In this document: positions 1 through 64,000 of the stretch, one piece after another
Layout: each line of letters begins with the position of its first letter
Numbering within the stretch: position 1 is the first letter of the stretch
Source of the DNA: Cenococcum geophilum
Lineage: Eukaryota
NCBI GenBank assembly: GCA_050273025.1
Contig: CP158635.1
Location: 15,128,001 to 15,192,000 of the forward strand
DNA: 64,000 bases
Direction of reading: 5' to 3'
Program-made: the position numbers and the translations under genes
The notes under the pieces: model-generated
What the model was told of the DNA's origin: nothing
Database searches by the model: none
The model's input: only the letters and a program-made list of their open reading frames with translations

Positions 1-1
1 T

Positions 2-1765
2 GATTCTTCGCACGATGATGTGCCTGAGGTGGTGGTCAGGAAGGGGTGGGTCCAGTTATTTGGAGATAACGACCACCTTCTATTTGGCTCCCCTAACACA
101 AACGTCGACCTCTCTACTCTACACCCTGAACCAGTCCAGATTTTCAGGCTTTGGCAGATTTACCTGGACAACGTCAACCCGCTGCTCAAGGTCACACATA
201 CTCCCAGCCTGCAAGGACGCATCATAGAAGCTGCCAGCAACGTGACAAATATTAGCCCCACCCTAGAGGCGCTCATGTTTAGCATATATTGCATGGCCAT
301 TCTTAGTCTTGTCGTGGACGACTGCCAGGCCATTTTTGGCTCGCCAAAGGAAGATCTTTTGACGAGGTTTCAGTTCGGCTGTCAGCAAGCTCTATTGAAC
401 TGTGGGTTTTTACGGTCCAGCGATCGCGACTGCTTAACCGCATTATATCTCTATCTAGTAAGTCTGTCGGGTGGTTGTGTTTATGCTTTCTAATGATTTT
501 AGGTCTCGGTTAGACCCAGTACAGTTCCTCAATCTCTGTCCGCCATGCTTGGCGTTGCGATTCGCATTGCGCAACGTATGGGTATTCATAGCGAGTCGGC
601 CCTAGCTAAATGCACCACTCTCGAGGCCGAACTACGCCGAAGACTTTGGTGGTCACTCGTACTCTTCGACACTCGCATCAGCGAGATAGCCGACCACCAG
701 ACCGCAACGTTAGCTCCCACCTGGGACTGCAGGATTCCTCTCAACGTGAATGATTCTGACCTCCGACCAGAGATGAAGGAGCCACCAGCGGTTCAGGGGA
801 AATCCACCGATGCACTGTTTGCTGTTGTGCGCAGCGAGCTTGGGGAGTTGGTCCGCCACACGATGTTCCACCTTGACTTTACCAGTCCGGCTCTGAAGCC
901 CATTTTCAAGACTGTTCAGCACGGTCTCGTTCCAGAAATTGCTGAGCTAGCCATCCTAGAGAAGATGATTGAGGACAAATATCTCAAATTCTGTGACCCA
1001 GAGAATCCACTCCACTTCATGACGATCTGGTGGACGCGAGCATGCCTTGCTAAATGCCGCCTCCTGGAACACCATTCGAGATATTCTAGCTCATCCGTGC
1101 ATCAGACGGACGCGCAGCGCGACGCTGCCATTTCCCATGCGCTTCGCATGCTTGAGTGCGATACTAAGTTCATGACCTCACCCCTTACCAAGCGATTCCT
1201 TTGGCTGGCTCACATCCACTTCCCATTTCCCGCATACATTCAAATCGTTCAAGACCTGAAAATGCGACCTGGCAGCGAGCAAGCTGAGCAGGCTTGGGAG
1301 GTTATGAGTGACAACTACGAGGTTCGGTTCGTTTTTCTATACTACAGAGGCGAAAATCCTTTCTTCAAAATTTTCACCAAAATTGTCCTCCAGGCTTGGG
1401 AGGCTCGCGAGGCAGCTTACAGTCAATTAGGAGAGTCGTTGATGCCACCAAGGATTGTGTCATCCATCAGACACAGAGTGGCTCAAATAGCCCAAAATGC
1501 ACAAATTGCTGACACACAACAACCCAACGGTGTTATGGGCATGGGCATTGACAACTTTCCGATGTCGATGCCGATGGGCTCTGGTAGCCACGGCCTGCTG
1601 TATAACATGGGAGGGCAAGGCGAGCACGGAGTAATTGGGCCGGGAGTATACCCTAACATGCCCGGACAGGCTCCGTTAGACGTTGATGTGAATCATTTGG
1701 ACTGGGCTGCGATGGACTGGGGTTTTGGGGGTGTGGATCCGGGGGTCTGGGATGCGGAGCTTTGA
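2..1765 (+). CDS. Fungal-specific transcription factor (Fungal_trans / middle homology region of Zn2Cys6-type regulators); 5' end lies outside the window; intron 458..502
   Basis: ORFs 20..493 and 545..1765 join in frame across a 45-nt intron (GTAAGT at 458, CTAAT branch at 490, TTTAG ending at 502), giving ...LYLYL/VSVRPSTVPQSLSAMLGVAIRIAQRMGIH...ELRRRLWWSLVLFD. Typical motifs LWQIYLDNVNPLLKVTH and PLNVNDSDL are present. The frame is open to the left edge. No RIP damage. The Zn cluster itself is not in the window. Confidence 0.92.
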
Positions 1766-2062
1766 CGTTAGATACTGAGGGGAAAGGAAAGGATCCATTT
1801 GGTTGAACCTTGTTGGCCTTTCATTCCACATCAGGTCATCGAGGTCGTGAAAGTTATTCTCGTCGTGGGGGCTATATGATGTCTATGCTAAATAAATAAG
1901 ACAAGAATAATCAAATTATGGTGATCATGTGGTGAATATTCATGAAGATGCGAAGGCAAGATGATGTTCTAACTCCGTATTTTTTACTCGTACTCGTAAC
2001 CAACAAGCGAGATGACTACACAGCTTAATCTGAATCATAATGCGCACTTGCCGTCTAATCGT

Positions 2063-3573
2063 TTACTGGAATTTATATTTGAATTTACGAAGGAGTGCCT
2101 TAGTGTGAAAGATATGTGGGTTCTTAAAGTTCCATCCTTTCCTTTTAGTTTCTCCTATTTATAACGTTATAAAATAAGTACTAATGCTTACCTGCTAACT
2201 AGAAATACCTTCCCTATCCCTGAAATTATCTACAACCCGTCCCTTACCTTTAGCCCCTATGTTTTCCTTCTTAGTCTCCTTTTTACTAATTGGGCGTTTA
2301 TAGTATATAACCTTATATCTCCTAAGGAGCTAAGTAAGCTCTATATTAAGCTAGGCTATAATAAGCTACCGTTATGGCTGAATTGGAAACTAGACGATAT
2401 TCCCGTGTTCCGCCGGTTAGTAAAGACTCTAAATAGCTGGACCATTTCTCGTAACGAACCTCTTTTATATTCTACCCTTGTACCCTAGACCAAAGGGCTT
2501 AGGGAGATTATTGGCTTTGCTTAGGTCTCTTGCCTATATTTGCTTAGATATGGTGCCGGAAAGGCATTTAATAAGAATAGTAAGCTCCGTTGCGACCGGC
2601 CTTTTTATTAAAAGAACTAAAGAGAAATATAGGCAATATTAGCAAGGCTATATAAAACCTAATAATGCAGCATGCCGATATACGAACGTTCTTAAGGTAC
2701 TACCTATCGCGGCGTATTATAGCAGACACATAGGCGATTATCTAAGGCCTTTAGCCCTAAGATATATTAATGCGGGCCGCTTATACTATAAGCTGTTTAA
2801 TTAATCCTTAATAACCGCGGCGGCTTATAACAGAACAATCTTTATTAGTTAACAATTATTCTACTATCCGTTCTCTACTTAAGTAAAGAAAGTAACTTAA
2901 ATACCGTTTTAAAGGTAAAGCTATAAAATATCTAAAGTATAAGGCGCTTAATGGCGAAATTAATAGCGAAAGGTAACGTTAGTGATATACACTTCTTAAA
3001 GATATTAAGAAGACTTGGGAATAGGAGCAACTAATACGTAATATTAAACTGCAGCTTACTGGCGATTAAGTTAATATAGAGGCTGGGGTAATAATAGATC
3101 TCTATAAAGGCATGTTATTAAAATAGAAGGAATTAGTTAATGCGGTTGTTAGCCTACTAGGTACTATATTTAAAGAGGAGATTTATTAACGCGATAGGGC
3201 TAATTATATGGTTATGCAATACTATAAGGTTAAGGAAGGTAGAATATACCCTACCGCTTTTAAACTTTATAAATAATCTAGTGGTTATATAATACTAGTT
3301 AAGACAATAGATAAGGCTAAGATTAACTCTTAAGTTAAAGCCTTAGAAGTAGTTAAAGTGTTAGTATATAGTAAGAAGAGGCTAAAGATATATTTTCTTT
3401 ATCTAGGTAACGAAAACCTATTAATTAAATAGCGTATATATTTGTTTTATACCCTAGGTAATTTTAGTAAATACTTTAAGTAGAAGTACCTTGCGAATAT
3501 TAGGGAAGGGGAAAAGATCTAATACAACCTCTATTAGGTTATTTTGGCGCATAAAATGCACTTATAATAATAT
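2063..3573 (+). pseudogene. DUF3435 tyrosine recombinase (Starship captain family) with C-terminal Cys/His region; RIP-inactivated and 5'-truncated; introns 2116..2202 and 2580..2632
   Basis: Translation gives LLEFIFEFTKECLSVKD/intron/NTFPIPEIIYNPSLTFSPYVFLLSLLF...DIPVFRR...IIGFA*VSCLYLLRYGAGKAFNKN/intron/NISKAI*NLIMQHADIRTFLRYYLSRRIIADT*AII*GL...LMRAAYTISCLINP**PRRL. These match DUF3435 motifs as I know them (PEIIxDPSL, YxLRYGAGKAF, MQHAxxxTFxxHY). Both GT..AG introns keep the frame. Stops are TAA/TAG as expected from RIP. Confidence 0.85.
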
Positions 3574-3994
3574 TGTTACGGACCTTGTATTGGCAGTAGT
3601 AGAACTACTAAGGAGAGATATAAATGGACTAGTAGTAGAAGTATGGGAGGTGCTGGAACCAGTTAAACTATAGGACGAGGGGTAGCCAAGTTATATAGCT
3701 AGTTACGTTATAAGTTCGGAACGTAAAAACGTAGGAACGTAGAAACGTAATATACTAACATACTAACGTACCAACGTACTTAATACATTTCTTAGGCGTA
3801 GTATTGTATATTTAAAGGACTACAGTCCCTACTTAAATAGTTCTCTTCTTTATAGTAAATCTTAGAATATAATTAGAGTTAATCTATTAGGTAACCACTC
3901 CATAAGTTATTATTATATTATTAACTTCTTATTTACCTATATACCTAGCCTATTAATAAATCTACCGTAGTTTCTACTATAAGGCTTTATTATA
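3574..3994 (+). repeat. 5' LTR of Gypsy-1 (421 bp)
   Basis: Direct repeat of 18628..19046; differences are mostly C/T and G/A transitions. Confidence 0.95.
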
Positions 3995-6900
3995 TATTTA
4001 CTACTATAGTTATAGTATTAATAAAGTTAAATAATATGCTACTAAAAGTAGTAGTTATAATAGCGTTAACGGCAGCAACTATTAGGATTAAGTAATAATA
4101 CTAGTATAGCAAATACTAACTCTTAGCTAGTTACGGTTGGACAACTATAGGAAATAGTTAATTAATTAATAAATAATAATAGGATACTTAAAGAAAGAAT
4201 TAATAGAATTAGAGTAGTAAAGGTTAAGCTACTATCTATTAAGCAATTCTTAGGGAAGAAGTTAAAGCTTAAGGGATTTCTTACATAAATGCACTTTAAG
4301 GTTACGTAAGAAGGAGTAAAGCTAGTAACGCCTATAGATTAAGTCGTATATATAGAATTGTTTCTAATAAAAAGGGCACTTAAGTAGTTTAAGCCTTATT
4401 TAACAGAGGTATAGGAAAACGGTATAGTAACTATTAATTAGGAGGTATAGTATATATTTACTAGTTAGAACGGGTTTGCGGAATACTTAATATAAATATA
4501 TAAAGACTTAGAGGTAACTACTATAGTAAAAAGAAAGCTTTAAAACCTAGTATAAAGAACTTTAGTAATTAAGTATATAATATAGTTTTAAATATTAGTA
4601 ATATAAGTTAAATAGAATAATAAGGCGCTTATAGTATGGTATAAATAGGGACTTAAGGCAAAAGTTTAAAATATAATTATCCTAATAGAGGATACGGATA
4701 CCCTTAAAGAGTTAATTAACTAAGTAATTAAGATTAATAATAGGATCTACTAGAGGGAATAGACTAAGAAGGGTTAGAATAAAGTTTTATAGTTATATAA
4801 GGCGTAAAGCACGTATTAACTAAGTTAGAAACTATAGTATAGTATAAAGCTAATAGACCTAAGCGGTACTAAAAAGGGCTATAAGAGATGGACTAAGCAA
4901 CTATAAAAATCTAGAGGATAAAAATTAAGTAATTAAAGGTCTAAGGAGCAGAGGCTAAATAAGGGATTTTAGTAGTAGAAGATATTTAGGCGGACTTTAT
5001 AATAAGAAAAATAGTTTAAAAATGAAGCTTATTTAAATTATAGGAAATAGGGTTATTTTACTAGAAATTATAAAGATAGTTAAAGTAATTATATGGTAAA
5101 GGAAACTAGACTAGTAAAAGAGATATATATATATATATAAAGGGATAATAGTATACTATAAGGAATAAAAGAGTATTTAATTAAGGGTATTACGTTTTAT
5201 AATAATAACATATACTAAATTTATAAAGATACTAAGTATGACGTAAGCTATTAGCTATAGGAGCTAAAATTATTAAAGTTTAAAGGAACTAATAAACTAT
5301 CTTATAGATTAGATATTAAGGATAATAAATTTTAATATAGGTAAAGTATTTAGCGATAATAAGGCAATAAAGGCAGCTTACTAAAAATGTATAGACCTTA
5401 GAATAGTTATATTAGAAGTAAAGACTAAAACCTTTATAGAATAAGGATTAGTAATAGAAATTATAACACTATTAGATACGGTATTTATCGCTTTATAAGA
5501 CGGAAGGAGAAATATCTAATAGAAAGGATTAAGTAAGTAAACAACTACTAGTGCTAGCTTACCACTTAATAGAGGCAAAAGGCTATAGGATTAAGACTCT
5601 TAAAATAAAATAAGACTAGCTTAAGGACCTATAATAGACAACAACCAATAGAGCAGAGTAGTAGCTTAGTTTAAAGATATATAAATAAGCTTAGGGTAGA
5701 GTTTCCTAAAGGTATAAGATTCTTAAAGTAAGATAAGTAAGATTTAAGACTTTTAAAATAAGATAAAAATACTATAGAAGCCTAGTTAGACTAAGGCTAG
5801 AGTACAGCTTAAGAAAGAAGTAAGCTTAGGACTAAGATTTTAGCAATAGAATAAGGACTATTAAAGAAATTGTAAGTAAGGCTTAGTAATAGGATTAAAA
5901 AGTTAATACTATAGTTAGAAAGTAAGAAGACTTTAAGGATCTACTTATAAGGTAAGTAAATAAAGAAACTATAGAAGAATTTAGATAGAGAATTATTATA
6001 TAGTAAGAATAGAAACTAGATAAGAAATCTAGTATACTAGGTTGTATAAGGAATAGAGCACCTATATAAAGAATTACTAATAGGCTAAAGGTAGAAACGC
6101 TAAAAGCAAAATAGCTAGACGAACTAGAATAGGAAGAAGACTTAGGAATTTTAATTAGATTTAAAGAATAATATATAAAGGGCTGTTATAATATAGTAAT
6201 AAGAAGATACTTCCTTATAGATAGATTGTATATACTTAGGGAGCTATACTAAAGGTAGTATAGGCAGCAATATAATAATAAGTAGGAAGATTTCTATATA
6301 TAGCTAGATAAATAGGTTATTTAGAACCACCTAATTATAGAGAAGGCTATAACTTATATTAAGGGAGCCTTAATTATAATATTAAAAGATCTAAAGGAAT
6401 AATTAGAGGACTAATGAAGTAAAAGATATATCTTAGTACCTGCGAATAAAGTTATAACGTTTAGATTAGATAGATAGAGGTTTAGACTTAAGGATAAAGA
6501 TAAGCTTAGAGTTAACCTAAAGCACCTAGTGTATTATATATTGGCGTAGATTATATATATAGTATATATAAAAATCCAAAAGAAAAGAATTGGAAATACC
6601 CTATAAGAATATATTAGGCGCTAAAAGAGTAGTAATACTAGAATGCTAAGTATATATATAAATAGCATTTAACAGAGGTCTAGGAGTTAGGAGGTTTAAT
6701 ATTTTAACTAAAAAAATTCCTTACGAAGAATGCTTAAATAGATAATAGTAGTAGGAATACCTAAAGAATATATATCTATAGTATATTAAGGATAAAAAGC
6801 GAACTAGGTATTGGCTAAAAAAGAAGCTAAGTATAATAGGATTAAGTAGCTAATAGTTGGGAAAAGTAAAGGCCTATAAAACTAAAGAAAGCTAGTAGTA

Positions 6901-8688
6901 AAGCCTTAAACCCTTAAAAGAATTTAAGGACAATACCTAAATTTATAAGTTAATTAGCAAGATTAGCAGTTTAAAGCACTAATAAATAGTAAAGTAATAA
7001 GAAACTATATCTTACTAGTAGTAGTAAAATAAATAGGACTACCTTATAGATAAAGGAGTATCTATATCTATTAGTTACAATTTTAGAAGATATAATAGCC
7101 TATAGAGGAGGCATTATTAACCTTAAAACAGGACCTATTTAGATAACTATTAAAGGGAGATAAATTAAGATATCTTTTAATATCCTACTATTAGGACAGG
7201 ATAAGGCAGTATAAAAAATACCTTAGTTATAGTAATATAATCTAAAGGTTAATTAGGTTATAGGTTAGGTTAATATTAGAGATATATAACAATATAAGAG
7301 GCGTATAGTAACTAAGTTAGTATAGTATTAAGTTAGAGCGATATATAAGGAAACTAAGAAAGGGTTATTCTATATACTAAGGAGATACTATAAATATAGT
7401 AAAAGCTATAGAGCCTAAAAAGCTGTTAAAGTATATAGTATAGAACTATAAGATAGAATTAGAACTAGAAATAAGCCTAAAGTTCTTTCCAATCTATAAG
7501 CTTACTAAAGAAGAGTTAAGAGCACTTAAAGAGTTTATCTAAGAAAACTTATAAAAGGGATATATTAGACTATTGTAGTTATTAGTAGGATATCTAGTAC
7601 TATTCGTACTAAAGAAGAATAGAAAACTTAAGCTATATATTAACTATAGATAGTTAAATAGTATTATTAGGAAGGATAGGTATTCTTTACCCTTAATTAG
7701 TAAAATCTAGAATTAGATAGGTAATGCGTAAATTTTCATAAAGATAGATCTAAGATAGGCGTACTATTAGATTAAAATTAAGGAAGGTAATAAATAAAAG
7801 ATAGCCTTTAGGTGAAAGGAAGGACTATATAAACTATTAGTTATATAATTTAAACTTATAAACGCATTAGTAATATTCTAAAAGAGGATTAATAGCGTAT
7901 TAGAAGAACACCTTAATAACATTATTATCTACTTAATAACTAAGGAAGAATATGAAGAATACGTTAAATCGGGTTTAAAGAGACTATAAGAAAAATAGAT
8001 GCTAGTAGTAATTAAAAAATGCAAGTTCTTTACTAGGAAGACCAATTTTATTAAATTTATTATTAGGCTAGGTTATATTAGTATAGACCTAAAGAAAGTA
8101 GAAGGTATAGTAAGTTAGCAAGAACTAGAAAACGTAACGTAGTTAAGGTTATTTTTAGGGGTTTATAAATACTATAGGAGGTTTATAGTATAATAGTTAA
8201 AGAATATTAAACCCTTTATAAGGCTTATAAAGAAGAAGGAACTATAAGTTTAGGGAAATAAATAGAAAAAATTATTTAAGGAACTTAAGGAGTTATTTAC
8301 CTAGGAACTAATTTTTAAAACCTATTAACCAGGATTAGGGATAGTTATAAAAATTAATATATTAGACTTTATACTAGGAGTATATTTACTATAGAAGTAT
8401 AAAAATGCATAGTATTTAGTAGCATACTATTGTTAGAAGATAATACTATTAGAGTTAAACTATAATATCTATAATAAGGAGCTATTAGATATAGTTATAA
8501 TACTTAAATAATAGAGAGTATTCTTATAAGGTATAGATAAACTATTTATAATTAGGATAGAATATAAAAACCTAATAGGGTTTTTAATAACAAAAGAACT
8601 TAACTAGAGATAGGTTAGATAGGTAGAGATACTTATAGAATACCATTTTAAGATTTAGTATACTAAAGGTACTAAGAATATAAAGGTA

Positions 8689-8993
8689 TATAACGGGACT
8701 AGCCCAGTTACAATAGGAATGTCTTAGTGAAACACTCGATAGATAAATTCTAACGCTTTAACCGAATTCTGCCAGATTAATTAAATTTTACTAAAGTCCG
8801 TTAAAGACCGCGTGCGTATATGCGCACGTATTGACCACTAAGCCCCTAACTATTTAATTATATAATTCCCTTATTATTCCCTTCTCTTCTTTACGCAACG
8901 TCCTCTTCTTAGCGAGAGCTATATACCCTTAGATTTAGATAGAATTTATATCGTTCCTTTAAATATTCCCTAAAGTCTCTTCGCGCCCTTATA
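8689..8993. mobile_element. Solo LTR (305 bp, different family) inserted in the Gypsy-1 RNase H region
   Basis: Termini TATAACGGG...CCCTTATA (RIP forms of TGTAACGGG...CCCTTACA). 5-bp TSD AGGTA at 8684..8688 and 8994..8998. Removal restores KGTKNIKVDVLSRK, the KGxxNxxADALSR motif. Confidence 0.85.
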
Positions 8994-11900
8994 AGGTAGA
9001 CGTATTAAGTAGAAAAGCTAAACTATAAAATAATAAGAAGCTATTAGGGGTAATACTACGCAAAGATAGTAATAGATTAATTAAGTATAATTATTCTAAG
9101 ATTATAGTAACCTAGAAATATAAGTTACCGGAAAGTAATTAGATAAGGAGAATTTAAGAGGCGTAATTTAAGAATTTAGAAATAGACTAGTATAAGTAGA
9201 GAATAAATATATATATCCTAAGGGGAATAGTAGAGGAGTTTATTAAAGATTTTTATAGGGGAATAATATAAGGACATAATAGAATAATAGGCTTAGTATT
9301 AAGACTCTAAGAGGAGTATATTATTTATAGAATCTAAGGCTTAGTAAGAAAAGTTATAAAGAAGTATCTAGATTGCTAAAGAAATAAGCTAATAAGGTAT
9401 AAGCTACATAGAGGACTATAGCCTATTAAGATACTAGAAAGACTATAGGAAGTTATATTATAGAACTTTATTATAAAGTTACTAAAGTTAAGAGATTCTA
9501 TTATTAGATAGGAGTATAATATAATCTTTATAATAGTAAACAAGTTAACTAAATAGGGCTACTTTATAGTATATATAGAAAAAATCTTAGCGGAAGATGT
9601 TGCTAGAATTTATATTAATAATAATAATTTATTACTTAACGTCTAATTCAGATCCCTATTAGGCCCACGCGGACTACTCCTTATATATATATAGGGAGAA
9701 AACTCTATTTAAGAAAACCCCGTAATCTATCTTCCTGCCTTTTAGGACTCGCCTATAAGGCGCCTATAAGTTACCTATAGTGCTTTTACTACCTTACTTT
9801 TTAGCCTTTTTAGGAACCACTGCTGCCGTAATAAGCCTACGGACGCGCTAGTATTATAAACTTTACTCTACTACTATAGAGTTATTAGGGGGCGCCCGTT
9901 ACTTACCCTCCTACCCTTTATTACTATTTCCCTTATAACCCGGAACTGGTTTAGTATATTTTAGCTAATAAGCTACTAGGTAACCGCCTTAAGACCTTTT
10001 TATATTAAGAGTAGTGTATTATAGTTCTCTGTGCTAGCTACTAAAAGTATTACTTCTTAGTTAGTACGTAAGGGGCATAATAGTATTATATATTTTAGTG
10101 TCTGTTTTAGCTAGCTATATTTATATCTTAGGCTACCTACTAGGATACCTACCCGGTAAAGCCAGTCTTTTAGTCCTATTATTCCTGTTCTTAAAAGTGT
10201 CGCTATTATATTTTCTGCCTTTATTAGGCCTTCTTAGAGCCCTAAAGTGTTTACCCCCTATAGCGTTAACTATGCTACGGCTTAGGTTCCTCTTACCTTA
10301 GTTAGCCTCTATACCTTTAACTCCTATATACCTCTTTAGTGTTAGTCTAACCAATATTATATTACGGTAGATAAGTTTCCTAGCATTCTTTTATACTCTA
10401 CTTTAGCTCCTTTCTCTTACTTATTATTATCTTTACTAGCCTTTTACGCCTTTCCCTTCCTCCTCTATATGGGCCTAGGCCCTAAAGCAGCACTATTTTT
10501 CTTCTGTTTTCTTTACCTATTTCTTTAATATATCTTCCCTACTTTAGGGTTATTAGTTTATTCTCCTATAGGGCGCCTTAGAGTCCCTCTATAGTTTATT
10601 TAGGCGTATCTTAATATACTTTATAATATTAGAGTTGCGTTTATTTTAGGCCCTTTATATTATAGCGGCTTTAATATATAGTTATAGGGGGGGAATATTG
10701 GCTTCCTTCTTAAGTAGTGCTGTAGCCGTTTGCTTATATCCGCCTACCATACTCTAAAGGTAGGCTATTTAGACCTTTTAGAGTGGTTTAAGGAGTGACT
10801 TAAGGGGGCCTTTCTTAGATTCTCTAATGGCCCAAATACTGGACTTATACGTTATGGTTGGCTAGATAACTACTATATATAGTAGGCGTAACCTCTAAAA
10901 GCATAGGCCCTATATAGAATTAACAATCCTAGATAATGCGATATACTATACTTAGCCCTTATAGGCCGCTTACGCCGCATATACGCTCCACCGGAGCTTA
11001 CTATCTACCTATACTCCTAATACCCGTAGGCCCTAAACTAGTTAACCCCTAAAGCCTTAAATGCGGATTATATGCTAGAGATCTACAAATTAATTACGTT
11101 TTCTTATAAAATGGATTAGCTGGTATTTCTCTAGTAAGAATTAGACTCTATATTGTCTTGCTTATTTTATATAGGTATTATAAGCTTTCTCTAGTATTTT
11201 GCAATTCTCTACAGCTAATGGCCTATATATAATTAGGTTTATATTATTAATAAAGCCTATCCCCTAGGTTGCCCCTTCCTTAAAGGAGTTAAGTAGGTTG
11301 CTTATAAAGAAAAGGAAGAGTATAGGCAAGAGGGGTAATCCTTATGGTATTTCTGTTGTAACTGTAATAGGGGGGCTCTAGTATCTACTAAAGACTAGTA
11401 ATGTTTCTTTCTAACCTATAAACCCTTAGATAAATTATATAATCCACTTTAGAAAGCCTTTTGCCCTAAAGATATATAGGAGACGCTTATAGGGTACGTT
11501 ATTATAGGCGCTACTAATATCTAGGCTAAGCATTAATACTATAAAGTCCCTTCGCATCGCCTATGTAGATTTAATAGTAGTAGCGAGTAGTGTAAGTGCT
11601 AATAGTGTTAAGCGGTTCTTTCTTACCCCTATTTAGCTCTATAGTAGTAGGGCGTGTTCCTTAGCCATATCTGCTATGCGGTCCGCTATTACCTTTTTTA
11701 GGATCTTACTAAGGGTATTTTTTAAGGTAATAGGGCGGTAGCTTCCTAGGATTAAGTAATTTGCTTTACCTTCTTTTTATAGGATAACCGTCGTTATGGA
11801 TCTTCTAAGTTGTGGGTAGTAGCCTATAGTAAAGCATACTCTAGCTATATTTATAAGCTAGGGTGCTATAAGTGGTCTATAGGTCTTTAAGGCCTTATTT

Positions 11901-14246
11901 AGAATCCTATCTAGACCTAGTACTATATTATTTAAAAGGCGGCTAATAGTTCTAGCTATTTCCTCTATTATTATATCTCTGTTAACCCATAGGTAAGTTA
12001 CCAGTACTTTACCTATAATATTACTAAGGTCTACTAAAGCCGGTTAGGGGAAGAACCTTTCTATAAGGATCCTTACCTTCTTATTATTATTATTAGTGGC
12101 CTATAATTCCCCTACTCTTTATAGGGGTAGTAGGTATAAGTCTTTTGCTAGTTACCCTGCCTTTTTCTTTGCCTATTTTGCTATAGCCCACAGGCCTTTA
12201 TTATAGGGGAGGCTTAGGTTAAAAGTATGCTTATTTATAAATCGTCTCCAGTTATTTCTTGCTTCCTTTTTTAGGGTATTCTTTAATTAGTTTTTTGTGT
12301 CTTTATATCGTCTCTTATCTTTAAGGTTGTAGCTGCTTAAGTATTTCCTTTTTACTTGTTATTGGCTAGCTATAAGAACCGCGTATTATACGGACTATGC
12401 GTATTACATATAAAGGCCCAGTTTAAGACCAGGTAGTGCTCTTTTAGCCTATTTTTAATTGCTACCTAGATCCTTTCTAGTCTTCGGTTAATTTCCTTAG
12501 GGGTGGTTAATAAGCCTTGCTTATTTAGTATTAGGTGGATTTCTTCTAGGTCTTAAAGTTATTATTTAACTATATTAAGGAAACTGTCTGCCTTAAGCAT
12601 CCTTATTACGTATCTTTTGCTATTTAGTTACGCCTTAATATCTAAATCTAGCTGTATCTGGATGGGGATATAGTCTAAGGTAAGTGCCTATTCTTCCTTA
12701 GGGTTATACCTTTTAAGTCTCTAGTATAGGCCTTCGTCTATAAATATAAGGTTAATTATACTTTTAGTAGGTCCTTATTGCCATATAATTACTCTAAGGG
12801 GGGTGGCTAGCTTAAGGCCCCAGGTATCTATAGCTTTTAGTAAGCACTTTACCTATTGTTTAGCAGCGACGTAAATACCCCCCTACCGCGGGTGGTAGAG
12901 GTTTATGTCTCCTAATAGGATAGACTCTATACCTTTGGTTTTAAGTAAGCTTATTACTAATATAATATTCTCTATTTATGGGAACCCTTTAACCCTAGGG
13001 TTATATACATTAATAATTTATACCGGTCCTCTATATGTCTAGATTATTATAACTATAATATCTAGATTAACTGCCTACTATAACTATAAGGATAGGCTAA
13101 TAGTCTTACTAATTATAAAGCATACGCGTATAGCTGCTTTTAGTTTGTATAGGAGCTGGAATCCTTAAGGGTAGTATATCGATTATATATAGGTATTATA
13201 GTATGGCTCTTATATAGCAAGGATATAGTATATCTTTAGGTCTAGACTGTCTAGTAAGGGCCTTATAAGACGGTGGTTTGTGTTGCTATAGTTATACTAT
13301 ATAATGGATAGGTAGCGGACCCCTAGTAAGGGTTCTTCGCCTTTCTATTATTTCTTGCTTTTTCTATTTCCACTTTCTCTAGGATATTTAAAACTTCTAT
13401 CTCTTATATCTGCACCCTAGTTACTACTTATATATAGAGCTTTTTATTCCCGTGTCTTATGTTTCTACTAGCGCTTCTATATCTAAATTTGTTATTATCT
13501 CTAGTTCTTCCCCTATTCTTACTGGTTAGCTATATACCCTTTAAGAGTTGGCTACAAATTTTATATTTACCGCGTTAAGTTTAATTCTTAACTGTCCCGG
13601 TTTTAAGCTTACTATAGCTGTCTATAAGGGTCTTCCTACAGGGCGTTCTCTCCCTTATATCCCCTGTGACCCTTATATCCCTATACGGTCTAGTAATATT
13701 ACATAGCGTTACTTCTAGCCCGTTAAGGCTTAGGATAGCTAGCCTAGCCCCCTAGTATTAAAGGTAGGAAATGCTAGAAAGGCACCTGCGCCCCCCTAGC
13801 TTATTACCTATTATTTCCATTTATATAACCTAGCATACAGTTATTCCCGTAGCTGTTAAGCCCTTACCTTTTATCTCCTATATTTAATGCAGTCTTCTCT
13901 CTTCTACGCCTTATATATACTTTAGTGGCAGTTTATATATTTTATTTAGTCTTAATTTAAGCAGTGTCTTATATTGTAGGGGCCTATATAGTGGCCGTAG
14001 CATACCTATACTACACATGTGGATTAGGTATGCCCCTATTATATATAGCGATAACATTATTCTAGGTGGAGTCTATAGTTATAGAGCCTTGCGTTATATA
14101 TAAGGCCATTTATAATAATACCTTTTTAAATAAGAAGTTTTTATATTCCTAGTATATATATGCTAACAATAAGGGAGCTATGCGTTTAACTAGCGTTTCC
14201 CTAGCAAGTCTCTAGCAACCCTTATATTCTTTTATTATTCTTATTA

Positions 14247-16098
14247 ACGTAGTCGGCAAGCCAACGGGCCATGCAAGCCTTTGGGCCACCCCACCAAACC
14301 ACCAAGGATAAATATAGCAAATTACTCAACTACGAACGATTGTATTTGGTGTAGCTATTTACTAGCTACTTATTTAACGTCTAGGGCACGTACGTGCATT
14401 GTGTTCTATTGATTTGCACATGCTATACTTGCGCACTGCCCGTTGCGGTCGCTCAGCCGCTGCCTCTACTGCCCCCTCTACTGCCCTTTCCTAGACAGCT
14501 TGTGCACGAGATAGGCCTTCTGCTCCTGATAGAACACCCCCCTTAGCTATATACGTGCGCCGCTATGCTCTCTTCCATTTCTGGCGCTGGTTTTCTATAT
14601 ATAGCTTCTCATTTTCACTTGCAAGTAGGACAGCGCTTAATATTGCCATTTCGCACCCCTTGATAAGCTGGCTAAGGGCTTATTCTGTTAGACTTAGTAG
14701 GCTATGCGTACGCCGCCTAAGATAGCGCCTTAGTAGAGCCGTCTGCTGTTATAGCTTAGCAATATTATAGGGTGTTTCAGCTGCCTAAGATGCATTTAAC
14801 TGCGGACGGCGTTGGGGTAATGGCGTCTAATATTCAGTGTGCAGCTATACTAGCACGCGGTCAGGGCTATATGGAACTAGGCCAGTAGCTGCGAATCCTG
14901 CCAGTATATTGTTCCGATGTAGTGCTATAGGCCTAGCCTGCCTATATAGTGGTAGGAATTCGTGTTTATTAATATGGTTAATGCCGCGGCCCATAAGCTG
15001 TTTAACGAGGCGTCCGTACGATTGCTTAAGGACCGAGAAGCAGCCTACATCCAGCGGCTGTAGTAGATGCAACGAATGCGCTGGCATACAGAGGACGACT
15101 ATCTGATGATCCAGGCAGTACCGATCAAATTCAGGCGATACGTGACTGTTGTGGCCATCTAGTACTAGCAGCCGATACGTGCCAACCGTGTGATCCTTTG
15201 TATGCTTATTAAAAACCTCCGTTAACTAGGTTAGGCTAATCTCATTTGTCGTCTAGCCATTATTGCTAACACTAATTAACTAGTTGTGTGGGATAATATT
15301 ATTCTTATACCAAGCAGCTTGGTGCATTACTGCCTTAAAAATAATAAGTGGCGGAATTGCGACCCCTAGGGCATTAATATATTCAATAATTGTAACCCAT
15401 TCTCAATTGCCTGGCTATACTATTCTAGGCCGGCCAGCCCTATTAGTTCTAGTAATAACTTTTATAGTTGCAATAACACCTATCTAGTAGCCAGTTTTAT
15501 TAAAATTCTAAGTATCCTCGTTAAGAATCCCATATTAAATTTTTATATTTTAGACGCGTTTAAACCAGGCTCGAATAAGTATAGGATCCTCGCATTTAGC
15601 ACGCTGGTAGTCGTACTTGCGATTCCATTTAGATTATAGGTTATTATGGCGCTTAATAAAGTTGTGTACCCATTGCTCGCCAACTAGTTGTGATTTAGTG
15701 TGCTAAGTAGCCAAAAGGCTAGCTATCTGCCGTACGGTAGCAACCCTAGGTGGCATACCGCGTTAATCCATTAATAGAATCCACTGCTTAAGGCTCTCTT
15801 CTTGCACTGGTATAAGACGGCGATTTGGGGCAGTAGAACCGCGTCTTAGTTTAATGCCTTTATTGCGTTACTGGGCTGTTGTTCGGGGTACATTATATGT
15901 CTTTACGGCAGATCGGAAACTTAAGATTTGGCCTTGCTTATAGGCATTAAGAGCTAGAATAAGTCTACCCTCTTGAAAAAGGGGTTTTCTTATTGTGGTG
16001 TAGCCATTGAAGTAATAGTTGAGTAACGCGTCGCGTCTTTGGCGATTTTGATGGGGTGGCCCGGAGGCTTGCATGGCCCGTTGGCTTGCCGACTACGT
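14247..16098 (-). mobile_element. Fot1/pogo-type (Tc1-mariner superfamily) DNA transposon, 1852 bp, nested in LINE ORF1
   Basis: ~52-bp TIRs beginning ACGTAGTCGGCAAGCCAACGGGCCATGCAAGCC, with TA TSD at 14245..14246 and 16099..16100. Confidence 0.95.
14374..16007 (-). pseudogene. Fot1-like DDE transposase (HTH_psq, CENP-B HTH, DDE_1, C-terminal zinc knuckle), moderately RIP-damaged
   Basis: QEGRLILALNAYKQGQILSFRSAVKTYNVPRTT; RLLVLDGHNSHVSPEFDRYCLDHQIVVLCMPAHSLHLLQPLDVGCFSVLK; YSMCKSIEHNARTCP. Contains internal stops and a frameshift near the ATG. Confidence 0.92.
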
Positions 16099-17889
16099 TA
16101 TATACTTAGTTTATATTTTCTTATTAAAGCTATTAGATTTGGGTAATTTTAAGTCTTAGTATAAGGTATTCCGTTTATTTTACTATTTTATATATAGTTG
16201 CTGTATTATCTACCTAGTATTCCTTTTCTACCTTAAGGTTTAGGGGAACCGCTAGGACTTTAACTAGGTAATCTTTATAGAGCACTTTAATACCAATACG
16301 TTCTCCTAGCCTATCCCCTACCCTAATAGCTCGTTTCTTTGCCTATTAGTCCCTTAGGGTAACTCTAATATCTCTACTCCTAAGGTATTGGATTATAACA
16401 ACGTTATAGACCTTTTTATAAATCTTTATAAGGACTTTTGTTTCTAATTATCCCCTAAGCCCCTCTACTTTTTCTATACTTGGTTATATTATAATTATAT
16501 ACCCAGATATTGTCTTTAGGGGGGTAGGTTCCCTATACTATAGACGCGTAGCTATAGCGGCCTAGGTACGGTTCGCCGGTAAAAAGGAATTATATTTATT
16601 TTTAATTTTACTTAGCCGTTAAAGGATTTAATTAAGGGTTTGCTAGAGGGGTGCCTATGGTTTACTGGACTAGCGGAGCTATTCTACTAGCTGCATTAGT
16701 TCGTTATAGCTAACGGTTACTCCCCTATAACTACAAATACTAAACGCGTCTAATAGGCTTTGTATTTTATTAGATGCCTTCTTAATAGAGGTCTTTCCAC
16801 TCTATAGTATAGTATTCGCCCGTTCTTATTATGGAGGGCCATTGCTAGGCGTGGTTTTGGTAGACGCGCGCGAGTGCGAACTACCGTCGTTTAACGTATG
16901 CCTCCCCTGCAATGCATGCATCTTAGGGGGATTCTCTAGGTGTTTTTCAGGGTTCTTTTAGTTGGTTTTAGTCTTTTTGGGCCGGGTGCAGCAAGAGCTC
17001 CCAGAATTTATATTAAAGAAGTGTTTATAAGATATAAAGCACTAAGTAAAATTATATTAGATAGGGATTTAAGATTTATAGTAGTATTTTAAGAGGTATT
17101 TTTTTTAGCGGAATAGGGAGTTAGAGTAGTAATTTTTACTATATATTATCTATAGATAGATAGGTAAGTAGAAAGATTAAACTAGATACTAGAATAGTAT
17201 CTAAGTTATTATATTAATTACGCATAGAATAATTAGGTATTATTATTACTAATAATATAGTTTATATATAATATAACACTATAAGAAGGTATAGAGATAT
17301 TACTATTTTAGGCAAATTATTGATATAAGCCTAAAATATTGTTGTTATTATAATAAGTAAAGAAAATAAGCGGTATAATAAAGTAGAGAATAGAGACTCT
17401 AATAAATCTTTATAAGGACCTTTATTTTATAGCAAGATTAATATTAAAAAAAAGGTATTATAATACTAAGAAATCTAAGGAACTAGATCTTAAGGAGGAG
17501 GATAAAGTATAGCTATTATATAAAATTTTCATAAGCTAACAACTAAGTAAGAAGTTAAACTACGTTAGATTAGGATTATTTAAAATTATAGCTAAGATTT
17601 TAGAAGTTATATATAGACTTAACTTACTAGCGAAAATAAAAATCTACCCTATATAGTATATCGCGATGCTAAAGCTAGTGTACGGAGATATAGAGCTATT
17701 AGTTTATAAAGTAGATATATATAAAGGACAAAAAAAAGATAAATAGTAAGTTTTAAAGATTATTAGTTATAAGGACATTAATAATAAAATATAGTATAAA
17801 GTAAAGTAGATAGGCTATAATAAGATTACCTAGAAGTTACTAGAGAACCTAAAGAATTCTATAAAAAAAGGTATAGAAGTATTTAAAAA

Positions 17890-18519
17890 AACGGGCTAGG
17901 TAATATTAAGAAGGAGCTAAAGATAAAGGAATTAGTTAAAGGTAATAGGCGAGCTGGATTATCTAGGGGATCTACTACTAGTATATTAGTTGTTTCCGCC
18001 TTAGCTTAATTAGAATCCTTTTTAGCCTCCTTAACCTTAAGCTTAGAGAGACCTTACTCTATAAGGTGTAGCTCTTTTAAGTATACCTTTTTATATACTT
18101 TTATTAAATAAGATAATTAAGTATAAGTATTAAGCTAAGCCTTTAGAGCCTAAGACGCCTTATTAAAATAACGTTAGACCTTAATAAGAGCCTTAGCTAG
18201 CTTACTCTTTAGTCTTTTAGCCGCTACTAATATATAAGACCCTAAAATAGATTAAATAAGAAACGAGACGATTATATAGAATTATAAGACGTATATACTT
18301 AATATTAAAAACGGATTAAATATTACAGGATGATCGCATGTTTGCTCGCGTATACTTAGTATAGGAAGAAGGTTAGTGACTAGATAGAGCCGCGATCGTA
18401 ATATATACTAACTTTTTCTCCATATAATAAAAATAGGATAGTATAACTTTACTAAGTAAAAGAATAAATATTACTAGCTAGTTATAATAATTAAACGCAG
18501 AGGATTTAATAGGAGGTAT
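17890..18519 (-). pseudogene. Antisense accessory gene of Gypsy-1: Zn(II)2Cys6-like domain, one intron, coiled-coil
   Basis: Minus strand reads KVILS(C)FY(C)MEKKLV(C)ITIAALSSH*PSS(C)TK(C)TRANMRSSC, where bracketed C = TAT from RIP of TGT. Spacing is Cx2Cx6Cx13Cx2Cx8C. Homologous to 58335..59018. The left boundary is approximate. Confidence 0.72.
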
Positions 18520-18627
18520 TAAAAATAATAAAGGTTATTAAATTAAGAATAGAAATACTATACCTCTAATAAATAACTTAAAGATAAGGGATATCTTTAA
18601 GGATAAAAATAAAGAGGAGGGGGATAG

Positions 18628-19046
18628 TGTTACGGATCTTATATTAGCAGTAGTAGCACTATTAAGGAGAGATATAAATGGACTAGTAGTGGAAGTATAG
18701 AAGGTGCTAAAACTAGTTAAACTATAGGATAAGGGGTAGCTAAGTTATATAGCTAGTTATATTATAAGTTTAGAATATAGAAATATAGGAATATAGGAAC
18801 GTAATATACTAATATACTAACGTACTAAAGTACTTAGTACATTTCTTAGGCGCAGTATTATATATTTAAAGGACTACAGTCCCTACCTAAATGGTTCTTT
18901 TTTATAGTAAATCTTAGAATATAATTAGAGTTAATCTATTAGGTAACTACTCTACTAGTTATTATTACATTATTAACATTTTATTTACCTATATACCTAG
19001 CCTATTAGTAAGTCCACCATAGTTCCTACTATAAGGCTTTATTATA
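18628..19046 (+). repeat. 3' LTR of Gypsy-1
   Basis: Direct repeat of 3574..3994, preceded by the polypurine tract and followed by the AATAT TSD. Confidence 0.95.
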
Positions 19047-19081
19047 AATATGCTAATAATATATATAGTATAGTCTTATAG
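19047..19081 (+). pseudogene. Displaced C-terminal tail of the DUF3435 gene
   Basis: Removing the Gypsy element and one AATAT copy rejoins ...HKMHL**Y to ANNIYSIVL* in frame (RIP-corrected HKMHLQQHADDIHGTVS*-like), with the stop at 19079..19081. Confidence 0.75.
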
Positions 19082-21044
19082 AGCGCTATAACTATTTAGA
19101 ATATAAATTTACTCTATAAATAGTGTAATTTTAGTTTTAATACTAAGGATTAATTACGGTAAGTAGTCTTAAAGAATTTCATTTATATTTTATAAGATAG
19201 GCTATTTTATATAAACGCTAAGAAACTTTAATAGTAATAATAGAGGTTAAACGCGTTTATATTTCTCTAAGGGGATATTAGGCTTTAAGTATTTTAAAGA
19301 TAAAGCGAAGCTAATAGAAGAACGTATATACTAGTTCTACAGCCGGGCTATTCTAAAGAGATATCTCTACTATAAGTACCTTAATTAACTTAAAAAGGGA
19401 TAATTAATTAGGTATAGCTATCCAAACTATAAGGCAGCCCTTAAGAATAACTTATATATTCTGCGTTATGCCTATAACGTACATAAGACCCTAACGCTTC
19501 TTTAGTTTCCTATCTTTAAATAAAGTAGTAGGATCTTTAGAACTATGTAAGTAGTATATATTAGGTATTCTACTAGTCTTAATTAAGGGATACTAGTGCG
19601 TAATTAATATTGTAGCCTTAGTTATATAAGCTAAGTAGTTATACAAGCTAGGTTAAAAGCTGCGTAGTTTAGCCTAATACTATTTACGTCTAGTACGCAA
19701 ATTGGTAGGAAGTATATACTATCTTAGCCTAAAAGGCCGCACTAACCTATTAAGTTTAGCAGGCTGTGATGAATAATAGGTGGATTAGCAATTAACCCTA
19801 TAATTTTAGATTGCGTTATATAGTATATTATAATCTAATTAGTATTGTTAATTCGTTTTAACCCTAAATAAAAATTTATAGGCTTATTCTTCCTTATATG
19901 CTAAATATTACCTTTAATTAGATATATAAAATGACTTCTAACTTATCTTAAGATAATAAAGTCTCTAACCCCTTACAGGAGCCTTATAATCTTAAGGTAG
20001 TAAAGGAATATCCCCTATAAGGATTATAGACGCTATATTAGCTTACTTTACCAATAAGCTTTATATACAGTCGTTACAACCACATTAAGAAGGCAAAGCT
20101 CATAGCAACACGCGATAAAAATTGGGATGCTTTTTACTATAATGCGTATTATAGTCTACTTCTCTTAAAATATTAATAAGGTCCGTAATACCTAAGCCTA
20201 CTAAGCTCCTAAAACGTCTTAAGTATTTATAAGTCGCAGCTATTAAATCGGTCCTCTCGTGATTACCCTTAAACTTAAAAGGCTATACCTTATCTTATAT
20301 TTGCCGCTACTAAAGTTAAATATTAGTTGGCCCCTCTAACCAACTAGTAGGAATAGTTCTATTTAAAAGGCAAAGTTATTAGCTATTTTGCGAAAATAGT
20401 TTGACTATATATTCCCTAAAATGCTTTAGCTGGATAATGGTAGAATATATATAGGTTAATAATAAATCTAGGTTTTAGATTGGCTAATTACCACGGAATA
20501 TTTTTAAAGTATACTTTAGAAGTGTAACTCTTTACCACTACCTTATATTAAAGATCTCGCGGCTAAGGATTTAGTACCTAGGCTGTTGTGTATATTCTTA
20601 TAGCATATGCTAGAAAATTGTATTAGCAGTATTTGTTATTTAAGTATTTGCTAAAGGTGAAAAGGCTAGACTTATTATTAGATCCTTACTCCTCCTTGCC
20701 ATTATTATAGTCCCTCTTGTATATAAATTAGATTATTTTCTTAATAGTGCCAGAATTAAACTTATTAATATTTATAATATTAGTTACTACCTCCTACCTA
20801 TTAGTTAGTTAGTTAGGGTCAATTCCACTAGATATTTAGTTAACTTTACTTAAAAGCCTTTATTATAGGCAGATGCAAGTATAGGAGATTAAGTGTATAT
20901 AATCGCTTTATAAACTTTAAGCTTTAGCCCCTAGTATATAAGTTTTAAGTTGCTATATTTCTTATTGTCTATAAGCTGCGCTAAGTTAAACCAAATACTT
21001 TAAAGTAGTATATTTTATTAGCTTTCTTTCCTAATTCTAGTTTC

Positions 21045-21807
21045 TGTAACGAAGCCTTATAGGAAATTCTATAGTAGACTTGTTAATAGGCTAGGTATAT
21101 AGGTAAACAAGAAGTTAACAACGTAATAATAACTAGTAGAGTAGTTGCTTAACAGATTAACTCCAATTATATTCTAAGATTTACTATAAAGAAGAGAAAC
21201 TATCTATAGAGACTATGTGTCTTTAAATATATAACTCCTCCCCATAGTAAAGGGTTTAGTAGCAGGATCTATAGGAGGTAACTCCTACTAAGCTCCTAGA
21301 AAAGAGATATTAGTAAGTAAAAGGACAGAAATAAATTACAAAAGGACAGGGAAAGGCGTTAGGATTTCTTATTCCTTATAGTTTTCTACCGTTTTCTCAT
21401 TCCCTAGTAGTTGCTTATAACTTAGTATTTTACTAAGGAACTGTAAACCCCTAGTTTAGGGGCTTATAAACTACTAGGACATAGTTACTAGTACATATTA
21501 AGCTGCCCTAAGGGATTCATGTATATAGGACTATAGCGCCATAGCCTAGAGGCTGCATGCGCAGTATTGTACGTAGTATAATACAATGGATATTAAAAAA
21601 AAAAAAAAAAGGGTTTAGTACGTTAGTACGTCACATTTCCATATTCCCACGTTCCTACGTTTTAAACTTATAACGTAACTTATTACGTAACTCGGCTACC
21701 TCTTATCCTATAGCTTAATCGGTTCCAGCGCCTTCCGTGCTATTTTAACCAACCCGTTTATATCCCTTTTTAGTAGTTGTACTACTGCCGATATAAGGTC
21801 CGTAACA
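21045..21807 (-). mobile_element. Solo LTR of the Gypsy-1 family, containing a 346-bp retro-insert
   Basis: Termini TGTAACG...CGTAACA and 5-bp TSD GTTTC (21040..21044, 21808..21812). Both ends align with the reverse complement of 3574..3994. Confidence 0.92.
21262..21607 (+). mobile_element. Poly(A)-tailed TPRT-type insertion (5'-truncated LINE 3' end or SINE-like element)
   Basis: A16 run at 21595..21610 and a 13-bp flanking duplication AAAGGGTTTAGTA (21249..21261, 21608..21620). Removal brings the solo LTR to ~404 bp, close to the 421-bp LTR size. Confidence 0.82.
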
Positions 21808-23675
21808 GTTTCGACTATATCTTAAGCAATATTTAAGGGAGTAATTTAGTGTTAAATAGGACGGTTAAGAATAAGAACTCTACTTTATTAAACGTGGCCC
21901 TAGAGCCTCTATATATATATTAAGAAGTCGTTATTAGCTTTATTTAATCTGTAACGGATTTAGCTAATTAATTAGAGCTTTAAACGTTAGTCGCTTAACT
22001 AAGGACTAGTATAACTTCTAAGGTTTTAAAAAGGGTAAGTAGTAGAGTATATAGCCGCAGTGCCTAGAATAGCTAGTAGTTATATAATAGAGGCTTAGTT
22101 AAAGGACGTGTTCCTATAGCTTAGGTTAAGGCTTTGCACTCCTCTAAGCCATATTGAGTAAAGTTAAATAGTATTATATTCCTGCATACCGGCCCACTAA
22201 TTACACTATTTTACTCTTTCCTTAACTATATACTAATATATCCTATATACCGGCCTATCTTTTATATATACCCCTATACTAACCTAATAATGTTATAAGT
22301 ACTTACTCTAATAGCTGTATATAGGTTATACTGCTAATCGCTTATTTAACTATCCCCTAGAACTTATTACTATTACCTAGCTTATAAGATTAGCTATACT
22401 TATATAGTTTATAAAATTAAGTATTAGGTTTTAAAAGACTAATTCTATATAGCCTTTCTATCTTTATTATAAAAGATATTAAACGTTATTATTTAGGCGC
22501 CCTATTTAGTAAGTATTTCGCACCTATTTTATATCCATTTCCCCCCTATCTAGGGGCTTGTGTATATTATAGCTTATTACCTATCTACTTTTTAATATAT
22601 TAGATCTATTATTGCCTTTCTATAGTTTTGGTCTATAACGTCATTTAAATAAAAAAAGTATATTTATACTAGGTATTTTAGCAAGGCTAGGAAAAAAGAG
22701 CGTAGAGAGGGGGGTTTAATTTTAGTAGGGGTTATAAGTATAGGCGAACGTAAAAGTATAACGTAGGAAGGGCTTTAGGCTTAGTTATAGAATAATAGTA
22801 AATTGTTAGACTATTATATAAGCCGTATAAGATCTTATATTCTCTAAACGAAATTAAGTAATTTAAGCAGCGTAGTTCCTCTATATAAACTTAAATTATT
22901 TTCTATATAGAAGTAATGTAGCTACCGCAAGTATTAGCAAAGCCTAGAATACTAATTTAACTATAAGGGGGGGCCTAGTAGCCTAGTTAGCTTTATTAAG
23001 TTCCTAAACCTCTTTATCTAATTACTTGAAAGCTTTCTTTCTACCTTTTATAAACCGTATATCACCGGAAAGGTAATTAGACGTTATCGCTTCTCCATTA
23101 TAATTAAGTGCCATTATAGCTAATGTGCTACCACGGTAGCCCGGTACGGCTAAAGATATTTTAATAATTATATTATATATAGGAACCGTAGTCTAGCGAA
23201 TATTAGGTAAAATATATAGAATGCTAATAATCTTATAAATCTTTAAGATTTTAGGGACCTGCTCGCTTATAATATAGGTAATTACTTACCTTTACTTTAC
23301 GTAATTTGCCTTCTTTTTATCTAATAAATGTAATATCTTGTTTTTTATTCTCCTTAAAAATCTTTTCTCCTAACTTTGGAACCTAATAGGCCGACCCTAG
23401 GCCTATATTAGATATATCTATTATAATAATAGGTATCTAAAAGTAGTAATTAGATTACTAAAGATATAAAAAGGGCGGGTTATATACTACCTGCTTTAGC
23501 GGGTAAGTTATTATCGGTCTTTAGAGGTCTTTAAAGGTTTTAGAGGTTTATTTATATATTAATTAGTAAAACCCTAGTAGAGGTAGTATATACGTATTAG
23601 TAAGGTTAAAGTATGTAGTAGTTTTTACTAGAGCAATAAGGAAGTATATAGATTTAAGTTAGGTTATAAACGGTA

Positions 23676-24101
23676 ACGTATTCCACCATCGAGCCAGCAG
23701 AACCATCGAGCCGGCAAGTCCATTTCCCCACTAAAAATTATAAAAATCACAATATAATATCTTAACAACCACTTAATAATAAATTCTAATAATTTAGATT
23801 TAGACTTTTATATACACTCTACAGCTTCTATTAAAGTTGCATAGTAAATAGTTTAGTAGTTTTTAAGGTATTAAAATTTGGGGGCCAAAATATAGCCAAA
23901 TTACTATATCTTAAAAACTACTAAACTATTTACTATGCAACTTTAATAGAAGCTGTAGAGTGTATATAAAAGTCTAAATCTAAATTATTAGAATTTATTA
24001 TTAAGTGGTTGTTAAGATATTATATTGTGATTTTTATAATTTTTGGTGGGGAAATGGACTTGCCGGCTCGATGGTTCTGCTGGCTCGATGGTGGAATACG
24101 T
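23676..24101. mobile_element. Fold-back MITE 1 (426 bp) with Fot1/pogo-type ends
   Basis: ACGTATTCCACCATCGAGCC... termini, TA TSD, ~190-bp near-perfect inverted arms (23676..23867 / 23910..24101) and a ~42-bp spacer. Confidence 0.92.
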
Positions 24102-24452
24102 TATAGAATATATAAAGGCAGGCCTAAATATAACTTACTAGACGGCATAAATATAAAAAGACGCCTGTTTTAGCCTTGCTATAAATAGTAAAAGATTAGT
24201 AAAGGGTAAGACTAAGTGTACTTATAGAATATAGGAGGTTAACCTATTATAAGTAGAGAAGCCTAGCTTGGCCGTTTATAAGTGTAATTATATAGTATAG
24301 GGGGAGATATAAATTAGCATGCTATAATTATACGTAAAAAAGCGAAAACGTTATATAATAGCCTTTACTATACTATTTACGGAAGGAACAGCTCTTACTA
24401 GCAGAGAGATATATTCTTCTTTAAACTAATCGCTAAAGCCTTAATCCTAGTA

Positions 24453-24877
24453 ACGTATCTTACCACTCATCCGCCTACACCAGTCACCCGCCCACCCTAA
24501 AAACCCACTAAAAATCGGAAAAACTGCACCTTAATATCTTAACAACGGCTTAATAATAAATTCAGAAATTTTATAATTAGCCTTTTATATATATTTTAAA
24601 CCTCTTATTAGATTTAAAAAGGAATCTATTAAGTAGCTCTAGAGATATTATAATTTAGCTTAAGATTAGGGGCTAAAACCTAATATCTTAATAATGGCCA
24701 GGCTTATTACGCTAGAACTTTATTAAGAGTCTTAATATAGGTATAAAAGGCTAATTATAAAATTTCTGAATTTATTATTAAGCCGTTGTTAAGATATTAA
24801 GGTGCAGTTTTTCCAATTTTTAGTGGGTTTTTAGGGAGGTGGGTAACTGGTATAGGCGGATAAGTAGTAAGATACGT
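24453..24877. mobile_element. Fold-back MITE 2 (425 bp) with Fot1/pogo-type ends
   Basis: ACGTATCTTACCACTCATCCGCC... termini, TA TSD, and ~135-bp inverted arms sharing the core TAATATCTTAACAAC..CTTAATAATAAATTC with MITE 1. Confidence 0.9.
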
Positions 24878-25000
24878 TAACTATATCCTTTCTATCTACG
24901 TCCTTATTATATATATCCCTATTATTATTACTATCCTCTTCTATACTATACCTTATATTATATTTTTTATATTTTTTATATTTTACGCTCTATCTATTAT

Positions 25001-28000
25001 TATCGGTATACTCGCTTTATTAACGTACACGAATATCACTTGTAGTGGTACGTATGCGGTGTTAAAGTTAGTAGTTAATTATTTTACTAGAGGTAAGGGG
25101 TTGCTCCAAGGTTAGGTTAGCTAACCTCGCTACGTGGTCCCGTAACCACGTCATATAATTAACATTCTAACACTAGAGCAACTCTAAAAAGAAGACTAAT
25201 CTATACTTTAAAGTTAAGTCTACTTCTAGGCTATTCGTAGTATATACGCAATAGCGACTTTCTGCCAAATTCTGCTAAATTCTGCCAAACCTAACTTCTG
25301 CCAACTAATTAGGATTTTCCATCCCCGGGATGGAAAATTACTATTAGCTCGCTTAGTACTAGCGCCAACGCTAAACTAAAGTTGAATCCGTTCGCTTAAC
25401 CCACCCTATAGCCCGTAATTTAACTTAATTCGTATTAATAAGCTATAATAGTGCCGTATAGGGCTTACCCTTTATTATAGCGTCCATAGGGTTAGTATCT
25501 CCATTAATCCACTTAACTTTAGTAATCTGTTTTTGTTTATAAGCTTAGCGAAGGCATATTACATTAATTATTAAGCGTTTCTCTTACGTAGTTTCTAGTC
25601 GGATAAGACAGTTATATAAAGACTTTAAATTAGTATAGAGAATAAGTGGCAAGTTAACCTATAAGACCTTATCTAGCGTAGATTTAATTATAGCGCCTAT
25701 ATTAAAACTATACGCTATACTGTATAACTCTAAGGCTAATACACTCCTAGTAACTCTTTTACACTTAACTAAGGACTAGTAGATAATATTTGCCTTATTT
25801 AAGGCGTCTACTAGTATAAGTACGTAGCCAATTTGCGAAAATAAGTCCTTATTATTGGCGAAGGAAGTGTTTATAAATACTAGGAGTTATAAGGTATTAA
25901 TGTCTAGCTTAATAAACTTTAGGCCTCTATTTATGTTCTTAATCTACTAGCTTAATCGCTTATTAAGACTCTTTATATTATCTTTAACTGGGTTAATTAC
26001 CTAGGTAGTAAAGGATAGGTTAAATAAGGCCTTTGGCTAACAGACTAAGGCGATATAGGCTCCTCTGGCGCGTTAAGTAATATACTAGTTCTTTAGCGTA
26101 AGCAGGCCATGCGTAACTCCTCTGGAGCTAGTGCTGTCTACTAGCGTAGTATTAACCACACTAAGGTTCTCATACTGGCGCTTTTGCGTTAGCGTAATAC
26201 TCCTATCTTATATTAATTAAATAAGTCCTCTATTAAACTTAATTGGTATATTAGCGGTTAATTACTCTCGCTCCTTAGCCATAAATTTAGCCTTATATAG
26301 TTCGCTTTATTCAGCCTCTATAAAGGTATTATCTGTAAGGAATAGTATATCGTTAGTCTATAGGCCAACGATTTTAAAAGGCTTGTCGCTATAGAGTAAG
26401 TAAGGGTCGTACATGGACTGGTCTATTCGCAGCTAATTAACGTAGTGTAAATGGTAGGTCTTAAACTAGTGGTTTTTAGCTTTAGGTACTTCGTAAAGTA
26501 GCTTTATAACCTTTAGAACGGAGTTCGTATTAATTCCCAATTGTTTATTTAACTTATGTGGTAGTCGTACGTAGAACTCGCGGTTTAGGTTCGTAGTGGA
26601 CTGGACGTAAGCTTGTAAGATATCTCGGAGGTAGAGTTATATCTACGGTAGTATAGCAGCGATACAGAGAATTAGCCGCTGGCTAACCTATTAAATTATT
26701 AGTGACTAAGTAAGGACTAGCTCTTTCTCTAAATTATTATAGGCCTATATAATAAGTCGTAATTTCTTAAAGGCTCTATTAGTTCCCTTATTCTTAATCT
26801 TATTAATAAACTGTAAGTTAAAGAGTCTAACCCCCTTTAGCATATCGCGTAGCTTAATAATCTTAAAGACGCCTTTCTTAAGTAGGCCTGTGACCTCCTT
26901 TTATCGTAAAGCGCTGAATTAGGTATTATTATCGTTCTATAAGTAGATAGCAATATCAGTAATATCTATAATATCACCCGTAAAAGCACCTATATCTATT
27001 ATAGCGTCTATAGTAGCCGTGTCTATAATAGCCGTAAGCAATAGGTATTTACGGGGGCGACCTCTACCTCACTTTGGCGGTAGCTGTGGTTCGGCTTTAG
27101 GTAACGATTAAGGTTCAGCTAGTAAAGGTACTAGTTTAGCTAATTTAATAGGCTCTCGTGGTTTAACTAGGTCTTATAGGTTTAGTAGGTAAGATTTTAT
27201 AACCGTAGAGCGGAAGGTTGTAGGCCTATTCGGTAGCTTTATAGTATAGGTCTTACCGTTAACGGTAAGTAGCGTATATGGCCTATTCCAATAACTACTC
27301 TGGCTAGTATTGCCTTCTCTCCAGACTAAGATAGGCGAACTAGGTGGGAGGCTGTGAATGGCGTTAGTTTGTGGTCCGTTTCGCATATTAAAAGCATTAG
27401 CGATCTATTATTTAGCTTATAGCTTCTGGATTTCCACCATTGCTTTCTTAATGGCCGCAGCTCGCTATGTAACTAAAGGTAATAGCGCGTCCGATTTAAC
27501 CATTTGGGGGTAGGCTCCGAAGACTAGGAGTGTAGGGACTAGGCCTTTTAGGCTAGCCGTGTTATTAATAGCTTTAAAGGCCATTTATAGGGCCATCTCC
27601 TTGCTAATTTTAGGGATTTTAGTTGTAATAATTTAGTAGGCTCGTCGTAACGGACTATAGTAGCGCTCTACCATTTTAATGGAATTGTGTGATTCGACTA
27701 GAACTAACTTTATGGTTACTCCTATAGTAGCAGCGTAGTGCTTAAACTCCTTACTAATAAAGTTCTTCCCGGCGTCTATAATGATTAGGTCTAGTAGTCC
27801 TAAATAGCTATTAATCTAGCATATCTGTAGAATGTCCTAAGTATACTTAGCGCTGATATCTTATAGCCATCTACTAGCTTAAAATCAAGTTACTTCGTTA
27901 ACTACGTATAGTAGGGGGGAGCTGCTAATATATATAATGTCAACGATAATATTATAATTAAAATTAACGTTGTCTTATAGGGTGAAGCGAAATCTACCTA

Positions 28001-31000
28001 GAGATCTGCTATACTTCTAGCAATAGTAGTAGAGTCTAGTTAGCTCTTTAATAGCGGATCTATTAGTGTTATAGCCATGGCCAGCCTTATTAAGAAGCTT
28101 TTGCAGTCTATTAACTAATAGGTAACCAAATTAATAGTGTAGACGTTGTAGTTTTATATTAGTTAAATAGCAAGGGTTTATATTAAAAGACTTAACCAAA
28201 TAAGACTATAAGGAGAAGCTCTATAAGAGAAATGGGTGGCCAAATTATCTAACTACTAGCACCCTTTTAGTGCGAGTGATAATGACGTCCTTTAGGTTAT
28301 TGTATTTAATATAGAGTCTATCTATATCTGCTAAGAAAAGTAGAAAGGGAGTATCTGCTTTAATAATATAGAATTATACCTTGCCTATAGGGCTGTTAAT
28401 GTCTATAGTTCCGATAAATATAGAGGCTCCGATCCCAAATTGGATAGTTACTTAGCCCTTAGTTAACATATTAAGACTTACGGACTTATCTACGGCCTAT
28501 AGAGCTTAGAATTAACTATAGCTAGCTATAGACTTGCGCGAAGCACCCGTATCGATCATAATTCCTATAAAGACCGTTAAGGTGTATCGTGACGCTATGG
28601 CTGTAGCCGTACTATAGGCAAATAGGTCGGTCTCCGTATAAGGTTCCGTAGTAGACTCCGTGGTAAGTTCTAAAGCTATAAGCAGGTATATATAAGCCTT
28701 ATTGGCTAATTCTACGCTTATAGAGGTTACTTCCTCTATAGTAAGTATTCTAAAGGTAGTAATATAGGTAGAACTATCGTTAGGTTCTCCGGCATTGCTT
28801 CTAAAGTTATTAGCGTTATATATATAGGCTTTAAAGTCTAAGTTATCCTCTTTATCTCTTTTACAGACGGCGACGTATTATTTAAAGTGGTTGTCAAAGT
28901 TGCCCTTATTGCGGCCCTTAATATTAATAAAACGTCTTTTATAGTCGTCTCTAGACCGATTACGCTCCTCCTCTATATGTTTCTATAAACGGCAGTCCTC
29001 CTTCTTATAGACATAGCACTTAGCCTTTAGTCTACCGTTGGTTCTATAGGGGCGATTACTGCTGTAGCGATTGGTGTTTCGGTCTTAATTCTGGTCATTT
29101 TAGTAATAGCGTTAATCCGTAAAGAAGGCTTAATAAGACGATCTTATTAAGGCCTATAGGGGGTGTTCTTTTTCCTACGTAATAATGGAGGATTATAGCT
29201 TACTAATTAACTAAGAGAGGTCTTCTAAAGGGTTAGAGATAGCAATACGGCATACTGGTACTCCCTAGCAAGCAGTAACTAGCTTATTTATAAAAATACG
29301 GTTCGTATAGAAGTCTAGGTATAGTCCATGGCGTTACTTTAGCAGCTTATTTATAAGTAGTTGGAAGTTCTAATAGATTGACTTATTAGGGTTCTCATCT
29401 ATAACTCCTTAAAGGGTTATACTGTTCCACTCCGTAAAATTCTTGCGGTAGTATTTTAGTCCTTTAAAAAACTGTCGTATATAGTTACAGGCTTTAATAA
29501 AAGGTCTCGACTTAAGGTTACTGTTATAGTAGTAGTCCTAAGTAAGCCCTTTTAGTATACTAGGGAATGCCACTATGTAGCCTTCTGGTAGTAAGCTAGA
29601 TCTCTTATAGATATTATAAAAGATAGTTAGCTTAAAGTTAAAGCTGTTATTAACTCTATCGTACTTTTAGTCGTCTATATAGATCTTTATAATTATAGCC
29701 ACCTCCTTATTATATCTAGATCCTTACTTAAGTTCTTACTCTACGCTAGGCACAGCTGGTTTGGGTAGTATATATATATATGGCTGCTACGGTTACTATA
29801 GCTACTACAGTTACTGCTTTCTTAGCTATAGTAGTTGGTTAATAAGAGCATAGATTTGGTTATAATTAGAGAATTAAGGACTAGGAGGAGTAGTAAGGTT
29901 AATAAGGGTAGTAATTAGAGTAGCTGGCGGTGCAGTAATCGGAGTAGATCTAGGGGGGGTAGTAGGGGTAGCGGGGGCAGCGACCGGGGTAGCTGGCGGT
30001 GCTGCGATTGGGGTAGCTAGCGGTGCAGCAACCGGAGTAGCTAGTGGTACAGCGGCTGGAATAGCTAGTGGAGTTAGTGGAGTACCTAGTAGTAGGGCTA
30101 GAGGTGTAGTAAGCTTGTCTAAGGTCGAATTAAGTTAGTCTTACAGAGTTGTTGTAATTATTGGCTTTACCTCTGCAAGGGCCGCGATAAGCTCCTCGTC
30201 CGTCTATTTATAAAACTCTTTTTTATAGGCGATATCCGTTAGCACCTTGCTAAGGGTGTGCCTCTTATCTTACTTAATAACGTATACTCCTTTCTTAACT
30301 AAGTAGTTACGGATTCCCGCTCTAGTTTTAGATTATACTCGTTTAAAGAGCTCTGGTATAAAGTCTTTAAAGTTTTCCTAATATACTATCCACAGTAAAA
30401 AGTCTATAAGGTTATGCCGTGTATATAAGTACATCTTAGTCTCTATATACTCCACTAGATCGTTATCTATAGCCGTCTCCAAGTTAATTCCGTAGCTGTA
30501 TTTAGCAATTCTTTCCTTCTAGTTAATTTCTATATTATTGTGTCTTTGTGTATAAGGGTAGTCGTCGTTTAGAAGTTAAGGTTAAGGTTAAGGTTAAGGT
30601 TAAGGTTAAGGTTAAGGTCGGGGGTGTAAAGGTAAGGGTATAAGGGTGTGTGCGTGTCCCCTTAATAAATCTATAGTTTTTAAAGACTAAAGACTAAAGA
30701 CGATTCTTAGCAAAGATATGGTCCTCTAGGCGATCTTACGCGTTAGCAGTTAAGTTAATACGTGGTCTTAAGCTTTAAGGTCCTCTAGGCGATCTAACGC
30801 GTTAACAGTTAAGTTAATGCGTAGTCTTAAGCTTTAAGGGGTAACGTAGCTCTCTCTAAGTAAAGATACAATTCTCTAGGCGATCTTACGCGTTAGTAAG
30901 CTAATACGTGGTCTTAAGCTTTGAGGGTAACGTAGCTTTCTCCTTTAACTAAAATAGGGCGATAGCTCTGTAATTTGACGCGTTAGCAGTTAAGCTAATA

Positions 31001-31227
31001 CGTAGTTTCGAGCTTTGCTATTACGTATTTCCTAATCTGTACGTCTACTAATTAGTGTCAGTATACTCGCTTTATTAACGTGCACGAATATCACTTATAG
31101 TGGTACGTATGCGGTGTTGAAGTTGGTAGTTAATTGTTTTACTAGAGGTAAGGGGTTACTCCAAGGTCAGGTTAGCTAACCTCGCTACATAGTCCCGTGA
31201 CCACGTCACATGATTAACGTTCCGACA
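25001..31227 (-). mobile_element. Copia/Ty1 LTR retrotransposon A (GalEa-type), full length, RIP-degraded
   Basis: 172-bp LTRs at 25001..25172 and 31056..31227, TSD ATTAT. Minus-strand order: gag, protease (GIMIDTGASRKS ~28530-28565), integrase, RT (YLRDILQAYVQSTT ~26600-26635; VGL*TND for QTDD ~26350-26370), RNase H. A hairpin replaces the tRNA PBS at 31032..31055. Confidence 0.93.
30574..31012. repeat. Repeats in the 5' leader of Copia A: (GGTTAA)~7 microsatellite and ~4 copies of a ~60-90-bp unit
   Basis: GTTAAG run at 30575..30617; CTCTAGGCGATCTTACGCGTTAG...CTTAAGCTTT recurring at ~30724, 30783, 30874 and (degenerate) 30966. Confidence 0.8.
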
Positions 31228-31726
31228 ATTATAGGATTTCTTTTTTATTATTTATCTTCTTAGCTGCACCTAAGAATGTAAGAACTTTGTAATAATTCTT
31301 ATAGTAAATAAATTCCCTAAAGACGGTTTTTTAGCCGTAGTATTGGTAATGGGTAAAAGTATAGCAAATAGCTATTATGTTAAGAATTTATAAAGCTATT
31401 AGGTTATATAAAAAAATTCCCCTAGCTTTTACCTTAATTTGCCTAAGTTTATAACTATTATAGTAGGTAAATAGAGCCTAGTCTATATCCTAAGTGCAGA
31501 TATAAGTATATCTATCTCTCTAAAACTACGGGTCCTTTTAAACTATCTCTATAGCAATACTAAGACTAGTTATCCTTATAAGGTTACTTAGATATAAAGA
31601 TAATTATAGGTAGATAATAGTAAGAAAAGTTTAGGTTAATAAAAGGATAGAAGTAAGCCTTTATATAGAAATAAAAAAGATGTCTTTATCTATAGCCTAT
31701 AGTATAACCCCCTTACTAATAAATAT

Positions 31727-34700
31727 TGTTCGTACTAATTTAATAGCACGAGTAAGTTAGATCTAGGGGCACGAAATACATATAGTATTATATGCTCGTT
31801 TAGATAATGGTAACTATCAATTATATAAAGCAGACTACGTGGTCTATATACTAATGCACCTCCCCCCTAATTAGTTAGTGCTTTATAAGTGCACTAGACG
31901 CGTAAGCGAGTGGTTAGTGCACCAAACGCGTAAACGCGTGGCTGCTGTACTGAACGCGTAGGCACACGGTTGGCACAACAAGTGCTATAATTAGACACTG
32001 GCGGTACTTAAAAAATAAAACCACCTGTGTACAGCCTCCGTAATTGCTTTAATAAAACTATAAAACACAAAGAAAAATATATAGGAAATCTCCCCTAAGG
32101 TGCCGTCTAGGCTGCCTTCCAAACGGTGCCCTAAGCTAGCCGTAAGTTCTACTTACAGTCCGTAAAATAAACCGTACAGTCTTTTAACGGGCAGTAGACA
32201 AGCTATAAGTTAGATCTTAAGGGCCACTAAGGCGCTAGTGCTAAGCGAGCCAATAGCAATTTTCTGTACCCGGTATAGAAAATTATAATTGGTCAATTTA
32301 ACCACCGTGGCAGAATATAGCAGAATTTAGCAGGTCATGTAATCTACCAAGTTCCACCGCAGCTTTCCACTATTTTCCACCTAATAGCTTATAGTCCGTA
32401 GAATAGGCCGTATAATAAGCCATACGGCCTTCTAACGGGCCGTAGGCGTACCGTAGGTACTCCATTAGTCCCGTTCTACCTATTCTATAACTTCTAGATT
32501 AAGCTTATTCGTATTAATTAAGGTTTTAAGGGCTTAACACGGCTTTACCTTAGTTATAGCGTCTACTAGGTTATTTCCGCCGCTGATCCATTTAACCTCC
32601 GTAATTTCACGTCGTTTATAGGCTTAACGTAAGCACATTAGGTTGACTATAAGCCTCTTTTCTTATATCGTACCTAGTTTAACTAGGCAGTCGTAGAGGG
32701 ACTTTAAGTTAGTGTATAAAACTAGGCGTAACTGCTCCAATTATAGGATCTTCTAGATTGTTAATTTAATTACGGCTACTATATTAAAGCTATAAGCTAG
32801 TATATATAGTTCGGAAGCTAGTACACTACAGGTTACTTATTTACATTTAATTAAGGACTAGTATAGTATATTTACGTCCTAATTACGGTCCATAAGTACA
32901 ATTATAAAGCCGATTTATAATAATAGGTCTCTATTATTGGCAAAGGAGGCATCTGTAAATGCCAGTAAGCTAAGGGAACTTAGGTCTAGTGGTACCAAAG
33001 TAAGTCCCCTTACTACATTATTAATTTGCCACTAAATGCGCTTATTAAGCTGCTTAATATTTTCTTCTTACAGATCTACTGCCTAGGCCGTAAAGGACAA
33101 ATTATAGGCAGATTTGGGTTAGCAGACTATGGCAATATAGGCGCCTCTTGCACGCTATACAACGTATTAGTCCTTTATATTTACGGTCTTACGGGTCTCT
33201 CCGCGGGAGCTAGTGAGGTCTATAGGCTTTACTATAATAGGCTTTAGGTTTTAAGCTTGGCGTTCCTAAGTTAGCTTAATTAGGTTGCCCTTTTATATAA
33301 TTAGGCCTTTATTAAACTTAATTGGATTCTATTTAGTTAACTACTCTTATAGCTTTACTAAGAACTTGGCCTTTTATAGTTTAGTTTCTTTAGCGTCTAT
33401 AAAGGTCTAGTCTACTAGGAATAGGGTATCGTCTGTTTAAAGTCTAATAATACTAAGGCCGTTTAATGGGCTGTATAGGAGGCAGGGGTTATAGGTCGAC
33501 TATTCCATTTTAAGTTTACTGATATAGTGCTAGTAGTATATTTTAAACCAATGGTTTCTAGCTTCCGGTACTCCGTATAGAGGGTTTATAACCTATAAAA
33601 TTGTTCCTAGTTATAGGTTAAGCTTAGGGGGTAGCCGTATAAAGATGTTTCTACTTAGGTAGGTATTAGACTGCATATAGGCTTACAAGATATCCCATAG
33701 GTAAAGAGCTATAGGTTTACTTTACTATAGTCCGGGCATAAGTGCAAGTATAATCCGTTAACTAACTTATTAAATTATAGGCGATTATATAAGGACTAAG
33801 TCCTTTCCTTAGTCGTTATAGGCTTATATAATAAGCCTTAATTTTTTAAAAGCTTTATTAGTACTAGGGTGCTTAATTTTATTAATAAAGTATAAGTTAA
33901 ATATACAGACGCCTTACAGAACGTCTCTCTCCATTATAACCGCAAAGACACCCTTTTTAAGTAGTCCGTTAATCTCTTTACGTCATAAGTCTATAAACGG
34001 GGTTTCCTATACTAGAACTAATATATCCGCAAATAGAGGTTGCCTTACGGATATTCCTACAGAGGTTAGGTAATTCTTTATTACGGGGTTTTTAGTTACA
34101 GGGTGCTTTTAGGGGCGTCCTCAACCACGCTTTACGGTAGGTTTAGTAGGTTTAGTGGGTTTTTAGGGGACTTTTAGGGTAGGCAAGGGTGCTTCTAGTT
34201 CGTCTAATTTGGTAGTCGCTTCTAGTTTATCCGGTTCGGCGGTTACTTCTAGTTCGTCTAGCTTAACGTTATAGGTGGTTTTAGGCCGAAAGTAGGGTTT
34301 TACAGACGTGCTTCTAAAGCTAGTTGGCCCGCTAAAAAGCTATATACAGCACGTCTTATTTTCTACGGCTAGTAGGCAATAGGGTCCATTCCAGCTACCA
34401 CTTTTACGCCATATAAGGACTTCAGAGTTAAGCGGGAGGTTGTATACTAAGGTTGTATTAGGTCCGTTACGGTAGTATAGGGCGTTATTAACAGTTTATT
34501 TGGCCCGTAGCTTAACTATCTCAGCTATTACCTTCCGTATTACAGCTACTCGTTCCGTAATAAACGGGGTAGGAGGGCCTAGGTTGCTTATTCTTAGGTA
34601 GGCTCCATAAACTAAGAGGGTAGGTACTAGTCCGTTAGGGCTAGCGGTGTTATTAATAGCTTTTACGGCCATCTATAGAGCCAGTTCCTTTTAGATGTCC

Positions 34701-37700
34701 TTACATTCGTCCGTAATAATCTAGTAAGCTCTCTATAAGGCTAGGTAAGCTTGTTTAACAAGCCTAATAAACTAATATGCCTTAATTAGGACAGCTTTTG
34801 TTAATATAGCCATGGCCGTAGTATACTATTAAAATTCCTTGCTAATAAAGTTCCTACTAGTATCGTAGGTAATATACTTAGGGGGTCTAACGTATGTGTT
34901 AATCCAGCAGGTCCGTAAAATATCCTAAGTATATTTTATAGATATATTTTGCAGCTAACGGGTGGCTTAATAGCGGGTTGCCTCATTAATTATATATAAT
35001 ACTAGGCTGCCGTTAATATACATAATGTCTACGTATACTAAGTGGTTAAAATTAAGGTCTTTATAAAGAGTGAACTTAAATTGGCCTAGGGAATGTCCGT
35101 ATTTCTAGCAGAAGGAGCAGTATTTAGTTAGGTGGTTAACTGCCTTCCTATTAATATTGTTATATCCAGAGCGTTTAAGGACTCTATATAGCTTTTCAGC
35201 TAATAAATAGCCGAAACGGCGGTATAGGCGGTGGATTTCCGTACTAGTAAGGTAGTACGGGTTATAGTTAAAAGATTCCTAAATGTAGGTCCGTAAAGTC
35301 TCTCCCTATATAAGGAACGGGTGTCTAAATCGTCGTGTAATTGGTAAGGTAATATGCTTACTTCCTAGGGTAGTTATGGGGCCAATTAGGGTGTCCGTAA
35401 CATTATTATAGTATACCTATAACCTATCCATATCTATAAGACAGAGTAGGAAGGGGGTATCCGCTTTTACCACGTGGAAATTAACTAGGCTAATTAGAGT
35501 CTTAACTTTAACTAATCCAATTAATGCGGTTAAGCTGATGCCGAATTAGACGTTTACGGCCCTAGTTTGCGTAATATTAATGTCCATATTATTATTTGTG
35601 GTGGTCCTATATATAAGGTATTATCCATAGCCTATAGTAGACTTCTTAGAGGCACCTATGTTAATTATAACACCGTAGAATTCCTTAGGGGTATAGCGCT
35701 CTGTGGTGATATATGCAAATAGGTCCTGCTTATAATCTATAACGTCTATAACGGGGGTGCTTATAGAATAGTTTTTGGGCGCAACTAAGTGTATAAAGAA
35801 ACGGTCGGCTAATGCGGTTGTAATATTAAAGGCTTAGCTATCCGTAAAAGGTCTAAAAGTAATTAGGAATGTCTCTAAGGTCTCTTATTCCTAAGTATCT
35901 AAGTTAAAGTTAATTATAAGGGCTTCTATTAACTTATTAGGGGGCTCTTCTACTTCCTTTCCTTCGTATTCTAAAATAAACTGGCTAATATAGCTATTAA
36001 GTCTCTTCCTGGACTTGTTATGTTCTTCCTAAGTATACCTTATAGACCAACATCCTTTCTTACCGCACACGAAGCACTTCTGGCTAGTTTATCTGTAGGG
36101 GTATATTTTCGTACAGGGGTTGCTACGGGGGTTATAGGTAGGGCTTAGTCGGTACAGGTACTGCTAGCGGTAGCAGCGGTCCGTAAAGTAGACGTCTAAG
36201 TCTATTTATAGATATTAAATATCCGTAGTAAAGGCTTAAGTGCTACCTAGTGGGTTTAAGACTTTATACATTATAATAGAGGAGTGTAGGTTATTAATAA
36301 GGCCAGCTAAGGTATCTGCAGGCTTATAGTAGGCGTACTTATAGGGCTCTACTTCCTAGTAGGCCGTAATAAGTTTATTATACAGGAAGTCGTCTATTTA
36401 AAGCTTAGCGTTAAGGCCGTGCTATAGGTGCCGGAGGTCTTTAATAAGAATTTGTAGGCACTCTATAGTCGATTTTTCAGTATTCTTATTAATTACGGTC
36501 CGTAGCTTGGTTGCATTCCATTAGGTAAGAATATTACGCTTATATTCCGGTCCTTTAAAGTAGTTGTGGGTAGCTTCGCATAGCTTATTAAAGGGAACAC
36601 CAAGGGGGTTGCTCTTAAGGTTAGTGTAGTAGTAGTTAAGTGCTAGGCCGCGCAGTATAGTAGAGTAGGCTTGGCTAAACTCTTATTTAGAAATATCAGC
36701 CTTTTAGCAAAGGTCCATAAAGATGGTCAGTTTAAAGTCAAAATTATCGTTTTTACCGCTATACTTAGATTCGTCGGTATAGAGCTTAGCCAGATTAGCT
36801 AGTTCCTTGCTATAGGTCTTCGCTTAGATATATTACAGATCTATAACTTACGGATTTATAGCTTACGGATATATAGCTTACGGATATATAGTTTGCGGGT
36901 ATATAGCTTACGGATCTATAACTTAGGCAGGTTATAGATCTATAGCTTTATTAACAAAAGGGTTTTAGTCCGTATTTTGATTTACAGGGATATTACGGTC
37001 CGTAACTTGGGTACTAGGTATGCTTTAGCCTATAAAATTAATTCTAAAATCGCTTAGGTTTATAGGATAAATTTGGTTAAGTAGGTTAGGTATAAGGCTA
37101 GCAATGCTATTAAGTTTGGGAGAAGCAGAGAGATTATTAGTGGCTTTAACCTAGTCTAGGATTTTCTCTTTAGTCCATTCCGTTTGGTCCTCCTCCTATA
37201 TTATGTTATATAAGGACTATATAACAGTAACTCGTTTATCCTTTTTAACCTATACACCTTAGTAACGTAAAAGGGTTCGTAGGTTATAGATAGTAGTAGG
37301 GTTATAAGCCTTAAGAATAGCTTCCGTAAAGTCCACAAAGTCTTCCTTATATTACTCCTATAGGTCGTTATTTAGAAGCTTATAGTATCCGTATTTAAGG
37401 ATTTTAAAATTAATATAGTCGTTAACATTGTCCGTAGACGTAAGGTCGACTCCTTAGCTCCACTTCTTTTAACCTTCACTAATTTACTTACTTAGGTCTG
37501 CCATACTATATATATAGTGTAGTACATAGCAGGTGGAAGAGGTCTTATAGTAGGCCGTAAAGGTGGTTAATAGGTCCGTAACGGTTTATAGGAGAGTAGG
37601 GGGTTTCCGTAAGGTCTTGTAACGGTCCGTAAAGGTAATTAGCAGGTCCATAGTGATTCGCGGGAGGGTAGGGGGTTCCGTAAAGGTCTGTATTCACATT

Positions 37701-38151
37701 TATAACTTCCGGTAAACCGTATTAAGACTTGAATAAGTATACAGAGTTAGTGATAGTCCGTAATCCCCAACTTCCGACCTTCCAGCAGGTCGTACTAGGA
37801 GTTTAAACGGGTGGTCGCTGTCGAGTATCGCTCGGGGGAGGTATCGAGTAATTGCTGATCTGTGCGCGCTCACTGATTAGTGTTCGTACTAATTTAATAA
37901 CACGAGTGAGTTAGATCCAGGGGCACGAAATACGTATAGTATTGTATACTCGTTTGGATAATGGTAACTGTTAATTGTATAAAGCAGACTACGTGGTCTA
38001 TATACTGATGCACCTCCCCCCTAATTAGTTAGTGCTTTATAAGTGCACCAGACGCGTAAGCGAGTGGTTGATACACCGAACGCGTAAACGCGTGGCTGCT
38101 GTACCGAACGCGTAGGCACGCGGTTGGCATAACGGGTGCTGTAATCAGACA
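31727..38151 (-). mobile_element. Copia/Ty1 LTR retrotransposon B (GalEa-type), full length, RIP-degraded
   Basis: 271-bp LTRs at 31727..31997 and 37881..38151 (TGTTCG...AGACA), TSD AATAT. Same minus-strand gag-PR-IN-RT-RH order as Copia A. Hairpin at 37855..37880. Confidence 0.94.
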
Positions 38152-39399
38152 AATATTAAGGCAAGTAATAGTTAACTCTTATATATCGCCTAAATCTCTT
38201 AGACTAAGGCATATTAGATATTTATTTCCCTTTAGGCTTTAGCGTTAATACGTTATATAGGTCCTACCCGACTGAAAATTAGCCCTACTAAAAATCTAGC
38301 CCTAATACCCCTTTATCTTTTACTAATAAAGTCCCTTAATTATAACTTCTTTCTTAAACTTAATTATGACTATACTATAGATAGCTTCTAGTATTAATAG
38401 TAAAGATATAGATAATCTAAAAGCCTATCTAGTAATATAGAGCCAACGGTATTCTTTGTAGACTTTTAATACGCCCTTTTTTACTTTACCTAATACCACT
38501 ATAATAGAGAAATACATTACTCTATACTTAGAAGTGAGTGCTAAATACTAAAATATATATAACGCTTTACTAATAATTATAAGTAGAAAGCCAAAGCTAT
38601 TGCTACTATAATTTGAAATATAACCCCTAACGGAGTATCTTTTAAATAGTTATATTTAATACTATATAATAACCTAGAAAGCCCCATTTTATATATGCCC
38701 GCATAAGGTTTAAAAAGGGCTATAGTAATATTAGCTATTGGATTATTAGGTTTAGGTAATAGATTACTAAAGTTTAAAGTATTAAAGGACTATAAATCCT
38801 TTAAACTCTAAGTAAAGAGATACTAGGCACCCTATATAATATACCTTAAATCTATAAAGGGCGTAGAAGTAGACTTGCTTATATATCTATATAGGCTAAA
38901 AAAGCTACTACCTTGTAGTAGCTATAATAGCGTTAAATTAGTATATAAGAGATACTATATTAAGAACGTTAGAGTATAATAGGTTTTATAGGCTATAATA
39001 ACTGGTACACTATATATAAGGAGCCGTAGTATAGTAATTAAGTCCGTTATTTTTTATTATAGTACCGGCCGGAGTAATACAGAAACTAGAAAACTTGCCC
39101 TTATTTAGCGTGGCAATTAGTAAAGGCCCCTAATAAATATTAGAATAGCTGTTAAATAGCTTAAAGGGTATTAATAGAGGGCCCTAGTGTATATTAGAAT
39201 TGCTATAAAAGTGCTTTTAAGGAATTTGTGAAGGACCCTAATATATATTAGGATAGGCCCTATAGAGCTCTATAGGAATTTATAAAGGGTCTTAATACTA
39301 ATTAGAATTACTACTAAATATCTTAATAATTGTACTCTCCACGTTTATAACAGACTATAATACAGCTGTTTTATTTATTAAGGCTATTATTAGTAGTTA

Positions 39400-40450
39400 A
39401 GGAGGGTGCGATATTATTAGATCTGCGTATTAGTAATTATACGCTAATATAAAATCTCTAGGTTTAGTAACTTCTATATAGGGACGTTTGCTAATTAGTA
39501 GATAAGGGAAGGAAATTTACTTTTTGGGATTAGTTAGGATAGGTTAGTAGTGCTAAGATATAGTAGTTTTAAAGAAAGTATTTAACCGGAATAGAGCTTT
39601 TAACACTTTCCTATCTAAATTAAGCATTTTTACATAATTTCAAATATTATAAAATAATTTAGGTGCTGTAAAGCTATAAGAAAGTTGTTAATATTAGGTA
39701 AATTTAATCTCCGGTAGGTATTATAGGTAAAGGCTAAGAAAACTAATAGCTATACTACTCTAAGTCTTTGTATAATATAAAGCTTAATTTTATATCTAAT
39801 AGCTAAAGCCGCTTTAGTAACATTATAATATCCTATAATTTTTACAAATAATTTAATATAGCTAACTCCCTTTATAGAAGCGGCTTAACTTTTAACTAAA
39901 TATTTAATCCTTAATGTACCTATAGACTTTAATTGCTATTTCTTAAAAGAATCTATAAGCGTTTATTAGCTAAGAAGTTTTTAAAAAATAGCGTTATTTA
40001 ATAAATTGCTATTAGTAGTAATAAGATCCTTAATAAGAGGATATTTGTTTAACTACTTTGGTTTATTAATAACAACCTTTAGATCTTTCTCTACGGATAT
40101 ATTAACAAATTCCTTAATCTTAGGGAGGTTTATTAATAATGCTTTAAGTAGGCTTATATATCTAGATAAAAGAAAAGGTAAAGAAGCAACCCTATTTCCT
40201 AAAGAAGGTTAGACACTCCCTAGAGAAAGCTAGATATTCCTACTCTCTAAAAAAGGCTAAATAATATCCTTATTTACTAAAGAAGGCTAAACACTTCCTA
40301 GAGAAGGTTAAATAATATTACCTTTATTTTTTAGAAAAGGCTAGGTGTTCTTACTCTTTAAAGAAGGCTAAATATCCTTACTTCCTAAAGGGGTATAGAG
40401 CGGACTATAGTGGCCGCGTTTATTCTTTAAAAGAGGTAAAAAATATTAAA
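39400..40450 (-). pseudogene. RIP-degraded ORF relic of unknown function in the non-TE backbone
   Basis: One minus-strand frame reads as protein broken mainly by RIP-type stops (...LPKIKEFVNISVEKDLKVVINKP...TKAALAIRYKIKLL...), preceded by short QPS-like repeats (~40200-40385). Boundaries are approximate and no family is assigned. Confidence 0.4.
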
Positions 40451-41738
40451 AGGTATTAATAGGAAGCTTCTAGAACATTTAAATAGTATATATAATATTA
40501 GGGAGATAAGGTTAAAGCTACTTATTAGAGGTATTACGGATAACATCTAAAGCTATTATAATGCTAAAGTCTATAATAGTAGGTTATAAATTATATAGTT
40601 TATATTAAAATAAAAAAGTAGTAGGGTGTCCTCCGCTTTTAATTTCCTAATAGATTGCTAGCATACCTCTACCTATAAGACTTAAAAGAGTTTTACGCTA
40701 ATACATTGCTTTAATTAAGTGCGCAATATTTAATTAAAGCGATGTAATTAGTATAAGGCCTTTATTAAAGCTGCGCTAATATAATAGCGATTATTGACCT
40801 CTAAACTGTATTACTTTTGCTTATAATATATAATTAAAAATTGGGTCTCTCTTCTAGCTAAGATAGGAGGCGATATAAGTCGCAAACTTAATTAGGCGTA
40901 TAATATAAAATATCTAGTAATATAGCTTATTCTATTACAGAAGACCATAAGCCTTAATACTATTAGAGGATTCCTTTTTTAACTAACGCGTAGGATATAT
41001 AATTTATAATAATTTTTTCCTTAAGGAGCTAAAGAGTAAGACGCCTTAATAGATCTAAGAATACTATATAAAGGAAAAGGATACGGAAATACCTAAGATA
41101 TAGAGCTAATTTCCGCCCCGTTATATTGGGGATATATAATTATCTTTATTATCCGCTCTACTAGTTACCTTAACGCGTCTTCTATATCTTTTATTTATTA
41201 CTACCCTACTTTACTATTTTTACCACTTCTTTTAAACTATTCCCTAGTTTGTCCTATTTCCGCTAACTATTTACGGCCGCTCTTTACCCATTAATATAGA
41301 TACTTATTTAACTATTAGCTTATTTATTAAAGCCATAACTTACTAAATTACGCCAACTATTAGTTTTTTAATGCGTTATATTTGGCTGTCTCTTATATTA
41401 ATTATTAGTACTCTAGCCGCTTATAGTTAGGATTAAGGTTCTAAATACAGTGCATTAATTACTAAGCTTTATTAATAAGCAAATACCCTATAACCTGTTA
41501 AGGTAGATCTAAAAAAGGCGCCTTTTATTACTAGGATTAGTTAGCTTATAAAGAGCTTATAAAGCTAGGAAATAATACCTTCTAAGTTAGGCAATTTTAA
41601 GCGTCCTAGTATTAGTCTATTATATAATTAAATTACTATAGGTCTAAATAACTAGTAAAGGGCATTTAGGGGTCTGGTAGATCCTATATATATATAATAT
41701 TAATAAATCCCCCAAATACTTAATAATATAATATTAAG

Positions 41739-42251
41739 TGTTAGGTGACGAAGTTACCTCGCCTATATATATTGTTCCGCACAGCCATGCCTAGCGTTAA
41801 GCCAGTCACTCGTTTACCTTTTATGGGTTTATGTGGCTAAGTGGTGCGGAGCTTATCACCTTATATAGTGACTGGCTTGATACCCAAGGCCTTGTAGGTT
41901 TAAACCTCGTTCGAACCCCAGGCTGACTCAAAAACAGCCTAGCCGGTCCTACGACTAAAGCGCAAGGCGGCCTCTTTAGGCGCCGTGCTGTAGCTGCTGG
42001 AGGTCTAGTATATATTAAGCGCGACATGCATATCCGCGAGCCGGCATCACGACCGAAGCTCGGCACTAAGCCGCGCTCCTGAGCCTACGGGACAGGGAAT
42101 TGCGCCTATAGACAGTCGCTATTGGGAGGGATGTATTGTCAGGTGACGAAGTCACCTCGCCTATATATATTGTTCCGCACAGCCATGCCTAGCGTCAAGC
42201 CAGTCACTCGTTTACCTTTTATAGGTTTGTGTGGCTAAGTGGTGCGGAGCT
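41739..42251 (+). mobile_element. TRIM-like miniature LTR retroelement (~513 bp, non-coding)
   Basis: Direct repeats at 41739..41858 (TGTTAG...TATCA) and 42137..42251 (TGTCAG..., last ~5 nt missing). 278-bp interior, purine tract GGGAGGGATG just before the second repeat, TATATATA box in each LTR. No TSD found. Confidence 0.8.
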
Positions 42252-42880
42252 AGCTTAGAGTTAAGATTTTGGTATATAGTTAAAATTAATTCTTTAGTCT
42301 TTAAATAAATCTATTTATACTATAATATAAATTTATATATATGCGTCTAAAATCCTTAAAATTATAGCGCTTGTGCATTAAGGGGGAATTATACTAGTGG
42401 CGTTATTGTATTTATTAGCCGCTTAGTGCTCTATTAAATAGATATATTCTACTAAATATTCTCCTAATACTATTAACGTTTCTATTATACCTTTTATAGC
42501 TTTAATATAAGATATACTCTAATTAATTACTTTAGTAATACAATCTATTATTATTACTTTTAAGGTTAATAAAATCTATTAATTTAGATAATAAAGTTTA
42601 CTTTATAAATATTCCTAATAAGTTAAGGAGAGTGACTAGTCTAGTATTTAGCAAGGGTTTTACTAATAATAGTTAATCTAGAGCTACTAGCACTAATTAC
42701 CCACTTAATATTAATTAATTTAGCTCTCTAAAAACTACCTAAACTATTAGTTTATATTATTAGCCTTTCCCTAATAAGACTCTACTAATACTTTATAAAG
42801 TCTAACTTAACTAGCCCTTATATAAATAATAAGCCCTTAGTATCCATATATAAGTCTTAGGTAATTAAGTAATAATTTAA

Positions 42881-43275
42881 GGGGTCGTTCGGTTGCAAGT
42901 CCAGATCAGAATGAGGACTTCAGAATGGATCTAATCTGGAGCTCCAATCTGATTCTGAGGCGATCGTTCGGTTGAATTCCAGTTCAACTTGACTTTAGCC
43001 ACAAACTTTTGATGTTCCTCTGACCGCCTAAAAAACACGCTAAAATAAGGCGCACTTTACCATATATGGAATCTGAACTAAGGTCTTGGCGTCAGTTCAA
43101 ATGAGGAGCTCGAAGCTCCTCATTTGAACTCCAGATTAAATCTGAAGGCTTCAGATTGCACACGTCCGTGCAACCCGTAGAGCCACAGACGCGTGTCAAA
43201 TCGGGAAGGAGCGCGTTCTTTCTGCCGGACTTTCAGTTCAGATTCAAAAACGTCAGATTGCAACCAAACGACCCC
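42881..43275. mobile_element. PIF/Harbinger-type MITE (395 bp), essentially untouched by RIP
   Basis: 18-bp TIRs GGGGTCGTTCGGTTGCAA / TTGCAACCAAACGACCCC, 3-bp TAA TSD (42878..42880, 43276..43278), and an internal perfect 17-bp inverted repeat at 43094..43130. Confidence 0.88.
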
Positions 43276-45676
43276 TAAGTTAATAAACACGACTTTTAAG
43301 GATAGTAATAGTTAAGATAGTATTTTGTTAAAGCTTAATAGATTAATATTAGGTTATAAGCAGAAATATTATAGCCTTTTTTTTAAATACTGGAGTAAGT
43401 GGTAAATGGATAAATAAAGAAAAAGCTATTATATACTTTTTAAGGTAGGATAGTATTTGTATTAATTTAATGATATAAGGCGAGTTATATCCCGGGGCAC
43501 GAAATACGTATAGTATCGTATGCTCTTTAGGATGGTAGTAACTATCGATTGTATAAAGCAGACTACGTAGTCTATATACTAATGCGCCTCCCCCCTAATT
43601 AGTTAGTGCTTTAGGAGTGCACTAAACGCGTAAGCGGGTGGTTGGTACACCGAACGCGTAAACGCGTACTCGGCGTACCGAACGCGTAAGCACGCGGTTA
43701 GTACGACAGGTGCTGTAATTATACACTAGCGGTACTTAGAAAATGAAACCACTTATATATAGCCTCTGTAATTGTCTTAATAGAACTATAAAATATATAA
43801 GAAAATACATAGGAAATCCCTCTTAAGGTACCTTCTGGGTTACCTTCTAAATGGTGCTCTAAGCTGGCCGTAAGTCCTACTTACGGTCTGTAAAATAAAC
43901 TATACGGCCTTTTGACCGGCCGTAACTAAACCGTAAATGCTCCGTTAGCCTCGCTCTACCTATTTTATAACCTTTAGGTTGAGCTTATTTGTGTTAATTA
44001 GGGTTTTAAGAGCTTAACACGGCTTTGCCTTAGTCATGGCGTCTACTAAGTTGTCTCCACTGCTGATCTATTTAACCTCCGTAATCTTATATTGTTTATA
44101 GGCCTAACGTAAGCACATTAGGTCGACCATAAGCCTCTTTTCCTATGTCGTGCCTAGTTTTAACTAGGCAGTTGTAGAGGGACTTTAAATTAGTATATAA
44201 AACTAGGGGTAGCTGCTCTAATTATAGGATCTTCTAGATCGTTAATTTAATTACGGCTGCTATATTAAAGCTATGGGCTAGTATATATAGTTTAGAAGCT
44301 AGTACGCTACGGGTTCCTTGTTTGTATTTAATTAAAGACTAATATAGTATATTTGCGTCTTAATTACGGTCTATAAGTACAGTTATAAAGCCAATTTGTG
44401 ATAATAGGTCCCTATTATTAGCAAAGGAGGCGTCCGTAAATACCATTATGCTAATAAAATTTAGGTCTAGCGGTATAAAAGTAAGTCCTCTTATTACGTT
44501 GTTAATTTGCCATTAAATGCGCTTATTAAGCCACTTAATATTTTCTTCTTGCGGATTTACTACCTGGGCAGCAAAGGATAAGTTATAGGTAGATTTGGGT
44601 TAGCAGACTATAGTAATATAGGCACCTCTTACACGCTATATAGCGTATTAGTCCTTTATATTTATAGTCTTATGGGTCTTTTTATAGGAACTAGTAAGGT
44701 CTATAGGCTTTACTATAATAAGCTTTAGGTTTTAAGCTTGGCGTTCCTAGGTTAGCTAAATTAAGTTGCCCTTTTATATAATTAAGCCTCCGTTAAACTT
44801 AATTAGAGTCTACTTAGTTAACTACTCTTACAGCTTTGCTAGGAACTTAGCTTCTTATAGTTTAGTCTCTTTAGCGTCTATAAAAGTCTAGTCTACTAAG
44901 AATAGGGTATTGTCTATTTAGAGACTAACGATACTAAGGCCGTTTAATTAGGTGTATAGGAGGTAGGGGTTATAGGTTAACTACTCTATCTTAAGTTTAC
45001 GGACGTAGTACTGGTGGTATATTTTAAATTAGTGGTTTCTAGCTTCCGGCACTTCGTAAAGTGGTTTTATAACCCATAAAATTGTTTTTAGTTATAGATT
45101 AAGCTTATGGGGTAGCCGTATAAAGATGTCTCTACTTAGGTAGGTATTAGACTGCATATAGGCCTGTAAGATATTCCGTAAGTAAAGGGCTACGGGTTTA
45201 GTTTACTATAGTCCCGGCGTAAGTATAAGTATAATCTATTAACTAACCCGTTAAATTATAGGCGATTGCGTAAGGACTAAGTCCTTTCTTTAGTCGTTAT
45301 AAGCTTATATAATAAGCCTTAACTTTTTAAAGGCTTTATTAGTACATTGGCAAAATATAGTACCCTTTCAATGGCCTCAATGGTTGGTGGTTAACGCAAT
45401 TGGCGCACAGTTGAGGGCATTTAGCAACTTGACCGACTAGCCTATATCGTGTTTTTTTTAACACGCAGCCTGCGCGCAGCCTACGCGCAACCTACGCGCA
45501 ACCTGCGCGCAACCTGCCAATAATCTACGCATTTGGCAACCATAATTATATTTACCTCTTTTATACTAATAATATATTTTAAATAAATAAAAGCTATTTT
45601 AAAGCTATTTATAAGGCTAGCAAAATAAATATTATTATTTTAGATAATTTAATATAATATAGCGATGGTTCTCTTT

Positions 45677-46078
45677 TACCTATCTACCTATTAACTTACC
45701 TACCTACCTACATCGCCTACCTATTTGCATCGCCTACCTATCTACATCTACCTATCTACATTTACCTACCTATCTACATCTGCCTACCTATCTATATTTA
45801 CCTACCTATTAGCATCTACCTACCTATCTACATCTACTTACCTGTCTGCATCTACCTACCTATTTATATCTACTCGTCTATATCTACCTACCTATCTATA
45901 TCTACCTACCCGTTAGTATCTACCTACCTATCTACATCTGCTTGCCTATCTGTATCTACTTACCTATCTACATCTACCTGCCTATCTATATCTGCTTACC
46001 TGTCTGCATCTACCTACCTATCTACATCTACCTACCCATTAGCATCTACCTGTTTATACCTACCTGTCTATACTACCT
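45677..46078. repeat. CTAC-rich degenerate ~18-bp minisatellite (TCTACCTACCTATCTACA)
   Basis: Directly visible tandem array with almost no G on the + strand. Confidence 0.85.
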
Positions 46079-46122
46079 TAATTCGATCGATTAATCGAAT
46101 CGTTTATAGTATTGGCTAGCTA

Positions 46123-46872
46123 GTCGTTGTCGTCTGGCTCTGGCGACGGTTGTCTGGTTCTGGCGACGGTCGTCTGGTTCTAGCGACGGTCGTCTGGCTC
46201 TAGCAACGGTTGTCTAGTTCTGGTAACGGTCGTCTAGTTCTGGCGACGGTTGTCTGGTTCTGGTAACGGTCGTCTGGCTGGCGACGGTTGTCTGGTTCTG
46301 GCGACGGTCGTCTGGTTCTGGTAACGGTCGTCTGGCTGGCGACGGTCGTCTAGTTCTGGCGACAGTCGTCTAATTCTGGTAACGGTCGTCTGGCTAGCGA
46401 CGGTCGTCTGGTTCTGGTAACGGTCGTCTAGCTGGCGACGGTCGTCTAGTTCTGGTGACGATCGTCTGGCTTTAGCAACGGTCGTCTGGTTCTGGTAACG
46501 GTTGTCTGGCTGGTAACGGTCGTCTGGTTCTGGCGATGGTTGTCTGGTTCTGGTGACAGTCGTCTGGTTCTAGCGACGATCGTCTGGCTCTGGCAACGGT
46601 TGTCTGGTTCTGGTAACGGTCGTCTGGCTAGCGACGGTCGTCTGGTTCTGGCGATAGTTATCTAGTTCTGGTAACGGTCGTCTGGCTGGCGACGGTCGTC
46701 TGGTTCTGGTAACGGTTGTCTGGCTGGCGACGGTCGTCTGGTTCTGGCGATAATCGTCTGGCTCTGGCAACGGTCGTCTGGTTCTGGCGACGGTTGTCTG
46801 GCTAGCGATGGTCGTCTGGTTCTGGTAACGGTTATCTGGTTCTGGCGATGGTCGTCTAGTTCTAGCAACGGT
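46123..46872. repeat. Minisatellite of mixed 20-bp and 18-bp units (CGGTCGTCTGGTTCTGGCGA / CGGTCGTCTGGCTGGCGA)
   Basis: Directly visible period-20 array with interspersed 18-bp variants. Confidence 0.92.
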
Positions 46873-47003
46873 CCTCTGCTGGCTGCCGTTCTGGTGCCTC
46901 CCTAGGTAGGGAGGATATAAAGAAGGAAGGAAGGGTAAAAAATAAGGTGGCTACATAGGGTAGAGGCACGTGTAGAGGCTATCGGGAATATAGCGGGGAC
47001 CCG

Positions 47004-47318
47004 ATGCAGAGCTTCGTGTAGAGCCTCTGTACGCAGAGCTTCTCGCAGAGCTTCTCGCAGAGCCTCGTGCAGAGCCTCTATACGCAGAGCTTCGCGCAGA
47101 CCCTCGCGCAGACCCTCGCGCAGACCCTCGTGCAGAGCTTCGTGCAGAGCTTCGTGCAGAGCCTCTGTACGCAGAGCTTCGTGTAGAGCCTCGTGTAGAG
47201 CCTTATGCGAAGCTTCGTGCAGAGCTTTGTGCAGAGCCTCTATGCGCAAAGCTTCGTGCAGAGCCTCTGTACGCAGAGCTTCGTGTAGAGCTTTATATAG
47301 AGCCTTATGCAGAGCCTC
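47004..47318. repeat. Minisatellite of 12-bp and 15-bp units (GCAGAGCTTCGT / GCAGAGCCTCTGTAC)
   Basis: Directly visible; the minus strand translates to EALH/EALRT repeats. Confidence 0.9.
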
Positions 47319-47331
47319 CAAGTAATAAGAC

Positions 47332-47790
47332 TATAAGATTGTATAAGATTGTATAAGATTGTATAAGATTGTATAAGATTGTATAAGATTGTATAAGATT
47401 ATATATAATAGTTAAATATATAGTATATAACTTTACCTTAATCGCACGTCAAGAAATATACAGTTAGCTTTTAAAGTTGTTAAGTAGGTTAACTGCATAT
47501 TAAGTTAGTTAAATTGTATGTTAAGTAGGTCAACTACATGTTAAGTTAGTTAAATTGCATATTAAGTAGGTCAACTGCGTGTTAAGTTAGTTAAATTGCA
47601 TATTAAGTAGGTTAACTGCGTGTTAAGTTAGTTAAATTGCATGTTAAGTAGGTTAACTGCGTGTTAAGTTAGTTAAATTACATGTTAAGTAGGTCAACTG
47701 CGTGTCGAGTTGGTTAAATTGCATGTTAAGTAGGTTAACTGCGTGTTAAGTTAGTTAATTGCGTATCGAGTTAGTTAAATTATATGTCAA
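47332..47790. repeat. 10-bp array (ATAAGATTGT x7) followed by a 20/40-bp array (GTTAAGTAGGTCAACTGCGT-GTTAAGTTAGTTAAATTGCAT)
   Basis: Directly visible at 47332..47401 and ~47478..47790. Confidence 0.88.
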
Positions 47791-50700
47791 TTACGCGAAA
47801 CGCGAAAACCAAAGTCTACTTGAATCTCATCCTGCGAATATTTTCCCGATGTACTAGGGTACTTAATTTTGTTAATAAAGCGCGAGTTAAATATACGGAC
47901 GCCTTGCGGGATATCTCTCTCCGTTATAACCGCAAAGACGCCCTTTTTAAGTAGTCCGTTAATCTCTTTGCGTCGTAAGTCCGTAAAAGGGGTTTCCTAT
48001 ACTAGAACTAATATATCTATAGGTGGAGATTGCCTTGCGGATATTCCTATGGAGGTTAGGTAATTTTCTATTACGGGGTTCTTAGTTATAGGGTACTTTT
48101 AGGGGCGTCCTCAACCGCGCTTTACGGTGGGTTTAGTAGGTTTAGTAAGTTCCTAGGGGACTTCTGGGGTAGGCAAGGGTGCTTTTAGTTTGTTTGGTTT
48201 AGCGGGTGCTTCTAGTTCGTCTAGTTCAATGTTATGGGTATATTTGGGCCGAAAATAGGGTTTTATAGACGTGCTTTTAAAGCTAGTCGGTCCGCTAGGG
48301 AGTTGTATATAGTAGGTCTCGTCTTCTACAGCTAGTAAATAGTAAGGTTTAGTTTAGTTACCGCTTTTACGCCATATAAGAACTTTAGAATTAAGTGGGA
48401 GGTTATGTACTAAGGTTATATTAGGTCCATTACAGTAGTGCAGAGCATTATTAATAGTTTATTTGGCCTGTAATTTAACTATTTCGGCTATTGCCTTTCG
48501 TATTATAGCTGCTTAATCCGTAACGGACGGGGTAGGAAGGTCCAGTTTGCTTATCCTTAGGTAGGCTCTATAGACTAAGAGGGTAGGTACTAGTCCGTTA
48601 GGGCCAGCGGTGTTATTAACGGCTTTTACGGCCATCTATAAAGCTAGTTCTTTTTAGATATTCTTATACTTGTCCGTAATAATCTGGTAAGCTTTTTATA
48701 AAGCTAGGTAAGCTTACTTAATAAGCCTAATAAACTAGTGCGCCTTAACTGGAACGGCTTTTATTAAAATAGCTATAGCTATAGCATACTATTGGAATTC
48801 CTTACTAATGAAGTTCCTACTGGCGTTGTAGGTAATATACTTAGGAGGTCTAAGGTATATATTAATCCAGTAGGTCTATAAAATGTCCTAAGTATATTTT
48901 ATGGATATATTTTACAACCAACGGGCGGCTTAATAGTGGGTTGCCTCGTCAATTATATATAATACTGGACTGCCGTTAATATATATAATGTCCACGTATA
49001 CTAAGTGGTTAAAGTTAAGGTCCTTATAAAGGGTGAACTTAAATCGGCCTAGGGAACGTCCGTATTTCTAGCAAAAAGAGCAGTATTTAGTTAGGTGGTT
49101 GATTGCCTTCCTATTAACATTATTATGTCCAGAGCGTTTAAGGACTCTATATAGCTTTTCGGCTAATGGGTAGCCGAAGTAGCGGTGTAGGTGGTAGATC
49201 TTAGTACTAGTAAGGTAGCACAGGTTATAGTTAAAAGATTCCTAAATGTAGGTCCGTAAAGTCTCTCCCTATATAAGGAACGGGTGTCTAAATTGTTATA
49301 TAATTGGTAAGGTAATATACTTACTTCCTAGGGCAGTTATAGGGCCAATTAGGGTGTCCGTAATATTATTGTAGTATACCTATAACTTATTTATATCCGC
49401 AAGGTAGAGTAAGAAAGGAGTGTCTACTTTTACTACGTGGAAGTTAACTAGGCCAATTAGAGTCTTAACTGCTACTAATCTAATTAATGCGGTTAAGCCA
49501 ATGCCGAACTAGACGTTTACGGCCCTAGTTTACGTAACGTCAATGTCCGTATTATTATTTATAGTATTTCTATATATAAGGTATTGTCCGTAGCCTACGG
49601 TAGACTTCTTAAAGGCACCTATATCAATTATAACACCGTAGAATTCCTTAGGGGTATAGCGTTCTGTAATAATATATGCAAATAGGTCCTGCTTATAATC
49701 TATAATGTTTATAATAGGGGTACTTATAGAATAGTTTTTGGGCGTAACTAAGTATATAAAGGAACGGTTGGCTAATATGGTTGTAATATTAAAGGCTTGG
49801 CTGTCTATAAAAGGTCTAAAAGTGGTTAGGAATATCTTTAAGGTCTCTTATTCCTAAGCATTTAAGTTAAAGTTAATTATAAGGGCTTCTATTAACTCGT
49901 TAAGAGACTCCTCTACCTCCTCTCCTTTATAGTTTAAGATAAACTAGTTAATCTAATTGTTAAATCTCTTCTTAGACTTATTGCGTTCTTCCTAGGTATA
50001 CCTTATAGACTAATATCCTTCCTTACCGTATACAAAATACTTCTAGCTGGTTTGTCTATAGGGGTATACTTTTGTATAGGAGTTACTGCGGGGGTTATAG
50101 GTAGGACTTAGTTGGTATAGGTACTGCTAGTAGTAGCGGCGGTCCGTAAAGTAAGCGTCTAAGTTAGTTTACGGGTTTTACAGGTCCGTAATAAAGGCTT
50201 AAGTACTACCTAGCGGGTTTAAGACTTTATACGTTATAATGGAGGACTATAAATCGTTAATAAGGCTAGTTAAGGTGTCTATAGGCTTATAATAGGTATA
50301 TTTACAGGGCTCTACTTCCTAGTAAGCTATAATAAGTTTGTTATATAGAAAGTCGTCTATTTAAAGCTTAATATTAAGGCCGTGTTATAGGTGCCGAAGG
50401 TCTTTAATAAGGATTTGCAGGTACTCTATAGTCGATTTTTCGGTATTCTTATTAATTACGGTCTATAACTTAGTCGCATTCCATTAGGTAAGGATATTAC
50501 GCCTATATTCTAGTCCTTTAAAGTAGTTATATATAGCTTTATATAGCTTATTAAAGGAAACACCAAGGGGGTTACTCTTAAGGTTGGTATAGTAGTGGTT
50601 AAGGGCTAGGCCGCGTAGTATAGTGGAATAGGCTTGGCTAAATTCCTATTTAGGAATATTAGCCTTCTAATAAAGGTCCGTAAAGATAGTAAGTTTAAAG

Positions 50701-52764
50701 TTAAAGTTATTGTTTTTACCGCTATACTTAGATTCGTTGGTATAGAGCTTAGCTAAGTTAGCTAGCTCCTTACCGTAGGTCTTTACTTAAGTGGGTTGCG
50801 GATTTATAACTTAGGCAGGTTATAGATCTGTGGCTTAGGTAATAAAAGGGTTTTATTCTATATTTTGGTTTACGGGGGTATTATAGTCCGTAGTTTGGGT
50901 TATGGGGGTATTATGGTCCATAACTTAAGTACTAGGTATACTTTAGCCCGTAAGATTAATTCCAAAATTACTTAGGTTTATAGGACGAATTTAGTTAAGT
51001 AGGTTAGGTATAAGGCTAGCGGTGCCGTTAAGTTTAGGAGAAGTAAAGAGTTTATTAGTGGCTTTAACCTAGTCTAGGATTTCCTCTTTAGTCTATTCCG
51101 TTTGGTCCTCCTTTTATATTATGTTGTATAAGGACCGTGTAATAGTAACTCGTTTATCCTTTTTAACCTATATACCTTAGTGACGTAAAAGGGTTTATAG
51201 GTTACGGATAGTAGTAGGGTTATAAGCCTTAAGAATAGCTTCCGTAAAGTCCGCAAAATCTTCCTTATATTACTCCTATAGGTCATTGTTTAGAAGCTTA
51301 TAGTGTCCGTATTTAAGGATTTTAAAATTAATATAGTTGTTAACGCCGTCCGTAGACGTAAGGTCGACTCCCTAACTCTACTTCTTTTAACCTTTACTAA
51401 TTTGCTTAGTTATATCTGCCGTATTATATAGCGTAGTATATCTATATAAGCTGTAGTGGGTAGTAGTAGCTTATAGCGGGTGGGAGAGGTCTTATAACGG
51501 TCCGTAAAATTGATTAGCGGGTCCGTAATAGTTTAAGAGGTCTTATAGTGGTCTGTAAAGGCGATTAACGGGTCTATAACGGTTTATAGAAGGGTAGGGG
51601 TTTTTGTAAGGTCCGAAGAGTTTTAAGGTTTAAGGGGGTTAAGGATAGGGGGTTCTGTAAAGGTCTATATTCGCGTTTATAAACTTCTGGTAAACCGTAC
51701 TAAGACTTAAATAAGTATATAGAGTTAGTAATAGGTCCGTAATCCCCAACTTCCGACCTTCTAGCAGGTTGTACTAGGAGTCTAAATAGGTGGTCGCTAT
51801 CGTATATCGCTTAGTAGGAGGTATTAAGTAATTGCTAATCTGTGTGCGCTTACTAATCAGTGTTTATATTAATTTAATAATATAAGGTGAGTTATATCCC
51901 GGGGCACAAAATACGTATAGTATCGTATGCTCTTTAGGATGGTAGTAACTATCAATTGTATAAAGCAGACTACATAGTCCATATACTAATGCGCCTCCCC
52001 CCTAATTAGTTAGTGCTTTAGGAGTGCACTAGACGCGTAAGTAGGTAGTTAGTGCACCGAACGCGTAAGCACGCGGTTAGTACGATAGGTGCTATAATTA
52101 TACAGATAGGTTTCTATTTATAAATATTACTAAATCGATACCGTATTTACTAGCTTAAATTTTAGAGATATACCTAATTCTATATATTTTATACCTTATT
52201 TTATTAAGGCTATATATTACTTATATTTACTAAGTTAAATAATATATAAAATATCTTATAACCCTATAACCTAGATATAGAGTTTTAGCGTATATTACTA
52301 GTTAGTTTCTTTTCTTAGATATAACTTCTAATAGCTTTACTAATATTTTTAAAGATTATTATTATAAATAAAGCTATATGGGAGCCCTAGTCCTAAACTA
52401 TATAAATAAACTATAAAGATCGAATCCTTATAGAGCTAGGTTCCTAGGTATTATTTATAGTTTTATTATAAAATAATATTATAAAAGCCTTATTGGGGAG
52501 AATAGTGGGTATATATTAGCGCTATTATAGCAAAATTATTCGTGCTAAAGAGCTGGTATAAATAGCTAAAAAAAAGAATTTCCTTATAAAATTATGTAAT
52601 AAGAAATTTATATTATAGAAAGATATTAAAAGATATTTTTCAAATAGGTACTATTAATTAATTAAGGAATTTTATAAAAAGAGCGAGCTAGGTATTTAGG
52701 CGTAGCGTCCTTTAAATATATAGCTAGGATCTTAACGGATTTAGTAGCTATAGCTTTAGTTTTA

Positions 52765-53400
52765 TAAGCTAAGAGGTTATAAAAGCTAGGGGCTTATAAG
52801 AGCTAGGGGATTCTATAAGCTAAGTAATATATAAGTAAAGTAGTTTAACTTAGCGCCCTCTAATTAATACCTAGAGTATAAATAGGGTATTAATAAGTTT
52901 AATAACTTTATAGCTTTAATCCTATAAGCTAGGCAATTATATAAGCTAAATACTTATAGGAGCTAGCCAATTTTATAAGCTAGGTAATTGTATAAGCTAA
53001 ATAATTGTATAAGCTAGGTAATTATGCGAGCTAGGTAATCCTATAAGCTAGATACTCGTGGGAGCTGGCTAATTCTATAAGCTAGGTGATCGTGCAAGCC
53101 TAGTGCTTGTGGGAGCTGGGCAATTATGTGAGCGGGGTGATTGTCCGAGCCGGGTAATTGTTGTGAGCGGGGTGATTGTGTGAGTGGGGTGATTGTGCGA
53201 GCCGGGCAATTGCGCGAGCTGGGCGATTGTGCGAGCTGGGCGATCGTGCGAGCGGGGTGATTGTGCGAGTAGGGTAATTGTGCGAGCTGGGTAATCGCGC
53301 GAGCTGGATAATTGCGCGAGCTGGGCGATCGTGTAAGGGTAATTGTGTAGGCGGCGTGATTTGACTTAGCGCCCTCTATTAACGCCTAGCTTATAAATAG
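52765..53400. repeat. 17-bp minisatellite (GAGCTGGGCGATTGTGC) in two modules, each closed by TTGACTTAGCGCCCTCT...TATAAATAGG
   Basis: Main array at ~52922..53335; closing motif at ~52846..52886 and ~53361..53401. Confidence 0.85.
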
Positions 53401-55248
53401 GAAGCAAATATTAAAAATATTAGAACTATAGAAAAAGGAAATATATAAGTCCTAGATTTAGAAATATTAAAGAAGTTTCTATATAAAAACTCCTATAAAC
53501 CTTATAACGATTTAAAGCCCCCTTATATATACTTAGAGAAGTTCCTATATAAACAGCCCTATAAGCGTAGCTATAAGTCTAAGCCCCTTTATATAACCTA
53601 ACTACCCCTTCTTACTATACTAGAATAAATAAACAACCGCTATATACTATAAGTAGAGAAATAGTTTAAATAAAAAGAAAATACTATAAAAAAATTATAT
53701 CCTTAAGATATAAATCTATAAATACTATAGTCTTAAATATGACTAATAGTTGCTAAGGTAGTATACGTCCTAGGTCTATAAGAAATTTAAAAAATTCTAG
53801 GTTATTAATATAGATTTACCTTTTATTATCGCTTTTAAGGTAGTGAATAAATTAATTTAAGTAGAAGTATAGATTATTGCAAATGCTTTATAGCTCGCTA
53901 TAAGTTAAGCAGGTAGAGACTCTAGTAGAAATAGTAAAATATTATTAGGATATAGAAAAGCCTATAAACCTTTAAGTACTAGCTGCTTAGCGCCTTAAGT
54001 AAAAGATCTTCCTTAACGTAAGGTAGATTAATAGAAGTTAATTACCGCCTATATAAGGCGGAGCGCTTATAAAGGGCTTAGCTAGAATACTAATTAAACC
54101 ACCCTATAGGCATTAATAGCTCCTTTACTATAGATAGGGGGTTAATATATAAGATTAACTGGCTGGGATAAGGCTATTACTTAGGCAGTATCTTACCCTA
54201 GGAAGGATAGGCGTTAGAAGTAGATTATATAATACTATTCCTACTAAGAGAGGTATTATTAGGGGTTATTATTAACTTTTAGTTCTAGTTTATAACTTTA
54301 TATAAACGCTCCTAAACCCTACTAAGGCATATAGCGTCCGTTAGGGATTATTAGCTATTTAAATTTAGTAATAGCTTAGCTAATAGCTACTACTAATAAT
54401 ACCTTACTTATAGATTGCTTTAGGCGCCTATAGTCTTAGGCGCAGATAATATAACCTAAGAGTAATTATAGCTACTAAATATTATACTATAGACACTATA
54501 TAGGGTGGAAAGGGGCGGCTAGTATACTCCGCCTTTCCCTTTTACTTTCTATTCTAACTCCGCCCTAGGAGAGAAATAGAATATAAATGTTATACTCCTA
54601 GTTCTTATATACTATTAAATTAACTTACCTTTAAACCTAACCCCTTATGATCTTTATAGGAATACTAAATATTATATATATTACCTTAACTAAGCTTAAA
54701 TACGTTGCTAATATAACCTATAGGTCCTTAATTAGTACTTATAAAAAATTACTATATACTACTGCCCCAAGGGTAATATACCTAATTATTAACCTATTAG
54801 AAACCTTAAATTATTTTAGAATTATATTAATAATAAAGACACGGTATCTAGTAGCGGGAAAAAGAAATAATTATAGCTTTCTAACCCTATATAGAAATAG
54901 ATACCTTATACGCCTACTTAAATACCTAATAAAGTTAATCCTTACAAAAATAATAATAATATAAAAGGTGATATATAAGAGGACACGGTTTAGGGAAGTG
55001 TATAAAAAAATACCTTAATTACTTTAAGGACTTAGAAGGCTATAGCAAAGCTAAAATAGACTTACTTAAGCTAATAGAGGACTATAGCGAGGCCAAGATA
55101 GACTTGCCTTAATTAGTAGATATAGTTGCAGTTTCTAAATACGTTTTGCCGGTAACTTAAGGTATATTTATAAGACCCCTATATTTATTTAGCAATACTA
55201 ATAAGTAAGTAGAGAATAGCTTAACGTAGTTTATAAGCGAGTGGTCCG

Positions 55249-55789
55249 TAGGGGTGTGAATACACCGTGTAAGTCGGAATATTACACAGTGTAAGTGTAA
55301 GCTTATATAATATAATATATATCATAATCCTTAACGTCCTCCCGGTCGTCGTCCTTATCGTCGCCAAATCTATATATATCTAGTTCTTGGCACTTTTTTA
55401 GGTAGGCGACGACCTTCTGACGACTATTTAAGTGCTATATTTTCTGGCAGTGAATACAGACAACCTTTAGCTGGGTTTTACAACGGAGTTTATAGGCAGC
55501 AACCTCCTTCCAGCATAGATTAGCTGTAGAGCCTGCCATTTAGTGAACGATTTGATTGAAAACACTATACTAAGGCTCGTGATAGAGACGAGCATACCGC
55601 TCAAAGAAAGAGTGCGATAAACGGCGTTGTAAATACTGTAGGCGAGCCATCCAAACGAAAGACTCTTCATTACACTGTTTACTAAGCATATGGCCCGTGC
55701 AATACACGGTATAAGCCTCTAGGATACACGTGTACACCGTGTATGTACACGAATGTATGTACACGTATAAGTGTAAGATCACACCCCTA
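55249..55789 (-). mobile_element. Internally deleted hAT element (541 bp) retaining a BED zinc-finger fragment
   Basis: 11-bp TIRs TAGGGGTGTGA / TCACACCCCTA, 8-bp TSD GTGGTCCG (55241..55248, 55790..55797), subterminal TACAC repeats. Minus strand ~55385-55465 reads VVCIHCQKI*HLNSRQKVVAYLKKC. Confidence 0.88.
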
Positions 55790-56180
55790 GTGGTCCGTAT
55801 AAGTAAGCGGCCCACCTTAAAACTTACCAAAAATTAGGAAATTTACACCTTAATATCTTAACAACCACTTAATAATAAATTCTAAAAATTTGGATTTAGA
55901 CTTTTATATATACTTTATAGCTTTTATTAAAGCTATATAATAAATAGTTTAATAGTTTTTAAGATATAGTAAGATATAGTAACTTGGCTCCATTTTAGCC
56001 TCTAAATCGCTATATTTTAAAAACTATTAAACTATTTAATATACAGCTTTAATAGAAGCCCTAAAGTATATATAAAAGTCTAAATTCAAATTATTAGAAT
56101 TTATTATTAAGTAGATATTAAGATATTAAGGTGTAAATTTCCTAATTTTTGGTAAGTTTTAAGGTGGGCCGCTTGCTTAT

Positions 56181-56483
56181 CCCATGCGCCGTCACGAAAG
56201 GTGCTCCTTTTCCTGAGCCAACCAGAGGCTCTAGATTTAATTAAGTCTTGGCAAAATAAAGTTGTAGATTTAATTAATTAATTATAACCCAATATTATAG
56301 TAATAAAACTTAAATTTAATATATAATTCGACTCTAGGTTAAACAAGGTCTGCATCATTGGAAGAACGTTTGCAGCCCATTGTGGTGGTTTAATCACGAT
56401 AAGAAGCTATAGAGAGACGCGTGTTGATGTTTTGGTGTTCGCGCACGGGCCACAATAAAAGGAGCACCTTGACGGCGCATGGG
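56181..56483. mobile_element. Miniature TIR element with CCC termini and 2-bp TSD (fungal CACTA/CMC type), 303 bp
   Basis: TIRs CCCATGCGCCGTCA(CGAA)AGGTGCTCCTTTT / AAAAGGAGCACCTTGACGGCGCATGGG. Comparison with the opposite MITE arm shows AT duplicated. Confidence 0.75.
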
Positions 56484-57801
56484 ATACGGACCACTCGCTT
56501 ATAAACTACGTTAGCTAATCTTATAACATTTCTTAGAGTTATATCTCCCCTATTTAAAGTATTAACGATTTCTAATACTATGATTTCGCGTAGATAACTA
56601 AAGTATCTCGTCTTATGGTTGCCTTTTTATTATATAAAAAAGGACTTAAGATGTCTTTAAAGCCCTAGTTATAAATTATTTATATTTATATTTAGCCCTA
56701 TTATAGTAATATACTAGTATCTTACCTAGGTTTTAGCCGTAGATATACTACTAAAGAGACTTATATTATACTATACTAATAATCCCTATCTCTTTTGCCG
56801 TTATACTAAGATATATAAACTACTTAAAGATATTATAATAGAGATAGCTAAGAGGAGCAAACTGTGTAAGTAAGGAGATTAACTAGGAAAGGCATTAAAG
56901 GATTTATTAGAGGAGATATTAAGGAGAAGGGTATATAAGAAAAAGGTAGATCCTACTATAGATAGAGATCTTAAGAGGTCTAAGGTATAAGAGATTTTTT
57001 ATAGGGAAAGATGTTTATAATTATAATTTTATTTTTTAGCATTTATTAAGAATTAAGGCGTTAATTAGGATTTCTTTAGCTTAGTATTTTATTTCTATCT
57101 AGTTGCTTCTATATTAAGAATATCTTATTATTATTTACGTATAAAGGAATAAGTTTTTATATATTAAATTAAAGTTAGAGCGACTTGCTTATAGTATAGA
57201 GGTACGTTTTAAAAGTCTTTACTACTAAGAAATTAACTATCTTAGCTTACCGCCTTTTAAATCTAAATGTCCTCCTATTTTAGGGTGTAAGTTAACTCTA
57301 AATTTTATATTAATAGGGTAGGAATGTTAAAAATAAATATAGAATCTACCCCTTAATATTAGCCTAAGTTTTAAGTAAAAACAAGATCTTATTTTAAGAA
57401 CTAGATCCGATTTTAAGCACCGTATTTTAATTTTAAAGACTATATCCTAATTCTGGGTTCTAGCTTAAATTATAATCCTAAAAACTAGATCTAGTAAATA
57501 GCCTTATAAGCGTAGCTATAAGTTTAAGCCCCTTTACGTAACCTAACTACTCTACCCTACTATACTAAAATAGACGAATAACCGCTATATATAATGCGTA
57601 GAGTCTTCCCTTAACGTAAGGCAGATTAATAGGAGTTATTATACCGCCTATATAAGGCGGAGCGCTTATAAAGGGCTTAGCTAGAATACTAATTAAACTA
57701 CCCTATAACGCACTAATAGCACCTTTACTATAAATGGGGAGTAAATATATAAGGTTAACTGGTTAAAATAAGTCTACTACTTAAGCAGTATCCGGCTCCG
57801 T

Positions 57802-60800
57802 TATAACGGAACCTTGTAGCAAGAACTACAATGGGTTCGTCAATGGGCTAGGTGTGTAGGAAATGCAAGTACAAAAGTCAACAACGTAATAACAACTAGT
57901 GGAGTGGTTGCCTAACAGATTAACTCCAATTATATTCTAAAAATTACTATAAGAAAGGAACTATCTAGGTAGGGACTAAGGGTCCTTAAATACACAACCG
58001 TACTCCTAAGAAAGTTATTACTCTATCTGCTCTACTTGCTCTGCTTACTCTATAATAGATCTTATAGATTATACAAATTATACAGATTACGTTACGTGAC
58101 TCTGCTTACTATTCCTTATCATATAGTTCTATTGGCTTTATTTTAGACTATACCTAAATTAACTAACTAGCTTCTTTTAACTCTTCTCTAAGTAGTCGTA
58201 ATATTGTACTTAAAGCGTCCATAACACCATCTCCCTCCTCTTTATCTTCGTCCTTAAAGATACCTAGTATCTTTAGGTCGTTTACTAAAGGTATAATATC
58301 CGTCTAATTAATTTGGTTAATATTATTACTTATAATGCCTAAAGCATCCTCTCTTTCTTCTATAGCTCACCGGTCTTATACTATTGCTACAATATTATCT
58401 CTTAGTAAAATAATGCTATCTCCGTGTTCTCGTTATGCGAAAGAGGGGTTAGTTTATATTGCGTTAGCAAGCCCTTTGTCTTAGTAACCTTCCTCTTACT
58501 TAGAGTGCACTAGAGCAAATATTTAATCGTTTTATAATATACGCTCTATTTCTGACGCTAAGTATACGCGTCCTATAACCCTTAGTAGTCTTTAAGTTCC
58601 CTAAGTAATTTATTATAGGGTTTTATATTTAATTTAAGGCAGAAAAACTTAAGGGTAATCTTGCCGCGGCGCTGGCGAAAGCCTATCGTTGTTCCAAAGA
58701 ATCTGCTTATGCCCTTAAGGCTTAGTAGTCTACCTTTATAAAAGTTTAACGTCTCTAATATGTTTATAAGAAGGTTTATTTTAAGGAGTAAAAACTTATA
58801 AAATAAGGTTTGCAGGAACTAGGTAATAAAAGAACAGATTCTCCTCTAATAGAGAAGGAAACAGATCTAAGTAGTTCGGCAACTGCTCTTCTTAGGTCCC
58901 CCTTAGGTAACTTATTCTTTAGTAATCCTTCTTTATTAATACTACCTAACCTAATCTCTTCTAATACTCCTGTACCTTTCCTATAACGTTCTTTAAATTC
59001 TCTAATAGCTCCTAGGTAGTCTTAGTGTAGCCTATCTACTTAACCTTATACTATATTTTGTCGTCGATGTCCTTATAATTAATAATCTTTAATACTTACC
59101 ATTTGTCTTCTTCCTGTCCTCTATATATATCTGCTTTATAGACTAGTGGCTTAATATCTCCGTGTGCTAGCTTTAGCATCGCGATATGCTATATAGGGTA
59201 GATCTTTATTTTAGCTAGTAGGTTTAACTTAAATATAACCAGTAAAATCCTTTATATAATTTTAAAAGGTCCTAGTCTAACATAGTCTAATTTCTTACTT
59301 AGTTATCGACTCTTGAAATTTTTGTATAGTAGCCATACTTTATCTCCCTCCTTAAGATCTGGTCCCTTAGATCTCTTAACATTATAGTACTTTTTTATTC
59401 TCTCTTATACTTTCTTTACTAATTTCATAAGGTTTATATAAAGATTTATTAATGTCTTTATTCTCTCTTTAGCTATACTACTTATTTTCTTTACTTACTA
59501 TAGTAATAATAATGTTCTTAGCTCATATCTATAATTTGCCTTAAATAGTAATATGCCTATTCCTTCTTAAGGTATTACATTATATATAAACTATATAACT
59601 AGTAATAGTAATACCTAATTATTCTATGTATAATTAATATAATACCTTAGGTACTGCTCTAGCGTCTAATTTAACCTTTCTGTTTAACCGTCTGTCTGCG
59701 GATAATATATAATAGAAGTTACTACTTAAACTCCTTACTCCGCTAAGAATACTTCCTAGAATGCTGCTATAAATCTTAGATCTCTATCTAATATAATCTT
59801 ACTTAGTGCTCTATATCTTATAAACACTTCTTTAACATAGATTCTAGCGACATCTTCCGCTAAGATTTCTTCTATATATGCTATAAAGTATCCCTACTTC
59901 GTAAGCTTATCTACTATTACTAAGATCGCGTTATAATCTTATCCGGTAATAGGATCTTTTAATTTTAGCAACTTAATAATAAAGTCCTATAATATAACCT
60001 CCTATAGTCTCTCTAGTATTTTAATAGGTTGTAGCCCTCTATATGGCTTATACCTCGTTAGTTTATTCCTTTAATAATTTAGATATTCCTTTATAACCCT
60101 TCTAGCTATCCTCTAGATTCCATTAATAATGTACTCCTCCTAAAGTCTTAATACTAAGCTTGTAGCTTTATTATGTCCTTAAGTTAGTCCCTTATAAAAG
60201 TCTTCTATAAACTGCTCTACTATGCTTCTTAAGATATACTTTACTTCTTAATTTTTATATATATATCCGTCTATAGATCTTCTAGCTATACCTCTAGAAT
60301 TCTTTATACCTAAAAGCTTTCTGGTATCTTATAGACTTTCTTTAGTTTATTATCTTCTTAAGTTGCTATAATTTTTAGATAATTATACCTAATTAATCCG
60401 TCTATATCTTTTCGCAATAAAGCCCCTAATGGCTTTTCCTTATTTTATAGTTTAGCTTTACGGCTTAGAGTATCTGCCCGCATATTATCTATACCTTTAG
60501 TATACTAAATCTTAAAATAGTATTCTGTAAGTATCTCTGCCTATCTAACCTATCTTTAGTTAAGTTCCTTCGTCATTAGGAATCCTATTAGGTTTTTATA
60601 ATCCGTCTTAATTATAAATAGTTTCTCTATGCCTTATAAGAATGCTTTTTATTTCTTTAATACTATAACTATACCTAACAACTCCTTATTGTAGATATTA
60701 TAGTTTAACTCTAGTAATATCATCTTCCAACTATAGTATGCTACTAGGTGCTATTTATTTTAATGCCTTTATATAAAGCATACCCCTAGTATATAGTCTA

Positions 60801-63800
60801 ATATATCTGTTTCTATAACCGTCTTTAGTCCTAGTTAATAGATCTTAAGAACTGGCTCCTAGGTAAATAACTCTTTAACTTTCTTAAAGAGTTCTCTTTA
60901 CTCCTCTCCCTACGCCTATAGTTCTTCTTTCTTTATTAACCGCGTAAATAGCTTAATGTCCTTTAATTACTACGCTATAACCCTTCTATAGTAATTATAA
61001 AACCCTAGAAACGATCTTAACTATATAACGTTCTCTAGTTCCTACCAATTTACTATAGCCTTAATCTTCTTTAGATTTATACTAAGTTAGCCTAGTTTAA
61101 TAATAAATCTAATGAAATTAGTCTTCCTAGTAAAGAACTTATATTTCTTAATTACTACTAGCATCTATTCTTCTTATAGTCTCTTTAAACCCTATTTAAT
61201 ATATTCCCCGTATTCTTCCTTAGTTATTAAATAGATAATAATATTGTTAAGATATACCATAACAAATTTATCTAAGTGTTCTCCTAATATATTATTAATA
61301 CGCTTTTAGAACGTTGCTAGTGTGTTTATAAGCCCGAATTGTATAACTAATAGCTTATATAGTCCTTCCTTTAACCTAAAGGCTGCCTTTTATTTGTCGC
61401 CTTCCTTAATCCTAATCTAATGGTACGCCTATCTTAGATCTATCTTCGTAAAGATTTGCGCATTGCCTATCCTGTCTTAGATTTCGCTAATTAAGGGTAA
61501 AGAATACCTATCCTTCCTAGTAATGCTATTTAACTGTCTATAGTCGATATATAGCCTTAGTTTACCATTCTTCTTTAGTACAAATAGTACTGGATAACCC
61601 GCTAATAACTACAATGGTCTAATATATCCCTTTCGTAGATTTTCCTAGATAAACTCTTTTAACGCTCTACCTTCTTCTTTAGTAAGCTTATAGATTAGAA
61701 AGAACCTTAAACTTATTCCTAGTTCTAACTCTATTTTATAGTCCTATGCTATATATTCTAATAGCTTTTCACTTTCCAGTAACCATAGTTTCTTGCCGTA
61801 TTTATGGTATCTCTTTAGTATATAGCTTAATCCTTTTTCTATTTCTTTATAGGTTGCTCCTACTTAGTACCATACTAACTTAGCTTATTATTACATCTTA
61901 CGACGTTAAGTATCTTTAATATTAACCTAACCTATAATCTAATTAATCCTTAGATTGTATTCCTATAACTAAGGCATACCTAATACTGCCTTGTCCCGTC
62001 CTAATAGTAGGATATTAAAAGACATCTCAATTTATCTTCCTTTAATAGTTATCTAAATAGGTCCTATTTTAAGGTTAATAATCCCTCCTCTATAGGTTAT
62101 TAGATCTCCTAAAATTGTAACTAATAGGTAAAATTGCTCCTTTTGTCTATAAGGTAGTCCTATTCTCTTAACTACTGCTAGTAAAATATAGTTTTGCGTT
62201 ACTCTACTATCTATTAGCGCTTTAAACTGCTGATTTTACCAATTAATTCATAAATTTAGGTGTTGTCCTTAAATTCCTTTAAGGGTTTAAGGCTCTACCA
62301 CTAGCTCCCTTTAGTCCTGTGGGCCTTTACTTTTCTTAACTATTAGCTACTTAATCCTAGTACACTTAGCTCGCTCTTTAGCTAATACCTAGTTCGCTTT
62401 TTATCTTTAATATACTATAGACATATATTTTTTAAGCATTCCCACCACTATTGTCCGTCTAAGTATTCTTCCATAAGAAATCTTCCTAGTTAAAGTACTA
62501 AACTTCCTTCCTCTTGGATTTCTATTAGATGCCATCTATATATATATTTAGCATTCCTATACTATTACTCGTCTATTATCTAGTATATCCTTATAGAGTA
62601 TTTCCAATTCTTTTCTTTTAGATTCTTATATATTTCGTATATATCATCTATATACGCAATCCATAATATTATATAGTATGCTAGGTGCTTTAGGTTAACT
62701 CTTGGCTTGTCTTTATCCCTAAGTTTAAACCTTTATTATACTAATCTAAATGTTATAACTTTATTCGTAGGTACTAAGATACGTCTTTTACTTCTCTAGT
62801 CCTCTAAACGTTCCTCTAAATCCTTTAACGTTATAATTAAGGCTCCTTTAATATACGTTATAGCCTTCTCTATAATCGGGTAGTTTTAGATAACTTTTTT
62901 ATCCAACCACATATAGAAATCTTCCTACTTATCACTATGTCATTGCCTATACTACTTTTAATATAGCTACTAAAGTATATATAGTCTGTTTGTAAGAAAA
63001 TATCTCTTTATTACTATATTGTAACAGCCTTTAGTATATTATTCCTTAAACCTAGTAGGAATCCCTAGATCCTCTTTTTATTCCAGTTTAGTAAGCTACT
63101 TGGCTCTTAGTGTGCCTACTCTTAGCCTATTAATAATTCTTTATACTAGTGCTCTATCCTTTATACATCCTAATATACTAGATCTTTTGTCTAGTTTCTA
63201 TTCTTGCTATAAGGTAATTCTTTACCTAAATTCCTCTATGGTTTCCTTTACGTCGCGTCTTATAAGTAGATCCTTAAAGTCATCTTGCTTCTTAATCTTA
63301 GTATTAACTTTTTAATCTTTAGGCTAAATACTATGCTCCCCTAGTAAGTCCTCTAGGTCTATATATCTGTCTCCCAGTCTAATTGCTATTTATGTTATAG
63401 ATTCTCTGATCTATAGAGAAGCTCCTTACCTCTTATTTATAGGTGTTTTAATTTATACTCCAAATTCTTAACCCCTTAGGTTCTTTAATCCTAAGCTTGC
63501 TTCTAACTTAAGTTTAGCCTCTGCCTTAGTTTAACTAGGCTTAACTAGTGTCCTTATCTTGTCTTAAGAGTCCTAGATCTCACTTATCTTATCTTAAAAA
63601 TCTTATACCATTAGGAATTCTTATCCTAAGCTTATTTATATGTCTTTAAACTAAGCCACTGCTCTGCTCTATCGGTTTCTATCTATTATAGGTCCTTAAG
63701 CTTACCTTATCTTATCTTAAGAATCTTAGTTATCTTTTATCTTATCTTAAGAATCTTAAGCCTTTAGCCTTTTGCCTTTATTAAGTGCCGAAGTAGTTTA

Positions 63801-64000
63801 CTATCCTACTTCTCTTACGTCTCGCAAAGCGATAGACATTATATCTAGTGGGGTTTTAATCCCTACTAATGTTCCTTATTCTATAATAGAATTATCCTCT
63901 ACCTCTGGTATAACATTTTTAAGGTCTACTTACTTCTAGTAAGCGGCCCTTGTTACCTTATCGTCACAGAATGTTTTACCTAGGTTAAATTTATTATCCT
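57802..64000 (-). mobile_element. Gypsy chromovirus (Gypsy-2), same family as Gypsy-1; 5' part lies outside the window
   Basis: 3' LTR at 57802..58226, PPT complement CCATCTCCCTCCTCTTT at 58227..58243. Minus-strand PR (~62000-62260), RT (~61100-61720), RH, IN and chromodomain (~59000-59110) align with Gypsy-1. Confidence 0.94.
58335..59018 (+). pseudogene. Antisense accessory gene of Gypsy-2: Zn(II)2Cys6-like domain, intron 58564..58618, coiled-coil
   Basis: ATG at 58335: MPKASSLSSIAHR...IMLSPCSR(C)AKEGLV(C)IALASPLS**PSS(C)LECTRANI*SF(C)NIRSISDAK-W (split by the intron)-...AEKLKGNLAAALAKA...K*GLQEL. The right boundary is approximate. Confidence 0.75.

Follow-up and report, generated by a model that had tools for sequence, protein, structure and literature searches.

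A truncated, RIP-mutated Starship-superfamily relic in Cenococcum geophilum that probably derives from a compact, cargo-less transposon

A recombinase relic at the edge of an AT-rich block

The window analysed here is a stretch of 64,000 nucleotides from Cenococcum geophilum (contig CP158635.1, positions 15,128,001 to 15,192,000 of the forward strand). Its GC content drops from 0.49-0.51 to 0.25-0.40 at about position 2000, and a recombinase gene at this edge is directed into the AT-rich block. When the six frames of 1900-4200 were compared with Pfam, reading stops as X, PF11917 (DUF3435) was matched in two frames, both on the plus strand. Specifically, nucleotides ~2201-2576 in the frame of 1901 correspond to positions 86-210 of the profile (E 8e-31) and nucleotides ~2632-3220 in the frame of 1900 to positions 212-417 of 418 (E 2e-25), with no Pfam match in the other four frames. 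An earlier note on this DNA had described a DUF3435-like gene pointing inward at the start of the block, with LRY, MQHA and TFxxYY motifs, and had set a PF11917 test of 2063..3573 beforehand as a possible refutation; the match was found, as were the strings LRY, MQHA and TFLRYY.

The gene carries 26 premature stops and is therefore dead. Homology to full-length relatives begins only at 2062, equivalent to about residue 255-260 of proteins of 717-734 amino acids, so that approximately the first 250 codons are missing, and the last 10 codons lie at 19052-19081, beyond an LTR element, so that the gene does not stop at 3573. A frameshift at ~2576-2632 was considered and rejected, since an intron conserved in the relatives explains the gap. 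Four protein relatives were obtained at E<=0.001 among 3542 candidates, all of them carrying PF11917; two are full length (717 and 734 amino acids) and the other two have 313 and 353 amino acids. Related loci were also sought in metagenomes, where nine of 105 pattern matches were confirmed, and three of these, L001, L002 and L003, belong to the same family as the window relic. The nucleotide identity of 2062-3573 to L001 1593-3092, L002 9401-10912 and L003 6606-8117 is 82.7-88.4%.

Part of 1-4000 is contained in 20 of the 24 listed public-run rows, and contigs were compared from four runs (X1, X5, X6 and X14). A 16-kb contig of X1 spans 1-2132 with zero differences, a contig of X6 stops matching at 2027 and continues for 27 letters that depart from the window sequence, and one of X14 stops at 2055 and continues for 233 such letters. 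Two 50-nt probes for the ends of the family had no match anywhere in the window, and the window copy lacks the first ~1.4 kb of the element, including its terminus and ~250 codons. The block edge is therefore not an intact Starship terminus, although the earlier note had suggested that it might be the captain-bearing 5' end of one. Rfam and tRNA scans of the window gave no matches, and hence no 5S or tRNA target site. The flanking transcription-factor open reading frame (503-1765) has best protein matches of 62-66% identity, spread over several classes.

Table 1. Positions, strand and supporting evidence for the features of the window.
Feature	Position	Strand	Evidence
Boundary between the unique flank and the truncated element, TAATCGTTTAC; full-copy homology from TTTAC (2062)	2056..2066		four-way comparison
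DUF3435 tyrosine-recombinase pseudogene, 5'-truncated	2062..3573	+	PF11917; identity to L001-L003; tblastn of P0002/P0003
Recombinase exon piece	2062-2116	+	
Recombinase intron	2117-2200	+	
Recombinase exon	2201-2587	+	
Recombinase intron	2588-2631	+	
Recombinase exon	2632-3573	+	
LTR-bounded retroelement A, 10 codons upstream of recombinase stop	3574..19046		self-blast LTR pair 87%; L002 uninterrupted there
LTRs of retroelement A	~3574-3992 and ~18628-19046		
Further insert within retroelement A, LINE-like and pogo-like relics	9619-17002	minus frames	RVT_1 6e-14, DDE_1 1e-26, HTH_Tnp_Tc5 2e-9
Recombinase gene tail: target duplication, then ANNIYSIVL-stop, equivalent to HADDIHGTVS-stop of relatives	19047..19081	+	colinear with L002, L003
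Element 3' part, first piece, without detected gene	19082..20553	+	85.6% to L002 11100-12209; 84% to L003 8300-9620
~32-kb insertion nest, absent from colinear L002, L003	20554..52672		repeat pairs and junctions in L002/L003
Solo-LTR piece of retroelement A, in nest	21047-21807		
Palindromic repeats, in nest	23727-24835		
LTR-bounded elements, in nest	24996-31222, 31712-38151, 43450-52104		
RIPed nest DNA without assigned origin, ~10 kb	20554-24995, 38152-43449, 52105-52672		
Element 3' part, second piece	52673..54322	+	80% to L002 12207-13364; 81% to L002 13753-14160; 73% to L003 10299-11094
17/51-bp tandem array in second 3' piece	52917-53329		TRF
Second short fragment of element 3' region, cut by next retroelement	57494..57801	+	76% to L002 12962-13071; 87% to L002 13846-14038
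Second, inverted copy of retroelement A, cut at window end	57801..64000	-	self-blast

The element backbone and later insertions

The window is colinear with L002, such that 2062-3573, 19047-20358, 52739-53946 and 53919-54322 correspond to L002 9401-10912, 10908-12209, 12207-13364 and 13753-14160, and L003 is likewise colinear with the backbone pieces. Judged by this alignment, the true element backbone comprises 2062-3573, 19047-20553 and 52673-54322, about 4.7 kb in all, and it is interrupted by two insertions. Retroelement A is bordered by a 5-bp target duplication, AATAT, at 3569-3573 and 19047-19051 (AACAT in L002), and L002 10908-10912 matches both sides of the insertion. At the second interruption L002 joins window 20358 to 52739 (at 12209/12207) and L003 joins 20553 to 52673 (at 9620/10013); the ~32 kb spanning 20554-52672, which both of these colinear copies lack, are therefore inserted DNA and not cargo. 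Inside this nest, Gag-knuckle, protease, integrase and RT-like strings were seen by eye in 24996-31222 and 31712-38151, which by eye look copia-like.

Further along, the fragment at 57494-57801 is 88% identical to window 54007-54192 in a self-blast, and the inverted copy of retroelement A pairs 17003-19047 with 59845-57801, 5893-8671 with 63317-60492 and 5319-5835 with 64000-63485. This copy runs off the end of the window, so the AT-rich block extends farther, and 57801, at which the earlier note had closed its feature, is not a limit, as the block runs to 64000. That note had also seen the block as mainly nested transposons, which agrees with the LTR-like pairs among the self-blast repeats, and had left ~15 kb as RIP-mutated backbone holding four gene-like relics. 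RIP indices do extend to all segments, but only the ~4.7 kb is colinear with other copies, and 18 backbone frames including the four relics gave no Pfam match at E<=0.1; moreover, two of the relics (20100-20600 and 53440-54480) fall in the element's 3' region, in which gene detection gave nothing.

RIP and copy number

Every segment of the block has a TpA/ApT ratio of 1.3-1.9, against 0.62 in the flank, and a (CpA+TpG)/(ApC+GpT) ratio of 0.25-0.52, against 1.34 in the flank. Compared with the unmutated L001, the window relic shows 318 differences, 294 of which are C>T or G>A, and by context these affect 167 of 222 available CpA, 90 of 198 CpG, 20 of 232 CpT and 17 of 196 CpC sites. An excess of C>T/G>A with a preference for CpA relative to an unmutated copy is the mark of a RIP-mutated repeat, and this comparison is direct evidence of RIP in the relic. 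The summed contig depth of X1 is 3000-4900 over 2137-3471 and 70.7 on the flank, making the relic 40-70 times deeper, and the excess over the flank is 20-95-fold in X5, X6 and X14, although depth of this kind adds together look-alike contigs and does not equal a true copy number. We propose that the family may have been mutated by RIP because it had multiplied to tens of copies. The earlier inference that the backbone was killed by RIP and then became a landing zone for transposons is supported by this spectrum and by the insertion of the LTR element at 3574-19046 and of the ~32-kb nest, and its claim of a once multi-copy backbone holds, by contig depth and colinear copies, for part of that backbone. 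Dead DUF3435 relics are common in RIPed transposon islands, and the window feature is in itself ordinary.

A probable compact family with a single gene

L001 is an intact, unmutated relative in which the element is ~5.9 kb long (176-6038), with sharp ends and a single gene. It starts CTACCTTAAAC... and finishes ...GAAATTCTAC, and the recombinase gene, in the position of a captain, begins ~0.5 kb inside the left end (position 176) and reads inward, a position for which the window copy, having no terminus, offers no comparison. The gene has five exons, and the PF11917 profile is complete (1-418) over three exon open reading frames. Downstream of it lie ~2.9 kb without a detected gene, and none of the six frames of 3300-6100 contains a Pfam family. 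The C-terminus of the L001 protein carries a C2H2-like cysteine/histidine motif, which was read by eye and has no Pfam hit.

The left end is common to L001 (176), L002 (7984) and L003 (5189), whose flanks are unrelated. The right end, known from two copies only, is sharp and base-precise in L001 (6038) and L003 (16478-80), and beyond it the two loci are unrelated. The putative family ends are thus placed where the copies cease to be alike. L001 has the 4 bp CTAC at both ends, L003 has CTAC at the left and CTAT, altered by RIP, at the right, and the left end of L002 is TTAC, also altered by RIP; when the outermost ~30 nt on each side of the L001 element were compared by eye, no terminal inverted repeats were evident. 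A CTAC bracket of this kind is what a recombinase integrating at a short crossover site would be expected to leave. The L003 element is ~11.3 kb including a 3.6-kb insert, and the 3' half of the family is variable, in that 1.3 kb in L001 corresponds to 3.1 kb in L003 and both L002 and the window depart from L003 downstream of the tandem array. At L001, a HeLo/SesB gene and a TPR gene are located 1.8-4.6 kb past the proposed right end.

Cargo and accessory genes

Genes that accompany captains in Starships were sought in the block by a scan for accessory domains, which covered six frames of 1900-4200, 19000-25100, 31712-38151, 38100-43500, 52000-54200 and 54193-57800 and the minus frames of 9619-17002 and 24996-31222. 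DUF3723, ferric reductase, patatin and NACHT/NB-ARC were found in none of the 18 backbone frames, none of the 12 frames of a further Pfam scan and none of the minus frames of 9619-17002 and 24996-31222. No Pfam family at all was obtained from 24996-31222 (minus frames), 31712-38151 or 54193-57800; since two of these are LTR-bounded elements of retroviral appearance, the power of Pfam is limited on RIPed DNA, and with stops read as X the absence of cargo domains is therefore weaker evidence than it appears. A deRIP consensus of three RIPed copies gave longest open reading frames of 103 and 141 amino acids in the 3' part, that of 103 in its first piece (19082-20553), and both are uninformative because the recombinase, taken as a control, was re-opened over just 155 of 314 codons. 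Within the element bounds, then, genes other than the captain were seen in neither L001 (0/6 frames) nor the window backbone (0/18, with low power on RIPed DNA), and in the scanned parts there was no co-located DUF3723, ferric reductase, patatin-like or NLR gene, the companions by which Starship-like and degraded Starship regions are recognised (MBE 2022).

Interpretation and alternatives

Probably, the window contains a single dead copy of a compact DNA transposon moved by a Starship-type (DUF3435) tyrosine recombinase. Our verdict is that this copy was killed by RIP, is truncated and probably comes from a cargo-less, multi-copy transposon of the Starship superfamily, and that it is unlikely to be a buried giant Starship. 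The 5.9 kb of L001 may represent a complete autonomous unit. The window copy would have integrated just behind a Zn2Cys6 transcription-factor gene. Its first ~1.4 kb would then have been removed at a TTTAC microhomology, the corresponding internal TTTAC of L001 being at ~1588-1592, either because the recombinase acted on an internal look-alike site or through an ordinary microhomology deletion. Next, an LTR retroelement would have broken up the copy by inserting ten codons short of the stop, and last a ~32-kb nest of further transposons would have split its 3' part.

A more specific reading, which we put forward tentatively and would not yet favour, is that the family is a natural minimal Starship, namely an autonomous, cargo-free element of ~5.9 kb from the Prometheus clade, which integrates at a YTAC crossover site, has CTAC as its terminal repeat and multiplied to tens of copies in the manner of an ordinary transposon. 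Were this the case, a captain gene flanked by <0.5 kb on its 5' side and <3 kb on its 3' side would suffice as a complete natural mobile unit, Starship lineages could drop their cargo and switch to a high-copy lifestyle, and the cut in the window at an internal TTTAC, by a flank ending TAATCGTTTAC, would be the footprint of a captain acting on a look-alike of its own end.

The compact form could alternatively have arisen from a larger Starship family through internal deletion and loss of cargo, with full-length members carrying cargo elsewhere (L001 itself possibly extending through the HeLo and TPR genes) and the RIPed copies descending from the short derivative. The differences among copies in the 3' half would suit such a history, as would NLR-type genes just past the proposed end of L001 and the existence of cargo carriers in the Prometheus family, as described in the parts of PMC11162782 drawn on here. 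However, the likeness of L001 and L003 ends at one base-precise point, marked by the 4 bp with which the element also begins, L003 is unrelated to L001 past that point, and no longer family member occurs among the nine retrieved loci, which leaves this account unlikely.

We regard as quite improbable the proposal of the earlier note that the block is what remains of a giant Starship with its cargo and with its captain at the 5' edge. On this view the ~10 kb of nest DNA without assigned origin and the DNA past the window would be RIPed cargo. The proposal draws on a captain-type recombinase that faces inward from the block edge, on a nearest named relative catalogued in a Starship family, on a block that goes on beyond the window end and on the presence of HeLo/SesB and TPR genes within a few kb of the right end of the intact L001, and Pfam is weak on RIPed DNA. 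Against this, the 32 kb are an insertion by the junctions in L002 and L003, none of the expected auxiliary domains was matched in the scanned frames, the intact relative has one gene and sharp ends that lie ~5.9 kb apart and carry the same 4-bp repeat, and the window copy is without the element's own 5' end. Contig depth is also tens of times that of the flank, whereas low copy number is the expectation for Starships, of which the smallest measures 15,020 bp in the relevant parts of PMC11162782. The giant-Starship reading is thus only partly supported.

A classical fungal Crypton (CryptonF) is a very improbable identity. An element of ~6 kb with a single intron-bearing recombinase gene, no terminal inverted repeats and a short terminal direct repeat would fit (PMC3212892, PMC13465315, in the passages used), and DUF3435 repeats were initially annotated as Cryptons in one study (PMC9156397, likewise). 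However, the L001 exon open reading frames match PF11917 only, with no GCR1_C at E<=0.01, while CryptonF proteins are defined by a recombinase together with a GCR1_C domain according to the section of PMC3212892 cited, and the nearest named relative falls within the Starship recombinase tree, for which CryptonF is the outgroup in the cited portion of PMC11162782. A decayed host gene that was never mobile is scarcely credible, for although database relatives bear the name 'C2H2 finger domain protein', the same ~3.2-4.2 kb unit is found in three metagenome loci with unrelated flanks and one shared left end, contig depth is tens of times that of the flank and the RIP spectrum implies duplication.

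Comparison with known systems

By its recombinase, with DUF3435 (PF11917) present in both the window and L001, the element would belong to the Starship superfamily. The closest named relative, OCK73812.1 (P0002), is 42-60% identical to the L001 product and is catalogued under fam05, the Prometheus family, as a Starship 'tyr' gene (PMC11162782, supplement S3/S4, Table 1), so through this nearest named neighbour the family would be assigned to fam05. The likeness to Prometheus (fam05, clade 1; Gluck-Thaler & Vogan, NAR 2024, PMC11162782) includes, as seen in L001, a DUF3435 recombinase near the 5' end that reads inward and apparent short direct repeats at the ends without long terminal repeats, as well as copies in AT-rich, RIPed, transposon-rich DNA, Prometheus insertion sites being mostly in AT-rich sequence in the part of that survey consulted. 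It departs from Prometheus in size and number. In the same part of the survey Starships range over 15-511 kb, the smallest measuring 15,020 bp and the medians of the families being 27-97 kb, and low copy number is expected of them, whereas L001 is ~5.9 kb without a second gene, L003 is ~11.3 kb and depth reaches 20-95 times the flank, or tens of copy-equivalents by contig depth; the window copy is, in addition, truncated and dead.

Compared with CryptonF (Goodwin et al., 2003; Kojima & Jurka, 2011, PMC3212892, in the sections cited), the element is similar in its length of a few kb, in having a single tyrosine-recombinase gene with introns, in its lack of terminal inverted repeats and in the short direct repeats at its ends, which in CryptonF are 4-6 bp long and reflect the crossover site, but its recombinase domain is PF11917 and its C-terminus is, by eye, C2H2-like instead of GCR1_C. 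The window resembles the 'degraded Starship' and 'Starship-like' regions of Gluck-Thaler et al. (2022, PMC9156397) as a RIPed, transposon-invaded region with a DUF3435 relic; the DUF3723, ferric reductase, patatin-like or NLR genes required in the passages of that paper used here, where NLR-like genes are typical companions of Starships, were however not detected in the parts scanned. Family 11 of the Starship recombinase tree is similar in having a Starship-superfamily recombinase and, in the portion of PMC11162782 cited, no known cargo-mobilising element, but the nearest named relative in our case is in fam05. A narrow literature search for captain-only or cargo-less Starships found no such family, which is not proof that none has been published.

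For annotation, the window indicates that a DUF3435 match where an AT-rich block begins is not enough to diagnose a buried giant element, and that colinear copies are needed to separate backbone from later insertions. Starships are treated as giant and low-copy, the smallest annotated being 15 kb in the cited text of PMC11162782, and a compact natural member would offer a small, sequence-defined substrate for the cis requirements of captains and would bear on whether cargo elements arise from, or collapse to, Crypton-sized ones. The family described here joins the recombinase and end architecture of Starships with features of a conventional transposon, namely its size, its copy number and its content of one gene.

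Results

The AT-rich block is a transposon nest mutated by RIP (repeat-induced point mutation) that grew on a dead DUF3435 element. On the best reading, this element is a member of the Starship recombinase superfamily, compact, multi-copy and without cargo. GC content is 0.49-0.51 until ~2000; beyond that point it stays at 0.24-0.44 as far as the window's end, apart from one stretch of 0.54 at 46-47 kb.

Using Pfam with stop codons of RIPed frames read as X, we were able to confirm the DUF3435 gene that the earlier note had placed at the block edge, since two of the six frames of 1900-4200 match PF11917. The recombinase motifs claimed for it are present (LRYGAGKAF, MQHADIRTFLRYYLSRR) and its start, put at 2063, lies at 2062. 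The claimed end at 3573 is wrong, as an LTR-bounded element starts at 3574, inside the gene, and the last ten codons resume past it at 19052-19081 (ANNIYSIVL-stop in the window, HADDIHGTVS-stop in relatives). Of 3542 candidates in a homologue search, four proteins passed E<=0.001, and each of them has PF11917: P0001, a 313-aa metagenome protein (65% identity); P0002, a 717-aa 'C2H2 finger domain protein' of Lepidopterella palustris (45%); P0003, a 734-aa protein of Coniosporium apollinis (42%); and P0004, a 353-aa fragment. The window gene begins at about residue 255-260 of these relatives and its frame carries 26 premature stops (0/19, 2/129 and 24/314 codons). Two conserved GT..AG introns, and not damage, account for the gap (2117-2200) and for the change of frame (2588-2631).

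When P0001 was used to scan metagenome contigs, nine of the 105 pattern matches were confirmed as loci, and three of these (L001-L003) belong to the same family. L002 resumes at 10908-12209 (window 19047-20358) and continues with 12207-13364 (52739-53946) and 13753-14160 (53919-54322), and the order in L003 agrees (window 19047-20553, then 52673-53559). This colinearity makes both 3574-19046, the LTR element, and 20554-52672 (~32 kb) insertions into one DUF3435 element copy. The former shows a 5-bp target duplication, AATAT, the L002 equivalent being a single AACAT. Besides relics of a LINE-like RT and a pogo-type transposase, the inserted DNA includes three additional LTR-bounded elements, one solo-LTR piece and a second copy of the first retroelement, inverted and running off the window end.

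Features of the window and of the related loci (window positions unless a locus is named)
Feature	Position	Details
Zn2Cys6-type transcription factor, C-terminal exon	503-1765	GC-normal part; relatives carry PF00172 and PF04082; best identity 62-66%
PF11917 match 1	~2201-2576	profile 86-210; E 8e-31
PF11917 match 2	~2632-3220	profile 212-417 of 418; E 2e-25
LINE-like RT relic	within 9619-17002	RVT_1 6e-14
pogo-type DDE transposase relic	within 9619-17002	DDE_1 1e-26
~325-bp repeats	23727-24050, 24504-24827, 55826-56153	similar to each other as direct and as inverted copies (palindromic, foldback or MITE-like); one of them separates the DUF3435 element's two 3'-part fragments
GC island, 50-53%	41739-42251	between two 115-bp direct repeats (95.7% alike), amid 22-30% GC; no match in Pfam, Rfam or tRNA searches
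Minisatellite arrays, ~54% GC	45697-47762	units 18, 20/58/292, 12-87 and 41 bp; within LTR-bounded element 43450-52104; composition not RIP-like, in contrast to surroundings
17-bp tandem array (51-bp higher-order), TTGTGCGAGCTGGGTAA-like	52917-53329; L002 12387-12780; L003 10405-10902	element's 3' part; conserved in all three RIPed copies, absent from L001
L001	1593-3092 of entire 12.7-kb contig	82.7% to window 2062-3573; GC ~0.5; left end 176
L002	9401-10912, portion of 99-kb contig	88.4% to same; GC 0.30-0.47; left end 7984
L003	6606-8117, portion of 85-kb contig	86.5% to same; GC 0.30-0.47; left end 5189
HeLo + SesB gene	L001 7868-8671 (-)	E 5.5e-53; past right end of intact element
TPR_10/TPR_12 repeat gene	L001 10668-12689 (+)	past right end; both genes NLR/cell-death type, 1.8-4.6 kb from it

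The three loci become alike at a common left end (CTACCTTAAACAAT...GGCGACTTGGCCGCCGTTTTT) after unrelated flanks. L001 equals L003 in three colinear blocks (175-3344 = 5188-8357; 4629-4938 = 11437-11747; 4952-6036 = 15356-16478), and their likeness stops at ...GATGAAATTCTAC (L001 6038), where L003 has ...ATTCTAT. By these points the L001 unit has CTAC at both ends and measures ~5.9 kb; that of L003 reaches ~11.3 kb, its middle part being longer and an insert adding 3.6 kb. Probes of 50 nt, with RIP changes allowed, found the left end in three loci, the right end in two and neither in the window. L001 is un-RIPed (indices 1.04 and 1.10) and its gene is intact, with five exons and the full PF11917 profile; the recombinase is without GCR1_C, and the six frames of L001 3300-6100 held nothing further that could be recognised.

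Compared with L001, the window copy shows 318 differences in 1752 aligned bases: C>T or G>A accounts for 294, reverse transitions for 13 and transversions for 11, with C>T at 167/222 CpA, 90/198 CpG, 20/232 CpT and 17/196 CpC; once RIP-type changes are removed it is ~98.6% identical. The C>T/G>A share is alike in L002 (233/248) and L003 (173/190). Contigs of four public sequencing runs were aligned at >=85% likeness; in X1 the depth, which is summed over look-alike contigs and is not a copy number, was 3000-4900 on 2137-3471 vs 70.7 on the flank. The excess was 20-95-fold in X5, X6 and X14, with differences nearly all transitions. These data show a diverged multi-copy family present in all four runs.

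Likeness to full copies starts in the window at TTTAC (2062-2066), after the flank ...TAATCGTTTAC, and the matching internal L001 site is GTTTTAC|TGGAATT. The element's initial CTAC follows ...TTAATTTA in L001 and ...TTAATAA in L003; in L002, ...CTATATTT is followed by a RIP-altered TTAC. These sequences, from three sites only, weakly suggest that the window copy integrated here first and afterwards lost ~1.4 kb of its 5' end between two YTAC-type sites, which might reflect the recombinase itself or a microhomology-mediated deletion.

Discussion

The earlier note was largely right as to the RIPed block, the dead DUF3435 element and the coordinates. Its giant Starship is unsupported, as the family is compact and the large inserts are absent from L002 and L003, and so is its ~15 kb of surviving backbone with gene relics, the colinear backbone in the window being only ~4.7 kb plus a second fragment of 0.3 kb (57494-57801).

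Pfam, with X at stops, found no cargo domains in all six frames of 1900-4200, 19000-25100, 31712-38151, 38100-43500, 52000-54200 and 54193-57800 or in the minus frames of 9619-17002 and 24996-31222; two of these scans gave 0/18 and 0/12 frames. This absence is only moderate evidence, because such scans of RIPed DNA miss real relics: in the minus frames of 24996-31222 and 31712-38151, strings that look by eye like a zinc knuckle, protease, integrase and RT follow one another in gag-PR-IN-RT order, but Pfam gave no match at E<=0.001 in 24996-31222 (minus frames) or 31712-38151. The deRIP ORF test of past coding in the element's 3' part has low power. The compact reading is weakened by ends placed where the copies cease to resemble each other, a right end known from two copies (L001, L003), a 3' half that differs between copies and NLR-type genes close to the L001 element's end.

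Passages of PMC11162782 describe captains as DUF3435 recombinases at the 5' end, and Starships as having direct repeats, sometimes TIRs, with a smallest annotated size of 15,020 bp and an expected low copy number; in the Phoenix and Prometheus families, most insertion sites fall in AT-rich sequence. In its supplementary tables S3 and S4, OCK73812.1 (P0002) is a 'tyr' gene of fam05, which is Prometheus in its Table 1. Parts of PMC9156397 define Starship-like and degraded regions through co-located DUF3723, FRE, PLP or NLR genes, and give Crypton as the initial annotation of DUF3435 repeats; in a portion of PMC3212892, CryptonF elements have a recombinase with GCR1_C and 6-bp terminal repeats. 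The present family resembles Starships in recombinase type and end architecture, and Cryptons in size, single-gene content and abundance.

Follow-up and report, generated by a model that had tools for sequence, protein, structure and literature searches.

The window analysed here, a stretch of 64,000 nucleotides of Cenococcum geophilum DNA (contig CP158635.1), holds two copies of a Gypsy element, each with a stretch beside its 3' LTR that reads antisense as a protein. We consider these stretches to be RIP-killed copies of a real antisense third gene of a Ty3/Gypsy chromovirus family, of the same kind as brtn, and place the probability of this reading at just under 0.8. Sequence comparison clearly indicates that the antisense gene, with its predicted intron, is genuine and is carried by the element. 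Gypsy elements of this sort help to mould the AT-rich parts of fungal genomes. LTR retrotransposons seldom carry accessory genes, and a function is known for hardly any of these. If the product is a small zinc-module protein with a long helix, it should lend itself readily to biochemical study, and could reveal how a fungal retroelement controls itself or chooses its target. For the window itself the outcome is mostly one of annotation: neither copy is functional, and the layout was published in 2011.

Both copies display the same order of chromodomain, antisense ORF, polypurine tract and 3' LTR, with the antisense gene on the strand opposite to gag-pol. In copy 2, which lies on the - strand, the 3' LTR (57790..58226, lower end approximate) was delimited by alignment to both copy 1 LTRs and by a blastn search of the window with copy 2; it begins with TGTTATGG at 58226 on the - strand, the same strand as the element. 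The polypurine tract (58227..58243, - strand) is located immediately upstream of this LTR and is conserved in copy 1. The corresponding 3' LTR of copy 1 (18624..19058, + strand) has its 5' partner at 3570-4006, the two forming direct repeats (D1/D2) that are 87-90% identical. Sense-frame codon tables and the phase of variable sites place the 3' end of copy 2 pol at 58783..59150 on the - strand, with the chromodomain at ~58975-59150 and a possible tail as far as the stop at 58783-58785, RIP being able to account for every stop before it. This pol end converges on and overlaps the second antisense exon. The original prediction had placed the gene after pol: its location between the chromodomain and the 3' LTR holds, but the final codons of the chromodomain are shared with the ORF.

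On the + strand of copy 2, one frame from 58338 and a second from 58636, offset by +1, together give a two-exon reading. An equivalent reading is found on the - strand of copy 1 (18540..18250 and 18227..17892), in agreement with the earlier claim that both elements yield the same antisense protein; the exon 1 readings of the two copies share 41% identity when aligned. Exon 1 of copy 2 (58335..58569, + strand) retains its ATG and contains three RIP stops (TAG 58482, TAA 58485 and TAA 58524), while a further TAA at 58593 falls outside the exon, within the inferred intron. The start codon is ATG in 16/79 copies and ATA in 61/79, and an in-frame stop at 58305, 10 codons upstream of the ATG, is TAA in 73 and TGA in 3 of 78 copies. 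The stretch before the ATG (58240-58330) also seemed to vary with a three-base period; this signal was dismissed, as it depends on only two columns and real stops on both strands cut it. Exon 2 of copy 2 (58619..58986, + strand) encodes an Ala/Leu/Glu/Arg-rich helix, a basic cluster with 8 Lys or Arg within 12 residues, and a Ser/Pro-rich tail before the stop. The reading terminates at 58984-58986 (TAG in 76/79 copies, TAA in copy 2) rather than at 59018 as first proposed. On the - strand of copy 1, exon 1 (18291..18519) starts with ATA, the RIP product of ATG, and exon 2 (17890..18241, lower end approximate) carries a 1-nt insertion that puts the family stop out of frame.

The two exons of copy 2 are separated by an inferred GT..AG intron at 58570..58618 (+ strand). 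At 49 nt its length is 1 mod 3, matching the required frame change, and it is the sole GT..AG solution that is both frame-restoring and colinear with P0074, a lightly mutated database relative in which the cysteine module runs into the helix in a single frame with both exons joined. A TAAC/TAAT branch-like site is located ~10 nt before the AG. Splice donors usually have a G at +5, which the inferred donor, GTCCTA, lacks. The split codon is C|GG for Arg, with position 58569 being C in ~69/79 copies. The intron of copy 1 (18242..18290, - strand) is likewise 49 nt with the same place and phase, and the frame relation of the copy 1 readings P0003 and P0005 agrees with it. An intron in the same place in both elements is thus retained from the original prediction, as is its GT donor, which together with the AG is present in both window copies; the proposed length of ~55 nt and the split Trp codon are replaced by 49 nt and Arg. 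Two alternative introns were rejected, the 52-nt interval 58596-58647 for its poorer colinearity with P0074 (score 350 vs 361) and 58605-58647 for lying downstream of an in-frame stop.

The deRIP consensus splices in frame to 206 codons plus a stop. Together with the continuous frame of P0074, this indicates that exons 1 and 2 belong together. The original prediction depended on a continuous ORF; the spliced consensus is in frame but retains two internal stops. At the first of these a C is present in just 5/79 copies, and at the second in none of 79, yet P0074 has Gln there. No intact copy of the gene was found among the 80 loci or the proteins inspected, and both window copies are dead through RIP and unable to make the protein.

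Relatives of the antisense region are abundant elsewhere. Of the 614 pattern matches in metagenome contigs, 602 code for a relative. Eighty metagenome loci were kept, and 77 of them align across all of 58150-59150, over the polypurine tract, the ORF and the chromodomain. The cysteine part is matched by 190 protein clusters (50% identity) at E<=1e-3 and by 99 at E<=1e-10, and a word-limited protein search returned 1051 relatives. Among 55 long database ORFs, 40 have a motif resembling SLSLKI, the antisense translation of the polypurine tract, 56-62 residues before the first cysteine position, the position of the ORF relative to the tract thus being constant in these sequences. Such recurrence is evidently far beyond chance, and the joint alignment of tract, ORF and chromodomain argues strongly that the antisense gene is an integral part of the Gypsy family. 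The cluster annotations of the relatives contain no names or accessions other than 'hypothetical protein'.

To assess selection, we counted shared variants of non-RIP type, for which ~26% would be expected to be synonymous. In the antisense frame, synonymous changes outnumber non-synonymous ones in both exon 1 (54 vs 33) and exon 2 (89 vs 69), with binomial p values of ~2e-12 and 5e-15. In exon 1, transversions per site at the three codon positions amount to 0.026/0.009/0.060, and in exon 2 to 0.036/0.032/0.100; a comparison of the two window copies yields counts of 6/7/20 and 11/19/33, respectively. The synonymous excess points clearly to past purifying selection on the encoded protein.

We also considered whether the conservation might stem from coding on the sense strand (an extension of pol or a separate sense ORF) or from cis-acting sequence, with no antisense protein at all. 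The deRIP sense frame that shares third positions with the antisense gene has no stop within exon 1 and three over the whole region; the pol frame may continue to 58783; and the sense shadow frames are themselves rich in synonymous variants (43 vs 43 and 78 vs 79). Exon 1 nevertheless speaks for the antisense reading, as 14 variants are synonymous in the antisense frame only and none in the sense shadow only (p 1.2e-4). The corresponding counts for exon 2 (24 vs 13) do not differ significantly (p 0.10). Furthermore, the variable sites change phase by one from one side of the intron to the other, which is impossible for one continuous sense frame, and the open sense frame runs for 97 codons without a Met. 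Read in the pol frame, the exon 2 variants are 27 synonymous vs 130 non-synonymous, and the seven invariant Cys/Tyr columns of the antisense protein become a mixture of His and Gln in the sense reading. An explanation of the region as a mere shadow of sense coding is hence hardly credible, and the proposal of selection made with the original prediction is borne out by the synonymous excess, the codon-position pattern and the exon 1 variants.

Antisense ORFs have in general also been discussed as sources of transcripts that act mainly as RNA (PMC7264820), pairing with the genomic RNA and feeding small-RNA control, with the ORF being incidental. This is very improbable as the main role here, given that the codon-position and synonymous/non-synonymous patterns reflect selection on the encoded protein; an RNA role would be compatible with a protein role rather than exclusive of it. 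Four RNA runs were mapped onto the region. In run X21, 52 reads mapped at >=85% identity and none at >=95%, for copies that are RIP-mutated and may be silent, and depth over the ORF is ~0. The mapped reads and contigs at 85-95% identity derive from other copies, and mostly from the LTR. The spliced junction that had been suggested as a check was not found at 58570-58618 among the mapped RNA reads. Joints at 58261>58380 and 58455>58826 in contigs from X22 and X23 were not accepted as introns, as they resemble deletion variants of other copies.

Exon 1 encodes a seven-cysteine module, C-x2-C-x6-C-x13-C-x2-C-x8-C-x9-C, at 58425..58565 (+ strand) in copy 2. Here C1 and C5 are still Cys and the others Tyr, while in copy 1 C6 alone is still Cys, all other positions being TAT or TAC. 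Across the family, Cys is found at C1 to C7 in 49, 27, 8, 9, 68, 23 and 6 of 79 copies, respectively, with Tyr in the remainder, and in 148 diverse relatives all seven positions are almost exclusively Cys or Tyr. As no residue besides Cys and Tyr, into which RIP converts it, occurs in the copies, Cys is the ancestral state at all seven positions. The six-position spacing and the surviving residues previously described for both copies are confirmed, and the worry that less-mutated copies might prove to have Tyr in place of Cys did not materialise; a seventh position, 9 residues past C6, is added.

The original prediction had assigned these residues to a GAL4-type cluster. A true Zn(II)2Cys6 factor (PF00172) would bind two zinc ions with six cysteines, dimerise through a coiled coil and bind specific DNA sequences, for example in the LTR. 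The likeness consists of two C-x2-C-x6/8-C triads followed by a helix in a fungal host, and many zinc cluster proteins indeed have a helix C-terminal to the cluster (PMC4025492). The spacing fits the definition CysX2CysX6CysX5-16CysX2CysX6-8Cys (PMC2447501), but the 13-residue linker exceeds the narrower CX2CX6CX5-12CX2CX6-8C (PMC4025492), and the conserved seventh Cys is foreign to the motif. Searched against Pfam, the window's own readings match no family at E<=10. Weak Zn_clus matches occur in 5 of the 18 least-mutated copies (best E 0.021), but the cut-off of 21 bits is reached by no copy or relative, the best score being 15.4 bits; RIP damage lowers scores, so that this shortfall carries less weight than it seems to. 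These matches span only 10-17 residues and are out of register, the first Cys triad being placed on the second triad of the model. Relatives with 6-7 intact Cys give E 1.5 or nothing, and Zn_clus is absent from the families shown for the 148 diverse relatives, each searched singly, with scattered chance families only. A sequence search of the PDB with the family profiles retrieved no solved Zn2Cys6 chain, and one chance C2H2 match (E 1.1). The protein also lacks a regulatory or activation domain, and models of the cysteine domain are of low confidence. We therefore regard a true GAL4-type factor as unlikely: the spacing fits one definition and not the other, and the proposed PF00172 membership falls short in the less-mutated copies.

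A second possibility is that the cysteine module is a member or a descendant of the fungal domain family DUF3716 (PF12511), and would thus be a transposon-associated module rather than a transcription factor. Two of the 18 copies match this family at E 0.053 and 0.082, and the longer match spans both Cys triads (profile positions 4-47 of 59). DUF3716 is similarly a Cys-rich fungal domain of mobile elements, being carried by REP9-1 and REP9-2 of the Zymoseptoria IS3EU-like element (PMC8232023); this host is, however, a class II DNA transposon and not a retrotransposon. The scores of 13.3-13.9 bits remain below the cut-off of 22 bits, and DUF3716 was matched neither in the 148 diverse relatives nor in the 10 relatives whose Cys are best preserved. 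No precomputed Pfam domain is present among the best 120 of the 1051 relatives. A DUF3716 origin can be entertained, albeit with more doubt than confidence, and as it stands the seven-cysteine proteins are an accessory family without Pfam assignment.

AlphaFold prediction for P0074 (149 rows) yields a helix with pLDDT 94-98, while the cysteine part reaches only 50-57. For P0165, which has all seven Cys (40 rows), the mean pLDDT is 61.8, with 43-59 in the cysteine part. Structure prediction, suggested earlier as a check on the cluster, hence supports the helix but leaves the cysteine part at low confidence (43-59). The heptad pattern of the helix is weak, with only 8 of 20 a/d positions hydrophobic in the best register, and counts against oligomerisation.

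Taken as an accessory gene of a Ty3/Gypsy chromovirus, the intact form would comprise ~200 codons antisense to gag-pol with one 49-nt intron, starting ~110 nt inward of the boundary between the 3' LTR and the polypurine tract and ending within the last pol codons. Lying antisense to the genomic RNA, the intron would survive retrotransposition. Transcription may start from the gene's own promoter in or beside the 3' LTR. The product would consist of a short N-terminal segment, the seven-cysteine module, a long alpha-helix with the basic cluster, and a Ser/Pro-rich tail. The cysteines may bind zinc, and the protein could be a nuclear accessory factor that forms oligomers, binds nucleic acid and serves the element in regulation or integration. 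A bolder proposal is that this seven-Cys, long-helix family occurs throughout a clade of fungal chromoviruses, perhaps including brtn, as a dimeric sequence-specific DNA-binding factor. Such a miniature zinc-cluster regulator would drive or time transcription from its own LTR or steer integration, with the antisense orientation kept as the only route for an intron-bearing gene on a retroelement. We consider this extension improbable.

The layout was described in 2011 for Boty-like elements, in which the slot between pol and the 3' LTR is occupied by the antisense gene brtn (Zhao et al. 2011, Virology 417:248, cited in PMC8365987, PMC4227169 and PMC7264820); a review counts Boty of Botrytis with the elements that carry an antisense ORF in this slot (PMC7264820). 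The Cenococcum gene is set beside brtn by slot and orientation in a chromodomain Ty3/Gypsy element, not by sequence, and the window copies differ in being RIP-dead. No protein named BRTN is present among the best 120 of the 1051 relatives. The same position and orientation are described for the antisense ORFs of the plant elements Grande (gene23), RIRE2, Retand and PvRetro13 (PMC7264820), which belong to another kingdom and are likened to the Cenococcum gene by layout alone. These plant ORFs are reported in that source to encode proteins without clear similarity to others, to occur in most copies of their families, to be conserved like the element's own proteins and to yield products that in some cases are nuclear (PMC7264820).

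The window contains long AT-rich stretches (GC 0.24–0.40), in which the abundance of TpA is a signature of RIP, a process that produces G-to-A and C-to-T changes only. Two Ty3/Gypsy copies were recognised. Copy 1 (+ strand) is bounded by LTRs at 3570–4006 and 18624–19058, and is interrupted between 9618 and 17003 by an unrelated ~7.4 kb insertion of distinct composition (GC 0.35–0.44, negative AT skew). Copy 2 enters from the window's end on the - strand, with RT, RNase H, integrase and chromodomain legible in the - strand translation, a polypurine tract at 58227–58243 (-) and a 3' LTR running from 58226 down to ~57790 (-). DNA identity between the copies is merely ~60–70% over the antisense-gene region. 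A lone stretch at 21047–21235, which matches ~195 nt of LTR sequence (57804–57998 in copy 2) at 78% identity, may be a solo-LTR remnant.

The original prediction of an antisense gene between chromodomain and 3' LTR was reproduced: copy 2 reads on the + strand in the frame from 58338 and then the +1 frame from 58636, with the same two frames present in copy 1 when read on the - strand. The Cys/Tyr positions are exactly as first noted, copy 2 retaining C1 and C5 and copy 1 C6, with TAT or TAC at the remainder. A seventh position lies 9 residues past C6, giving the full pattern C-x2-C-x6-C-x13-C-x2-C-x8-C-x9-C. We checked whether less-mutated copies carry Tyr instead of Cys, which was not the case. 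Among 79 aligned sequences, Cys was counted 49, 27, 8, 9, 68, 23 and 6 times at the seven positions, otherwise Tyr and never another residue, with C4 Cys enriched in the least-mutated copies. All seven columns are also nearly pure C or Y in 148 diverse relatives (from clusters at 50% identity). Given the direction of RIP and the restriction to C or Y, Cys is the ancestral state at all seven positions. One database relative, P0058, has two tandem cysteine modules within 117 residues.

The family is widespread and heavily mutated. When proteins were searched by words taken from the reading of copy 2, 49 short family ORFs were recovered; a metagenome scan gave 614 pattern matches (602 confirmed), from which 80 loci were retained for alignment. 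The whole of 58150–59150, from LTR edge to chromodomain, aligned in 77 of these; the remaining 3 were cut or rearranged and were excluded. Every copy is RIP-mutated, with 29–50% of consensus C/G sites changed, and exon 1 is stop-free in only 4/79 aligned sequences. Scoring 1.84 billion representatives with a profile built from the 18 least-mutated copies gave 190 clusters with E<=1e-3, of which 99 reached E<=1e-10 and 3 reached E<=1e-30; all 26 relatives examined from the best 150 of the 190 clusters are short mutation-worn ORFs. A word-limited search found 1051 proteins, and the 120 listed have no precomputed Pfam domain and no name beyond 'hypothetical protein'. The C/Y pattern is present in 238 of the 262 relatives retrieved, 55 of which extend at least 70 aa upstream. 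In 40 of these 55, the antisense translation of the polypurine tract lies 56–62 residues before C1, and most of the remaining 15 show a variant but still recognisable form of it. This constant spacing indicates that the 3' LTR-adjacent position is conserved across distant lineages.

The predicted start at 58335 is ATG in 16/79 copies and ATA in 61/79, with a genuine in-frame stop 10 codons upstream. The presumed 5' leader contains a three-codon upstream ORF (58296–58307, +; ATG in 31/78 copies, two codons, conserved TAA). The frame change between exons requires an intron length of 1 mod 3. P0074, a lightly mutated 110 aa database relative on a 2113-nt JGI/IMG contig that keeps 6/7 Cys, passes from the Cys module directly into the exon-2 helix in a single frame; its source may be either a transcript that was spliced or a copy that lacks the intron. 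When all consensus deletions were scored against P0074, the best removed ~52 nt near 58564–58630, and the best GT..AG solution was 58570–58618 (49 nt). In copy 1, a GT..AG stretch of 49 nt occupies the identical place and phase. Hence the shared intron position holds, while the length of ~55 nt proposed originally is revised to an inferred 49 nt, and the split codon is not Trp but Arg (C|GG). The stop codon at 58984–58986 is TAG in 76/79 copies. Once spliced (58335–58569 and 58619–58986, +), the deRIP consensus, in which RIP changes are reversed, is in frame over 206 codons plus stop with two leftover internal stops. At one of them, C is present in 5/79 copies; the other is without direct support in this family, but P0074 has Gln there.

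A sense frame sharing third positions is also open across exon 1 of the deRIP consensus, so a strand test was needed. By antisense codon position, exon 1 shows 0.026/0.009/0.060 transversions per site and exon 2 shows 0.036/0.032/0.100, and the phase of variable sites moves one base across the intron, which a single continuous sense frame cannot produce. In the antisense reading, the non-RIP variants of exon 1 common to at least 3 copies comprise 54 synonymous and 33 non-synonymous changes plus 1 that affects a stop; for exon 2 the respective counts are 89, 69 and 5 (expected synonymous share ~26%). The best sense frames gave 43 vs 43 and 78 vs 79. Pairwise, exon 1 has 14 variants that are synonymous in the antisense reading alone and 0 that are so in the sense reading alone (p 1.2e-4), against 24 and 13 in exon 2 (p 0.10). 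No Met occurs in the sense frame over exon 1. Between copies 1 and 2, transversions by codon position were 6/7/20 and 11/19/33. The antisense reading is the coding frame, and purifying selection acted on it while the family spread. Both window copies carry a real, once-selected and now dead antisense accessory gene.

The antisense stop falls within the final chromodomain codons. All pol-frame stops down to 58786 are attributable to RIP, the first firm stop being 58783–58785; the pol frame is seemingly open for ~68 codons beyond the chromodomain (58783–58986). The convergent genes therefore overlap on opposite strands, by at least ~12 codons and possibly by ~68.

No Pfam family reached threshold with the 18 least-mutated copies, although RIP damage weakens this and every structure-profile and AlphaFold negative. 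Zn_clus (PF00172) matched 5/18 copies (best 15.4 bits vs a cut-off of 21, E 0.021) over 10–17 residues, with the first Cys triad set on the model's second triad, and DUF3716 (PF12511) matched 2/18 (best 13.9 bits vs 22). Relatives with 6–7 intact Cys scored no better against Pfam, and profile searches of solved structures found no match. AlphaFold models one long helix with confidence (residues 47–109 of P0074, pLDDT 94–98), and gives no confident model of the Cys part. The helix bears a basic cluster, with 8 K/R among 12 residues, and its heptad pattern is weak. Judged by spacing and architecture, the protein may bind zinc and act as a GAL4-like DNA-binding domain, and the GAL4-type zinc-cluster regulator first proposed is a possible but unproven reading.

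An antisense accessory gene in Gypsy elements is of a kind already known, to which the present family adds a member. Botrytis Boty-like elements are reported to have an antisense ORF, brtn (Zhao et al. 2011), in the same slot, flanked by pol and 3' LTR. The review PMC7264820 groups Boty with plant elements bearing antisense ORFs in the stretch from pol to 3' LTR, and describes the function of all of them as unknown. PMC8232023 reports DUF3716 from a Zymoseptoria DNA transposon, where accessory genes carry it. A literature search on brtn, DUF3716 and antisense Zn2Cys6 retrotransposon genes found no account of a seven-Cys module in such a gene; Zhao et al. 2011 may describe one.

RNA data (one raw run and three contig sets, aligned at >=85% identity) bear neither way on the gene, with no reads >=95% alike, ORF depth ~0 and no joint at the predicted intron. 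Reads of the RNA run that are 85–95% alike stack on the LTR alone (57854–58015); as many continue into unlike sequence, they are LTR-containing transcripts of other copies, or read-through.

Elsewhere in the window, a GC-rich island (46000–47321, GC 0.54) lies within an AT-rich region, and its 139-aa ORF (- strand) has no family match at threshold. The GC-rich left edge holds a host gene fragment (2–1765, +) with its N-terminus outside the window. Its ORF 545–1765 (+) matches PF04082, the fungal-specific transcription factor domain (E 1.3e-8) and customary partner of genuine Zn2Cys6 clusters.
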